43,364 nt of DNA from Promethearchaeota archaeon (GTDB taxonomy: Archaea > Asgardarchaeota > Lokiarchaeia > Sigyniarchaeales > SOKP01), in the NCBI GenBank assembly GCA_048937405.1, contig JBHLNF010000021.1, positions 1 to 43,364 of the forward strand, in the 5' to 3' direction. The position numbers were made by a program, and so were the translations under genes. Under the pieces are notes generated by a model. It worked only from the letters and a program-made list of their open reading frames with translations. It had not been told where the DNA came from and did no database searches. How positions within the stretch are numbered: the first letter of the stretch is position 1; the number at the start of each line of letters is the position of its first letter. Shown piece after piece: positions 1 through 43,364 of this stretch.

Positions 1-355
1 TAATAATCTCTTGTAGATTTGAATGATTTAGCTTTAGTGCTAATATTATTTTCTCCTTTAATTCTTTTGAAATACTTCTTAATTCCTCTATATTCATATT
101 ACTATGAATTTGATAGTAGTTTACCTTAATATCATTTACAATTTTCTTTAATTCATCAACACTTCGGGGTTTACTAACAACAACTGTCAGAATTTCATTA
201 GAAATATTATTAAGAAGATTATTTATTTCTGTTTTCTTTAGATTCCTTGGAGAAGAGGGGACATTATAAATAAAACCAACCGCATTAGCCCCTTTTTCAG
301 CACAAAGAGAAATTTCTTCTGGTTTTTTTAATCCACAGATTTTTACATACTCCAT
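1..355 (-). CDS. trpF: Phosphoribosylanthranilate isomerase (3' part runs off the window)
   Basis: Manual translation from ATG at 355: MEYVKICGLKKPEEISLCAEKGANAVGFI, the VKICG...GA.AVGF TrpF N-terminus. ATG overlaps the trpC stop (TAATG). Confidence 0.9.
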   Translation of the reverse strand, partial: MEYVKICGLKKPEEISLCAEKGANAVGFIYNVPSSPRNLKKTEINNLLNNISNEILTVVVSKPRSVDELKKIVNDIKVNYYQIHSNMNIEELRSISKELKEKIILALKLNHSNLQEII

Positions 356-1149
356 TAAGAACCACCCCTTAGTTCATGAATTTTTTCTTTTATATTTTCT
401 GATTGCATTATAGAAGAACCAATTAAGAAAGCATCTGCCTTATATGGAAGAAGAAAGTTGATGTCATCTTTAGTAGAAATTCCACTCTCACTAATTACAC
501 AAGTTTTATTTCCAACAATTTCTTTAATTTTTGGTATTAATTCCTTCGAAGTATTAAGATCTATTAACATATTATTTAAATTACGATTATTTACACCAAT
601 CAACTTGGGTATATGCCCAATTTCGAGTAAAGATTCAATATCTTTTAATTCTGATTTATCGTGAATTTCTATTAATGGTTCAAGATCATATTGAATTGCT
701 AATTCATATAAATTATTTAAGCTACCAAGTTGATTAATTAACAAGATATTAGTGGCTCCAATTTTTTTTGCTAATCGAAGCTGCGATTCATCGAAAACGA
801 AATCCTTCATTAAACAAGGAATTTTAGTAGCATTTACAGCTTCCATAAGATTTTCAAATGAACCATTAAAATATTTTGGTTCTGTAAGTATACTAAGTCC
901 AATTACTCCTGCATTTTCCATTTCTTCTGCAACTTTAGAAACATTTATGTTAGATCTTATACTTCCCAGAGAAGGAGAGGAAGGTTTTATTTCCGAGATT
1001 ATCGAAATTTTTCCTTGTTTACCAATATTCTCACTTAAAGTGATCCTTGAAGAAATTTGAAAAGTCTTAACTAATCTTTCAAATAAATCTATTTGTTTTG
1101 CCAGTGATTTTTTTCTGCTTGCTAAAATTTGATGTAGAATATTGGTCAT
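355..1149 (-). CDS. trpC: Indole-3-glycerol phosphate synthase
   Basis: EIKPSSPS, LSILTEPKYFNGS, LMKDF, IGVNNRNL, SESGI and LIGSSIM motifs. Confidence 0.97.
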   Translation of the reverse strand: MTNILHQILASRKKSLAKQIDLFERLVKTFQISSRITLSENIGKQGKISIISEIKPSSPSLGSIRSNINVSKVAEEMENAGVIGLSILTEPKYFNGSFENLMEAVNATKIPCLMKDFVFDESQLRLAKKIGATNILLINQLGSLNNLYELAIQYDLEPLIEIHDKSELKDIESLLEIGHIPKLIGVNNRNLNNMLIDLNTSKELIPKIKEIVGNKTCVISESGISTKDDINFLLPYKADAFLIGSSIMQSENIKEKIHELRGGS

Positions 1150-2213
1150 TATTTCTTCATAATATTATATTTTAAATTTTCTTTATTTCCACCAGAAACC
1201 TCGATAAAATTCTCGAGTTTCTGAAAAGCTTTGCCTTCTTCTATAGAATTTTTTGCTATAGAAATCCCCTCGTCAATGTCTTTTACAATATCTGCACTAG
1301 TAAGAGCTAAAGCAGCATTCATCAAGACAGTATTATACTTAGCCCCTTTTAATCGATTTTTAAGGATCCCTAAGGCGATTTTCAGATTCTCATCAAGATT
1401 TCCAGCTAATATTTCTTCCACATTGCAATCTGGGAGGTTGAAATCTTTATTTGTTAAAGCATAAGATTCTATATTCCCATTTTTAACCTCAGTTATATAA
1501 TTAATTCCTATAGGAGCTAACTCATCAATTCCATAGGAATTATGTACTGTGAATATATGTTTTCCTCCAAGATTTCCAAGAACCTTTGCCATAACTGGTG
1601 CTAGTTCTTTTTGAAAAACGCCTAGAGTATGACAAGGAGCATTTGCAGGATTTGTTAAAGGACCTAATATGTTGAAAACAGTTCTAATTTTTAATTCTCT
1701 CCTAGTTGGCATTGCATGTTTCATTGCAGGATGAAATAAAGGTGCAAACATAAAACCAATACCTACCTGTTCTATACATTTCTTAACCTCTTCAGGAGGT
1801 AAGTCAATTTTTACACCTAACCCTTCTAATAAATCTGCACTACCACATTTACTTGTAACTGCTCTATTTCCGTGTTTTGCGACTGGAACACCAGCACCCG
1901 CTACAACTAATGCAGATATTGTACTTATATTAAATGTTTTTACTTTATCACCTCCTGTACCACATGTATCTAATAATTCTCCATCTAATTGCGGTTCAAT
2001 TCGATTTGCAAATTCGCGCATAATTCGTGCAAAACCCGTGATCTCTTCTATAGATTCACCTTTCATATTTAAGGCTGTTAAAAATGCTCCCAATTGGGAA
2101 GGGGAAACTTTTCCACTCATTATTTCCCTCATAATATTTTCTGCTTCGCTTGTTGATAAATCAACTTTTCTAATAATTTTATGTAATCCGTTAATTATAT
2201 TTTCTTCTGACAT
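1149..2213 (-). CDS. trpD: Anthranilate phosphoribosyltransferase
   Basis: DTCGTGGD, FNIST, KHGNRAVTSKCGSADLLE and RTVFNILGPLTNP motifs; TAATG overlap with trpC. Confidence 0.98.
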   Translation of the reverse strand: MSEENIINGLHKIIRKVDLSTSEAENIMREIMSGKVSPSQLGAFLTALNMKGESIEEITGFARIMREFANRIEPQLDGELLDTCGTGGDKVKTFNISTISALVVAGAGVPVAKHGNRAVTSKCGSADLLEGLGVKIDLPPEEVKKCIEQVGIGFMFAPLFHPAMKHAMPTRRELKIRTVFNILGPLTNPANAPCHTLGVFQKELAPVMAKVLGNLGGKHIFTVHNSYGIDELAPIGINYITEVKNGNIESYALTNKDFNLPDCNVEEILAGNLDENLKIALGILKNRLKGAKYNTVLMNAALALTSADIVKDIDEGISIAKNSIEEGKAFQKLENFIEVSGGNKENLKYNIMKK

Positions 2214-2250
2214 TTTTCTACTTCTTTTTAAATTTTTATTCTGTTTTATC

Positions 2251-2269
2251 TACACATTATTAATGTGTA
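2251..2269. promoter_or_regulatory. 19-bp palindrome (candidate operator or RNA hairpin) upstream of trpD
   Basis: TACACATTA-T-TAATGTGTA. A TATA-like TTTATTAAAT lies on the - strand at 2300-2291. Confidence 0.45.
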
Positions 2270-2399
2270 ACTTTACTATATTGGAATTCAATTTAATAAA
2301 GCACATATAGAAAATAAGTAAGATGAGTTCAGAAAGGAGGATTAAAGAATAATAGAATGTGAACAATAAAATATGATTTAACCTATGTAAAGCGCGTTC

Positions 2400-2453
2400 T
2401 TATGCGCGCCAAAACCAATGCCAACGAAAAGGAATTATTTTTTCATTAGCCAT
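2400..2453 (-). CDS. Putative trp operon leader peptide MANEKIIPFRWHWFWRA
   Basis: ATG at 2453 and TAA at 2402-2400. Three TGG codons among the last 7 codons. Same strand as trpD, 186 nt upstream of it. A GC hairpin spans the stop codon. Confidence 0.8.
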   Translation of the reverse strand: MANEKIIPFRWHWFWRA

Positions 2454-2502
2454 TTTTTTAAACCATATTTCATATATATTGAAAGAATTAAGGATTCTCA
2501 CT

Positions 2503-2517
2503 ATTTATATTTTTTTG
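2503..2517 (-). promoter_or_regulatory. Candidate BRE/TATA promoter of the trp leader
   Basis: CAAAAAA followed by TATAAATA on the - strand, about 50 nt upstream of the leader ATG. Confidence 0.4.
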
Positions 2518-2675
2518 TATCTTAGTATTTTAGTAGACTCTTAAAGATAATAAAAACCCTCTCTGTTCTCTATATATTTATTATTAAAAAATTAACAAAT
2601 AGAGTTAATATTAAATTACTGTTATAATAGATTATATTGGGATTTAATTTTACTAATCTTTTAAATGAGTAGATT

Positions 2676-5534
2676 ATGGAGGAAATTGAACCTAAGAAGT
2701 TAACTCCTATGTTGAAACATTGGTATTCAATTAGAAAAAGGTTTCCTTCAGAATACCTCATTGCGTACCGTATGGGAGATTTTTATGAATTCTTTTATGA
2801 TGATGCTGAAAAAATATCAAAACTTTTAGGGATAACCCTAACAAAAAGAGGAGATATTCCCTTAGCAGGGATTCCTCATCATTCTGGTCATAATTATTTT
2901 AATAACCTAATGAATCTTGGTGAAACATTGGTTATAGTTGAACAATTAGAAGATCCTGCTACTGTAAAGGGAAGAATTGTAAAACGTGGGGTTACTCGGG
3001 TACTCTCACCAGGTACAATTATCGAACCAAACTTGCTAAAATCAAATGAAAACAATTATATTGCCTCCATGGTTAAAGAAAAAAATGGATTTGGCGTTGC
3101 TTTTATGGATATATCTACTGGAGAGTTTGTAGCAACTGAAATATCAAATAAGAATCAAGACTCACAAGAACAATTATTGAGTATATTTTCTCAATATGAT
3201 CCTGTAGAATTAATTATACCTCCTGATCTGAAAAAAGATGAGAGACTCTTTATAATATTAACAGACTTAACTAAGGCGATTATTAAATCATATGAGGATC
3301 ATGTTTTTTTACACGAGGAGGCATATTCGTTAATTTCCCGTCATTTCAAAATTACGAATTTAGAAAGTTTTGGTTTAGAGGATAAGCCAATGGCAATTCA
3401 AGCCGCAGGAGGTCTATTAGCTTTTTTAAAAGACACACAACGAGATGTGATTCCAAATATCTTTAAAATCAATATTATCCAAGAAGAAAATGTACTCCAC
3501 TTAGATTATATTACACAGAGAAATTTAGAGTTAATTAATTCACTTTGGGAGAGAGGTAAAGATGCTACATTATATTCTATTTTTAACCACACCCGTACTC
3601 CGATGGGTGCTCGTTTATTAAAAAAGTTTATCCTCCAACCTCTGACAGAAATTAAGGAAATTAATCAACGATTAAAAATCGTCCAAAAGTTTAAAGATGA
3701 TATTTTTCTAAGATCAGATTTAAGGGAAGAATTAGGTGTTATTGGAGATCTAGAAAGATTTATAAATAGAATTAATTTTGCAGGTCGTACTAATGCTCGA
3801 GATCTAATAAATATTAAGAATTCCTTAGAGAAAATTCCTACTATTAAACAATTACTGGAGAAGTCTGATATACCAGAAATTTCAAACTTTCTTGAAAAAA
3901 TAAATAATTTCAACGAAATTAAAGAATTAATTAATATTTCTATTAAGGATAATCCTCCCATTACAGTTAAAGAAGGAGATATTATTAAAAATGGTTTTAA
4001 TAATGATGTAGATGAGCTTAGAGATATAGTGCAGAATGGAAAGAAATATATTTTGGATTACGAGCGAGAACAGAGGAAAAAATGGAATTTAACATCGGGA
4101 TTGAAAGTTGGTTATAATAACATCCTTGGTTATTATATAGAAATAACATTAAGAACTCTTAGTATTATAAAGACTGTTCCTGAAGAATATAATGAGAGAG
4201 CAACCCTTAAAAATGCTAAAAGATACACTACAAAGCGATTAAAGGAGCTTGAAGAGAAAATAGTTAATGCAGAAGAAAAAATAAACGATTTAGAATATGA
4301 GATATTCAACACTATTCGAGAAAAAGTTGAAAAAGAAACTAAAAATATTCTTGAAACTGCCAAAAATATTGCTGTTATTGATGTACTTTCTTGTTTTGCT
4401 GAGATTGCAGAAAAATATAATTATTCTAGACCAATTATCACCCATGATAATAAAATAATCATAAAAGACGGTAGACATCCAGTTATTGAACAAATAAACT
4501 TAGATGAGAAATTTATTCCTAATAATTGTTATTTAGATAATGCAGATGACCAATTATTAATTATTACTGGCCCGAATATGGCTGGTAAAAGTACATTTTT
4601 AAGACAGGTGGCCCTAATTTGTATAATCGCACAAATGGGATGTTTTGTTCCAGCGAAATCTGCCACAATCGGAATAATTGATCAAATTTTTACCCGAATA
4701 GGAGCCTCTGATGATCTGGCGAGGAAGTTAAGTACTTTTATGATTGAAATGACTGAAACTGCTAAAATTCTAAATTTTGCTACACCAAAAAGTCTAGTGA
4801 TCATAGATGAGTTAGGGAGGGGAACAAGCACTAGTGATGGTCAAAGTATCGCAATGGCTACTCTTGAAAAATTAAATAAGTTAAAAGTTAAAACTTTATT
4901 CAGCACCCATTATCATCAATTAACGGAACTTAATTTACCAGGAGTAAAAAATTATCATTTAGACATTATTGAAAATGATGATGGGACTATAAATTTTGTA
5001 AGAACCTTAAAACCAGGAAGTACAGATAAATCTTATGGTATTCATGTTGCAAAATTAGCAGGAATTCCTGATGACGTGATAATAAGAGCTTTTGAAATCC
5101 TTGAACAAATTGAAGAAAAGGATCCTTTTAGGACAACAGTTAGACAAAATGGGGAATCTGCATCATCAAGTAAATATTACGATAAAATTATTGAAGAAAA
5201 AAAAGTTGAGCTAAAAAAGCTGAATGGAGAACTTAAAGCAATAAGGGCGTCATTAAACGAATGTATCGAAGATTTAAACCAAAATCAAAAAGAATTGTCA
5301 AAAAAGCAGAATGAAATTAAAGAGATTGAACTAAAAAAAGCAAAAGTTTCTGAAAGTAAACCTTCAAAAAAGAAAAAGTATGTACAGACAAGTTTATTTG
5401 AGCCATTAAGAAATAAAGAACATATAAACGATTTAGTTCACTTTATTAAGGAAATTATTATAAATTCTGAAAATCCAAGTGATTTAAAAGATAAATTAGA
5501 TGAATTAGTAAAAAAGTTAAAAAAACTCAGCTAA
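2676..5534 (+). CDS. mutS: DNA mismatch repair protein MutS (MutS1 type)
   Basis: YRMGDFYEFF mismatch-binding motif, TGPNMAGKST Walker A, STFMIEM, DELGRGTS, STHYH, SYGIHVAKLAG. Confidence 0.98.
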   Translation: MEEIEPKKLTPMLKHWYSIRKRFPSEYLIAYRMGDFYEFFYDDAEKISKLLGITLTKRGDIPLAGIPHHSGHNYFNNLMNLGETLVIVEQLEDPATVKGRIVKRGVTRVLSPGTIIEPNLLKSNENNYIASMVKEKNGFGVAFMDISTGEFVATEISNKNQDSQEQLLSIFSQYDPVELIIPPDLKKDERLFIILTDLTKAIIKSYEDHVFLHEEAYSLISRHFKITNLESFGLEDKPMAIQAAGGLLAFLKDTQRDVIPNIFKINIIQEENVLHLDYITQRNLELINSLWERGKDATLYSIFNHTRTPMGARLLKKFILQPLTEIKEINQRLKIVQKFKDDIFLRSDLREELGVIGDLERFINRINFAGRTNARDLINIKNSLEKIPTIKQLLEKSDIPEISNFLEKINNFNEIKELINISIKDNPPITVKEGDIIKNGFNNDVDELRDIVQNGKKYILDYEREQRKKWNLTSGLKVGYNNILGYYIEITLRTLSIIKTVPEEYNERATLKNAKRYTTKRLKELEEKIVNAEEKINDLEYEIFNTIREKVEKETKNILETAKNIAVIDVLSCFAEIAEKYNYSRPIITHDNKIIIKDGRHPVIEQINLDEKFIPNNCYLDNADDQLLIITGPNMAGKSTFLRQVALICIIAQMGCFVPAKSATIGIIDQIFTRIGASDDLARKLSTFMIEMTETAKILNFATPKSLVIIDELGRGTSTSDGQSIAMATLEKLNKLKVKTLFSTHYHQLTELNLPGVKNYHLDIIENDDGTINFVRTLKPGSTDKSYGIHVAKLAGIPDDVIIRAFEILEQIEEKDPFRTTVRQNGESASSSKYYDKIIEEKKVELKKLNGELKAIRASLNECIEDLNQNQKELSKKQNEIKEIELKKAKVSESKPSKKKKYVQTSLFEPLRNKEHINDLVHFIKEIIINSENPSDLKDKLDELVKKLKKLS

Positions 5535-6466
5535 GGAATTACAACTGGAATTATAAAAACTATAGTGCTTAAATAAACATAATATATAGTTATTATTGAA
5601 ACTAGGATAATTCGAAACAAATTCTTTCTATGTTCATTTGTTAAATTTTCCAGAAAAATTATCAATAATAAACCAATAAACATTAAATGTGAAGGTTGTA
5701 ATGCTTTCCACATAATTGAATCGATAAAGAAAATCCCATGAATCTCCTCATCATTATAAAACCAATTATTAATCATTTGAAAGAAATAATCAGGGAAAAT
5801 TATATAGGGGAGTGAAATTAGAAGAAACGGAATTAAATAATAAATTAAATCTTTCCATTTAACTCTTCTAGCTAGAATTATAACTGGAAGAAATAGTAAT
5901 GCAGTTATCTTAAACGTGCTCAATACGAATAATATACCAGAAATCCATTTTTTTTCTTTTTCCAAAAATACATAAGAGTAAAACAAAAAAAAACAAATTA
6001 AAAAATTAACATTATTAAAATATCCATCGATACTGAATCCTACTATGCTTAAAATATAAAAAATTAATAGATCCTTCTTTTCCTTAAATATCTTTGGTGC
6101 TTCCCTAACTATTATTATTGTTAATATTAATCTTAGTATATCCCAGACATAAATCATTATTATCAAATTATTTGGATTTAAGTAGACTGGGAGGTAAATT
6201 GGAAAGAATAAAAAGTACCAAAAATAAAGATAATAAGGAGGCCAATCAGATATTGCAATATCATTATAGAAATCAACCAACCCATTATTCATGCCTTCTA
6301 TTAGAATCTTAAAATCAATATCTTTTGTTTGATTAACCCATTCAGATACATCGAGGAAAAAGATTCTTAAAATTATGAGAATTATCGTAATAATTATAAA
6401 AAAGCAAATAAAATACTGGGGAATTGAAGATTTTTCTTTATTTATCTCTGCAGTTTGATTACTCAT
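5531..6466 (-). CDS. Polytopic membrane protein, probable GT-C (GT87/DUF2029-like) glycosyltransferase
   Basis: Many TM helices; DF...Y...YLYFW...FFP, N.N and FK motif pattern. Confidence 0.55.
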   Translation of the reverse strand: MSNQTAEINKEKSSIPQYFICFFIIITIILIILRIFFLDVSEWVNQTKDIDFKILIEGMNNGLVDFYNDIAISDWPPYYLYFWYFLFFPIYLPVYLNPNNLIIMIYVWDILRLILTIIIVREAPKIFKEKKDLLIFYILSIVGFSIDGYFNNVNFLICFFLFYSYVFLEKEKKWISGILFVLSTFKITALLFLPVIILARRVKWKDLIYYLIPFLLISLPYIIFPDYFFQMINNWFYNDEEIHGIFFIDSIMWKALQPSHLMFIGLLLIIFLENLTNEHRKNLFRIILVSIITIYYVYLSTIVFIIPVVIP

Positions 6467-6635
6467 AATATAATTCTAGTATAGTGATTAAATGTATTAA
6501 TAGAGATTTAAAAGACTTACTTTCCGTTAAAATTTATTTTAACCTTAATAGTGTAATATTTTAAATTTGATTGAAATGAGAAATTTATTAGCTAATAAAA
6601 TTATCTTAACATGGTAAAAAATTTTTAGATGAACA

Positions 6636-8489
6636 GTGAAAGTAAGAAAAATTAAAAAAATCCTACACGCGGATAAAATAGCTGCTGGAGAAGTAGTTGA
6701 TAGACCTGCTAATATTGTAAAGGAATTAGTTGAAAATAGTATCGATGCGAATGCATCAGAAATAAGAATTATTGTTAGGAACGCGGGAAAATCTTTAATT
6801 CATGTAATTGATGATGGTATTGGGATCCCCTCAGAGGATATTGAAATAGCTTTTGAAAGGCATACTAGTAGCAAAATTAGAAGTATTGAAGATTTAGAAA
6901 GTCTTTCTACATTAGGATTTAGGGGTGAAGCACTTGCTAGCATAGCAGCAGTAAGTAAAGTTGAAATAATTTCTCGAGTTAAAGATGAAGAGAAAGGAGG
7001 GCAGCTAATTATCGAAGGCGGAAAAATTATAGACAAAAAGAGAATTTCCTGCCCAGTTGGAACTGATATACAAGTAAAAAACTTATTTTACAATTTACCA
7101 GCACGACAAAAATTTCTCAAAACAGATGCAACAGAATTAGGTCATATTACAGATATTGTTCAAAGATATTCTTTAGCATACCCAAAACTCCATTTTATAT
7201 ATCATCATAATGAGTTAGATATTCTTAATTGTCCTGCTTCGAATGATTTGAAAACAATTGTATTCCACGTTTACGGAAAAAAAATTGCTAAATTCTCTGA
7301 ACTTATTGATTTTGAAGAACAAAACCCTTATTTTAAAGTAAGTGGCTTACTAGGTCACCCTGAAATTTCTAAGAAAAACCGAACATATTCAAGTTTATTT
7401 ATTAATCATCGATATGTAGTGAGTGATTTGTTATCAAGAGCAATCCAAGAATCTTATAAGGGAACTCTCATGGTGAGTAAATACCCATTTTATATTCTTA
7501 ATATTAATCTAGATCCTTCCGTAATTGACTTCAACGTTCATCCAAAGAAACTCCAAGTTAGATTTGAAAGAGAAGAATATGTTTATAATAAATTATACAA
7601 TATAATTAGAAATTTTGTTGAAGATAAGTTTATAATAAAGGAAGCAAAATATATATCTACAGAATTACATGATTTCATACCAAAGAAAGAAAAAGTACCA
7701 GAAGTGAAAAAGGAAATATCAGAGGTTCAAATTGAGCAAGAAAAAATAACTCAGGAACAACCCTTAAAAACTGAGGAATTTATACAACTAAGTTTAGAGG
7801 ATCAAAGAATTACAGATAAGCCATTTAAAAAACTTCCACTTGAAGCTCTACTAAGGGAAAAATACATAATTTCCGAAAATTTTCCTAAATTACGATTAAT
7901 TTCTCATACTGGTCAATTGAGCAATAAAGTTTATGTTGTTTTAGAAGGGATTAACGAAAATAATGAAGAGGGTCTATTCATCCTTGATCAACATGCTGCC
8001 TCTGAGAGGATAAAGAAAGAAAGATTCATCGAAGCTTTTGAAACATCAAAAATGAATAGACAAAAATTAATCTCTCCTTTAAAAATAAATGTAACTCCAA
8101 GTGAAAAGTACTTTTTACAAGATAATCTCAATGAAATCAAGAAACTCGGTTTTATCTTTGAATATTTTGGTGGGAATACGTTTCTTTTAAGAGAAATTCC
8201 AACTATTATGGGAAAAGTCCCAAATTTAAACATTATAAAAGAAATTATCGGTGATATAACTGAAATCGGTAAAGACAAGAGTTTTTCGGAGGTAACAGAA
8301 GATATTATAAACTATTTATCTTGTCATAGAAGCATTCGTGGGGGTGATGATCTCTCCTTAAAAGATATAAGAAATTTAATAATTAGCTTAGGTAAATGTA
8401 AAGACTCATACCATTGTGCTCATGGAAGACCTACAATAAGATTCTTTTCCTATAAAGAATTAGATAAGTTATTTAAAAGGATAGTATGA
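6636..8489 (+). CDS. mutL: DNA mismatch repair endonuclease MutL
   Basis: IAAGEVVDRP, VKELVENSIDA, GFRGEAL, DFNVHPKK; C-terminal DQHAASERIKKE, SCH and CAHGRP metal-binding motifs. Confidence 0.98.
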   Translation: MKVRKIKKILHADKIAAGEVVDRPANIVKELVENSIDANASEIRIIVRNAGKSLIHVIDDGIGIPSEDIEIAFERHTSSKIRSIEDLESLSTLGFRGEALASIAAVSKVEIISRVKDEEKGGQLIIEGGKIIDKKRISCPVGTDIQVKNLFYNLPARQKFLKTDATELGHITDIVQRYSLAYPKLHFIYHHNELDILNCPASNDLKTIVFHVYGKKIAKFSELIDFEEQNPYFKVSGLLGHPEISKKNRTYSSLFINHRYVVSDLLSRAIQESYKGTLMVSKYPFYILNINLDPSVIDFNVHPKKLQVRFEREEYVYNKLYNIIRNFVEDKFIIKEAKYISTELHDFIPKKEKVPEVKKEISEVQIEQEKITQEQPLKTEEFIQLSLEDQRITDKPFKKLPLEALLREKYIISENFPKLRLISHTGQLSNKVYVVLEGINENNEEGLFILDQHAASERIKKERFIEAFETSKMNRQKLISPLKINVTPSEKYFLQDNLNEIKKLGFIFEYFGGNTFLLREIPTIMGKVPNLNIIKEIIGDITEIGKDKSFSEVTEDIINYLSCHRSIRGGDDLSLKDIRNLIISLGKCKDSYHCAHGRPTIRFFSYKELDKLFKRIV

Positions 8490-8510
8490 AATAGTTTAAG
8501 AAACTTATTT

Positions 8511-8777
8511 TTACGCTTTTGAAAAAGCAATACCTTCAATTCCTTGGATGCCATCGACTTTGTGAAAAAATCCTTCAACTTGGTCTGTTCCACCCCATTC
8601 CTCTGGATATCGTACTCTAACTCTAGCTTTTTTCAAACCAAAAGCCACAGGCATTACTTCATAGGTTTCAATAATACAAGTATCAGGTAGAACATTTTTT
8701 AACTTATCAACAAATCCTTCGAAGTCTATATCTGTATCTTCAGGAATTACATCAATTAAAGCAACAAATTCTCCCAT
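8511..8777 (-). CDS. ef1b: Archaeal translation elongation factor 1-beta
   Basis: 88 aa with V.PE...D and PVAFGLK motifs; downstream of a Zn-ribbon gene, the usual archaeal arrangement. Confidence 0.9.
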   Translation of the reverse strand: MGEFVALIDVIPEDTDIDFEGFVDKLKNVLPDTCIIETYEVMPVAFGLKKARVRVRYPEEWGGTDQVEGFFHKVDGIQGIEGIAFSKA

Positions 8778-8800
8778 CTTAATCTCTCCATTTATTTATT

Positions 8801-8977
8801 TTAAGGTCCCTTGAACGAGCATTTCAAGCAAAAATATTCCTTACCCATCTCTCTACACCGTTCACAGCGCCAAATTGTAACATCTCCACAATGCGGGCAT
8901 GGAAAATGAACTGCAGCTTCAAAGGGTGCTATAGGGCGTCCACAACCGAAGCATACATTACCCTTATATGTGCTCAT
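8801..8977 (-). CDS. Small Zn-ribbon protein (HVO_2753/DUF1610-like), 58 aa, absent from the ORF track
   Basis: MSTYKGNVCFGCGRPIAPFEAAVHFPCPHCGDVTIWRCERCREMGKEYFCLKCSFKGP; four CxxC pairs, ends in GP. Confidence 0.9.
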   Translation of the reverse strand: MSTYKGNVCFGCGRPIAPFEAAVHFPCPHCGDVTIWRCERCREMGKEYFCLKCSFKGP

Positions 8978-9292
8978 TGAAATTTAATCACTATAAATTC
9001 AAAATTTTAACTTAAATTTTAAAATATATTATAACTTTAATTATTTTCTAATTTCATTATCTTCAGAGAAGATTTTATTTTGATAAATAAAATTTTTTTA
9101 AATAAATTAATCAGACTTTGGATCTGATTTAAATAGAAGTAGGATGGTTTTATTTAATTGTATTATTATTCTATTTATATTAATTGATTCATTATCGAAA
9201 AAATATTGAAATTAAATTTTAAATTGATAAACACCTTAAATCTTATATAGAGAATTAAATGAACAACAAAAATAACTTTAAAAGGTACTATA

Positions 9293-9823
9293 ATGCCAGA
9301 AAATAAAGTGAAGAAATATTTCAGTCTTATTGAGGCGTGGGCATGGTGTCCGATATGCGAGGATATGGTTGCCTTAATAATTGATAAAAACGAAATTATT
9401 GATGGGTTGAAGACTAGTATATATACCAAGGAATTTACTCATTCAAATCCTCATCCTGATACTAGTGATCCTGATGATTTGTCTGGTAATGAACACACAA
9501 TTTATATTTATATAAATGATAATTATGATATAACCGGAGTTAAAAGCTTTTTTGGAGAATCACCTACTACTACAGAAATTGGCGCACAAGCCGTAAAAGA
9601 AGGTGTAGAAGTTAGGATACCAATATTAGTAAAAGAAATTCCCCCTATGGCAGTACAATTTGGAATGCTTAATAAAGAACAATTTAAAGTATTAAAAATT
9701 TGTGATGGGATGAATACCATAGAACAAGTTGCTCAGATAGCTCAAATGAGTGTAAGGGACATTGAAGAAATGATGGAACAACTCCGAAATAAAGGATTGA
9801 TTAGAATTATAAAAAGACAATAA
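9293..9823 (+). CDS. Hypothetical protein with N-terminal CxxC/His metal site and C-terminal winged HTH
   Basis: WCPIC...H...H; VLKICDGMNTIEQVA...LRNKGLI. Confidence 0.6.
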   Translation: MPENKVKKYFSLIEAWAWCPICEDMVALIIDKNEIIDGLKTSIYTKEFTHSNPHPDTSDPDDLSGNEHTIYIYINDNYDITGVKSFFGESPTTTEIGAQAVKEGVEVRIPILVKEIPPMAVQFGMLNKEQFKVLKICDGMNTIEQVAQIAQMSVRDIEEMMEQLRNKGLIRIIKRQ

Positions 9824-9847
9824 ACATTTTTTTAATTTTTATACATT

Positions 9848-10399
9848 TTAAGAAGAAGTTTTAGTAAGTTTTTCTATCATCATTTTTGTAATTGATTCAA
9901 AGATTTCTTCTACGTTTTCACCAGTTTTGGAAGAGCATTCAATATAACCATGTAGTTTATATTTATTAGCTAACTCGATTGCTTCATCAGATTGCACTGA
10001 TCTTTTTTCTTCTAAATCTGATTTTCCTCCAACCATAATTATAGGTATTCTTAACTCTTTTTCAGAAACAAAATATTCAAAAATAGATAACCAATCATCA
10101 ATATCTTTTACACTTGAATATCTTGTTATATCAAACATAAAGATGCCTCCATCTGCTCCTTTAGCAAAACTAGGCAATAGTACTCTAAAACGTTCTTCCC
10201 CTGCAAAATCCCAGATTCGAAGTGTTACTGATTTACCATCAATCGTTACATTTTTAATACTAAAATCTGCACCTATTGTCATTTTGATGTCCTCTTCGAA
10301 AATCTTTGTTACATATCTTTTTATCAATGTTGTTTTACCTACTCCACCTGATCCAAAAATACAAATTTTATAAGCTAATTTTGACTCTATGTTTAACAC
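9848..10399 (-). CDS. Rab-like small GTPase (Ras superfamily)
   Basis: G1 GSGGVGKT, G2 TIGADF, G3 WDFAGEE, G4 GKSD, G5 CSSK; no C-terminal prenylation Cys. Confidence 0.92.
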   Translation of the reverse strand: MLNIESKLAYKICIFGSGGVGKTTLIKRYVTKIFEEDIKMTIGADFSIKNVTIDGKSVTLRIWDFAGEERFRVLLPSFAKGADGGIFMFDITRYSSVKDIDDWLSIFEYFVSEKELRIPIIMVGGKSDLEEKRSVQSDEAIELANKYKLHGYIECSSKTGENVEEIFESITKMMIEKLTKTSS

Positions 10400-10652
10400 C
10401 TTATTTTTGATAAAAAAATTCTTCGTCTTCTATATGATCTTTATAATGTTTAAAAAATCTTTTTAATTATAAAGTAATTTAGTTCTTATTTATATTTTTT
10501 TCGTTCTTTAAGGATAGTATGAGTCTTTTACTTTTTCTCACCAAATGCTTATAGAGATTAATTCTATAAAAAAGCAAAACTTCTATTTTAATTAGTTCAA
10601 TTTATTTTTTAATGAATAATTCGTTGAAAGAAGAGAATTGGGATAAATTACT

Positions 10653-11072
10653 TTACTTAATAATATCAGTTATGAAACAGGTTTCAATTATCTTGATTCC
10701 CTTAATTTGTGATATTTTATCCTCAATTAATGGATTGAATTTTTCTATTGAATCGATATCAACTTTCAGAAGTAACCCACAATCACCTGACAAACGCCAA
10801 ATAGTTGAAATTTCATCAATACCAATTAATTCATTCAATATCCTTTTGATATCCTTGAAATCAGGCTCAATTTTAATAGTCGCATATAATTTTTGCCTTG
10901 TATCAATTTCAAAATCAATTGTAAATTTTTTAATTATACCCTCTTCAATTAGTCTCTTTACGCGTCTCCTAACTGTTGCTTCTGTTTTTTGCACAATCTT
11001 TGAAATATCATTATAAGAGATTCTACTGTTTTCTTTAAGTAGATCTAAAATTTTTTGGTCTATTATATCCAT
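10653..11072 (-). CDS. Lrp/AsnC family transcriptional regulator
   Basis: DIIDQKILDLLKENSRISY...TVRRRVKRLIEEGII HTH plus RAM domain (LSGDCG). Confidence 0.93.
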   Translation of the reverse strand: MDIIDQKILDLLKENSRISYNDISKIVQKTEATVRRRVKRLIEEGIIKKFTIDFEIDTRQKLYATIKIEPDFKDIKRILNELIGIDEISTIWRLSGDCGLLLKVDIDSIEKFNPLIEDKISQIKGIKIIETCFITDIIK

Positions 11073-11379
11073 TTTAGACGAGTCAATAAAATTTGGGAGA
11101 TTAAATTTGAAAGAATATATTCCTCTATTTTTAGAATATGGTGTTTCATTTATTAATTCATTGTTATTAATAATGATATACTAAAGCAGAAGTGATTTAA
11201 AAGTAGGAGAAAAAGACTTATCTCATTCTTTTAAACTTAGAATTTAGAGGTATTTTAAGGTATTTGATGAAAAAATAATAAAAATTAGTTCTTAAATCAT
11301 CTATTTTTAAAAAAGGATTAATAGTTTAAATGTTTTTGAAACTAGAAGTATTTCAAAGTAAAATTACTGTTAATTTTTA

Positions 11380-12075
11380 TTATTTATTTTTCAAAATATC
11401 TTCAAATTCCATTTCTGAGATAAAACCTTTATGCATCAATATATTTCTAATATTTGTTAATACTTTAGGAAAATTGATAGCATCTATCATCTGAGCTTGC
11501 AGAGTTTGATTTCTAGATTCCAAATCTATAATTTTTTTTTCATTACTTTTAATTTCCTCCTCATATTCTGCTTTAATAGTTTCAATGTCTATAGAATTTT
11601 TACTTAATTTTTCTAGTTTTTCTTGATAATTTTTAATCTTTTCTTCAAATTCAGTTTGAGTTTTTTCTAAATTCTTGTCTTTTGTTGAAATTTTTAATTC
11701 TAAATCCTTTATTAATGATTCTAACTCTTTTTTCTTGTTATTATTCTGATTTTTCTGATTTTTTAATTCAATCTCTATGTCTTTTAGCTTAGTCTCTGAT
11801 TCTCTTAATTTAATTTCTGATTCTTTTAACTTGACTTCTAACTCTTTGATATTATTTCGACTATTTTTCAGTTCATCTTCTAATTTTTTATTGCTTGCTT
11901 TAATTTCATCAATATTTTTGTTGATAGCGATTGATTCCTCTTTAATTTTGTTCGAATCAGTTTTTATTTTTTCTAACGCTTCATTGGCTTTATTGGTTTT
12001 TTCTCTATAATTGATAAGACTTTTCTCTAAGTCATTTGTCTTCGCATGGAGATCTAGGAGAAATCTACCTTCCAC
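11380..12075 (-). CDS. Coiled-coil protein
   Basis: Continuous K/E/L heptads; start codon uncertain because the frame is open to 12132. Confidence 0.65.
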   Translation of the reverse strand: MEGRFLLDLHAKTNDLEKSLINYREKTNKANEALEKIKTDSNKIKEESIAINKNIDEIKASNKKLEDELKNSRNNIKELEVKLKESEIKLRESETKLKDIEIELKNQKNQNNNKKKELESLIKDLELKISTKDKNLEKTQTEFEEKIKNYQEKLEKLSKNSIDIETIKAEYEEEIKSNEKKIIDLESRNQTLQAQMIDAINFPKVLTNIRNILMHKGFISEMEFEDILKNK

Positions 12076-12293
12076 TTTGAAAATTTTTTCTGGTTCTTCT
12101 TCTACTTTTGGCCAATCAATACTAATTTTTTTTCACCCAATAATACAATATTATTTTATCTAAATTTATAAAACTTAAATAGAGAGAACATAAAAATTAA
12201 ATAATTTAATTATTATGATTTTGATAGTTTTATTAATAAGAATTATTAAATCTTAGTTTTTAAAAATTATATTTTTTAAAAAATATTTCTTAA

Positions 12294-12695
12294 GTGATTT
12301 CAGTGGGTAAATTATTTGAAAATTTTGCTGTTTTAGATCAAAATAACAATATCATTTTTGAGCGTGTAAATGATCAAGAGTTTTGTGCTGAATTCTTTGG
12401 ACAAGTATTAGTTGCGTTTGATGCTCTCACTAAACACATAGCAGATGGGGAGTTGTCAAATATAGAATGGGGAGACAAATTAATAACAATAAAAAAAAAG
12501 GAGGAGATCATATTTTTAGCATGCTGTGATAGTAATACTAAAGAGAGTAAAGTAAATGAAGAATTGGATGTTGTGTCTAAGAGATTTTTCGATATTTATC
12601 CCAAAGTCTTAATAGAAGATTTTGAGGGCGATAGAGCTGTGTTTTCTAATAGTGAACAGAGGTTTCTTTCAGAAATTAAATATTTAATTGATTAA
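12294..12695 (+). CDS. Longin/roadblock-like domain protein
   Basis: beta-beta-alpha-beta-beta-beta-alpha pattern ending F..Y....FEGD...F; resembles 13178..13576. Confidence 0.6.
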   Translation: MISVGKLFENFAVLDQNNNIIFERVNDQEFCAEFFGQVLVAFDALTKHIADGELSNIEWGDKLITIKKKEEIIFLACCDSNTKESKVNEELDVVSKRFFDIYPKVLIEDFEGDRAVFSNSEQRFLSEIKYLID

Positions 12696-12815
12696 ATCAT
12701 TAAAATTATACTAATTTTTTTGAAAAGACATATAAGAAAAAAGTTTTATAATAGATAAAAACAAATAGAAAATATTCAAATATAAGTAAATTCTCACATT
12801 AATAAGGGAATCATC

Positions 12816-13148
12816 ATGAGCTTTGATTGGAATTTTTATTTTAGTTTAATTTGTTCGATTGGAGGGATAATTTTTTTCATAATCAGTCTATTGATAGTCA
12901 TGAAAATAAAGGAATTATTTCCTGCAACTAAACTAATTAAAAAATGGGTGATAATACAGATATTAATTGTATTATTTCTGGGTGGATATGTTTTTAATAT
13001 CATATTTTTGGCACTTGAAATGACTACAATTACGAATATCATGGTCGCTATTGTTTATATCTTTGGGGGATTATTTGTTTTATTAATTGTTAATCTTAGC
13101 TATAAGACCTATAAAGAAATTCTTATGGGGTCTAGTGATAAAAAATAA
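12816..13148 (+). CDS. Small membrane protein (3 TM)
   Basis: Three hydrophobic segments in 110 aa. Confidence 0.7.
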   Translation: MSFDWNFYFSLICSIGGIIFFIISLLIVMKIKELFPATKLIKKWVIIQILIVLFLGGYVFNIIFLALEMTTITNIMVAIVYIFGGLFVLLIVNLSYKTYKEILMGSSDKK

Positions 13149-13177
13149 AACATAAAATGAAAATAATAAATTAAAAA

Positions 13178-13576
13178 ATGTCTCCATTACTTGATGAGCT
13201 ATGGGTTTTTTCTAAAGCAGGTGTTCCTATAGTCGATTTTTCAAAAGAAAAGAATGTCGATAAAACTTTTTTAGGATTCTTTATTTCTGCAATAAAAACT
13301 TTCAGTCAAAAAGTTTCAGGAAGAGAGTTAAAAGGATTTAATATTGGGAATAATAAATATACATGTATTCACTGTTTAGAAGATAAGCTTGTATTAGTAT
13401 GTAGATCACCTTTAGATATAAATAAGAAAAAGATTCAAAAAATTTGCTCTGTAATTGGTATAATGTTTGAAAAAATGTTTTCAATTGAAGACATTGAAAA
13501 ATGGAATGGAGATATCTCTTTTTTTGAGGACTTCCAACACAAAATAGATTTATACTTTAGGATGAGTGATATATAA
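13178..13576 (+). CDS. Longin/roadblock-like domain protein
   Basis: LWVFSKAGVPI...FISAIKTFS...WNGDISFFEDF pattern. Confidence 0.65.
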   Translation: MSPLLDELWVFSKAGVPIVDFSKEKNVDKTFLGFFISAIKTFSQKVSGRELKGFNIGNNKYTCIHCLEDKLVLVCRSPLDINKKKIQKICSVIGIMFEKMFSIEDIEKWNGDISFFEDFQHKIDLYFRMSDI

Positions 13577-13743
13577 ATCCTTCAATTAAATCCCAATTTT
13601 TTTCTTTTTAATATTTTTAAATAACTTTTTTCTGAACATTTTTGTAACAACAAAAAATTGAAATAATACTTCTTTTATATTTAGTGTATCAATTAAGAAC
13701 ATAATTTTATTTTTTTTACCTAAATTATTTTATCAAAGTAATC

Positions 13744-15084
13744 ATGGGAGATGTAAATTTTACTGATGTATTAAAGAAACTTGCAGATAGAATAGAAGAA
13801 AAAGTAACCAATTACGTTGAGCCAAAACATTTATTATTAAATCGCATTGATTTAAAAGGATTTAAAGAAGTTGTGGATCAATACATGAAAAATCGTAATC
13901 TGTGCAAAAAGACATTGGAAGTAAAAGGAACATGGCGATTAGATTTAGATTATGGGCCACAATTTGAAATCAAGCTAAAAACTGAAAGAGCAGGAGAGAT
14001 TATTGTACAAACGGATGAATTAACTTTATTTGGAGGTGGAGGTACAGCATTACATCCAATATCTTTATGTATGGCAGGATTTTGTGGGTGTTATAGTGCA
14101 GCTTTTGCAAAATGGGCAGCAATGGAGGGGATTGAATTAAATCAGTTAATGATAAGGGTTAATGGTGATTTAGATTTCTCTTCTGTGTTAAATATTGAAG
14201 AAAATGTACCTATAGTTGATCATTATCAAATTGAGTTATTTATTGAAAGTGATGCGAGTTTTGAAGAATTAAATAGAATCTCAGAAATTACTAAAAGGCG
14301 CTGCTTTTGTTATTATTGTATATCGACCTCAACTATCCCAAAAATTACTTTAAAAAATGAAGGAAAACCATCTCTTAATAATAATAATTTGAATCAAAAA
14401 GACAAAAGAATACTCAATAGAATAAATTTAGAAAGATATAGAGATACTGTTGAAATTTTCAAACAAAATCGCTCACTATGTAAAAGATTTATTGAAGCAG
14501 AAGGTCGTTGGAGATTAAATGTACAATATGGCCCTCAATTCGAAATAAAATTACCTACTGAAACCGCAGGAGAAATAACAGTTCAAACTGATGAAACCAT
14601 AATATTGGGTGGGGGGGGAACATCTTTTCATCCTGTAGCTCTTTGTATTGCTGGTTTTAGTGGTGATTTTGCTACACACTTCGCAACTTTAGCAGGTTTA
14701 TATGGTATTGAACTTAAGAAATTAGAAACAAATGCAAAAATGAATATAGATTTGACCACGGGATTTGGTATTGAAGATGGCGTCTCCATGATTGATAATT
14801 TTGAAATTGAATTGAAGGTTGAGAGTAATGCTTCAGATGAAGAACTCACAGAAATTCTCGAACTTGCGAAAAAAAGAGCTTTTTGCTATTATTGCTATTC
14901 AACACCTGTCTTTCCAGACGTGTTTGTAAGAAAGATTATTTCGAAAGAGGAAAAACAATTAACTGAAGAGCCTGGACATTTACTTGGTAAAATAGAAGAG
15001 AAAAAAATTAATTTAATACATATTGATAATCCACATAATATAAAGGTAATAATAGGGCGGGATATAAGAATAAAAGAGTTATAA
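13744..15084 (+). CDS. Tandem two-domain OsmC/Ohr-like protein
   Basis: Two homologous halves (LNRI.L...QTDE...GGGGT..HP...C.AGF...KR.FCYYC). Confidence 0.75.
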   Translation: MGDVNFTDVLKKLADRIEEKVTNYVEPKHLLLNRIDLKGFKEVVDQYMKNRNLCKKTLEVKGTWRLDLDYGPQFEIKLKTERAGEIIVQTDELTLFGGGGTALHPISLCMAGFCGCYSAAFAKWAAMEGIELNQLMIRVNGDLDFSSVLNIEENVPIVDHYQIELFIESDASFEELNRISEITKRRCFCYYCISTSTIPKITLKNEGKPSLNNNNLNQKDKRILNRINLERYRDTVEIFKQNRSLCKRFIEAEGRWRLNVQYGPQFEIKLPTETAGEITVQTDETIILGGGGTSFHPVALCIAGFSGDFATHFATLAGLYGIELKKLETNAKMNIDLTTGFGIEDGVSMIDNFEIELKVESNASDEELTEILELAKKRAFCYYCYSTPVFPDVFVRKIISKEEKQLTEEPGHLLGKIEEKKINLIHIDNPHNIKVIIGRDIRIKEL

Positions 15085-17208
15085 CGTAATCTGTTTTTTT
15101 AAATCCATTATTTTTTTTTCTAGAGTCATTGCTTTAATAGATTTTCCTAATCCCGCTAATTTAAGAATTACAAGTGAATCTTTAGCAGATTTTAAGGAAT
15201 TTTCATAATCTAACTGTAGATAATAACAACCAGCAATATTGTTATAAAAATCTGCCATTGAAGGCAAATCATTTAATGATTCTGCAATTTTTTTACCTCT
15301 ATTAAAATAATTCATAGCATTTTTAAAATCTCTTGAAAAGTAATACGCTTTTCCAATTAAATTATGATATTTCATTTCACTTGTTAAATCGTCATATTCT
15401 TGTGAGATTTTAATAGCATCTTTAAAATAACTAAGGGATTCATCGTACTTTTTTTCATTAAAGTATACCTCACCTACTTTAGATAAGTGCCAAGCTTTAC
15501 CTTCATTATTTTTTAATTTTTCATCATATTCTAAAGCTTCTTTGAATTTTTCCAAAGCAAGTGAAAAATCACCAAATTTTTGATATATTGTCCCTATATT
15601 ATTCAGGCATATCGCCAAATTTCTAATATTATTTAATCTTCTGAAAATTTTTTCTGATTGCTGGAAATATTCTAAAGATAAAGTAAGATTCTCAAGCTTA
15701 TAATGAATTGATGCAATATTGTTATATATAATTGCTTTCTTTTTTAGATCACTTAACTTTTCAGTAATTTTAATTGCTTTATCAGCGAATTGTAAAGCTT
15801 TAGAATACAACTGCATTTTCTCATAAATTTCAATAATGCTATTAATAATCCTAAGTTCTTCTGTGAGATTCCCCGTTTCTTCTACTATTTTCATTGCTTC
15901 ATGGTAGACTTGCAATGCCCTAGAAAAATTCTTTATCTTCTCATTAATTTCTCCTATATTACTTAAATAAATAATCTCTTGATCTTTATAACCTAATTCC
16001 TTAGATATGTTAAGTGCTTCTTCAAAATTTAAAATTGCTTCAGAATAGTTTCCCATTCTAAAGTATATCCAGCCAATATTATTTAAAATTAAGAGTTTAT
16101 GATCTTGATGAAGATTTTCATTAAAATATTCTAAAGCTCTTATTCCACATCTAAAAGAATCGTCAAATCTATCTAAATTAAAGTATAATATATGTGGAAT
16201 CAGATATCTTATCATCATATTAGGCAGATCAATATTTTGGCATAACCAATCTTGAAATTCTATTGAAAAGTTATTAGTGCTAAGATCATAATCAAAATCA
16301 CTGATTGTTCTTAAAAAATGCATAATATTAGCGTTTATTCTAAATAATTCGACATTGGGATTCTGATTCTTGATCTGAAATAGAATCTTATCTAAATCAT
16401 CCCTATTTCTTGAAGATTTATTATCATTTTTTTTTATCTCAATAATATTGATATTTCCTTGATCATTCGAAATATGATTCAACCATAGAATTCTTTTTAA
16501 TTTATGGTATTTCTTCAAGATGGGAATTATATCAAAATCATTTTTTCCAGAATAACCTATTAAAATCAAATTAGCATTATTCAACAATTTATTCAGTAAA
16601 ACTCCTTTATACGGTTCAACAAAAAATAAATCAAATTCAGATTTATAAGAACCGATTTTTTTAATCATTGAAAGAAAATATTCTTTAGTACTTTTGCCTG
16701 TTAATATATTTTTCGTTGATCCGTGAATTTTAAATAAAAACTTTTTCCCATCATTTAAATAATCTAAAATATTTCTAAATTTTTTATAATCTTTTTCAGT
16801 TATAATTGAAAAGATATGCTCTTTCCCACCATTAGATTGAACTAAGGCGTGCTCGATTAAAGAATCAAAATTTGATGTAATAACAATGTGTCCTATATTT
16901 ATCATTTCTGCTAGAAAAAAATGAATAATATTGGGTCTATTACATTGTTCAAAATATTCAATTATTCTCAAATCATTATCAAATTGACTTCTTAAAATTT
17001 CTATTAGAGTTTCAAACTTTAAACCCTCTAACTGAGATATACTTTCAATTTCCGATTTTGCACATGTAAATTTGATTAGTTCTTCTATTATTTCGTTGGT
17101 ACTTGGAAGATTAGAAGGTGAATTAATAGAACATCCTGCTCCGGCAACGAAAATATATTTTTGATTGTCCTTTAACAAATTTTCTAAGTTTAAATTTACT
17201 TCATGCAT
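15079..17208 (-). CDS. SIR2-like (SIR2_2) domain plus TPR array protein
   Basis: FVAGAGCS, ITSNFD, KIHGS, LIGYSG..DFD; C-terminal NNIG/NNIA TPRs; paralog of 31348..33636. Confidence 0.85.
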   Translation of the reverse strand: MHEVNLNLENLLKDNQKYIFVAGAGCSINSPSNLPSTNEIIEELIKFTCAKSEIESISQLEGLKFETLIEILRSQFDNDLRIIEYFEQCNRPNIIHFFLAEMINIGHIVITSNFDSLIEHALVQSNGGKEHIFSIITEKDYKKFRNILDYLNDGKKFLFKIHGSTKNILTGKSTKEYFLSMIKKIGSYKSEFDLFFVEPYKGVLLNKLLNNANLILIGYSGKNDFDIIPILKKYHKLKRILWLNHISNDQGNINIIEIKKNDNKSSRNRDDLDKILFQIKNQNPNVELFRINANIMHFLRTISDFDYDLSTNNFSIEFQDWLCQNIDLPNMMIRYLIPHILYFNLDRFDDSFRCGIRALEYFNENLHQDHKLLILNNIGWIYFRMGNYSEAILNFEEALNISKELGYKDQEIIYLSNIGEINEKIKNFSRALQVYHEAMKIVEETGNLTEELRIINSIIEIYEKMQLYSKALQFADKAIKITEKLSDLKKKAIIYNNIASIHYKLENLTLSLEYFQQSEKIFRRLNNIRNLAICLNNIGTIYQKFGDFSLALEKFKEALEYDEKLKNNEGKAWHLSKVGEVYFNEKKYDESLSYFKDAIKISQEYDDLTSEMKYHNLIGKAYYFSRDFKNAMNYFNRGKKIAESLNDLPSMADFYNNIAGCYYLQLDYENSLKSAKDSLVILKLAGLGKSIKAMTLEKKIMDLKKQITL

Positions 17209-17380
17209 AATACTGAATACTTTGTGTTAAATTTCTGGTGAAAAACATACCTAAATAAAATCTGAAAATCTAAAAAACAATATCCTATATATCTTTTACA
17301 TAAATAAAAATTTTAACATAAGAAAATAATAAAATTTTTTCATTAAATAAAATTTGATACAATTTTATTGATATTTAATT

Positions 17381-17410
17381 GAACTACCATACCCTAAAGA
17401 GTATGGATTC
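17381..17410. mobile_element. Possible degenerate IS200/IS605-type terminal hairpin
   Basis: GAACTA-CCATAC-CCTAAAGA-GTATGG-ATTC resembles the AACTACC...CTAAAG...GG end hairpin; no transposase nearby. Confidence 0.3.
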
Positions 17411-17721
17411 GTAATCCCTATGATTCAATGAGAATCGTAGACAGTAAAGGATAGTTCTCTACCCTTACATCATCAATATGATGATCATAATTATATTTCT
17501 TAAGAATATCTTATCTAGTTTCTAAACTAAGGATTCATAGTCAGTATTGAATATTTAACAAATGAATGATCGAAATTAGTATTTATATGATCTAATTTTG
17601 AAAAAGGATTAATAGTTTGAATCTTTTTCTTACATAGAATAATTTTAAATTATAACTACTAGGATTTTTATAATCCTGAATTTTATTTTAAAAATAGAGC
17701 AAAATAATTATTGAGAAAAAA

Positions 17722-19203
17722 ATGAATGCTATTCAATATGATTTAGCTATTATTGGTGGAGGACCAGGGGGTTATCATGCAGCTATTAGAGCGGCTCAAT
17801 ATGGAGCAAAAGTCGCATTAATTGAAAAAGATAAGTTAGGTGGTACCTGTCTAAATTGGGGATGTATCCCTACAAAAGCTTTATATGCTTCTGCGCATTT
17901 AGTAGAAAAAATAAAAGATGCCCATGAATTTGGAATAGAAATTTCTGATTATCATTTAAATTTTGCTAAAGCTGTTGAGAGAAAAAATCAAGTGGTACAA
18001 GAATTGGTTGGGGGAATTGAGCAATTAGAGAAGGCATGGAAAAACGATGTTTATAAGGGATATGGCAAAATTTTAGGGGGAAATACTAATGAAGGATTTG
18101 AAGTTTCGGTTGAAGGTGAAAATAATGTGGTATTAAAAGCAAGAAGAGTAATCATCGCGACAGGTTCCTCACCGGCTATAATTCCAGCGTTTAATATTGA
18201 TCACGAAAAAATTTTGACAAGTGATGATATTTTACATCCTGCGTTTAAAACTGTACCTAAAAGACTATTGATCATTGGAGCAGGTGTTATCGGGTGTGAA
18301 TTTGCGAATATTTTTACTAGATTTGGGAGCAAAGTAATTATACTTGAATATCTTCCCTCTGCAATTGCTACAGAAGAACCTATGATAGTCAAAGAATTAA
18401 TGAAAAAATTTAATGAATTAGGAATTGAGCTACATACGTCACAAAATGTGTTATCTATAGAAAATACAAAGTCTGGAGTAAAAGCTACTACATGTGATGC
18501 CTCCGTTCCACGAGATCAAACTGAATCTGCTGAAAAGTCTGTATTTGAAGCTGATTTGTGTTTAGTTTCTATTGGTCGTGCAAAAATATCAAAAGATCTT
18601 GGTTTGGAAAATCTTGGTATAGAAACTGATCGTGGTGCTATAAAAGTCAATAAAGATACCCTAGAGACTGCTATGAAAGGAATCTATGCAATTGGAGATG
18701 TCACAGGCGGGCTTATGCTTGCTCATGTAGCCAGCTATGAAGGTGATATCGCAGTTGCAAATGCATTAGCCAATATTGGAAGTTTTCCTGTTAGCGAAAT
18801 GAAACCAGATTATAAAGTAGTACCAGCAACAATTTTCACCTCTCCAAATATAGGTTCTGTAGGCTATAGAAGAAAAGTTGCAAAAGATATGGGAATGGAT
18901 GTCTTAATGGGCCAATTTCCTTATCAATCACTTGGTAAAGCTAAATGTATGGGCGAAGAAACAGGCTTCCTTGTAGTTTTGGCTGATAAAGAGACACATA
19001 AAATCGTTGGGGCATCTTGTATTGGCGCTGAAGCCCCAGAATTAGTAGCTGAAATAGCATTGGCAATGCAACATGGCTTAACAGTTCATGATGTTTCTGA
19101 GACAATTCATTCACACCCTACAATATCAGAAATGGTATTAGAGGGATGTGAAGCAACAGTTGGTATGGCTATCCATAAAAAAGGGAGACCTATTCACCAT
19201 TAA
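17722..19203 (+). CDS. lpdA: Dihydrolipoamide dehydrogenase
   Basis: GGGPGGY, GGTCLNWGCIPTK redox disulfide, GAGVIGCE, HSHPTISE. Confidence 0.96.
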   Translation: MNAIQYDLAIIGGGPGGYHAAIRAAQYGAKVALIEKDKLGGTCLNWGCIPTKALYASAHLVEKIKDAHEFGIEISDYHLNFAKAVERKNQVVQELVGGIEQLEKAWKNDVYKGYGKILGGNTNEGFEVSVEGENNVVLKARRVIIATGSSPAIIPAFNIDHEKILTSDDILHPAFKTVPKRLLIIGAGVIGCEFANIFTRFGSKVIILEYLPSAIATEEPMIVKELMKKFNELGIELHTSQNVLSIENTKSGVKATTCDASVPRDQTESAEKSVFEADLCLVSIGRAKISKDLGLENLGIETDRGAIKVNKDTLETAMKGIYAIGDVTGGLMLAHVASYEGDIAVANALANIGSFPVSEMKPDYKVVPATIFTSPNIGSVGYRRKVAKDMGMDVLMGQFPYQSLGKAKCMGEETGFLVVLADKETHKIVGASCIGAEAPELVAEIALAMQHGLTVHDVSETIHSHPTISEMVLEGCEATVGMAIHKKGRPIHH

Positions 19204-21082
19204 TTAATAGAATATTCCTTTTTTTCTTATTTGTAGATTTATTAGAAGATTCAATCAAAAATTTAGCTTGTTCCAGCCCTAAATTATTTATCCTATAAAT
19301 TCTTGAAGTAGCGCCATATATTAGCTTACCTATTCTGATTTTTTCCGATTCTTTATATAATTCTATTAAACCTTTCTTAATTAATTTATGAAGATATTTA
19401 TTAACAGCACTAACAGATAATTTAATATATGAAACTAATTCATTTGAGGTGAATTGATTGCTATTTTTTTGTTTAGTTATTTCATAAATTGCTTTAATGT
19501 ACTTTTTCCATCCTTCTCCATAACTAATTTGTTTTTTAAGAGGATCCCCTATTATTTCATTTTTAAATTTAAAATTTTTAATATTATCAGTTATGTTTTT
19601 ATATCCTGATTTTACATTTTTTTTATAATCTTCATATTTATTTTCAAAAATTTTATCAATATGTTTAATGAATCTGAAATGAGTGATTATTCTGTGACAA
19701 TTAGAACAAAGAGCGATACAATCCTCCTCTCTTAGCAATTTCCTTATTTTTTGTATATTATATTTTTTAATATCTGTCCATTTAGATTTTTGCTCATCCA
19801 TATTTTCATTTCTATGATGGAAATCGAAGCTAGGCAAGTTGTTTCTAACGGTAATTTCACCACACCCTATGCATTTTCCATTATACATTTTCTCAATAAT
19901 ATATCTTTTTTTAAGCCATCTCTTAATCTGTGTTTTAAAACTGCTAATCTTTGATGGTGATTTATTTTTTAAATCTGGAAAAGTCTTCAAATAATAATTT
20001 ATAATCTTATCAATTTCGATAGGGGTGTTCTTAAAAATATCATTTTTTAGAATAAGATCCTCAAATTTTTTAAATACTACTGCTTGATTTTTTGAATGAC
20101 AGTTAGCACATAGTAATGTAAGATTCTCCCTTTTTATTATTTCAATAATACGATTTAAATTTATGTTAAATATATCTCCCAAATTTACTTTTTTAGTAGT
20201 TTTATCTTTATGATGAAATTTTAAAGCACTAAGTTTTGAGATATCTGTCATACATTTTTTACATTTAATTTTGGATTTTAGACCTAATAATCTTAGTATA
20301 ATTCTAATCTTTTTTTTATAATGTCTAATTGCTCCCTCTTCTAATCTACATTTTTTACATATACTTTCTAGAAGCTTGTTCTCTTTTTTATTAAATTCTA
20401 CATAGTCTTTAATTTCATGACATTGACCACATTCTTTTTTCTTTCCATCATCATATAAGGATTGAAAACTTAATTTATTCATATTAAATTCATCACTATG
20501 TTCATTCAAATAATCTATTAATTCAGAAATGAAACTTAAGAGAGTTCTTTGAGAAAGCCCTAGAGTGTTATTGTTTTTGCTCAATTTGGATACAAAATTT
20601 TTAATATTGACTATATTACCAGCTTTCTTTTGCCTTAGGTTTTCACTATTTAAGTCATAAATTAGCTTTATCAGATCTATTAAATAGAGTTTCAGTGCTA
20701 AAATTTGATTTTTATCAAACAATAATTTATATAAATAATTTAATTCATGATTGGGAATTTTTTTAACCCAATTAAGCTTACTTTGATTACTCTTTAGACT
20801 ACTAATCAGAAATTTAACAAAATTTCGGAGTTGTAAAGGTTTAAATTCATCCAAATTATTATAGATAGCTAAACTAATTATTAACCTTGTTTTTTTTGGA
20901 AATTTATTTATTCTTTTAATATTTCTGAGTCTTAGAGCCTCAGATATTTCTTTCTTATAATTATTATTTGTAGAGAGAAAATTTTTTGACATGCCTCTTT
21001 TAACTCCTTGGTCATAATCCCAACCCCATTTAAAATAACTTTGAGTATGTCGTCTAAAAACATCTCCTAATAAAGAGATCAA
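19190..21082 (-). CDS. Tandem HNH endonuclease with Zn-ribbon and C-terminal winged HTH
   Basis: CGQC..CKKC; KCKKC...FHH...LLCANCH; KCIGC...DFHH...ALCSNCHR; FTSNEL...SAVNKYLHKLIKKGLI. Confidence 0.75.
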   Translation of the reverse strand: MISLLGDVFRRHTQSYFKWGWDYDQGVKRGMSKNFLSTNNNYKKEISEALRLRNIKRINKFPKKTRLIISLAIYNNLDEFKPLQLRNFVKFLISSLKSNQSKLNWVKKIPNHELNYLYKLLFDKNQILALKLYLIDLIKLIYDLNSENLRQKKAGNIVNIKNFVSKLSKNNNTLGLSQRTLLSFISELIDYLNEHSDEFNMNKLSFQSLYDDGKKKECGQCHEIKDYVEFNKKENKLLESICKKCRLEEGAIRHYKKKIRIILRLLGLKSKIKCKKCMTDISKLSALKFHHKDKTTKKVNLGDIFNINLNRIIEIIKRENLTLLCANCHSKNQAVVFKKFEDLILKNDIFKNTPIEIDKIINYYLKTFPDLKNKSPSKISSFKTQIKRWLKKRYIIEKMYNGKCIGCGEITVRNNLPSFDFHHRNENMDEQKSKWTDIKKYNIQKIRKLLREEDCIALCSNCHRIITHFRFIKHIDKIFENKYEDYKKNVKSGYKNITDNIKNFKFKNEIIGDPLKKQISYGEGWKKYIKAIYEITKQKNSNQFTSNELVSYIKLSVSAVNKYLHKLIKKGLIELYKESEKIRIGKLIYGATSRIYRINNLGLEQAKFLIESSNKSTNKKKRNILLINGE

Positions 21083-21207
21083 TTCGTCTGTTGGGAGTTT
21101 GCCTAATATCGATATAAGTTGTTTCTTATTTTCCTCATCAAACTTAGTTTTTTTAATAATTTTATTTATTATTGATTTTTTTTTTACAACTCAAAATTGT
21201 ATTTTTT

Positions 21208-21522
21208 TTAAAAATTCTTCTTTAAATGCTCCTTCCAATTCATAGCAACTTCTAGTTCAGGAATTATTTCTAAAGAAATTTTTTCAAGTTTTATGAGATT
21301 TCTGATTTTTTGAGCAATTTGGTTTTCAGTAGGGTTGTGTTTTTGTAATAAAACGATTAATTTTCTACTTAAATTCATTAAGTGTCTATATTTTTTGATT
21401 TTTTCAATTAAATCTTTTTTAATTTTGTCAGAAATTTCTATTTCATCAACTTCAATTATCCACTTTTCCAACAAGATTTCCCAATCTTCCTTAGGTTTAT
21501 TCTTTTCTTCACTTAAAATCAT
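21208..21522 (-). CDS. Small helical hypothetical protein inside the HNH element
   Basis: 104-aa K/E-rich ORF; its ATG lies at the junction with the lpdA duplicate. Confidence 0.55.
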   Translation of the reverse strand: MILSEEKNKPKEDWEILLEKWIIEVDEIEISDKIKKDLIEKIKKYRHLMNLSRKLIVLLQKHNPTENQIAQKIRNLIKLEKISLEIIPELEVAMNWKEHLKKNF

Positions 21523-21718
21523 TGGTGCATCTTGTATTGGCGCCGAAGCACCCGAATTAATTTCTGAAATTGCTTTAGGAATGCAACATGGTTTAACTGT
21601 TCATGATATCGCAGAAACTATCCATAGTCATCCAACGATATCTGAAATGGTGTTGGAAGGTTCTGAATCTGTCGTAGGTAAAGCAATCCATAAGAAAGGA
21701 CGTCCTATTCACCATTAA
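21514..21718 (+). pseudogene. lpdA: Displaced lpdA 3' fragment (last 67 codons)
   Basis: KIIGASCIGAEAPELISEIALGMQHG...HSHPTISE...KKGRPIHH, 57/67 aa identical to the LpdA C-terminus; no proper start. Confidence 0.9.
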
Positions 21719-22097
21719 TTTAACTAAAATATTTTTTCTTTCATATATTATTTTTTTTTTCTATAAAGTGATTTTAATGAAATAAAATGAACCGTAAGTA
21801 GGGGGTTCCTATTCATCATCTCCCTCATTTTTAAGTATTCTTTTTGATCAAAGTTTAATATTAAATGATTGATTTCGACATATTCGGTCGATTTCCGTTA
21901 TTAATATTATGGTAACTTAACATAACATCCCTTCGATTTTTTATATATGACTCTTTTCAAGAATTTATTGTTACTAATTTAGGCTTGAGACGATCACTTT
22001 CGCAAAGCTATTGTTTGCTATACGACAGGTAAATTATCGAGAATGATCACATTTATATATGATCATTCATATATTATTATTGAGGTGAGTAAGTAAA

Positions 22098-22364
22098 ATG
22101 GATAGTATAAGATCGAAAAAAAAGGCACTCAAGAATTTTGAGAATATAAAGGACGCCGTAAAAGGTTTATATGAAATTTTAGAGCTTTCCCTGAGTGAAC
22201 ATGATTTTTATTATGAAGCAGGTAAAGATAACATTACTGCAATTTATAAGAATCTCATAGAATTATTGTTAAATGAATATGGGCTTCGTCAACTTTTAAA
22301 GAAGATCCAGAACTCAGAAGTAGATTTGAACATCGTGCTTAATGAGTATTTAGCGAATGCCTAA
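22098..22364 (+). CDS. Hypothetical helical protein, 88 aa
   Basis: Strong SD TGAGGTGA at 22081-22088; TATA-like TTTATATA at 22052-22059. Confidence 0.75.
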   Translation: MDSIRSKKKALKNFENIKDAVKGLYEILELSLSEHDFYYEAGKDNITAIYKNLIELLLNEYGLRQLLKKIQNSEVDLNIVLNEYLANA

Positions 22365-22430
22365 TAAATTTTCTTTACTGATTTCTTTTTTAGTAAGTTT
22401 TTGAAATGAGCCAGTTGTATTACTATAATA

Positions 22431-22507
22431 TCAGTTCCCTGAATTCGTCCGTTGAATACTCACCTCACCCATTGTCGCAAATCTTCAAGGAGATATCGGG
22501 GAACTGA
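22431..22507 (+). ncRNA. Candidate hairpin ncRNA and integration target
   Basis: TCAGTTCCCTGA pairs with TCGGGGAACTGA (12 bp, one G-U on the + strand); inner TCC/GGA and TTGAA/TTCAA stems; 27-nt loop; T-tracts follow. Confidence 0.55.
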
Positions 22508-22646
22508 CCTTTTTCCTTTTTCATATAAAGGAGAGAAATAGAGAAGTGAAAATAGGAAATAAAAAATTTAGGATCGTTATCAAGCTTATTTAACAAATGA
22601 TTGACCGAGATCTTTAATATTTATAGATTTAGACCTTCCATTTTTT
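22455..22646. repeat. Repeat A copy 1 (55-bp att-like core plus ~137-bp element left end)
   Basis: Direct repeat of 34090-34282; the core recurs at 39042-39096. Confidence 0.93.
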
Positions 22647-22649
22647 TCC

Positions 22650-22674
22650 AATGATCTCCTGTAAGGAGATCATT
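22650..22674. terminator. Perfect 11-bp hairpin downstream of the TIR gene
   Basis: AATGATCTCCT-GTA-AGGAGATCATT. Confidence 0.45.
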
Positions 22675-22754
22675 AACATCTGAATTGGTGAATAGCAATT
22701 ATATAAAATATAGCATGATAAAATCCCTTCAAATATGCTTTTTCCTTAATTTCT

Positions 22755-25700
22755 TCAATAATCTTTTTGGTATTGTGTTGAGCCCACTTGTTTTAAAAGA
22801 ACTTTATATATTTCCTCAACATTATGAGTCAAATTATCTTGAATAAATTGCACACCAAGATAAGGTTTTATCAGGGAAGGAACATTATCATAATCTAAGA
22901 AAATAGGGATTATGAGTTTGCTTTCTGCTAAAGCTGCCTGCCATTCCATTTCAATGTACTTTGATTGTAAGGCATTTTGGGAGCAGAAAGAGATGAATAC
23001 GTCACTTCTTCGTATATTATCGTTCATGTATTTAATAATATTTTCATAATCAACTCCTTCATAAAAGAATACAGTTTCAATTTCTTGATATTTTTCCAAC
23101 TCTTTCGCTATTTTAGCTACATGAAATATATTTGAGTCTCTACGAGAATAACTCACGAAGATACGGAATCCTTGCGTTATATCCGTTGTCTTTATCTTTA
23201 ATTTTTTAGCAAAAAGTTTAGCTACTCTTGGAAACTCATCTATGACTTGATGATCCACCAAAAATTTTCCTATTTTCTTTGCAGTAATTAAATCTAATCC
23301 TGAATTTATGACCAAGTTCGATAAGGTAAGATTTGCTTCTGTCTTTATCAACTTTTCAGAAATTGCTTCTAATTTCGAAATTTCTGATTCCTCATAGTCA
23401 ATTTCTTCATTGAGTAAATTGAAGTAATTATTCGTTTTTCTAAATTTTATATCGAATAACTTGATCAATTCTTTTTTTGTTATTTCTCTCTTGTTTTCAT
23501 GTTCAAATTCTAAAATTTTTCTTAAAATTTCTTGGATTTTTAATTCTTTACAAAGATCTTTTTTATCCAACGCTTGACTTACAATATCATTAAAAGCATA
23601 CAATTTTGCTTCTTGGATAATAGCTTTAATTTCTTCTTTTGCTACTGTGTAATTCTCCTTGTTAATCTCCTCTTCTACGGTTACCAATTTCGCAGTAAGA
23701 GTATTTCGGATATCATTCTCTCTATTTTCAATTTGATTTAATAACTGATTTGCTCCATTAATTTGGTTATTGAATTGATAATTTTGAGCTATTATTAAAA
23801 TTTTTTTCAGTTCCTCCTTAGCGTCTATGAATTTGCCCAAATTTATCATGTCCCTTATCTTATCTAAGAAATTATTCATTTGCTTTCTTTTAATATTATT
23901 TTGTATTTCTTTTTCACATAGATTTATCTTTTCTTTAATAATGTTTATTATGTTATCAAACTGATAGGACTTAGCAGTTCCAAGTATTTCATATAACTCA
24001 TTTCTAGCATTTTGGAAATCTTTATTCTGCATTCTCAGATTAATCTGCATTAACTTTTCTTGAATTTCTATTTTTCTTGTGACCCCCTCATGGAGCTTAT
24101 CAAATCTTTTTCTTAAAATAAGACTTTTTTCTTTTATATGACATAAATTTATCATTTCTTTTACATCATTTACTATCTTAATAAAGTGATATGGTTGAGC
24201 AGTCTCCTGCAATTCTGCCAACTCTTTTTTAACATTTTGAAAATCATTTTTCTGTATTTTTATTTTAACCTGTCTCAATTTTTCTTGAAACTCTGATTCT
24301 TTTATCTTTAAATCGTTTTTACATCTATCAAATTTTTTTAAAGCATCCTCCAATATATTAGTAAAGTTGTGTTTTTTAGAAATTTGAATTACTACTTGGA
24401 TTTCTGTCATTGCAGCTAAATATTCATTGGTGTGGATTAAATCCTCTACCGCTTCCAATCTTTTAATTGTATTTTCTTTCTTCAAATTAATATCTCGAAA
24501 TAACTTACGTAGTCTCCATATCTCTTCCTCTATCTTTTTTAATTTAGATATTCGAGATTTTTGCTCTATTTTTATCAATTTTTCGAGGATGTCTAAGGAT
24601 ATATTATTTTGGATTTCTTGTTCAAGCTCTGCTATTTGGGACTCGAGATGGATTTCTTCAGAACGCATCAACTCCTCTTTATACTCTTTAGATATATTAT
24701 TAGCAACATTAAGAATATCTGAAAATAGTCGATAATCAAATTTTTCGAGTGTATTAGAGATCATATGGAATTCTTGCCAAATTCCTTTATATCTCTTTCT
24801 TTCTAACGATTCTCTTATTTTAATCAATCTTTTAATAAACCAAATCTTAATTGATCTGATTTTTTTAAATTTTTTAATAGAATTTTTAAGGGACTTTATT
24901 CCGTTATCAAACTTGATGAAACGGGCAAGTTCTATTATTTTTTGATAGAGAACTATTTCATTTACATGGAAAAAGTCCTGACCTAACAATATTTCAATTT
25001 CCTTTTGATTAGAAATACTATTTTCATTAGCTGGAAAGGAAGAATCTTCTGCTTCAGAGATCACATAGTCCCACTCGTCATTGATCTCTGATAAGATTTC
25101 TTTTTCTTGTTGATTTAACCATTCAGAGAGCTCCTTAAAAGCTTTGTTATATTCATTTTCTAATATATAAAAGCCAATTTCAATAGCTTCCTCAATTTCC
25201 GAAAAATTTATCTCACATTCTTCAAAAATCTCATATAATTTTGGGCTCATATCAAAACCATTTTTGTAGAGAAAATCAGGAACACCAAATCTTGCAGATG
25301 GATATGCAGGATCTGAAAACTCAAAAAAATCACAAAATTCTTCTATATACAAGGAGATTGTTTTTTTTTCCCGTAATAATTTACGAATATTTCGATCATA
25401 TTCTTTAGGATTGAAAGCTAATATGTTATCGAAATAATTAAGCAAAATTTTAAATTTTTCATAACGCTCTTCTTCTAAATCAATTATAGCATCTTCTACC
25501 AATTCTGCTATATGATGAACGTTAAGATTTCTAGAAAGATCTTTTAAAAATATACGTAATAATGAGAAACTTTCTTCATAGTGGATCAATTTTTTTTCTA
25601 ATTCTGACCACGTTTTCAATCTTTCGTTACCCTCATTAACAATATCATTAACATCAAGTCTCTCCGCCTCAGCAATTGCATCCTTAATCTTATTTATTTT

Positions 25701-25787
25701 ATCGCTGTTGTTTTCACCATATTGAAGTTTTGTATAGATTACTTTCCGTAATTCTCCTTTCTTTTGGTCTAAAGACTTTTGATTCAT
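22755..25787 (-). CDS. Large helical-repeat protein with C-terminal TIR domain
   Basis: RIFVSYSRRD...FISFCSQNALQSKYIEMEWQAAL...IIPIF, with the Glu at the catalytic position; repeated helical units upstream. Confidence 0.85.
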   Translation of the reverse strand: MNQKSLDQKKGELRKVIYTKLQYGENNSDKINKIKDAIAEAERLDVNDIVNEGNERLKTWSELEKKLIHYEESFSLLRIFLKDLSRNLNVHHIAELVEDAIIDLEEERYEKFKILLNYFDNILAFNPKEYDRNIRKLLREKKTISLYIEEFCDFFEFSDPAYPSARFGVPDFLYKNGFDMSPKLYEIFEECEINFSEIEEAIEIGFYILENEYNKAFKELSEWLNQQEKEILSEINDEWDYVISEAEDSSFPANENSISNQKEIEILLGQDFFHVNEIVLYQKIIELARFIKFDNGIKSLKNSIKKFKKIRSIKIWFIKRLIKIRESLERKRYKGIWQEFHMISNTLEKFDYRLFSDILNVANNISKEYKEELMRSEEIHLESQIAELEQEIQNNISLDILEKLIKIEQKSRISKLKKIEEEIWRLRKLFRDINLKKENTIKRLEAVEDLIHTNEYLAAMTEIQVVIQISKKHNFTNILEDALKKFDRCKNDLKIKESEFQEKLRQVKIKIQKNDFQNVKKELAELQETAQPYHFIKIVNDVKEMINLCHIKEKSLILRKRFDKLHEGVTRKIEIQEKLMQINLRMQNKDFQNARNELYEILGTAKSYQFDNIINIIKEKINLCEKEIQNNIKRKQMNNFLDKIRDMINLGKFIDAKEELKKILIIAQNYQFNNQINGANQLLNQIENRENDIRNTLTAKLVTVEEEINKENYTVAKEEIKAIIQEAKLYAFNDIVSQALDKKDLCKELKIQEILRKILEFEHENKREITKKELIKLFDIKFRKTNNYFNLLNEEIDYEESEISKLEAISEKLIKTEANLTLSNLVINSGLDLITAKKIGKFLVDHQVIDEFPRVAKLFAKKLKIKTTDITQGFRIFVSYSRRDSNIFHVAKIAKELEKYQEIETVFFYEGVDYENIIKYMNDNIRRSDVFISFCSQNALQSKYIEMEWQAALAESKLIIPIFLDYDNVPSLIKPYLGVQFIQDNLTHNVEEIYKVLLKQVGSTQYQKDY

Positions 25788-25973
25788 ATTAACTCATTCT
25801 TAGAGTATACTAATATTGAAATCCAGATCATTAATTCTTATTATAAGGAATTAATTTAAAAAAGTTATGTTGATATATTTTAAAAACATACCATTTAGAA
25901 AAGACATACAACTAAATTCTTCCTTAGCAATTTAGGAAGCCAGGATAAAAAATACTCTCTATTAGATCTTCTT

Positions 25974-26243
25974 TTATTTAATGTATTTCACTAAGAATTC
26001 TTTAATTCTTTTGAGAAGGAGATTATGGGTCTCTGGATTACCATAATCCTCTCTAGTTAACAGCCCCTCTTCTTTCGCGATTATATGAAGCCATAAAGTT
26101 GCAAAGATATGATATGTAGAACGGTAAAATCCCATGGTATGTGCTGCTTCTTTAATTCTGCCAAAAATCTGCTGAACGAATTCCCTTCGTAATTCTTTTA
26201 TCTCATTACTTAACGCAGTCATACTGATAGAGGAGAGACACAT
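25974..26243 (-). CDS. Hypothetical protein, up to 89 aa
   Basis: ORF with plausible composition; start uncertain (Met at codon 8). Confidence 0.5.
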   Translation of the reverse strand: MCLSSISMTALSNEIKELRREFVQQIFGRIKEAAHTMGFYRSTYHIFATLWLHIIAKEEGLLTREDYGNPETHNLLLKRIKEFLVKYIK

Positions 26244-26407
26244 TTTAATGATTAAAGAAGAGGAGAGAAACGGTTAAGTGAACTGTTGTTTTTTTTATAA
26301 TGTAAAAAACCCAAAGTATTTTGTGGATTACAAGTTAAAAAAAGAAAAAGGGTGTTTTTTAAATTTAAATTAGTTCCATTGTTACAGTTTTATTCTTTTG
26401 CTTTATC

Positions 26408-29400
26408 TTATGGAACGAAGGGGATTACAATCATCGATCTATAATATAACCTGAACCATTCATTATCTGAGGGATTCCAGTTATACTCTACTTTAAGCTC
26501 TTTTCCATATAGATCTAGTATTTCAATATGAACTTTTGTTTTCCAAAAGTAAGCTCCATAACCTCCAGGAAAATTAAAATTTCTTTTAGTAAAAACTATT
26601 TCACTATTTCCATCATTAAATGCAGTCCAACCCCAACCTTGAGCTTGATCATCGACGAGGTATGGTTGAGAATATTCATCAGGATCTTGAAGACCATAGG
26701 TTGCAGTATAAATTACGAAATTTTTGTGGTTATTATTCTCAAATACAATATCTTCATTTAAATCTTCAGTTGTACTCGATCTATTTTCATATTTATAATC
26801 GTATTTTAGAGGTATTAGGATCATCGATCTCTCCATTATTGTAATCTTTTCATCATCCCGTTGATCTAAATACAATTTTACAGATAAATCTTCATTATTC
26901 AATGAAAGCATATCTGCTATTACAATTGTACCTCTCATTTCGTTCTGGAAAAGACCAGCTGGAAATTCCCATCTACGTCTTGTATTATTATAATCTTGGC
27001 TATTACTAGCGAAAAATGCCCAACCATTACAATGAACTCCTAATAAATCTGTGGTATCATCATTAACCTTAAATGAAGAAGTATAAATAGCGAAATATTC
27101 ACCAGTAAGACCTTCAATATGAATATCTTGATCTGGATATGAATCATCTTCATAAGCCCAAGAACGATAATTCATACTGTTGATATATTTATAATCATTC
27201 TCAAAAGGTATCGCACAAATTGACCTTTCATATATATACAAATCTTCAGCCCATTCAGGACTAAAACTAATTTCCGCTTTGACACCCCCTGAACCAAGCG
27301 TTAGAACATCTATGACAATCATAGTTCCATAAATGAAATTATCTGGCCCTAATCCAGAATTTAAGCAATCATGTAAACGTTTTGTTTTTTGGATTACTCC
27401 TTGATCAGTTATTAACTTCACCCACCCATATCCCTCATAGTTTTCAACTGGTTCTACTTTATATGATGCGGTGTACAAAACCAAATAATCCCCAGGATTT
27501 GCAACTGAAGTAATCGCAGCGTGTTCGTCAACCCAACTACCAGAAGATAAAATAACATGACTTTCTGTACTTTGAGCATATAAAAATCCTTTAGCATAAT
27601 TAGGGGTATTATAATATACACGTTTTGAATAATAATATGCCCCAGTTGTATGTTTCCCTATTAACTGAATTGAGTGGGCTCCAGATTCACATGGAATTAC
27701 TTTATCTCCATAAATGGTCACAATAGGCTCATTATCATAGGAATATCCCATCCACTCATACCCAGAATTATCAACTTCAAGCAATATTCCTTCATAGCGA
27801 TTATCTCCCATAGCATAATTCGGATCCCAAGAATACCCAACAGCATCAATGTGATGACTATAATCCTCATCACCATATCCAACATCGCCAAGAGTTGAAA
27901 ATAAAAGGCGATCTGGACCCGTAGATGATCCTGTTCTGTAATCATATGGACCATATGGAATACCATTAATATATACATAGTATTCATTGCTGGAATCATG
28001 ACATTCGATTTTTATATGATACCATGTTGCTCTTGATAAATCATTTTTAATAGCCTTCCAATCACCATCACAATATTCTAATTTCCCATTGGTTTGCCAG
28101 AATCGTAATTCTACAAGGGTGGTGGATCCTTCTAATAATTTAAACCTTAATTGATCTTGATGTGACATTGAGTATGTACTCCACCAAAATTCAACCTGAG
28201 CATCAGGTTTTGCGCCTCCATCAAAGTAATTACATAAATAAACGCGAGCTTGGTCAGCAGGATTATTATCTTTTATTTCAAGCACTTTATGATGATTTTC
28301 ATATGATTGAGAAATTTTTGCTGAACAACCTGAACTTGCACCATATTCATTAATAAAATTAATAGCATACCCCTCATCGTTAGGATTCTCATCTTCAAAG
28401 CTATATGTTCCCAGATAATAACCATCATCGGGTTCCTGAAATTCTTCTCCACCAAAGGGTTCTTCGATAATTCTCGTTTGAAAATTAACGACCCCATCCT
28501 CATATCCAGATGCGGAGACTGTAATTGTATGTTGTCCATTTTCAGGTATTGGTATTACAGTATCTCCAAAGATGCTGGCCCAATTTCCACCATCGACTTT
28601 ATAACTTGCTTCTATATTATTTGGTGTAATATCAAGCAACAATCCTTCATGTCGATTATCTCCAATATTATAATTTGAATCCCAAGAATATCCAACCGCA
28701 TCTAAATAATGAATATAATCAGAATCGCCATATCCATTATTCCCGAGAGATGAAAAATAAAGTCGATCTGGACCAATATTTGACTCTCCATTATTTCTAT
28801 AATTATATGGTCCGTACTCTATTCCGTCTATATTGACTTTATATTGATTATTAGTATCATCACATACAATTTTAATATGATACCATGTATCAGAGGTTAA
28901 CCCACTTTTTATCTTTCGCCACGTAGTATCACAATAATCTATTTGCCCAGCAGTTTGCCAGAATCGTAATTCTACAAGGGTGGTGGATCCTTCTAATAAT
29001 TTAAACCTTAATTGGTCCTGGTTTGAAGATGAAGAAGTGCCCCACCAAAATTCTACAGCAGCATTAGCTTTATAACCGTCAAAATAGTTAAACATAGAGA
29101 CACAAGCTTGATAAGCAGGATTATTATCCTTTATTTCAAGCACTTTTTTGTGACTTCTCCATGATGAGATAATTTTTGCATGACAATTTGAACTAGCAGA
29201 GTATCCCTCTATAAAACGAATATCATACCCCTCATTGTTAGGATTCTCATCTTCGAATCCATATTTTGCAGGATAATATCCTCTATTGGAATACGCTAAA
29301 TCCCAAGAATAACCTAACAGATCTAGGTAAACTTTATAGTTTTTCTGTGCTGAACCACTTGAAAAGGTTACTGTATTCAAATAAGTTTTAGACCTTTCTT

Positions 29401-30757
29401 GAAAGAAAGCAAAATTTTGTTGATACTCATTTCCATCAATAATAGCTTTCCATCTATTTTCTTCTAATCCTTCAAAATCACTCGCACCAGAGCATCGGAA
29501 ATGGACTCGTACATGATGCCATTCATCATCAACGGGATTAGGAATGTTAGGTATTACCTTTTCAGTATACCCATCTTGGCAATACCACTTACCACCACTT
29601 ATGAAAACTTTTATCATGGTTGCCCCTCCTGTTCTTATATTATTTAAAACATATTGAGAACTATCTGAAATTTTTATCCAATATTCTATAGTTCCATATT
29701 TTTGAGCACTAAAAGTATCTTCAACCAACCAATAATCGGAACCAGAATTATCTACTAATTCAAGTACGTTATCAAAAACTTCGCTATCATATGTTGTTTT
29801 TGTATATGTATTGTAAGTAAAATCAAAATTCAATCCCTCTTCTAATAACGGTTCAATGTCATAAGGATTAATGTTATTTCCAACTCTGTATCCTAGACCA
29901 CCATGACTAGAAGTATCCCATGAAAATCCTACGGCATCAATAAAATGGACATATCCCCCATAACCTGTGTTCCCGAGAGTTGAAAAATAAAGTCGATCTG
30001 GACCAATATTTGACGCACCATTATTTCTATACTTATAAGACCCATACTCTTGTCCATTTATATAGACTTTGTATTGATTATTAGTATCATCACATACGAT
30101 TTTAAGATGATACCATGTATTAGAGGATAACCCACTTTTTAGAGTTCGCCACGTAGTATCACAATACTCTATTTTCCCAGCAGTTTCCCAAAATCGTAAT
30201 TCTACAAGCGTGGTGGATCCTTCTAATAATTTAAACCTTAATTGGTCCTGGTTTGAAGATGAAGAAGTACCCCACCAAAATTCTACTGCAGCATTAGCTT
30301 TATAACCGTCAAAATAGTTATACAGGTAAACACGACACTGATAATCCTCATTATCGTCTTTTATTTCAAGTACTTTATTATGACTTTTCCATGATGAGAC
30401 AATTCTCGCATGACAACTTGAACTAGCAGAATATCCCTCTATAAACTTAATATTTTTTCCTATATCACCTACAGTTTCATCTCGAAAATCGTAAGTTCCA
30501 TAGTATACCTTCGATTTTGTTGCACAGTCATCAAAATCGTAAGTAGAAGGATAATATCTGTCCATAGATGATGTGTAAGTTTTACCTTCCACTGGAGAAT
30601 TAATTGTTATTTCAGGATCGCTGAGTTTAGGTAATTGTGTTCCTGCTGATTCTAGGTTGGATATCAAAAGTGGAAGTCCTCCCGTAAATGTAATAATTAG
30701 TAGAATTACAGCTAATAATATCTTGTTTTTTTCATTCTTTAATGTCATTTTTATCAT
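26408..30757 (-). CDS. Large secreted/surface protein with repeated beta-sandwich (lectin/LamG-like) modules
   Basis: N-terminal signal peptide; four ~170-200-aa repeats ending D..G(Y/F)SWD, three of them near-identical; three shorter C-terminal YT.(S/T)(Y/F)...GW repeats. Confidence 0.75.
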   Translation of the reverse strand: MIKMTLKNEKNKILLAVILLIITFTGGLPLLISNLESAGTQLPKLSDPEITINSPVEGKTYTSSMDRYYPSTYDFDDCATKSKVYYGTYDFRDETVGDIGKNIKFIEGYSASSSCHARIVSSWKSHNKVLEIKDDNEDYQCRVYLYNYFDGYKANAAVEFWWGTSSSSNQDQLRFKLLEGSTTLVELRFWETAGKIEYCDTTWRTLKSGLSSNTWYHLKIVCDDTNNQYKVYINGQEYGSYKYRNNGASNIGPDRLYFSTLGNTGYGGYVHFIDAVGFSWDTSSHGGLGYRVGNNINPYDIEPLLEEGLNFDFTYNTYTKTTYDSEVFDNVLELVDNSGSDYWLVEDTFSAQKYGTIEYWIKISDSSQYVLNNIRTGGATMIKVFISGGKWYCQDGYTEKVIPNIPNPVDDEWHHVRVHFRCSGASDFEGLEENRWKAIIDGNEYQQNFAFFQERSKTYLNTVTFSSGSAQKNYKVYLDLLGYSWDLAYSNRGYYPAKYGFEDENPNNEGYDIRFIEGYSASSNCHAKIISSWRSHKKVLEIKDNNPAYQACVSMFNYFDGYKANAAVEFWWGTSSSSNQDQLRFKLLEGSTTLVELRFWQTAGQIDYCDTTWRKIKSGLTSDTWYHIKIVCDDTNNQYKVNIDGIEYGPYNYRNNGESNIGPDRLYFSSLGNNGYGDSDYIHYLDAVGYSWDSNYNIGDNRHEGLLLDITPNNIEASYKVDGGNWASIFGDTVIPIPENGQHTITVSASGYEDGVVNFQTRIIEEPFGGEEFQEPDDGYYLGTYSFEDENPNDEGYAINFINEYGASSGCSAKISQSYENHHKVLEIKDNNPADQARVYLCNYFDGGAKPDAQVEFWWSTYSMSHQDQLRFKLLEGSTTLVELRFWQTNGKLEYCDGDWKAIKNDLSRATWYHIKIECHDSSNEYYVYINGIPYGPYDYRTGSSTGPDRLLFSTLGDVGYGDEDYSHHIDAVGYSWDPNYAMGDNRYEGILLEVDNSGYEWMGYSYDNEPIVTIYGDKVIPCESGAHSIQLIGKHTTGAYYYSKRVYYNTPNYAKGFLYAQSTESHVILSSGSWVDEHAAITSVANPGDYLVLYTASYKVEPVENYEGYGWVKLITDQGVIQKTKRLHDCLNSGLGPDNFIYGTMIVIDVLTLGSGGVKAEISFSPEWAEDLYIYERSICAIPFENDYKYINSMNYRSWAYEDDSYPDQDIHIEGLTGEYFAIYTSSFKVNDDTTDLLGVHCNGWAFFASNSQDYNNTRRRWEFPAGLFQNEMRGTIVIADMLSLNNEDLSVKLYLDQRDDEKITIMERSMILIPLKYDYKYENRSSTTEDLNEDIVFENNNHKNFVIYTATYGLQDPDEYSQPYLVDDQAQGWGWTAFNDGNSEIVFTKRNFNFPGGYGAYFWKTKVHIEILDLYGKELKVEYNWNPSDNEWFRLYYRSMIVIPFVP

Positions 30758-30968
30758 TTCAAATTTGTTTTTTTTTGTAAATTTTTATAGAATATTTCAA
30801 AATCGTTCTTTTTCCCTAATAAAACCATGTGGGAAAACTCTGAATAGTGCTATTTTGTATGAGTAGAACACTCATTCTATTTAATTTTAAAATAACACAT
30901 CCAGACAATTTTCAATTTTGAATTTCTATTTGTTTTGCCTTTATTTTTGTCGAATAAAGGCAAGTTAT

Positions 30969-31158
30969 GTAATATGATCAATCCATATAAAAAGGTGACT
31001 CTCAAGGGGATACCTGATTTTATTTGAAGGAAAGGGGACTCCTACCAGCAGGACCTCAATACAAGGTTAAAACTGTAATAGAGGGAAGAGGGCGAAATCA
31101 GAGTTTACAAAGGTACACAACCCAAAGACAAAAATCCGGGGTGCGTGATAGGAGTCAT
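30969..31158. repeat. Repeat B copy 1 (~190-bp core, weaker similarity ~30909-31192)
   Basis: Homologous to 33742-33929; contains an internal 11-bp inverted repeat. Confidence 0.9.
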
Positions 31159-31347
31159 GTTGGTATAAAGTATTATTTTTCACCCATATAATTCAAAAAA
31201 ACTATGATTTTTAATATGTTGTGTCCCAGAGTATATAAAGAAAAAAAATAGGGTAGATACAAAATCCAGTGATGATGAATCAAATTGAATATGAATAACA
31301 ATACTAATTAAAAAGAAAATTTTTAAAAGAAGTGTTCAAAACATAAT

Positions 31348-33636
31348 ATGATTATTTACAGCAAAAAATTAATCGATGCGAGACTCCAAATGAAACTTAC
31401 AAATCTTACTATAAACGATATATTTACCGATAACGAGAAATTGACCTTTCTGGTAGGGGCAGGATGTTCTGTTGATCCACCATCAAATCTCCCCGCGGGA
31501 CGAAAGATGATAGAAGCCATTATTAACTATACCTGTGCTGACTCAGAAAAACAGAAAATTTTAGAATTAGATAAACTTAGGTTTGAGCAGTTAGTAGAAA
31601 TTGTTCGAGATGTTTTAGATCCTGAGCTTAAAATAATTGATTACTATGGTCAATGCGATACTCCCAACCTCCAACATTTCTTTCTGGCAAATATGATTAA
31701 AAAAGGACATTTTGTTATAACTACTAACTTTGATTTTTTAATTGAGTATGCTCTGCTTCAATCCAACGTCCCGAAAGATGATATTATTCCTGTTATAACA
31801 AAAAAAGATTTTGAGGAATTTGATAACCCAATTAAGCTATATGAAAAAGGGAAAAAAACATTATATAAAATTCATGGCTCTACTGAAAATATAATTAGGG
31901 ACGAGGAAACAAGAGATTCTCTTATTGCCACAATTCAAGCGTTCGGTTCAGGCAAGGAAGGAGAAAGCGTATTCCAAGTAGAACCGTTCAAGCGATCTTT
32001 ATTTGACAATATTTCGAATAATTGTACTCTGGTGGTTATGGGATATTCGGGAAGTGATGATTTTGACGTAGTTCCTACATTAATGGTATTAAAAAATCTG
32101 AAAAACATTGTCTGGATTAATTATGTATTTGACGATGGTGGTTTAGAAAAGATTTACGAGATTGATGGTTCTACAGTTCAAGAAATCAAAAAGTTAGATA
32201 AAGTTACTCAAATACTTGTCGATATCTATCGAATAAATAATACAGATCATGTGTATCGAGTGGATGTTAATACGACAAGAATGATTGAAGAATTATTTGA
32301 TCCTAAGCATAAACTAGGTTCTGATAGCTTTTCTATAAACCCTATAACTTGGCTTAAAAATAATATTAATTTACCAAACAAATTTGAAGAATATATTATT
32401 CCCTATGAAATGTACTATTATTTTGATATGTACCAAGATGCGATGAAATGTTTAGAAAAAATTTTGTTTTTATCAAATAAAAAAAAAAAACTCGATTGGA
32501 AAACAACAGCGCTTAACAACATCGGCGAAATTTATAGAGTACAGGGGAATTATCCAGAGGCGTTAAAACGATATGAAGAGGCGTTGAAAATTGCCGAACA
32601 ATCGGGAGATCTTTCTGGAAAAGCTAAATGTCTTAACAACATTGGCGAAATTTATAGAGTACAGGGGAATTATCCAAAGGCGCTAAAACGATATGAAGAG
32701 GCGTTGAAAATTGCCGAACAACTGGGAGATCTTTCTGTAAAAGCTACATTTCTTAACAACATTGCTAGTATTCATTATATTCAGGGGAATTATCCAGAGG
32801 TGTTAAAACGATATGAAGAGGCGCTGAGAATTGCCGAACAATTGGGAGATCTTTCTGGAAAAGCTACATGTCTTAACAAATTCGGAATGATTTACAAAGC
32901 ACAAGGGAATTATCCAGAGGCATTAAAGCGATATGAAGAGGCACTGAGAATTGCCGAACAATTGGGAGATCTTTCTGGAAAAGCTATACACCTTAATAAC
33001 ATCGCTAATATTTATCATACACAGGGAAATTATCCAGAAGCGTTAAAACGATATGAAGAGGTCATGGGAATTGCCGAACAATTGGGAGATCTTTCTGGAA
33101 AAGCTACAATTCTTAACAACATCGGAGAAATATATAGAGCACAGGGGAATTATCCAGAGGCGCTAAAACGATATGAAGAGGCGCTGAGAATTGCCGAACA
33201 ATTGGGAAATCTTTCTATAAAAGCTACATGTCTTAACAACATCGGACTGATTTACGAAGCACAGGGGAATTATCCAGAGGCGCTAAAACGATATGAAGAG
33301 GCGCTGAGAATTGCCGAACAACTGGGAGATCTTTCTGTAAAAGCTACATTTCTTAACAACATTGCTAGTATTCACTATGCTCAGGGGAATTATCCAGAGG
33401 CGCTAAAACGATATGAAGAGGCGCTGAGAATTGCCGAACAACTGGGAGATCTTTCTATAAAAGCTACATTTCTTAACAACATTGCTAGTATTCACTATGC
33501 TCAGGGGAATTATCCAGAGGCGTTAAAACGATATGAAGAGGTGCTAGAAATTCTAGATAAACTTGGATTAAGCGAATCCCCGAATGCTAAAACCTTTAAA
33601 AAGAATATTGAGATTGTTAAAAGTAGAATAAAATAA
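31348..33636 (+). CDS. SIR2-like domain plus TPR array protein
   Basis: FLVGAGCS, ITTNFD, KIHGS, MGYSGSDDFD; nine 40-aa TPR units. Confidence 0.9.
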   Translation: MIIYSKKLIDARLQMKLTNLTINDIFTDNEKLTFLVGAGCSVDPPSNLPAGRKMIEAIINYTCADSEKQKILELDKLRFEQLVEIVRDVLDPELKIIDYYGQCDTPNLQHFFLANMIKKGHFVITTNFDFLIEYALLQSNVPKDDIIPVITKKDFEEFDNPIKLYEKGKKTLYKIHGSTENIIRDEETRDSLIATIQAFGSGKEGESVFQVEPFKRSLFDNISNNCTLVVMGYSGSDDFDVVPTLMVLKNLKNIVWINYVFDDGGLEKIYEIDGSTVQEIKKLDKVTQILVDIYRINNTDHVYRVDVNTTRMIEELFDPKHKLGSDSFSINPITWLKNNINLPNKFEEYIIPYEMYYYFDMYQDAMKCLEKILFLSNKKKKLDWKTTALNNIGEIYRVQGNYPEALKRYEEALKIAEQSGDLSGKAKCLNNIGEIYRVQGNYPKALKRYEEALKIAEQLGDLSVKATFLNNIASIHYIQGNYPEVLKRYEEALRIAEQLGDLSGKATCLNKFGMIYKAQGNYPEALKRYEEALRIAEQLGDLSGKAIHLNNIANIYHTQGNYPEALKRYEEVMGIAEQLGDLSGKATILNNIGEIYRAQGNYPEALKRYEEALRIAEQLGNLSIKATCLNNIGLIYEAQGNYPEALKRYEEALRIAEQLGDLSVKATFLNNIASIHYAQGNYPEALKRYEEALRIAEQLGDLSIKATFLNNIASIHYAQGNYPEALKRYEEVLEILDKLGLSESPNAKTFKKNIEIVKSRIK
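32512..33549 (+). repeat. Nine tandem 120-bp coding repeats (TPR)
   Basis: CTTAA(C/T)AA recurs every 120 bp from 32512 to 33472; the GGGAATTATCCAGAGGCG...CGATATGAAGAG block is near-invariant. Confidence 0.95.
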
Positions 33637-33741
33637 ATTGATTTTTTTTACCTTTTAAAATCATTTATTTCATCCTCTTTCTATTTTAAATTGAATTTCT
33701 AATACTTATATCTTTGTTTTTAGCAAATAAAGGTAATTTAA

Positions 33742-33929
33742 GTAATATGAAGAATCCATATAAAAAGGTGACTCTCAAGGGGATAGCTGATTTGATATGA
33801 TAAGAAGGCGACTCTTACCAGCAGAACCAATACAAGGTCCAAAAATTAATAGAGGGAAGAGGGCGAAATTAGGGTGTACAAATGTAAACAACCAAAAGAC
33901 AAAAATCCAGAGTGTGTGATAGGAGTCAT
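33742..33929. repeat. Repeat B copy 2
   Basis: Shares AATCCATATAAAAAGGTGACTCTCAAGGGGATA, TAATAGAGGGAAGAGGGCGAAAT, AAAGACAAAAATCC and GTGATAGGAGTCAT with copy 1. Confidence 0.9.
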
Positions 33930-34068
33930 TTTTAATAGAGTTAATAAAAATTTCACCTACAAATCACAATTTCTTCTTTTTAACAACATGAGTAATTATT
34001 AATGATAAGAAACCAATGAATATCAATAAAAAACTTATATTATAGCTACTAATCGAAGTCAAATTTTG

Positions 34069-34282
34069 AATTGCTTGAAACAACCCCTCAATACTCACCT
34101 CACCCATTGTCGTAAATTTTCAAGGAGATATCGGGGAACTGACCTTTTTCTTTTTTCACATAAAGGAGAGAAATAGAAAAGTGAAAATAGGAACTAAAAA
34201 ATTTAAGTTCGTTATCAAGCTTATTTAACGAATGATTGACCGAGATCTGTAATTTTTATAGATTTAGACCTTCCATTTTTTT
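34069..34282. repeat. Repeat A copy 2 (21-bp right-end motif, core, left end)
   Basis: AATTGCTTGAAACAACCCCTC, then the core at 34090-34144, then the flank shared with copy 1. Confidence 0.93.
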
Positions 34283-34488
34283 CTCTTTTGATTAAGTTGG
34301 TTTTTTCTAAAGCTGATAAATGTTCAGAAACGGTGCTTTTTTTGAAATTATTAAGGTATAAAAAAATTAATGAAATACTAATAGAATGTAATAATCTAAA
34401 TAATCAAAATTTTTAATATAAAGATTTTAAAAATTCTTTGAGTCAGTAATTTTATATATACTATGTTAATATAAATACATTAGAAATA

Positions 34489-35502
34489 ATGGCTAATAAT
34501 TCAAAAAAAGATATTATTAATCGTAAAAAGAAGCTATTTGTAAAAAATGAAAAAGTTCTCCTTGATCCAGAAGCAAAAAGTTTGGCAGACTTCGAATGGT
34601 CGCCAAATCTTAAACTACTTGCATATTCTGGTCCATATATAAATAAAATCGAGAATCTTAACACTTTAATAAATTTGGAACATTTAAGACTAATTGGAGG
34701 AAGAATCTCAAAAATAGAGAATCTTGAGAATCTTCAAAGTTTGAAGTTTTTGGATCTAAGTGCAAATAATATCTCTGAAATTGAAGGATTAGAAAATCTC
34801 AAGAATTTAGAAGTTTTACGATTTGGAAATACATTTGAATTAACTGGTGGAAATCCGATAAAAGAAATTAAAGGCTTGGAAAATTTAAAAATTTTGAAAG
34901 AATTAAGATTTATTCAAAACGAAATAATCGCTATAAGCGGTCTGGAAAAGCTAAAAAGGTTAGAGATTTTAGATCTTAGATCTAATTCAATTACTGAAAT
35001 AGAAGGTCTCGTCAGTTTAACTAATTTAAAAGAGCTTTATCTTGGTGGAAATAAAATTATAGAAATTAGAAGGCTTAACGATCTTAAAAAACTGGAAATC
35101 TTAGAATTAGGAGGCAATAAAATAACAAGAATAAATGGTCTTGATAATTTAAGTAATCTGAAGGAATTACACTTGGATTTTAATGACATCACAGAAATAA
35201 CAAACCTTAATTCACTCGAGAAATTAGAAAGATTATATTTATTTAATAATAATATAAAAGAGATACAAGGTTTAGAAAATCTGAAGAATCTAATAGAATT
35301 GGATTTGAGTCAAAATAAAATACAGGAGATAAAAGGTTTAGAGAACCTAAAGAATCTAACAGATTTAAATTTAAGCTATAATAAGATTTTAGAAATTAAA
35401 GGAATTGAGAATCTAGTGAATTTAAAGCGATTAGGACTTCATGATAATCCCATTAAGAAGTTCTCAGGAATAGAATCACCAAAAGATTTGATAATCTATT
35501 GA
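34489..35502 (+). CDS. Leucine-rich repeat protein (SDS22-like, 22-aa units)
   Basis: Repeated L..L.L..N.I.EI.GLE.L. Confidence 0.93.
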   Translation: MANNSKKDIINRKKKLFVKNEKVLLDPEAKSLADFEWSPNLKLLAYSGPYINKIENLNTLINLEHLRLIGGRISKIENLENLQSLKFLDLSANNISEIEGLENLKNLEVLRFGNTFELTGGNPIKEIKGLENLKILKELRFIQNEIIAISGLEKLKRLEILDLRSNSITEIEGLVSLTNLKELYLGGNKIIEIRRLNDLKKLEILELGGNKITRINGLDNLSNLKELHLDFNDITEITNLNSLEKLERLYLFNNNIKEIQGLENLKNLIELDLSQNKIQEIKGLENLKNLTDLNLSYNKILEIKGIENLVNLKRLGLHDNPIKKFSGIESPKDLIIY

Positions 35503-35799
35503 ATAAAATAGGGTTATATAAGAAAACTAATAAAGATCATTTCATATTAGCAATTTTAAATACGATATAATAAAATTTTATCATCAAGTTATCCGATTCC
35601 ATATTGAAAGTATTAGATAAGAATTCATTCGGTTTAGTATTTGAATCAATTTTTGTAATATTAATTATTCATTGCTTATATGATTAGATCCTTTAAGAAA
35701 GAAGTTTGAATGAGATTCATTAACAATTTCATATCCCCTCTTTATATCCCTACTCCCCAAAAATCTTAACTTTTTATATTTATAACCTTTATTCTTTAA

Positions 35800-36219
35800 T
35801 CATAAAAAATGAGTTATTTTCATATTGGTTTCAATATCTTCTATATATCGAAAAGACTGTGGAGGATAGAATTCAGGAAATATTGATTTTGGATCTATTG
35901 GTTCCTTAAAAAACTTCAAATCTGAAATTTTAATGGCAAGTCCCTTCTCTTTTTTATCGAAATATTTAAAAAATTCTGATTCCTCAATCCCAGATAAATC
36001 TTTACATTTTTCCCATAAAATTTTAGGATGATCTTCTATTACTATATTAAAAACAAAACTAGCTACAATCTTTTTCACGGGTGAGCTTGAATATATGAAA
36101 ATTTTATTGATCTTTTCAAAATATTTTTTATTACCAAGTGTTTTTCGAAATTCATATTTTTTTTTTCCCCTTTTTATCTCATCTACATATTTTGGCTTAA
36201 CTGAAAGTAAAACGTTCAT
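35800..36219 (-). CDS. ASCH-domain protein
   Basis: LLSVKPKYVDEIKRGKKKYEFRK, IYSSSPVKKIV, PPQSFRY. Confidence 0.9.
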   Translation of the reverse strand: MNVLLSVKPKYVDEIKRGKKKYEFRKTLGNKKYFEKINKIFIYSSSPVKKIVASFVFNIVIEDHPKILWEKCKDLSGIEESEFFKYFDKKEKGLAIKISDLKFFKEPIDPKSIFPEFYPPQSFRYIEDIETNMKITHFL

Positions 36220-37717
36220 TAATTCTTCCCACTTCCTTTATAATTAAATACTTTTTGTGATCAATCTCAGTGATTGATTGAGGTGGACCTTTTAAGAGAT
36301 TTTTATTCAATAATGTATCATACGATACTGGATTTCTAAGATAAAAATGATGGTTAAAGAGAATTATGGTTGTTGGTTTTTTAACAAACTTTTCAATTTC
36401 AGAGAGAGAATATACAGTACGCTTCCCTACTAAATTAAAGACTTGTTCTTTCTCCAAAAGGTCATACTGAACCTTTTCGACAACACCTACTGATACAATT
36501 TCCTTCATGTCTTCAGATCTATAGAAAAGAATCACATCTCCAGGATCAATTTTCTTAGTTGAGGAATGAGTGATATAAGCTTTTCTAATCGTGTTTCCTT
36601 CAATAACAAATTCATTTATTGATTCATTTATAGTGAGTTGTCCCCTTCTGGGAAAATCTGTAAATAACCGGTTATGATATTTAGGCTGGATTGGAATGAT
36701 ATGTTTCTTGACATTTACTCCGTCATAAAAATTTGGAAAATATTGCTTAGAAACTTGGATAGGTTCTATTAATTGGACTTCCTCATTAGAAATTAATATT
36801 TTTTTTACAAATACATCTTCAGGTATTTCAGACCATTCTTGTTCTATTATAGCCTCTCTAGTAAAACCAAAATCTTCAATAAGAGCTACTAAAGAATCAT
36901 TTTCTTTACTAAAGTGAGTTAAATAAATTTCCAGAATTTGGTTTTTAATTGCGAGATTTATAGATAATTTAAGGAATAACTCTCCTATTTTTTGACCTGT
37001 GTAAGATACAATCATGGTTGTAATTTTTAAACGTTTCTTTTTAGGTAATATTGGTTTGGCAGCGATTTCTTGTTTTTCAAATTTATATATTAAAACCGCT
37101 CCAAGTTTTTCACCATTTTTATAATAAACCCAACAATTTCGACCTTCCCTTGCTTTTTTAATGAACCATTCATTGAATCCTGGATATTCATCTTTTAAAG
37201 TATCAAAAATAGGATCATCTAAATTAAGATTAGACATTGATGTTGCTTTTAATGCATAAGGTAGTTTGATTTTTTCTTTAGGGATTTCTTTTTCAAAAAG
37301 ATTTATAGCATCTAAAATAGAAAGTATTCTGTCAGAAATATCCAAGTTTTTCGCTTTTTTATGAATTCCAATATCTTCAGTAATCAAAAAATTAACAGCA
37401 TTACGATAAACAGCATATAGTAAACAATTATCAATTATATCATTAGGTTTTTTTATCTCTCCAACTAAGTCTAGAAATTCGGTATCCTTAGAAGGTTTTG
37501 GAAATTCTTCTAAGAGATTGTAAGTTTTAAATTTTGAAAGAGTAATTTGTTTTCTCTCTTCATTCTTGTCCCTTTCAATATCCTCAATAGATTTTTTATG
37601 TAAAATTATGCTAATATCTAATTGATTAAGAATCTTCATTAATATTTGCAGATCTTCGTCTATAATTTTGTTGTCTTCTCTTCCAATGATAATGTTTGTA
37701 TCTAGTAAAATTCTCAT
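36197..37717 (-). CDS. PIN-GNAT-EVE/PUA fusion protein
   Basis: ILLDTNIII...D...FLITED (PIN); FDTLKDEYPGFNEWF and LKITTMIV...GQKIGELF (GNAT); GNTIRKAY...GDVILFYRS...PPQSI (EVE/PUA). Confidence 0.85.
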   Translation of the reverse strand: MRILLDTNIIIGREDNKIIDEDLQILMKILNQLDISIILHKKSIEDIERDKNEERKQITLSKFKTYNLLEEFPKPSKDTEFLDLVGEIKKPNDIIDNCLLYAVYRNAVNFLITEDIGIHKKAKNLDISDRILSILDAINLFEKEIPKEKIKLPYALKATSMSNLNLDDPIFDTLKDEYPGFNEWFIKKAREGRNCWVYYKNGEKLGAVLIYKFEKQEIAAKPILPKKKRLKITTMIVSYTGQKIGELFLKLSINLAIKNQILEIYLTHFSKENDSLVALIEDFGFTREAIIEQEWSEIPEDVFVKKILISNEEVQLIEPIQVSKQYFPNFYDGVNVKKHIIPIQPKYHNRLFTDFPRRGQLTINESINEFVIEGNTIRKAYITHSSTKKIDPGDVILFYRSEDMKEIVSVGVVEKVQYDLLEKEQVFNLVGKRTVYSLSEIEKFVKKPTTIILFNHHFYLRNPVSYDTLLNKNLLKGPPQSITEIDHKKYLIIKEVGRINERFTFS

Positions 37718-37946
37718 CCAAATACCATTTTTAATTTAGGATTTTTCCTTTAAAATCAATTACTGAGCTTTTTTTATTTTATGTATTAATATGCGATATA
37801 AAATTATTTAAAGATTAAGAATCTGTAATTGAATTATAAGATTTTTTAAGCCTAGATGATTTCAAAAGGTGACAAAAATAAATAATCTGCATTGTATTTG
37901 TTTACTTTTTTTTCATTTTCTTTAATTTAGGAGAGAAAATTTAAAG

Positions 37947-38066
37947 TTGCAGGTCAATACGTTTTATCAAAAAATGAAACAATCACTACAAGAAAGGGAT
38001 TGCCAGAAAGTAGCTGCCGGTTTAAAAGCTCTCGAAAAATATGTCATTCCACTACCACAACACTAA
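37947..38066 (+). CDS. Possible small ORF or gene remnant (30-39 aa)
   Basis: TTG at 37947 or ATG at 37974, TAA at 38066; AGGAGA upstream and a T-tract downstream. Confidence 0.25.
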   Translation: MQVNTFYQKMKQSLQERDCQKVAAGLKALEKYVIPLPQH

Positions 38067-38188
38067 AAAAAAGTCTTTTTTTTATTTACTTTTTTTAATT
38101 TTCTTATTATCTTTATTTTTTTTGAAATTCTCAAAGTCAACACCGCCCAAAAATATAAATAGCAGTCTTACGTAAAAATACCATAGAT

Positions 38189-39010
38189 ATGATTGACGAT
38201 AATTCAAAGGAATATGTTATATATCAAGGAAACAAAATTTTTGTGGAGAACGATAAATTATGCCTTCCATGTAACTTGAAAAGCCTTAATGAAATCGAAG
38301 GTCTTCAAGAACTTAAAAATTTGACGTACCTTGAATGTTATGCATATTCATTAAAAAAAATTGAGAACCTTGATGGTCTCATAAATTTAGAATACTTGAT
38401 TATCAACAAAAGTGATTATATCGAAAAAATTGAAAATCTCGAGACCCTTTCTAATTTGAAGGGTTTGGATCTCTCTGAAAATCGTATCTCTAAGATTTCA
38501 GGTTTAGATAATCTTAAAAAGTTAGAAAGTTTGAGAATATGTCGTAATCTTCTCACAGAAATTAACGGACTTGACGAACTATCAAATCTTAAAGAACTTT
38601 TATTAAGACAAAATGAAATATCTGAGATTAAAGGATTAAAGAACCTCAGTAATTTGGAAGTTTTAAGCTTATCTGAGAATAGAATTACAGAAATCAAAGA
38701 ACTGGAGAATTTGACCAGCCTGAGAAAATTAAATCTTAATGAAAATAAAATTACTGAAATTAAAGGTTTGGATAATCTGAAAAAGCTAAATAAATTACAC
38801 CTTGCAGCTAACAAAATCTCTGATGTTAAAGGAATTGAACCCCTTAAAAGTTTAGAACGCATAGATCTACAAATTAATGGTTTAGATCACTTACAAGGGC
38901 TTGAAACCTTACCTAACTTGAAGACTGTAGTCCTCAGAGAAAATGAAGTTAGCATCGAATCGTGCGAGATCCTCGATATCCTCAGAGAAAAAGGTGTTCA
39001 AATAATATAA
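38189..39010 (+). CDS. Leucine-rich repeat protein (SDS22-like)
   Basis: Repeated L.L.EN.I.EIKGL.NL. Confidence 0.93.
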   Translation: MIDDNSKEYVIYQGNKIFVENDKLCLPCNLKSLNEIEGLQELKNLTYLECYAYSLKKIENLDGLINLEYLIINKSDYIEKIENLETLSNLKGLDLSENRISKISGLDNLKKLESLRICRNLLTEINGLDELSNLKELLLRQNEISEIKGLKNLSNLEVLSLSENRITEIKELENLTSLRKLNLNENKITEIKGLDNLKKLNKLHLAANKISDVKGIEPLKSLERIDLQINGLDHLQGLETLPNLKTVVLRENEVSIESCEILDILREKGVQII

Positions 39011-39020
39011 TTTTATTAAT

Positions 39021-39096
39021 AATTGCCTGAAGCTGCCCCTCAATACTCACCTCACCCATTGTCGTAAATTTTCAAGGAGATATCGGGAAACTGACC
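39021..39096. repeat. Repeat A copy 3 (right-end motif and core only)
   Basis: AATTGCCTGAAGCTGCCCCTC, then the core at 39042-39096; downstream flank is unique. Confidence 0.93.
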
Positions 39097-39180
39097 CTTT
39101 ACTTTTTTATTTTTTTTTACTTTTTTGCTGAAAACTAAGTCCAAGATTTCAATGAAAAACAATAATAGTGTAAAAAAAAT

Positions 39181-39438
39181 TTATTCAGACCCTAATTGCT
39201 TATCTAAGTCAATAACCAAGGGAACTACTTTTTCGTCTTTCTTCACAACCACTTTCAAAACTCCACCCTCAATCTTCGCACTCACAGCTTCTATCTTAAC
39301 CTCCTTCGCCGTTGCCCTTGATTTCAAACATGTATGAACCTCATCATATAGATCACACTTCGTACAACAAAACCCTACAGGCATGTATCCAACGATCGAA
39401 CATTGGTCATATGCTTCACAATTACAATTATTACACAT
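39181..39438 (-). CDS. Small Cys-rich protein with an Hsp20-like C-terminal strand motif
   Basis: 8 Cys in the first 37 aa, then SAKIEGGVLKVVVKK. Confidence 0.7.
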   Translation of the reverse strand: MCNNCNCEAYDQCSIVGYMPVGFCCTKCDLYDEVHTCLKSRATAKEVKIEAVSAKIEGGVLKVVVKKDEKVVPLVIDLDKQLGSE

Positions 39439-40016
39439 TTTTTTTATCCCTTCTTATAAATTATCTATTGATTTTTTATAAAATTTTTTGTTTTAATATT
39501 TATATTTTATTACTAAGATAATATTAGCACTTTTCATATTTAAGTTTGATCGTTCTTCGACATTTTATGTTTTGGAAATAATATATTCGCAAAAATTCGA
39601 TCATGTGATGCCGTTTTCAATGCACAGTTTTCTAAAATGGATCACCTATAATTCAAAATCGTATTTTTATCGAGAATTGTTAGTAAAAATTGCTGAGAAT
39701 GATCATAATCACTTTTATGATCGATCATTAAATCTATGTCAGAAGAATTCTAAAATATTATAGAGATATTGATCACTTTTGATCATTAAACAAAATAAAA
39801 ATTAAGTTTTCCTCAGAAATAGAAATTAAGAAATTATTAAGAATAGAAGAAATACACAAGGAGGTAAATTGGGTGCTCAAAATAGGACTTATAAAGTGTG
39901 ATTTTGATAATATAAAAGGAATATAAACGATTTGGTTATTGAAATTTTCTAAAAAATTTATTAAAACCCTATTATTTTTCTAACCATCTAGAAAATAGAA
40001 AATAAAACATTTAGAC

Positions 40017-40508
40017 ATGTCTGTAATAAATTTTGAGTTTCGAAATGAAGTATTAAAACATAATGCTTCTTTAAGTTACTGCTATCAGTGTAGTACCTGT
40101 AGTGGTGGTTGCCCAGTTGCTCTGATAACTCAAGGAGGATATAATCCTAGGAAAATTATAGAAGAAGCGATATTAGGGTTGGAAGATAGATTGATAAAAA
40201 AACAAGATCCTAATCCTTGGCTTTGCTCAACATGTCAGACATGCGTTGAGCTGTGTCCTCAAAAGGTTGAGATAACTGAAATTTTAACATTAATTAAAAA
40301 TAGATGTTTCAATTTAGGTACTGTTCCTGAAGCTTTTATTTCACAAGGAAGGGCAGTTTTAGAAAATGGAGTTGCACTTCCCTACTCAAAAGCGATTCTT
40401 ACCAGACGGGAGAAATTGGGGCTTCCTTCTATAAAAACAGCGCCTATTGATGAAATAAAGAAAATACTACAAGAAACAAAATTTGAAAATCATATTCCAA
40501 AGGAGTGA
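40017..40508 (+). CDS. hdrC: Heterodisulfide reductase subunit C
   Basis: CYQCSTCSGGCP and WLCSTCQTCVELCP. Confidence 0.93.
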   Translation: MSVINFEFRNEVLKHNASLSYCYQCSTCSGGCPVALITQGGYNPRKIIEEAILGLEDRLIKKQDPNPWLCSTCQTCVELCPQKVEITEILTLIKNRCFNLGTVPEAFISQGRAVLENGVALPYSKAILTRREKLGLPSIKTAPIDEIKKILQETKFENHIPKE

Positions 40509-40517
40509 GTAAAAAGT

Positions 40518-41381
40518 ATGTCATACGATTTATTTTTGGGGTGTGTAATACCTGCAAGACTTCCATTCTTAGAAGCATCTTCTAGAAAAGTATTCGAAAA
40601 GCTTGGAATTAAATTGAACGATGTTGATGGGTTTAGTTGTTGTCCTGATCCTACGGGAATAGAACTAATAGATCATAAAACTTGGTTGGCATTAGGAGCG
40701 AGAAATTTAAGTTTATCGAATAATAATGGAGGAATCATCTCTTTTTGTTCGGGTTGTGTTGAAACTCTTAAAGGAGTTAATTATTATATAAATAAAGATC
40801 CTGAAGCAAAAAATGAAGTAAATAAAGTTTTAAAGAAAGTTGGCAAAAAGTATGAGGGTAAAACTAAAGTGAAGCATTTTGCTGAGGTTCTTTATGAAAA
40901 TCTTGATAAAGTAAGGCAGAATGTAGTACATCCTTTAACTGGATTTAGAGTAGCAGTCCATTATGGATGCCATTATCTAAGACCTTCAGAGATAATTAAT
41001 TGGGATGATCCTTTTGAACCAACTACAATAGATGAGATTGTAAAGGCATTAGGAGCGGATTCGATAGATTATGAATTGAAAATGGACTGTTGTGGAAATC
41101 CACTTGAAAAATCTGATAAAGAATTATCCTTACAGATGATAGATAACAAATTCGAATCAATTCAAGAAGCGGGAGCTAATTGTGTGACTTTAGTCTGTCC
41201 TGCATGCTTTCAGCAATTTGATTTTAATCAAAAGGAATTGAGCAAGGAAAGAGAGACTGCATATAATTTTCCTGTTTTTTATCTTTCAGAATTAGTAGCA
41301 CTCGCATTTGGGTTTAAACCCGAAGAATTAGGATTAAATTTTCATCGAATTCGACCTAGCGAGTTATTAGAAGGATTTTAA
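40518..41381 (+). CDS. hdrB: Heterodisulfide reductase subunit B
   Basis: FLGC, SCCP, HYGCH..RP, DCCG and CPAC..QFD CCG-domain motifs. Confidence 0.95.
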   Translation: MSYDLFLGCVIPARLPFLEASSRKVFEKLGIKLNDVDGFSCCPDPTGIELIDHKTWLALGARNLSLSNNNGGIISFCSGCVETLKGVNYYINKDPEAKNEVNKVLKKVGKKYEGKTKVKHFAEVLYENLDKVRQNVVHPLTGFRVAVHYGCHYLRPSEIINWDDPFEPTTIDEIVKALGADSIDYELKMDCCGNPLEKSDKELSLQMIDNKFESIQEAGANCVTLVCPACFQQFDFNQKELSKERETAYNFPVFYLSELVALAFGFKPEELGLNFHRIRPSELLEGF

Positions 41382-41439
41382 TATTTAAAAAAAGTATAAA
41401 TAAAGTTTATAAAAATTAAAAAAAAGAATTGATAGAACC

Positions 41440-42534
41440 ATGGGATTAGCAGAAGTAAAGACATTCGAAAATTTACAGAATGATGTAATCTCAGCTAATA
41501 GATGTTGTGCGTGCGGTGCATGTATAGCATATTGCGAGAATCAAGCATTTAATGTTATTGAAATGGATAATTATACTCCAAAGTTCAAAACTGATAAAAG
41601 TGTTGAAAATTGTAAAGAATGTGGGTATTGTTATTATATTTGTCCGCAAACGGAACCTTTGTTGGACAGATTAAAAGAAATACACTTAGTTAAAGATGAA
41701 CTAGGAAATATAATTAATATTTTCGCAGCTAAAACCACTAATGAGCAGATTGAAAAAGTTGGACAAGATGGTGGAATTGTATCAACTATTTTAACCTATT
41801 TATTTGACACGAATAATATTGATGCTGCGGTTGTATCAGAGTATGATGAGAATTTTAAACCTATACCCAAGATAATATACCGTAAAGATGATTTGGTGAA
41901 ATCAGCAGGTACAAGATATTCAATCTCATCTAACATTTTACCTTTAAAAGATTTAAATCAAGTCGCAGAAGATATTATTTCTCAAAAGAAACGAATTTAT
42001 GATAGCGATCAATTACGACTTGCATTTATTGGAACACCATGCCAGTGTAGAGCTATTAGTAAGATGAAACTTTTGCATATTAAGCCCGCACACGTTATTA
42101 GTATAGTAATTAGTCTTTTTTGTTTTGAAAATTTTGATTATGATAAATTGATGGATACAGTAAAGTCAAAATCTGAAATTAATCCTTCAGACATTAAAAA
42201 AACAAATATTAAGAAGAACTTTTTTGTCACCTCGAAAGATGATTCTGTTAAAGAAATAAATATTAAGGATCTTGATGGTGCTGTAAGGAATCATTGTCAT
42301 GAATGTGATGAATTTGTAGGACGATATTCAGATCTTAGTATTGGGTCTTCTGGGGCTCCTAGAGGTTATTCAATGATTCTTATCCGAACTGAAAAGGGAC
42401 GAAGTTTAATAGATTCATTACTTGCCACGGGATATATTGAACGATATATTATTCCGGCAGATCAGATTTCAGAATGGCAACCTAAAAAAATCAATTGGTT
42501 AAAAAAAATGACTTCACTAAAGGTGAAGAAATAA
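41440..42534 (+). CDS. F420-binding FrhB/FdhB-family subunit with N-terminal ferredoxin
   Basis: CCACGACIAYC, CKECGYCYYICP, QDGGIVS, SAGTRY, GTPCQ, SLFCFENF, C..C.....SDLSIGS. Confidence 0.9.
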   Translation: MGLAEVKTFENLQNDVISANRCCACGACIAYCENQAFNVIEMDNYTPKFKTDKSVENCKECGYCYYICPQTEPLLDRLKEIHLVKDELGNIINIFAAKTTNEQIEKVGQDGGIVSTILTYLFDTNNIDAAVVSEYDENFKPIPKIIYRKDDLVKSAGTRYSISSNILPLKDLNQVAEDIISQKKRIYDSDQLRLAFIGTPCQCRAISKMKLLHIKPAHVISIVISLFCFENFDYDKLMDTVKSKSEINPSDIKKTNIKKNFFVTSKDDSVKEINIKDLDGAVRNHCHECDEFVGRYSDLSIGSSGAPRGYSMILIRTEKGRSLIDSLLATGYIERYIIPADQISEWQPKKINWLKKMTSLKVKK

Positions 42535-42549
42535 TAAAAGGTGAAATAA

Positions 42550-43364
42550 GTGGCTAAAAATTCAAAAAGTGTTCTAATCATAGGAGCAGGTATCGCAGGT
42601 ATTCAAGCTGCTTTAGATTTAGGAGATATGGGAATAAAAGTGTATTTAATAGAAAAAAATCCTGTGATTGGAGGAAAAATGGCACAATTGGACAAAACAT
42701 TTCCTACTTTAGACTGTTCAATTTGTATTTTAGCACCGAAATTATCAGAATGTTATAGGCACCCAAATATTACTTTGCTTACTCTTTCAGAAGTAAGTAA
42801 TGTTGAGGGTACTAGCGGAAATTTTACCGTAGATATTTTTAAACGCGCACGTTATGTAAAGGAAGAGGTGTGTACTAATTGTGGCGATTGCGCTTCAATT
42901 TGCCCTGTAAGGGGTGTACCAAATTATTTTGATGCTAATTTGAAAAATATGGCAGCAGCATATATTCCATTTCCTTCAGCGGTTCCCCCAGTACATATAA
43001 TTGATAAAAATTCGTGCGTTTATTTAAATTATGGAATTTGTGGACTTTGTGCTAAGAATTGTGGAGCTGAAGCTATAGATTTCTCACAGAAAGATGAAAC
43101 AATAACGATTGATAATGTTGGTTCTATAATTGTTGCCCCCGGATATGGTTTATTAGAAGATGTCAGTCCGCTTACGAGATATGGCTATGGAAAATATAAA
43201 AACGTTGTGACTGCCTTAGAATTCGAGCGATTAATTTGTGCTTCTGGGCCATTGGAAGGGCATTTAAAAAGGCTTTCTGATGGGAACGAACCTAAGAAGC
43301 TTGCTTTTCTGCAATGTATAGGATCCCGTTCAGATAGAGATCAGAAATATTGTTCTTCTATATG
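42550..43364 (+). CDS. hdrA: Heterodisulfide reductase subunit A (runs off the window)
   Basis: GTG start after AGGTGA; IIGAGIAGIQAALDL, GGKMAQLDKTFPTLDCSICIL, CTNCGDCASICP, QCIGSR...YCSS. Confidence 0.95.
   Translation, partial: MAKNSKSVLIIGAGIAGIQAALDLGDMGIKVYLIEKNPVIGGKMAQLDKTFPTLDCSICILAPKLSECYRHPNITLLTLSEVSNVEGTSGNFTVDIFKRARYVKEEVCTNCGDCASICPVRGVPNYFDANLKNMAAAYIPFPSAVPPVHIIDKNSCVYLNYGICGLCAKNCGAEAIDFSQKDETITIDNVGSIIVAPGYGLLEDVSPLTRYGYGKYKNVVTALEFERLICASGPLEGHLKRLSDGNEPKKLAFLQCIGSRSDRDQKYCSSI

Follow-up and report, generated by a model that had tools for sequence, protein, structure and literature searches.

The question raised by this locus is whether the RNA preceding the tryptophan operon of an archaeon contains a leader peptide gene through which a translating ribosome senses tryptophan, and by which route such a signal would reach the operon. 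To our knowledge, leader-peptide attenuation is known only as a bacterial device, where it is the textbook case of control by coupled transcription and translation; open-access papers and bioRxiv yielded no description of it in archaea. The window, by which we mean the whole stretch of 43,364 nucleotides that was analysed, belongs to a genome of 4.47 Mb and 29% GC that is scored 100% complete and, among public records, is most closely related to Promethearchaeota (Asgard) MAGs. The trp operon is read from the minus strand, as are all leader features described below, with positions counted in the window. Pfam bears out the trpDCF genes named in the original prediction. The first structural gene is trpD (anthranilate phosphoribosyltransferase, 1149..2213, ATG at 2213, PF00591 and PF02885), followed by trpC (1149-355) and the 5′ part of trpF (355-2), which is cut by the contig end. 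The remainder is found at the start of contig C28 with trpF′, trpB, trpA, a gene for a QueG/RDH-like Fe-S protein, trpE and trpG, so that the operon order is trpD, trpC, trpF, trpB, trpA, Fe-S protein gene, trpE, trpG. A bacterial-type mutS, transcribed from 2676, is divergent from the operon.

Upstream of trpD, a TATA-like box TATAAATA (2502..2509) lies 49-56 nt 5′ of the ATG of a short upstream ORF (uORF) and is followed by a conserved AATCCTTAA at about 2496-2488. The block ATATAAATA-N7-(A/T)TCCTTA recurs in the trpD leaders of relatives and upstream of this genome's third Trp leader. The box is a putative promoter element of the trp leader, and it would set a transcription start probably near 2480-2478, about 26 nt 5′ of the uORF. 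The uORF itself occupies 2400..2453 on the minus strand and has, as predicted, 17 codons plus stop (MANEKIIPFRWHWFWRA; ATG 2453-2451, TAA 2402-2400). Three of its final seven codons are TGG (2423-2421, 2417-2415 and 2411-2409), forming the cluster W11-x-W13-x-W15 at 2409..2423, which is the presumed sensing site. A lone Trp-codon triplet is unremarkable in this genome, where three TGG within five in-frame codons occur as 315 clusters in the six frames of the whole 4.47 Mb. A genome-wide scan for uORFs with an ATG start, 8-35 codons, at least three W in 8 residues and a distance of at most 350 nt 5′ of an ORF of at least 120 aa returns six candidates; the trpD-leader uORF is one of them, and three of the six are situated at Trp-synthesis loci. 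There are three Trp leaders in this genome, located before trpD, before trpB2 and directly after trpG. The second uORF, MATVRNFCWQWPWRWR, is found on contig C7, 149 nt before the TrpB2 gene, which matches the NCBIfam equivalog model for the TrpB-like enzyme at 636 bits. The uORF directly after trpG is MTTIRKNLDLRKSFINWFWVLHWHV.

The evidence that these uORFs are more than chance frames comes from comparison. For trpD and trpB2 loci taken from species-representative genomes and metagenomes, we applied a strict rule that demands an ATG, 10-40 codons, at least three W in the last 9 residues and a position at most 700 nt upstream on the gene strand. A Trp-rich uORF of this kind is present at 30 of 38 Asgard trpD loci and at 9 of 11 Asgard trpB2 loci (39/49 together), and the same rule applied to the antisense strand gives 0/49. 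Outside Asgard archaea it is found at one of 119 trpD/trpB2 loci, an imperfect control because trpD there is usually not the first operon gene, a weakness from which the antisense control is free. Most of the ten Asgard loci that fail the strict rule have two Trp codons or a non-ATG start. The N-terminal residues of the uORF vary freely, and its length, frame, start, stop and W-x-W pattern are kept. Close trpB2-type leaders mostly have 16-17 codons and close relatives overall 15-23, with W-x-W(-x-W) ending 1-3 codons before the stop across families of differing GC content. These features persist in GC-rich relatives of other families with unrelated nucleotide sequence, for example L007-L009. 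As judged from sequence, the case for conservation of the uORF in relatives is overwhelming: the orthologous leaders in which W-rich uORFs were to be sought do carry them, and the core of the original prediction, a ribosome-read Trp leader at an Asgard trp operon, is strongly supported by this comparative evidence. We infer that the uORF is translated and conclude that it very probably is a leader peptide gene, a Trp sensor read by the ribosome, which heads a structured leader RNA of about 240 nt. Five relatives contain a further ORF of roughly 65-100 codons between trpD and the structured element described below as module B. We considered this ORF as a regulator and rejected it; it belongs to no Pfam family, has no homologue in this genome and is thus not needed here.

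The 3′ end of the uORF is built into a hairpin. P1 (2391..2410; GGCGCG / CAUAAGAA / CGCGCU) has its arms at 2410-2405 (GGCGCG) and 2396-2391 (CGCGCT); the W15 codon falls within the 5′ arm, and the 8-nt loop CATAAGAA carries the stop. TTT follows at 2391-2389, its first T being the final base of the 3′ arm. The GC-rich hairpin with a stop codon in its loop and a subsequent TTT, proposed from the letters, is therefore present at 2410-2391. All 23 leaders that we folded are predicted to have a base pair around the uORF stop, and in 19 of them the three stop bases are all unpaired; the stop codon is within the loop of a GC hairpin in all three Trp leaders of this genome. P1 is built from different sequences in different leader subtypes. 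In the 24-row alignment of trpB2-type leaders (A4), P1 and the adjoining P1a are 96.5% paired, with one row (L266) on the wrong strand and counted as unpaired. This alignment reveals covariation at two positions (AU9/GC8/GU4 and UA19/GC3). The lineage to which this genome belongs has a weak P1a.

This pairing bears on a different way in which the peptide could act. Like TnaC or the arginine attenuator peptide of fungi, the nascent chain might sense free Trp in the exit tunnel, so that high Trp would arrest the ribosome on the stop codon and shut the operon. An arrest peptide of this type would have the right sign without any terminator/antiterminator pair, the stop codon is held at a fixed site in the P1 loop, and a C-terminal motif beyond Trp is conserved 0-2 residues from the stop (WQWPW.WQ in trpB2 leaders, W.WRA or W.WR. 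in trpD leaders). However, those conserved codons that do not encode Trp (CAG, CCU, CGN) form the 5′ strands of P1/P1a, so that RNA pairing explains their conservation, and distant relatives retain the Trp residues only. Leaders with runs of Leu or Ile codons in the same genome, discussed below, fit sensing by codon hunger, which is the simpler common mechanism. We regard sensing by an arrest peptide as improbable and continue with the reading in which the Trp codons themselves are sensed.

A second helix closes around the uORF. The 5′ strand of P0, AUGAAAUAUGGUUUAA (2458..2473), is located in the 5′UTR just before the uORF start and pairs in MFE and centroid folds with 2381-2366, that is with UUAAAUCAUAUUUUAU (2366..2381) in the U-rich stretch after P1, which holds a U4 tract at 2370-2367. 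The resulting helix of 16 bp links the 5′UTR to the U-rich stretch and encloses the whole uORF. In 20 trpD-type leaders, 86% of the cells over its 16 columns are paired vs 35-47% when the strands are slid. Its substitutions include many G·U/U·G wobbles, which are workable on the sense strand only, and true covariation is scarce; the shuffle control is not exceeded. Helices of differing sequence are found at the same position in L041, L120 and L166, and none was found in the main trpB2-type leaders, where z is near 0. The trpB2 subtype contains an AU-rich hairpin, P2. The domain closed by P0 in the trpD leader (2479-2362) has a predicted stability of -32.7 kcal/mol with z = -4.04, and 0 of 200 shuffles are equally stable. 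In the predicted fold, the whole uORF lies inside this domain together with its start and probable ribosome-binding site.

Between the uORF and the ATG of trpD at 2213 there is a spacer of 186 nt (T72 A70 C25 G19). Its first 110 nt (T53 A28 C20 G9) are 66% U/C and 8% G, in agreement with the roughly 100 nt of U/C-rich, G-poor RNA described originally; the part assigned to this biased stretch, which includes CCUCCUUUCU, spans 2313..2365. Downstream of this part we find a second conserved structured RNA, module B (2248..2312), which is described by covariance model R1. It comprises the strand C1 (AUGUG, 2306-2302), the outer and inner stems of P3 (2301-2271) and a CACAU (2267-2263) that pairs either with C1, forming P3ext, or with AUGUG at 2257-2253, forming P4 (2269-2251), where the CACAU:AUGUG pairing is present in two registers. 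P3 is 90.8% paired and its covariation score exceeds 500 of 500 shuffles. P3ext is 80.8% paired with 5 double changes, and P4 is not above the shuffle control. P3ext and P4 are mutually exclusive and conserved, and neither is followed by a U-run.

Within this genome, R1 matches the trpD leader and the trpB2 leader only. In the order as a whole it matches 95 of 150 genomes, all of them in one family (94/130 there vs 0/19 in three other families); in R1 the 3′ strand of P3ext is set two columns too far 3′, so that these matches rest mainly on sequence conservation and on the correct P3 pairs. When loci found by module B alone are examined, a W-rich uORF is present 63-87 nt upstream in 28 of 28, and the downstream gene is TrpB2 in 25 and TrpD in 2, with no close long ORF called in 1; the tie is exclusively to Trp-synthesis genes. 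In close relatives carrying it, module B lies 85-108 nt after the uORF stop. Since module B is always linked to a W-rich uORF, the two behave as one unit, and the covariation in module B, this linkage and P0 together argue for one RNA that extends from upstream of the uORF through to the gene. The P0 helix, module B and the other two Trp leaders were absent from the original prediction.

A sceptical reading would treat the ORF as incidental to a nucleic acid that binds a protein or ligand, either through TRAP-like UGG repeats or through TrpY-like palindromic operators, or would place a second promoter in module B. UGG does recur at 6-nt spacing, P0, P3 and P4 are palindromic as DNA, a TATA-like TTTATTAAAT is found inside module B, and P0 and P4 do not rise above their shuffle controls. 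Against this, start, stop and frame are kept despite diverged sequence, and the antisense control is empty (0/49). The compensatory A-U/G-C/U-A changes in P3 and P1 and the many G·U pairs, possible on the sense strand only, speak for RNA, and a transcription start set by the internal TATA would leave the covarying outer stem of P3 and P3ext upstream of it. TRAP-type attenuation was rejected: PF02081 has no match in this genome, which is scored complete, while the positive control found the B. subtilis protein only. The genome also holds other cognate leaders. We consider an incidental ORF very improbable, more so than an arrest peptide, and retain the Trp-codon sensor as the preferred reading.

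How might such a sensor operate? In the mechanism that we favour, the first ribosome would read the uORF while the leader RNA is still being transcribed. When charged tRNA-Trp is ample, it would pass W11, W13 and W15, terminate once it reaches the stop codon of the P1 loop, and depart. With the ribosome gone, the uORF region could fold into the closed domain, consisting of P1 and, in the trpD subtype, P0. This closed domain would be the OFF state, most likely by making the polymerase terminate early or pause in the U-rich stretch at its 3′ foot. With the uORF start buried, further ribosomes would be kept from loading, so that only the first one, translating during transcription, could sense Trp. 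Under Trp shortage, this ribosome would stall on the Trp codons and cover the 5′ arm of P1 and neighbouring codons; the domain would be kept open, the polymerase would read on and the operon would be expressed. The stalled ribosome itself would thus be the antiterminator, and module B may relay or add to the decision through P3ext or P4. The model needs a kinetic difference, because P1 would be melted just as well by a ribosome that halts on the stop codon. Taken as a whole, a Trp-sensing leader peptide with a domain opened and closed by stalling is the best explanation and, in our judgement, probably correct, with less assurance than we give to the sensor itself. For its last step, output by premature termination, we would put the chance at slightly short of even.

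This caution about the output step is based on what the downstream RNA contains. A GC-rich intrinsic terminator with a U-run is absent before trpD, where only the AU-rich P0 stem with UUUUAUU is found. No convincing antiterminator was found either: the candidate, pairing of the P1a 3′ arm with C1, is suggestive at 75% paired but stays within the shuffle range. The original prediction had likewise seen no full antiterminator/terminator pair. The U4 tract was rejected as a terminator signal, as such runs are background in a genome of 29% GC; at least four T in a row occur in 54% of its random 60-nt windows, and at least six in 12% of random 60-nt windows vs 29% after stop codons. Archaeal RNA polymerase is reported to terminate at oligo-U without the need of a hairpin, and a hairpin-dependent termination step is therefore not established for archaea.

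A factor could assist in termination. The U-rich untranslated RNA after a short ORF would be a possible site for entry or recognition by FttA/aCPSF1, the factor of archaeal termination and of quality control by translation coupling (PMC11616081, PMC8716108 and PMC7515710), with the difference that these papers, in their accessible text, deal with general termination and not with amino-acid-specific leaders. According to the steric-exclusion hypothesis in PMC11616081, FttA acts on polymerases that are without their ribosome. On this hypothesis, simple FttA polarity, the output suggested in the original prediction, is rejected on logic, since a ribosome stalled at the Trp codons uncouples from RNA polymerase just as a released one does, and stalling would raise termination under Trp starvation, which is the wrong sign. 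Steric exclusion as presented there predicts more termination on stalling, the reverse of the response required for a biosynthetic operon, and an RNA-structure step would have to intervene.

The serious rival at this step keeps the same sensor and changes its output. A stalled ribosome could alter the fold of the full-length leader (P0/P1, P3ext/P4) and thereby affect translation initiation of the first gene or stability and processing of the mRNA instead of termination. Module B, with its two exclusive conserved folds, lies close to the RBS, and in L009 the trpD Shine-Dalgarno sequence AAGGAGGG is paired with an upstream CCCUCCUU. Tracts of at least four U after P1, which termination might use, are absent in the GC-rich relatives L007 and L008. 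The U6 tract of trpB2-type leaders is one strand of a subtype-specific helix, P5, in which it pairs with the A-tract after P4 (85.5% paired), and this explains its conservation without termination. On the other hand, thermodynamic modelling with a ribosome mask leaves RBS accessibility the same between states, and mask folding gives no downstream structural change in the leader of this genome, in several relatives or in L007. The spacer pairs with the RBS region of trpD no better than shuffled sequences do, and sequestration of the SD by the pyrimidine-rich spacer was rejected with duplex z-scores near 0. In the five relatives with a gene of about 65-100 codons before trpD, the RBS under control would be that of the intervening gene, and the true SD of trpB2 (GGUAA) is located outside P4. 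That the output runs through module B to translation or RNA stability is a possibility to be taken seriously, if a less probable one than termination.

The leader can be compared with several known systems. In the 1:2 hairpin of E. coli trpL, the 5′ arm carries the Trp codons and the loop region the stop codon. P1 has this same arrangement. The enterobacterial leader (RF00513, Trp_leader) shares further the short uORF at the head of a trp operon, the clustering of Trp codons near its end and the occurrence of several amino-acid operons with cognate leaders in one genome. In contrast to trpL, the host here is archaeal with a eukaryote-like RNA polymerase, the codons follow W-x-W-x-W and not tandem WW, and we find neither a GC-rich 3:4 terminator with U-run nor a clear 2:3 antiterminator. 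Here there are also additional conserved parts, P0 enclosing the uORF and module B, and the same leader type precedes a lone trpB2 gene. With cmscan at E<=10 over 2150-2700, no Rfam match including RF00513 is obtained, the three matches to unrelated families being at chance level.

Bacillus TRAP binds 9-11 (G/U)AG repeats. With TRAP/anti-TRAP the present system has in common a trp leader, regularly spaced triplet repeats and alternative RNA folds, but here the repeats are 3-5 UGG codons within an ORF. In Methanothermobacter, TrpY, which the original prediction named as the archaeal trp control, is a DNA-binding repressor that acts at promoter TRP boxes of trp genes, with no leader peptide. Both cases concern tryptophan regulation in archaea, one by a repressor protein and the other by a probable leader peptide. 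As far as the accessible part of bioRxiv 10.1101/834739 describes them, the polycysteine attenuators of mycobacteria follow the same principle, in which an ORF rich in one amino acid senses that amino acid before the operon genes; they differ in being bacterial and leaderless.

Trp is not the only amino acid for which this genome has candidate leaders. A uORF with seven terminal Leu codons lies 87 nt before LeuA (2-isopropylmalate synthase), and Ile-rich uORFs are present 105 nt before cimA (citramalate synthase) and about 330 nt before ileS (IleRS). In the leuA and cimA leaders, the predicted hairpin begins at or immediately after the regulatory codons. His and Arg leaders were not recovered in a quick scan of this genome. 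The Leu and Ile leaders fit a general strategy of cognate amino-acid leaders, with the qualification that AT-rich DNA often contains frames rich in Ile and Leu. Extending this, we tentatively propose, at nearly balanced confidence, that Asgard archaea possess a whole set of ribosome-read amino-acid leaders, here three for Trp together with Leu, Ile and possibly His/Arg, which work with a eukaryote-like RNA polymerase and a non-bacterial switch. In this switch, the stalled ribosome would keep a uORF-enclosing domain open, and closure would lead to U-tract or factor-assisted termination with help from a lineage-specific RNA module.

The leader adds a new structured RNA family that is missing from Rfam. 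If the proposed function is true, the locus would offer a compact natural test bed for how archaeal RNA polymerase, Spt4/5 and FttA deal with a trailing ribosome and with nascent RNA structure. It would also explain how a single trpB2 gene is tuned in the mostly Trp-auxotrophic Lokiarchaea. Finally, it would mean that functional transcription-translation coupling is put to regulatory use in the prokaryotes most closely related to eukaryotes.

The genome of the window carries a third Trp leader on its contig C28 (positions 5320-5397, plus strand, within locus L271), directly downstream of trpG. Its uORF of 25 codons ends in WFWVLHWHV, and the UAG stop codon lies in the loop of the hairpin GCACG/CGUGC. 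This hairpin is followed on its 3' side by GCAAUGG and by a long-range inverted repeat (UUAGAAUUUCU ... AGAAAUUCUAA). The gene for a fusion of a GNAT and a SAM-methyltransferase domain (5609-6766) begins 212 nt past the leader. Elsewhere this leader subtype is located upstream of trpD, in the MAGs at loci L034, L035 and L161-L166. The third leader shares with the trpD leader of the window a promoter-like block, ATATAAATA-N7-AATCCTTA.

The trpB2-type leader (MATVRNFCWQWPWRWR) is found on contig C7 (~2792-2742 of locus L112, minus strand), with the stop codon in the loop of the hairpin UUGGC/GCCAA. Together with module B, the conserved structured RNA downstream of the Trp uORF, it lies 149 nt upstream of the TrpB2 gene (L112, 1179-2594). 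A search of 52 genomes from the same genus found module B in 42, mostly in one copy each; a true trpD was found in only one of a sample of 24 such genomes.

Upstream of trpD in two MAGs (L035 and L042), the uORF carries Cys at three Trp positions through TGG to TGT/TGC changes and reads …STWFCICCWHA. This variant represents either a decaying leader or an altered sensing target. In several relatives, an ORF of ~65-100 codons separates the Trp leader from trpD (L034, 2200-2496; L036, 2238-2492; L044, 2242-2496; also at L002 and L041). At L002, L034, L036 and L044 it shares the C-terminal motif LIN...MLGPEK.xTARFI. The ORF matched no Pfam family, and no homologue of it was found in the genome of the window, where the start region of this ORF looks to have been fused to trpD by deletion. 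At locus L009 of the relative G031, ~45 nt upstream of trpD, the Shine-Dalgarno sequence of this gene, AAGGAGGG, pairs over 8 bp with the upstream element CCCUCCUU and is preceded by a U7 tract. This arrangement is a clearer candidate for Shine-Dalgarno sequestration and termination than any found within the AT-rich leaders.

Within the trp operon on C28, a gene for a QueG/reductive-dehalogenase-like Fe-S protein of 238 aa (L271, 2418-3134) stands between trpA and trpE; its matches, at 46 and 29 bits, are weak and fall short of the cut-offs of the families. In this Asgard genome the operon adjoins full-length bacterial-type mutS (window 2676-5534, plus strand; domains I-V) and mutL (6636-8489, plus strand), and mutS and the Trp leader share a divergent promoter region of 460 bp.

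Further uORFs of the genome are candidate cognate leaders for other amino acids, Leu and Ile; frames rich in these two residues may also arise by chance in AT-rich DNA. On C7, a uORF with seven Leu codons at its end (L272, 1933-2034, minus strand) lies 87 nt upstream of LeuA and is followed by a 48-nt hairpin and then UUUU. An Ile-rich uORF on contig C20 (L273, 178-249, plus strand), 105 nt upstream of citramalate synthase, has a hairpin that takes in the final Ile codons and the stop, and a second one on C28 (L274, ~2382-2456, minus strand) lies ~330 nt upstream of IleRS.

Follow-up and report, generated by a model that had tools for sequence, protein, structure and literature searches.

Homing that replaces the end of a gene has been documented for yeast nuclei (PMC7282813), fungal mitochondria (PMC6279837), and phages. 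The yeast case is that of the WHO elements at the FBA1 aldolase gene of Torulaspora and Lachancea (Coughlan et al. 2020, eLife, PMC7282813); in Endoconidiophora resinifera mitochondria, mobile endonuclease ORFs leave C-terminal duplications at cob and atp6 (PMC6279837); and T4-like and other phages carry the free-standing homing endonucleases SegB, MobE, and F-CphI (PMC2330249, PMC2790892, PMC6083498). For archaeal chromosomes, no report of gene-end-replacing homing was found in the searchable literature. A similar mobile endonuclease ORF with a C-terminal duplication was reportedly described at atp6 of Allomyces macrogynus by Paquin and colleagues in 1994. Phage 21 and e14 integrate into Escherichia coli icd and supply it with a replacement 3′ end.

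The window analyzed here, the whole 43,364-nucleotide stretch of contig JBHLNF010000021.1 from a Promethearchaeota archaeon, carries what is likely a homing-type selfish element composed of a replacement lpdA 3′ end and a convergent gene for a putative tandem-HNH nuclease. The features of the locus are as follows.

17722–19203, plus strand: lpdA-like flavoprotein disulfide reductase gene, 493 aa, intact
18940–19225, plus strand: replacement lpdA end, element-borne, reaching from about codon 407 to about 22 nt past the stop
19190–21082, minus strand: C-terminal 630 codons of a large tandem-HNH plus winged-helix gene, TTG start
21208–21522, minus strand: 104-aa ORF, left over from the middle of that large gene, in another frame than 19190–21082
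21514–21740, plus strand: displaced native lpdA end with codons 427–493, stop, and native 3′ flank, its 5′ side eroded
21783–21819, plus strand: 37-nt relic from a yet older lpdA 3′ end, matching the final 37 nt of the tail at 70% identity
22098–22364, plus strand: conserved 88-aa gene (orf88), which marks the native downstream context of lpdA

The lpdA product matched Pfam Pyr_redox_2 (2e-63) and Pyr_redox_dim (7e-31). An ungapped direct repeat (18995–19225 and 21510–21740, 76% identity) spans the end of the gene. Alignment and translation confirmed the preliminary description in that the last 67 codons of lpdA are present twice (18999–19203 and 21514–21718; 77% nucleotide identity, 46 of 201 nt differing), with 10 amino acid differences, no stops, and HSHPTISE kept in both tails. 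The abrupt start of homology at TAAAATC (18999 and 21514) was likewise seen in the alignment, which extended about 22 nt beyond both stop codons; the duplicated part of the replacement end within the window is 18999–19225. Identity of lpdA to its relatives falls from about nt 1201 of the gene, and in comparison with G018 the body was 85% identical at the nucleotide level, the last 201 nt only 77%. Judged from sequence comparison, the full-length lpdA is chimeric, its 5′ part being native and its 3′ end foreign.

The two tails differ in their affinities. The downstream tail was 91.0, 90.0, and 89.6% identical in nucleotides to the native tails of G018, G067, and G041, respectively, and lies in the native context, whereas the best match of the upstream tail was 82% among the sampled tails, barring those of G044 (88%) and G053, which bear the same insert as the window. 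These results uphold the earlier proposal that the upstream tail came with the element and the downstream tail is native; the polarity of the insertion is thus a foreign proximal tail and a native distal tail. Met483 was common to the upstream tail and the element-borne tail of G012. The downstream tail was 96.6% identical in nucleotides to the displaced tail of G044, and the displaced tails of this genome (G000) and G044 showed synonymous differences only (dN 0, dS 0.17), which is unexpected for a dead fragment unless it was refreshed by recombination. Gene conversion has taken place between the two lpdA tails.

The native context was defined by orf88, which adjoins lpdA in 17 further genomes of the genus (75–98% amino acid identity). 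At six empty lpdA sites (G060, G041, G009, G016, G045, and G042) orf88 follows lpdA after 280 to 390 nt, and the downstream tail in the window lies 380 nt upstream of orf88; the empty-site comparison suggested by the preliminary description thus gave, in all six relatives, the context of the downstream tail. G001 was rejected as a further empty site because a 260-nt HNH-gene remnant follows its lpdA. Four genomes carry, ahead of orf88, a relic of about 40 nt from an older lpdA end; this relic is found about 290 nt before orf88 in G044, at the empty site of G041, and in G005, where it retains the TAA. Splicing out of an intein or intron does not apply to lpdA, as the 493-codon ORF is continuous and colinear with its orthologues and the insert lies after the stop codon. 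A tRNA scan detected no tRNA genes in the window.

The 630-aa ORF is convergent with lpdA, overlaps its end by 14 nt, and encodes two CxxC...FHH...CxNCH modules followed by a C-terminal winged helix. The earlier account of the interval stood as far as the two HNH motifs and the winged helix are concerned, but the 104-aa ORF is a fragment and not a separate gene, and the 630-aa protein corresponds to the C-terminal half of the product of a larger gene, whose intact form specifies 1203 aa in G012 and 1338 aa in G044. The 630-aa ORF was 58% identical to residues 588–1200 of the intact G012 protein and 89% identical to the G044 orthologue, and the 104-aa ORF was 54% identical over 50 aa to a region inside the 1203-aa ORF. 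About 2.1 to 2.5 kb of the G044 gene, its N-terminal half, had no counterpart in the window. Because the N-terminal half of the gene has been lost and a frameshift is present, the copy of the element in the window is probably a decaying, truncated, and frameshifted relic. The orthologues are unusually large for homing endonucleases and possess acidic tandem repeats at the N terminus. The tandem-HNH plus winged-helix family comprised 196 clusters at E < 1e-30, and its named relatives came only from Promethearchaeia.

The assignment to HNH is based on motifs and on Pfam matches below threshold, and we accordingly refer to a putative nuclease. Residues 262–480 of the 630-aa protein matched PF01844 (HNH) with 19.8 bits (E 9e-4; cut-off 21.4), and the whole protein had no Pfam HNH match at E ≤ 0.1. 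Matches among 36 family members were to PF01844 in 14 (best 5e-5), to HNH_2 in four, and to His_Me_b4a2 in two; neither these 36 nor the 630-aa protein gave an HNH match at the curated cut-off. In the family alignment the C, FHH, and CxNCH columns were invariant or nearly so in both modules, a conservation at the motif level only, and the AF2 model placed FHH at a strand end and CxNCH at a helix start (pLDDT 84–91). The winged helix gave weak Pfam matches in the 630-aa ORF and was the only domain found by Foldseek with a 436-residue model (MarR, PadR, and TFE, E 0.004–0.03, below the significance line); sequence searches of PDB and NCBIfam returned winged-helix regulators only. With a 219-residue model of the two modules, Foldseek gave non-significant rows only, including the HNH domain of Nme Cas9 at E ∼5, and the VIA-align list was filled by the helical linker with no significant HNH match. 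This lack of HNH matches in the structure searches is no evidence against an HNH fold.

The insertion point was located by comparing displaced tails among relatives. Those of G012, G003 (two tails), and G068 (at a contig start) begin at codons 409–411, with unrelated DNA upstream, and the starts of the G012 tail and both G003 tails are no more than about 6 nt from codon 410; in the window, G044, and G057, erosion has moved the start to codons 427–435. The original junction lies at about codon 409–411, and not at codon 427, where the repeat starts in the eroded tail of the window and where the preliminary description had placed it. The same insertion point appears to recur across occurrences, which are not proven to be independent events. 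A unit of tail plus HNH gene abuts lpdA in three diverged lineages, represented by G000 and G044, by G012 (with G057), and, as remnants, by G001 and G003. The latter genome has three lpdA tails, and a common 3′ flank of about 100 nt comes after both tail 2 and tail 3; the flank continues into an HNH-gene remnant behind tail 3 and likewise behind the G001 tail. By analogy, this array resembles a WHO cluster.

Sequence at the junction also varied with the presence of the HNH gene. The motif GEEEGFIM was kept in about 27 HNH-free alleles and altered in all four HNH-bearing alleles, reading GEETGFLV in G000 and G053, GEETGFLA in G044, and GKAEEIGFLMI in G012; in the window, the change is from GEEEGFIMV to GEETGFLVV. 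The altered junction may confer resistance to cleavage, and the correlation of the motif with HNH presence is the one line of evidence that suggests it.

Two further cases bore out the expectation that HNH homologues lie at other duplicated gene ends. An HNH paralogue is situated between dut and its displaced end in this genome (G000:C17), and dut, orf78, and acs are adjacent at the empty dut site of 11 relatives; in G001 (G001:C162), another paralogue lies between an acetyl-CoA-synthetase-like gene and its displaced end. These two cases came from a protein-level screen of 9-kb flanks, in which about 20 of the 23 paralogue loci examined had no displaced tail within 9 kb. DNA self-comparison of 1.5-kb flanks revealed no flanking repeats at 30 paralogue loci. 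In this genome, two of the three HNH-family loci fall in intervals between a gene and its displaced end, and such intervals make up about 0.5% of the genome, a rough estimate from summed gene-to-fragment distances.

Taken with the empty sites, the native downstream tail, and the homologues at dut and the acs-like gene, these data support the reading put forward originally, namely homing without an intron or intein. In this mechanism, the HNH protein, which we infer to be an active, allele-specific nuclease, would cut an element-free lpdA allele near codon 410 (GAAGAAGAAGGTTTTATTATGGT), and the break would be repaired from an element-bearing copy brought in by some route for donor DNA into the recipient cell. 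During repair, the left end would pair with the lpdA body and the right end with the displaced tail beyond the nuclease gene. The recipient would thereby gain a differently spelled, presumably uncuttable lpdA end together with the nuclease gene, and its own lpdA end would be shifted downstream, by 2.5 kb in the window, with lpdA remaining whole.

A site-specific recombinase, acting in trans or since lost, could give a like product (the gene intact but foreign at its end, and the native end displaced) if the lpdA 3′ end were part of the attachment site and the HNH gene were cargo. The constant left boundary of the displaced tails suits such integration, as do large inserts with varied cargo: that of G012 spans 23.5 kb, Cas6, Csm6, and other genes filling the 20 kb that separate its HNH gene from the displaced tail, and that of G057 spans 10.9 kb and includes a displaced lpdA end with no HNH gene or remnant. 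Displaced gene ends accompanied by neither were also found at uvrA, dinB, and a radical-SAM gene in this genome, an HMM search having detected no HNH remnants at these three loci or in the G057 insert; either the nuclease genes are quickly lost or a different process can produce this layout as well. These HNH-free ends suit integration by a recombinase too, as do the integrase-less islands with a repeated core just downstream in the window, preliminarily described and with the repeat seen by BLAST. Nevertheless, no integrase domain was present in any ORF of the window, G012, G057, and G003 inserts, and the original statement that neither an integrase nor a transposase is encoded between the copies held for the domains of the ORFs there. 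A recombinase family search of five genomes, confined to the tyrosine type (PF00589), found a single Xer-like gene in each of four (G000, G012, G057, and G044), no match in G003, and one further copy on C28 of G000, all outside the lpdA contigs. The window has no shared core of more than 17 identical nt, and cargo status would not account for the HNH family in the same layout at three target genes; we regard integration by a recombinase as unlikely.

We give a similarly low probability to a process in which a related strain's DNA was taken up and recombined homologously at an anchor in lpdA. The joint at the far end would be illegitimate and would have landed by chance within the recipient's lpdA, no dedicated enzyme would take part, and the HNH gene, as the neighbour of lpdA in the donor, would be a bystander. 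The lpdA-orf88 spacer is hypervariable across the genus, many inserts there duplicate no tail, and many assemblies break directly after lpdA, all of which favours such uptake, along with the nuclease-less displaced ends at uvrA, dinB, and the radical-SAM gene. Random joints, however, would not cluster within about 6 nt of codon 410 in several tails whose upstream sequences are unrelated, and this process leaves unexplained both the HNH family in the intervals at lpdA, dut, and acs and a junction motif that is altered only in HNH-bearing alleles. Tandem duplication in place of the lpdA end and downstream DNA, followed by divergence, has precedents in this genome (C13:236–241 kb and C2:45–48 kb), where the cargo gene was duplicated with the tail. 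At lpdA only the tail is doubled, the two tails differ by 23%, the distal one is native-like (91% identical to tails of other species), and relatives have empty sites; this explanation was rejected as highly improbable.

The homing interpretation extends the known phenomenon to an archaeal chromosome and to a tandem-HNH plus winged-helix nuclease family, with one layout shared by three housekeeping genes. More tentatively, the family may represent active, diversified WHO-like homing elements of Asgard archaea, although we hold this broader proposal to be somewhat less probable than its negation. If it is correct, the family is a recurrent source of rewritten 3′ ends for housekeeping genes (lpdA, dut, acs-like, and probably others) and may seed variable, defence-rich islands beside its targets, and its spread implies frequent chromosomal DNA exchange and homologous repair between cells in these populations. 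Prokaryotes would then have their own counterpart of the elements that gave rise, by domestication, to the HO endonuclease of yeast. The case would add a new, large nuclease family as well as evidence that chromosomal gene flow and gene conversion recur in Asgard archaea, to which eukaryotes are more closely related than to any other known group, and would explain the hypervariable islands and assembly breaks beside conserved genes in these metagenome-assembled genomes. The HNH protein and its candidate target of about 30 bp provide a concrete biochemical handle.

Among described systems, phage 21 and e14 likewise leave the target gene intact, with a synonymously diverged end supplied by the element and a displaced pseudo-end farther downstream, but they encode a tyrosine integrase and the lpdA inserts do not. 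The free-standing phage endonucleases share homing without an intron or intein, co-conversion of flanking markers, and catalytic motifs of HNH or Endo VII type; they are small (150–300 aa), spread in co-infection, and are mostly located between genes rather than replacing a gene end. In the fungal mitochondrial cases, a partial C-terminal duplicate lies downstream of the host gene with (often degenerate) homing endonuclease ORFs in between (PMC6279837), as at lpdA, whereas the genomes there are organellar, the nucleases belong to the GIY-YIG or LAGLIDADG type, and in-frame fusion of the ORF with its host gene is common, the lpdA nuclease gene being convergent and separate. WHO proteins are LAGLIDADG/intein-like with zinc fingers in place of tandem HNH-like modules and a winged helix, they home between alleles in a diploid at meiosis, where an archaeon needs polyploidy or cell-to-cell DNA transfer, and their cleavage was shown experimentally, while that by the lpdA element is predicted. 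In other respects the WHO elements are alike: their unit pairs a nuclease gene with a replacement target 3′ end that confers resistance (a property inferred for lpdA), every integration shifts the previous gene end downstream, decaying nuclease genes and end fragments form clusters in which the most recent lie closest to the full-length gene, the history of the target's 5′ part disagrees with that of its 3′ part, and paralogues have moved to other loci (PMC7282813). Our reading of lpdA coincides with the published model for WHO elements (PMC7282813).

The window is contig 11 of the 4.47-Mb genome (G000; G001 to G068 are related genomes of the same genus, and C and L numbers denote contigs and loci), and the named relatives of its proteins come from Promethearchaeia (Asgard archaea). 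Comparison of the window with itself gave an ungapped direct repeat (18995-19225 and 21510-21740, 76% identity), in which the sequence was unrelated before TAAAATC (18999 and 21514) and then homologous past both stops by ~22 nt. The features of the locus are as follows.

17722-19203, lpdA-like gene of 493 codons with Pyr_redox_2 and Pyr_redox_dim domains; its end (18999-19203) is the upstream, or proximal, tail
19190-21082, strand opposite to lpdA, 630-codon ORF with a 14-nt overlap with the lpdA end
21208-21522, strand opposite to lpdA, 104-codon ORF between the tail copies
21514-21718, downstream, or distal, tail
22098-22364, orf88, an 88-aa gene that is the conserved downstream neighbor of lpdA in the genus

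From its two domains, the predicted product of the first gene is an LpdA-like flavoprotein disulfide reductase. The second tail copy is a free-standing 67-codon stretch in which Pyr_redox_dim still scored. Alignment of the repeat and translation confirmed the preliminary description of a doubled lpdA end, with homology that starts abruptly at TAAAATC, 46 of 201 nt and 10 of 67 residues different, HSHPTISE (and hence the HPTISE noted earlier) intact in both tails, and zero stops in either. A separate 6.7-kb block upstream of lpdA (10841-17547), missing from the closest relative (G044), holds a 709-aa ORF, which we read as putatively SIR2-like with TPR, plus 110- and 132-aa ORFs. A ~68-nt sequence occurs three times in the window (22414-22522, 34090-34157, and 39042-39108), and these repeats bracket two blocks that are absent or different in G044.

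The two tails had different relatives. At empty sites, where lpdA lacks an insert, the spacing from the lpdA stop to orf88 is only 280 to 390 nt (G060, G041, G009, G016, G045, and G042), and in the window orf88 lies 380 nt beyond the downstream tail. The nearest tails to the downstream copy were those of G018 (91.0% nucleotide identity), G067 (90.0%), and G041 (89.6%); for comparison, the lpdA bodies of the window and G018 share 85% identity. The upstream copy was nearest to the tails of G044 (88% of nucleotides) and G053 (96% of amino acids), both of which carry the same insert, and matched all others at ≤82%. The prediction that the downstream tail is the native lpdA end, now displaced, therefore held, as did the proposal that the upstream one is foreign and was brought by the element. 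Eight assemblies (G043, G018, G055, G063, G011, G014, G053, and G054) break within a few bases to ~3 kb past the lpdA stop, which suggests strain-level heterogeneity at that spot.

The gene between the tails was better preserved elsewhere. G044, which is ~90% identical across the lpdA locus, has a longer form of the insert: the gene convergent with lpdA is uninterrupted and 1338 codons long, followed in turn by the displaced tail and orf88. The G012 orthologue is also intact (1203 codons); its residues 588 to 1200 are 58% identical to the entire 630-aa window product, and its N-terminal half is built of tandem acidic repeats and helices rich in Lys and Glu. The window 104-aa ORF matched the middle of the G012 protein (54% over 50 aa) in a frame that differs from that of the 630-codon ORF, so what the window carries is one large gene reduced to a truncated relic with a frameshift. 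Both ORFs of the preliminary description do stand between the tails, but the shorter one is a fragment of this same gene in another frame. The conserved module of ~400 residues contains CxxC ... FHH ... CxNCH twice, its Cys, His, and Asn being invariant, and a predicted winged helix comes after the second repeat. A search of the whole 630-aa protein (P0002) with curated models gave no HNH match at threshold; PF01844 (HNH) matched its residues 262 to 480 with an E value of 9e-4 and 14 of 36 members of the HNH-gene family, and the HNH_2 and His-Me finger families matched a few more. In confident AF2 models (pLDDT 84 and 91), FHH is predicted to end a strand and CxNCH to start a helix, as in beta-beta-alpha-metal nucleases; fold comparison of the models by Foldseek and VIA-align yielded no HNH match of significance. 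The family comprises 196 clusters at E<1e-30, with highly variable N-terminal extensions, and the encoded cleavage activity is putative.

Extra lpdA tails also occurred in G044, G012, G003 (two), G057, G068, G020, and G060. The displaced tail starts within ~6 nt of codon 410 in G012, both G003 fragments, and G068, with unrelated DNA upstream; those of the window, G044, and G057 are eroded to codons 427 to 435. A unit of tail plus HNH gene adjoins lpdA in three diverged lineages (G000/G044, G012, and, as remnants, behind the G001 and G003 tails). In G003, the lpdA body is followed by tails 1, 2, and 3 in that order; tails 2 and 3 have ~100 nt of 3' flank in common, and this flank leads into a remnant of an HNH gene both after tail 3 and after the tail of G001. 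An older lpdA-end relic of 37 to 40 nt is present ~290 nt before orf88, not only in the window, G044, and G005 but also in the "empty" G041. G057 keeps the G012-type lpdA end and ~30 nt of flank, with wholly different cargo and no HNH gene, and its distal tail is decaying (HSHP to HSYP and one Leu to Pro). Its insert ORFs (a 947-aa SIR2-TPR protein, 111 aa, and 132 aa) resemble those of the 10841-17547 block in size. In G012, 23.5 kb separate lpdA from its displaced end (G012:C59:9550-33040, loci L033 and L034), and besides the HNH gene the cargo encodes Cas6, Csm6 with CARF and HEPN domains, a protein with DUF285 repeats, a C39-peptidase-like protein, and unknown proteins (718 and 1289 aa).

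Sequence passes between the tails by gene conversion: the G044 proximal tail has a 78-nt tract identical to its own distal tail where the window proximal tail differs, the G057 proximal tail is nearly fully converted, and the two G012 tails are identical across ~90 nt. The junction motif GEEEGFIM(V/I) is retained in ~27 HNH-free alleles and changed in all four alleles that still have the HNH gene (GEETGFLV in G000 and G053, GEETGFLA in G044, and GKAEEIGFLMI in G012). This correlation fits a candidate recognition site at the junction.

When the 9-kb flanks of HNH paralogues were screened at the protein level for duplicated C termini, two further cases emerged, in agreement with the expectation that HNH homologues lie beside other duplicated gene ends. 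At G000:C17:70700-73500 (locus L099:4707-7500), dut (a 179-aa dUTPase) has behind it an intact tandem-HNH paralogue of 529 aa in convergent orientation and then the displaced native dut end, which directly precedes the next native gene (78 aa); in 11 relatives the locus is empty, with dut, this 78-aa gene, and an acs-like gene adjacent and no HNH gene. Where the displaced fragment has not decayed, it lies nearer to the consensus of the relatives than the functional dut tail does, and this dut shares only 66 to 73% identity with all other dut genes in the genus, G044 included. On G001:C162, a 481-aa acetyl-CoA-synthetase-like gene has a 141-aa copy of its end 6.4 kb downstream (72% over the last 72 aa), with a 933-aa HNH paralogue just upstream of the copy. 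Of the three loci of this HNH family in G000, two (dut and lpdA) thus stand between a gene and its displaced end; by our estimate from the summed listed distances, gene-to-displaced-fragment intervals make up ~0.5% of that genome. DNA- and protein-level screens of up to 9-kb flanks found no such duplicate at ~20 of 23 paralogue loci, which may represent old insertions, copies that have transposed, or genes that have been domesticated.

Other duplicated ends in G000 looked different. Copies of C-terminal ends lie 1.2 to 4.3 kb downstream of uvrA, dinB, and a radical-SAM gene (G000:C7:922094-929305, G000:C25:178788-183532, and G000:C19:36408-38464), in intervals with ordinary cargo (ferredoxin, methyltransferase, MarR, OYE, and flavin reductase) where neither a nuclease gene nor an HNH remnant was found. 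Tandem segmental duplications of a gene end plus its neighbor, of different origin, occur at G000:C13:236183-241348 and G000:C2:45388-48500; the duplicated neighbors are paralogous 294- and 298-aa membrane proteins and two nitronate-monooxygenase-like genes.

Synonymous divergence between G000 and G044 was sharply unequal across the locus: dS was 0.38 for the lpdA body, 0.12 for the HNH gene (dN/dS 0.41), 0.17 for the displaced tail (dN 0), and 0.105 for orf88. The host gene thus looks older than the element inserted in it and the element's right flank, and the displaced tail seems to be under constraint. Both could be explained by a recent spread in which the right flank was co-converted, or by recombination that refreshes the tail from functional native alleles.

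In-place tandem duplication of the lpdA end does not fit, being at odds with the 23% divergence between the tails and with the empty sites. Integrase-mediated integration would yield the same product at lpdA, but the inserts searched (window, G012, G057, and G003) lack an integrase domain, and the PF00589 matches all lay outside lpdA contigs (of the five genomes searched, four have a single Xer-like gene each, and G000 has an extra copy on C28). A one-sided homologous recombination event, closed by an illegitimate joint at a random point, leaves both the constant junction and the association with the HNH family unexplained. Two observations still speak for the rivals: the displaced ends at uvrA, dinB, and the radical-SAM gene are nuclease-free, and inserts carry much other DNA (23.5 kb with Cas6 and Csm6 in G012; 10.9 kb with the SIR2-TPR gene in G057). 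Homing without intron or intein, as originally proposed, is supported by the comparisons, although the window copy is not an intact element and its 104-aa ORF is not a separate gene. The evidence supports the lpdA insert, with its putative nuclease, as a new form of a known kind of selfish element.

In the WHO elements at yeast FBA1, the unit is a nuclease gene plus a resistance-conferring 3' end; the older end, displaced downstream, acts as right-hand homology, clusters arise by repeated homing, and the histories of the target's 5' and 3' parts are discordant (PMC7282813). This published model coincides with the one derived here from the lpdA data. In fungal mitochondria, cob and atp6 have C-terminal duplicates with degenerate endonuclease ORFs between (PMC6279837). 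The present element differs in residing in the chromosome of an Asgard archaeon, a host with no obvious diploid stage, so that homing would require either polyploidy or the passage of DNA from cell to cell. It differs also in its nuclease family, which has tandem HNH modules and a winged helix, reaches 1338 aa, and includes an acidic repeat region, and in its targets, which in the archaeal case are several housekeeping genes.

What the first reader, a model, noticed from the sequence alone, without database searches (positions are those of the whole stretch)
22455..39096. Two integrase-less cargo elements stacked in tandem at a non-tRNA hairpin target
Seen: a 55-bp core (AATACTCACCTCACCC...AACTGACC) at 22455, 34090 and 39042. 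Only copy 1 has the 5' arm that completes the hairpin. Copies 1 and 2 share ~137 bp more downstream (left end). Copies 2 and 3 share a 21-bp upstream motif AATTGCYTGAARCWRCCCCTC (right end). Copy 3 has a unique downstream flank and a stem-breaking G-to-A change. This is the pattern expected from two successive site-specific integrations that each restore the target 3' half, with the crossover near the stem-loop boundary. The units (11,635 and 4,952 bp) have unrelated cargo and no recognisable recombinase. Inference: a family of non-autonomous, trans-mobilised cassettes forming an integron-like accretion hotspot, with the newest unit proximal. I know of no description of this target or these ends.
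Basis: partly seen in the sequence, partly recalled or inferred. Interest (0 to 1): 0.88.

Follow-up and report, generated by a model that had tools for sequence, protein, structure and literature searches.

The report
Recombinase-free gene blocks behind RNA hairpin
In this Asgard (Lokiarchaeia-type) archaeon two blocks of immune-like genes sit one after the other behind a conserved RNA hairpin, each bounded by a spare copy of that hairpin's tail; relatives carry other blocks or none at the same spot, but the same repeat-bounded, recombinase-free insertions occur at other gene ends in this genome, so this is one case of a general insertion mode, not a hairpin-specific integron.

Summary
A 55-bp core occurs at 22455, 34090 and 39042 and nowhere else in the genome. 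Only copy 1 is a full hairpin. Copies 1 and 2 share 139 bp downstream, and copies 2 and 3 share 21 bp upstream.

The refutation tests were passed. Three empty sites (88-aa gene, hairpin, 85-aa gene) exist in relatives. More than 25 loci carry different cargo between hairpin copies. The hairpin stays at one locus in 25 of 54 genus genomes. About 68 cargo ORFs contain no recombinase.

The integron-like, hairpin-specific reading is not supported:
- The window holds three more repeat-bounded, recombinase-free insertions at unrelated targets (upstream of lpdA, the lpdA 3' end, around SIR2-TPR).
- Repeat lengths vary from 45 to about 230 bp. The right edge is fixed at the transcript end and the left edge varies.
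- The 137-bp "left end" is partly the tail of a winged-helix gene.
- There is no IntI, no attC signature and no dif-like site.

The scan had already noted the same pattern elsewhere in this genome (23S rRNA tail, rps8, leuS, ahcY).

Best reading (0.55): Campbell-type insertion with long target duplication at the end of a transcription unit, using host recombination, followed by stacking and exchange through the repeats. The enzyme is unknown.

The parts
22081..22091 (+). Shine-Dalgarno region of the 88-aa gene (TGAGGTGAGTA), complementary to the hairpin loop
   Evidence: It is invariant upstream of the 88-aa gene in all loci. The one exception is G033, where a T>C change is matched by A>G in the loop. 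The 11-mer is rare in the genome: three target-sense sites.
22098..22364 (+). 88-aa gene (g88), a lineage-specific orphan that always lies just upstream of the hairpin
   Evidence: It has 84 homologues, all from Loki-type Asgard sequences, with no Pfam family. It is syntenic with the hairpin in all loci.
22431..22520 (+). Copy 1: full, conserved 78-nt hairpin plus T-run. This is probably the g88 3'UTR or an sRNA terminator, and it is the target.
   Evidence: Fold. In the 24-sequence alignment 89.6% of cells are paired, with U-A to U-G changes that fit plus-strand RNA. Model R1 finds it in 25 of 54 genus genomes, at one locus each.
22455..22509 (+). 55-bp core, copy 1
   Evidence: (D5, D6).
22510..22648 (+). 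Segment shared with copy 2. It consists of an intergenic stretch plus the last 20 codons of a truncated winged-helix gene (minus strand, 22586-22648).
   Evidence: D5 (94%), (tblastx against G070) and sequence reading.
22755..25787 (-). Unit 1 cargo: 1010-aa protein with a C-terminal TIR domain
   Evidence: Pfam TIR_2, 1.8e-15.
26408..30757 (-). Unit 1 cargo: 1449-aa ConA-like lectin (Laminin_G_3) repeat protein. An 89-aa ORF lies at 25974-26243.
   Evidence: Internal repeats are (D2, D4).
30918..31161 (+). Left copy of a nested direct repeat of about 245 nt that brackets the SIR2-TPR gene
   Evidence: D9 and D10 (82-86% against 33691-33932).
31348..33636 (+). Unit 1 cargo: SIR2-TPR protein (762 aa)
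   Evidence: Pfam SIR2_2 plus TPR. PADLOC gives TPR and weak SIR2 matches.
33691..33932 (+). Right copy of the nested direct repeat around SIR2-TPR
   Evidence: D9 and D10.
34069..34144 (+). Copy 2: 21-bp upstream motif plus the 55-bp core ('short form', without the 5' arm of the stem)
   Evidence: Short-form copies with a related upstream motif (..AGCCCCTYAAT|ACTCACC) occur in at least 5 other lineages.
34145..34283 (+). Segment shared with copy 1. Here it continues into a longer open stretch of the winged-helix gene (minus strand, to about 34400; no start codon found).
34489..35502 (+). Unit 2 cargo: LRR protein (337 aa)
   Evidence: Pfam LRR_4, 4e-55. LRR paralogues recur in the arrays of G003, G036, G062 and G064.
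35800..37717 (-). Unit 2 cargo: two-gene candidate defence system PDC-M11 (B at 35800-36219, A at 36197-37717)
   Evidence: PADLOC PDC-M11A 3.6e-150 and PDC-M11B 3.2e-46.
38189..39010 (+). Unit 2 cargo: second LRR protein (273 aa)
39021..39096 (+). Copy 3: 21-bp upstream motif plus core (G>A in the 3' arm), followed by the native right flank
   Evidence: The right flank is homologous to the flank of the empty sites.
39181..39438 (-). 85-aa Cys-rich gene (g85), the conserved right border, followed by hdr/frhB-like genes
11217..17652 (+). Neighbouring insertion of the same architecture. A 6.1-kb block (longin, OsmC, second SIR2-TPR) is bracketed by a 148-nt direct repeat (72%) of the region upstream of lpdA (11217-11360 and 17510-17652).
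   Evidence: The block lies inside the hairpin array in G001. It is absent between AsnC and lpdA in L102, L104 and L106.
18995..21720 (+). Neighbouring insertion of the same architecture. The lpdA 3' end is duplicated (18995-19205 and 21510-21720, 78%) around a 630-aa HNH/wHTH gene and a 104-aa ORF.
   Evidence: There are 48 nt differences, split 10/6/32 by codon position, with 12 aa changes and no stops.

Best explanation
The target is the 3' end of a small transcription unit: the 88-aa gene, a conserved 78-nt hairpin whose loop is antisense to that gene's own Shine-Dalgarno sequence, and a T-run.

DNA blocks of 1-12 kb have entered here by Campbell-type events. The result is an 'insertion with long target duplication'. 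The incoming DNA carries, or the event creates, a copy of the target's tail. After insertion an intact hairpin still follows the 88-aa gene, and a spare, partial copy is left at the far end of the block, where it decays.

The repeats then serve as joints. Recombination between them loops blocks out, giving empty sites and circles. Circles or unequal exchanges add blocks, giving tandem stacks such as the two units here. Recombination in the conserved flanks moves whole arrays between species.

The blocks encode no recombinase. The same architecture is found at unrelated targets in this window and genome, so I infer that a general host recombination route does the work, not a hairpin-specific enzyme. 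Selection keeps only insertions that leave the transcription unit intact, which would explain why the right edge of every repeat lies at the transcript end.

Shown: the anatomy, the empty sites, the cargo turnover, the lack of recombinases and the recurrence at other targets. Inferred: circular intermediates, the host enzymes involved and the order of events.
For: (1) Repeats and fold are confirmed.

(2) Empty sites with g88, one hairpin and g85 occur in G033/L042, L081 and L092. On a flank-gene tree they fall in three separate subclades, each with filled sisters.

(3) More than 25 loci carry different cargo between hairpin copies. All-against-all clustering shows mostly singletons. Among about 68 cargo ORFs scanned, none has a recombinase domain. 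Precomputed Pfam annotations of further loci agree.

(4) The right edge of the repeat always lies at the T-run (positions 71-102, apart from the two pairs in which the segment after the hairpin is duplicated too). The left edge ranges from -141, inside the g88 3' end, to +46. This is what restoring a transcription-unit end predicts.

(5) First copies are canonical. Last copies often have degenerate loops.

(6) The same architecture occurs at three other targets in the window. The two lpdA 3' copies differ mostly at third codon positions (10/6/32, no stops). One copy therefore came in as a functional allele from a diverged lineage and is not an in-place duplicate that decayed.

(7) The 6-kb block lies upstream of lpdA here but inside the hairpin array in G001.

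(8) G030 has a clade-2-type g88-array segment (94% to G064) in a clade-1 backbone. The last copy in G064 is a chimera of two lineage types, joined in the loop motif.

(9) The repeat of unit 1 is 194 bp at 94% identity, long enough for homologous recombination.

(10) Insertion with long (>30 bp), variable target duplication and no mobility genes, often spanning gene starts or stops, is described for bacterial defence (RM) genes (PMC2853133).
Against: No circle, excision junction or clean empty-site joint was seen in the source metagenomes, where only contigs were available.

Several independent arrays share an abrupt left repeat edge at the stem-loop boundary (positions 24-28) and a related upstream motif of about 30 nt. 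A site-specific crossover would explain this directly. My reading needs common descent of a 'short-form' copy instead.

Some repeats are only 72-80% identical. That is poor substrate for homologous recombination in a genome that encodes MutS and MutL, unless the divergence came later.

How the first duplication arises is not explained.
Confidence: 0.55

Rival explanations
1. The hairpin is a dedicated recombination site, attB- or attC-like. A recombinase encoded elsewhere (host XerA or an unrecognised enzyme) inserts and excises non-autonomous cassettes at the stem-loop boundary. This would resemble an integron, a Xer-exploiting element (IMEX) or a cis-mobilisable element.
For: The left repeat edge recurs at positions 24-28 in arrays of at least 5 lineages with unrelated cargo, and these arrays share the upstream motif (C)AGCCCCTYAAT. 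The hairpin sequence is almost invariant. Copies are confined to one locus. In G003 each co-oriented gene is followed by a full hairpin, as in a cassette array. XerA is present.
Against: The same repeat-bounded, recombinase-free architecture occurs at three unrelated sequences in this window and, according to earlier notes, at many gene ends in this genome.

Repeat extents vary from 45 to about 230 bp.

No IntI was found: TIGR02249 scores 96 bits against a cut-off of 265. The arms read GTTCCCT...GGGGAAC, not RYYYAAC...GTTRRRY (read). The core has no 11-N(5-8)-11 palindrome. The genome has no Y1 transposase.

The only other tyrosine recombinase is sporadic in the genus (5 of 54 genomes) and unlinked to hairpin presence.

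The short-form 5' part looks like the canonical 5' arm (CAGTTCCCT) with a deletion of about 13 nt. This would make the short form a diverged paralogue and not a foreign arm.

The hairpin pattern gave no hit in the viral contigs.
Confidence: 0.2
2. There was no horizontal import through the hairpin. The hairpin region was duplicated in place by unequal crossing-over or replication slippage at a fragile inverted repeat, and the genes between the copies were later replaced by unrelated processes.
For: In G003 two adjacent units are paralogous LRR genes with 507 nt of shared hairpin plus promoter (79%), which is a plain tandem duplication. Copy 2 is the hybrid expected from unequal exchange between copies 3 and 1.
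Against: Units 1 and 2 share nothing except their ends. Cargo differs between close relatives, for example the window and G036 with g88 98% identical. The lpdA repeat shows that an allele came in from a diverged lineage. The array segment of G030 is of foreign clade type.
Confidence: 0.1
3. These are ordinary integrative elements (proviruses, plasmids) that once carried their own integrase and have since lost it through decay.
For: Direct repeats that restore a target's 3' end are the classic scar of integrase-mediated insertion. One sporadic integrase exists elsewhere in the genome.
Against: No integrase, not even a fragment, was found in about 68 cargo ORFs from more than 25 loci and roughly 45 units. 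No viral or plasmid hallmark genes are present. Units can be as small as 1.2 kb with a single gene.
Confidence: 0.07
4. It is an assembly artefact: the repeat collapsed or mis-joined unrelated contigs of a metagenome-assembled genome.
For: Logan contigs break exactly inside the core repeats at 22486, 34121 and 39065. Unit order therefore rests on the original assembly.
Against: Both units occur at even depth in runs from two studies. Analogous multi-copy arrays appear in many independently assembled genomes and metagenome contigs, including 160-kb and 294-kb contigs.
Confidence: 0.02

Closest known systems
Insertion with long target duplication (Nobusato et al. 2000; Furuta, Abe and Kobayashi 2010, PMC2853133)
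   Same: Defence-type genes are inserted without any mobility gene and are bounded by long (>30 bp), variable direct repeats. The repeats correspond to single-copy sequence at an empty site in a relative, and often span a gene end so that the target stays intact. A life cycle through repeat-mediated amplification and release has been proposed.
   Different: It was described for restriction-modification genes of bacteria. Here the host is an Asgard archaeon and the cargo is TIR, SIR2-TPR, LRR and PDC-M11 genes. Blocks are stacked in arrays of up to 5-6 copies. The target is an RNA hairpin and terminator. At the neighbouring lpdA site the two repeat copies are diverged alleles and not a fresh duplication.
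Genomic islands and cis-mobilisable elements (CIMEs) accreted in tandem at the 3' end of a gene or tRNA by site-specific recombination (own knowledge: ICESt1/ICESt3 and CIME at fda in Streptococcus thermophilus)
   Same: Tandem, non-autonomous units are separated by att-like direct repeats that restore the target's 3' end.
   Different: No autonomous, integrase-bearing partner was seen at this site in any of more than 25 loci. Repeat length is not fixed. The same scars occur at many unrelated targets.
Integrons and clusters of attC sites lacking an integrase (CALINs), including archaeal integrons (own knowledge: Cury et al. 2016; Ghaly et al. 2022)
   Same: An array of cargo is separated by structured (hairpin) repeats at one chromosomal locus, and cargo turns over quickly.
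   Different: There is no IntI, and the R''/R' box signature is absent. Many copies lack one arm of the hairpin. Units hold several genes on both strands. Repeats extend into the upstream gene.
Xer-exploiting integrative elements (IMEX, e.g. CTX/TLC at dif; own knowledge)
   Same: Recombinase-free elements are stacked in tandem at one chromosomal site, and a host XerA is present.
   Different: No dif-like 28-bp palindrome lies in the shared core. The site is present in only about half of the genus, so it is not the chromosome dimer resolution site.

Membership tests
Insertion with long target duplication (criteria of Furuta et al. 2010) | Direct repeats longer than 30 bp and of variable length flank the insert | tested here: met
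   Repeats are 67-194 bp in the window and 45 to about 230 bp across loci.
Insertion with long target duplication (criteria of Furuta et al. 2010) | The repeat corresponds to single-copy sequence at an empty site in a related genome | tested here: met
   G033/L042, L081 and L092 have g88, one hairpin and g85.
Insertion with long target duplication (criteria of Furuta et al. 2010) | Insert under 20 kb with no transposase, integrase or phage genes | tested here: met
   The units are 11.6 and 5.0 kb. No recombinase domain was found. The same holds in relatives.
Insertion with long target duplication (criteria of Furuta et al. 2010) | Cargo is a restriction-modification system | tested here: not met
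   Cargo is TIR, SIR2-TPR, LRR, PDC-M11 and lectin-like genes. No R or M genes were found.
Integron / CALIN | Integron integrase (IntI) next to the array or in the genome | tested here: not met
   The genome has only two tyrosine recombinases. One is XerA (NF040815, 238.9 bits against a cut-off of 220), and TIGR02249 scores 96 against a cut-off of 265. The other is sporadic in the genus.
Integron / CALIN | attC signature: imperfect hairpin with R'' RYYYAAC and R' GTTRRRY boxes at every cassette boundary | tested here: not met
   The arms read CAGTTCCCTGA...TCGGGGAACTG. Copies 2 and 3 do not fold. No attC model was available to run.
Integron / CALIN | Cassettes are mostly single, promoterless, co-oriented ORFs | tested here: not met
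   Each window unit holds four genes on both strands. The feature is met only in some relatives, such as G003.
Integrase-mediated integrative element / CIME accretion | A cognate integrase in the element, or in an autonomous relative at the same att site | tested here: not met
   None was found in about 68 cargo ORFs from more than 25 loci. The hairpin pattern gave no hit in viral contigs.
Integrase-mediated integrative element / CIME accretion | Fixed att core with crossover at one position | tested here: inconclusive
   Left edges cluster at positions 24-28 in several lineages but otherwise range from -141 to +46. Two inferred crossovers lie at different places.
IMEX (Xer-exploiting element) | dif-like site: two arms of about 11 bp in inverted orientation around a 6-8-bp spacer, within the repeat | tested here: not met
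   No 11-N(5-8)-11 match with at least 8 of 11 positions lies inside the shared core in copies 1-3 or in the empty site. The real archaeal dif of this genome is unknown.
IS200/IS605-type hairpin-guided transposition | Y1 HUH transposase in the element or genome | tested here: not met
   PF01797 has no match in the 100%-complete genome.

The most novel reading that the evidence does not exclude
The hairpin is a structure-specific recombination site, functionally like attC. A host enzyme such as XerA, or an unrecognised Asgard recombinase, cuts it at the stem-loop boundary. This would make the locus an integrase-unlinked archaeal counterpart of an integron that collects eukaryote-like immune domains (TIR, SIR2, LRR, Ank, Ras).
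Probability: 0.12. Interest if true: 0.85.

Novelty: new variant of a known kind. Interest (0 to 1): 0.5.

Why it matters
[quoted passage not shown] This locus shows, with empty sites and more than 25 alternative fillings, that blocks of immune-type genes (TIR, SIR2-TPR, LRR, Ank-TIR, a Piwi-like gene, PDC-M11) enter and leave a Lokiarchaeia-type genome without any element-encoded recombinase. They leave long duplicated target ends, which later act as joints for stacking and exchange.

Together with the other repeat-bounded insertions in this window and genome, it points to a general, little-described route of gene gain in these organisms. The route is known so far mainly from bacterial restriction-modification genes.

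It also marks a new conserved RNA hairpin whose loop pairs with the ribosome-binding site of the gene it follows.

Tried and rejected
- tRNA and tmRNA scan of the window: none found.
- Rfam at gathering score and at E<=10 around the hairpin: only chance-level snoRNA and miRNA matches.
- Hairpin pattern in IMG/VR viral contigs: no match.
- Laying Logan contigs of four runs on 21000-40000. Contigs break inside the core. The only candidate long joint (22508 to 39422, side 26 nt, letters between the sides not known) does not correspond to an empty site and is too short to trust. No circle or excision junction was seen. Raw reads were not available.
- Search for the 137-bp left end in the genus. 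The only hit outside the locus is a winged-helix gene homologue in G070 without a hairpin, so this segment is not a dedicated element end.
- A weak match of that segment at 17552-17587 lies in the conserved lpdA promoter region, and I treated it as chance.
- The 392-aa integrase on contig C28: sporadic in the genus and unrelated to hairpin presence.
- Serine recombinase: only one broken fragment in the genome. Y1 transposase: none.
- dif-like palindromes in the core: none.
- GAGGTGAG ribosome-binding sites in cargo genes that the loop might also target: none.
- Literature searches for Asgard integration sites or hotspots found no description of this hairpin or locus.

Full report
WHAT IS THERE

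The window is a whole 43-kb contig of a 4.47-Mb, 29% GC genome. Ras/Roc GTPase and longin genes, hdr/frhB genes and the record titles of relatives place it among Lokiarchaeia-type Asgard archaea ('Promethearchaeota' MAGs).

An 88-nt family has copies at 22434, 34069 and 39021, with a 55-bp core at 22455, 34090 and 39042. Copies 1 and 2 share 194 nt at 94%. Copies 2 and 3 share 21 nt upstream (sequences).

Only copy 1 is a complete hairpin. It spans 22431-22508 and folds at -26.8 kcal/mol with z -3.8. Copies 2 and 3 have z +1.5. The core occurs nowhere else in the genome. It is neither a tRNA nor an Rfam family.

WHAT THE TARGET IS

The hairpin lies 66 nt after an 88-aa orphan gene (g88) and is followed by a T-run. 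g88 plus hairpin is conserved in 25 of 54 genomes of the genus, always at a single locus.

In 24 full copies 89.6% of cells are paired. The variation is mostly U-A to U-G, which fits an RNA on the plus strand.

The loop motif TACTCACCTCA is the reverse complement of the g88 Shine-Dalgarno region.
- The SD region is invariant in all loci except G033.
- In G033 a T>C change in the SD region is matched by A>G in the loop.
- The 11-mer is rare in the genome.
- No cargo gene carries it.

The target is therefore the functional 3' end of a small transcription unit.

Empty sites exist. G033 (L042) and two metagenome contigs (L081, L092) have g88, one hairpin and the 85-aa gene.

Alternative cargo is the rule. 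More than 25 loci carry one to five units of 0.35-11.6 kb between hairpin copies, and the contents are almost entirely different.

The hairpin copies are not dispersed.

Among about 68 cargo ORFs there is no recombinase. Cargo includes:
- TIR (three times, plus one weak match) and SIR2-TPR;
- LRR (at least seven times) and Ank-TIR;
- DprA/SLOG with a PRTase, a PIN-like protein and a weak Piwi match;
- Ras/Roc, DUF401, GNAT and various enzymes.

In the window, unit 2 also holds the candidate defence pair PDC-M11A/B.

On a quick flank-gene tree the three empty sites fall in three subclades that each have filled sisters.

Logan contigs from two studies hold both units but break inside the core. 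They neither confirm nor contradict the unit order, and they show no excision product.

ANATOMY ACROSS LOCI

I aligned every extra copy to the first copy of its own genome.
- The right edge of the repeat always falls at the T-run (positions 71-102 from the stem start). The exceptions are two pairs in which the segment after the hairpin is duplicated too (to 218 in the window, to 423 in G003).
- The left edge varies from -141 (29 codons into g88; G061, G008) through 1-6 (full hairpin) to 18-46.
- There is a cluster at 24-28, where the loop begins.

First copies are canonical. Last copies often have degenerate loops.

The copies with the 24-28 edge share a related upstream motif..AATTnnT..TTGAnA..(C)AGCCCCTYAAT. 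This looks like the canonical 5' arm CAGTTCCCT with about 13 nt deleted, and their variable loop region matches the lineage type of the canonical copy in the same genome.

The last copy in G064 is a chimera. It has a G003-type spacer and 5' arm and a G005-type core, joined in the loop motif. In the window, copy 2 is copy-3-like at two 5' SNPs and copy-1-like from GGGG onward, which puts a different crossover place in play.

The '137-bp left end' is an intergenic stretch plus the last 20 codons of a minus-strand winged-helix gene. That gene is cut short in unit 1, and a homologue stands in G070 without a hairpin.

WHY I DO NOT READ IT AS A HAIRPIN-SPECIFIC SYSTEM

The same scar, a recombinase-free insert bracketed by a long and diverged direct repeat of the local target, occurs three more times in this window at unrelated sequences.

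(a) A 148-nt repeat (72%) of the lpdA upstream region brackets a 6.1-kb block.
- The block is absent in L102, L104 and L106.
- In G001 it lies inside the hairpin array.

(b) A 211-nt repeat (78%) of the lpdA 3' end brackets an HNH/wHTH gene.
- Its 48 differences fall 10/6/32 by codon position, with no stops.
- Both copies therefore evolved as coding sequence, and one is an allele brought in from a diverged lineage.

(c) A repeat of about 245 nt brackets the SIR2-TPR gene inside unit 1 (D9 and D10).

Earlier notes of this scan list the same pattern at other gene ends of this genome: the 23S rRNA tail with stacked cassettes, rps8, leuS, ahcY and a ubiquitin-like gene. I did not re-test those.

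The genome has XerA, one sporadic integrase unrelated to hairpin presence, one broken serine recombinase and no Y1 transposase. There is no IntI and no attC-type boxes. No dif-like palindrome lies in the core.

MECHANISM I COMMIT TO (0.55)

These are Campbell-type events of the kind described as 'insertion with long target duplication' (PMC2853133). They occur at the end of a transcription unit, and selection keeps insertions that leave g88, the hairpin and the terminator intact. The duplicated tails then act as joints for loss, stacking and exchange. Recombination in the conserved flanks moves whole arrays between species. G030 has a clade-2-type array in a clade-1 backbone.

Unit 1 is bounded by 194 bp at 94% identity, which is enough for homologous recombination.

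Shown: the anatomy, the empty sites, the turnover, the lack of recombinases and the recurrence at other targets. Inferred: circular intermediates, the host enzymes involved and the order of events.

The main rival (0.2) is a site- or structure-specific enzyme acting at the stem-loop boundary. The recurrent 24-28 edge and the shared upstream motif speak for it. The generality of the scar and the variable repeat lengths speak against it.

COMPARISON AND NOVELTY

The closest known kind is insertion with long target duplication of bacterial restriction-modification genes. The features that differ are:
- the archaeal (Asgard) host;
- the stacking into arrays;
- the RNA-hairpin target;
- the eukaryote-like immune cargo;
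- the evidence, at lpdA, that the spare copy is an allele from another lineage.

I found no description of this hairpin or locus in Rfam or in the papers searched. Within this scan the pattern had already been found on other DNA of the same genome, so this finding adds a well-documented case but not a new category.

Noticed in passing
window 22081-22091 and 22457-22467; L042 (G033): The hairpin loop is an 11-nt antisense of the g88 ribosome-binding site. In G033 the pair changes on both sides (SD T>C, loop A>G), and a second loop change gives a G-U pair. This may be a fold-back control of g88 translation, or an sRNA.
   Followed up: partly
window 11217-17652; L035 4159-10485 (G001): A 6-kb block (coiled-coil protein, longin, two small ORFs, OsmC fusion, SIR2-TPR) is bracketed by a 148-nt repeat upstream of lpdA here. 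In G001 it lies inside the hairpin array. The same cargo block thus occupies two different hotspots in two species.
   Followed up: partly
window 18995-19205 and 21510-21720: The two copies of the lpdA 3' end differ mostly at third codon positions (10/6/32) with no stops. One of them is therefore an allele from a diverged lineage. Relatives have two or three such fragments (G036, G003, L090).
   Followed up: partly
window 35800-37717: A gene pair matches the PADLOC candidate defence system PDC-M11 very strongly (A 3.6e-150, B 3.2e-46). It is flanked on both sides by LRR genes.
   Followed up: no
L040 (G030) against L062 (G064): G030 groups with the window's clade on flank genes. However, its segment from g88 through the hairpin to the Ank-TIR gene is 94% identical to that of clade-2 genome G064. 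This indicates transfer of the whole array between clades.
   Followed up: partly
L036 19089-19186 (G003); L090; L041, L044, L048: An inverted hairpin copy lies next to lpdA 3' fragments in G003 and L090. In G017, G007 and G028 the lpdA-to-MutS segment lies downstream of the hairpin in inverted orientation. Inversions may therefore end at hairpin copies.
   Followed up: no
L062 13734-15149 (G064 array): A 471-aa cargo protein has a weak Piwi-domain match (1.6e-4). Uncharacterised genes of 435 aa and 233 aa lie beside it. This may be a short Argonaute-type defence module.
   Followed up: no
L073 (DATKTW010000087.1): A contig carrying g88 at 86% identity is filed under 'Candidatus Nanopelagicaceae bacterium'. 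This is probably a mis-binned Asgard contig.
   Followed up: no
window 32380-33639: The SIR2-TPR gene holds nine tandem 120-bp TPR units at 64-90% identity.
   Followed up: no
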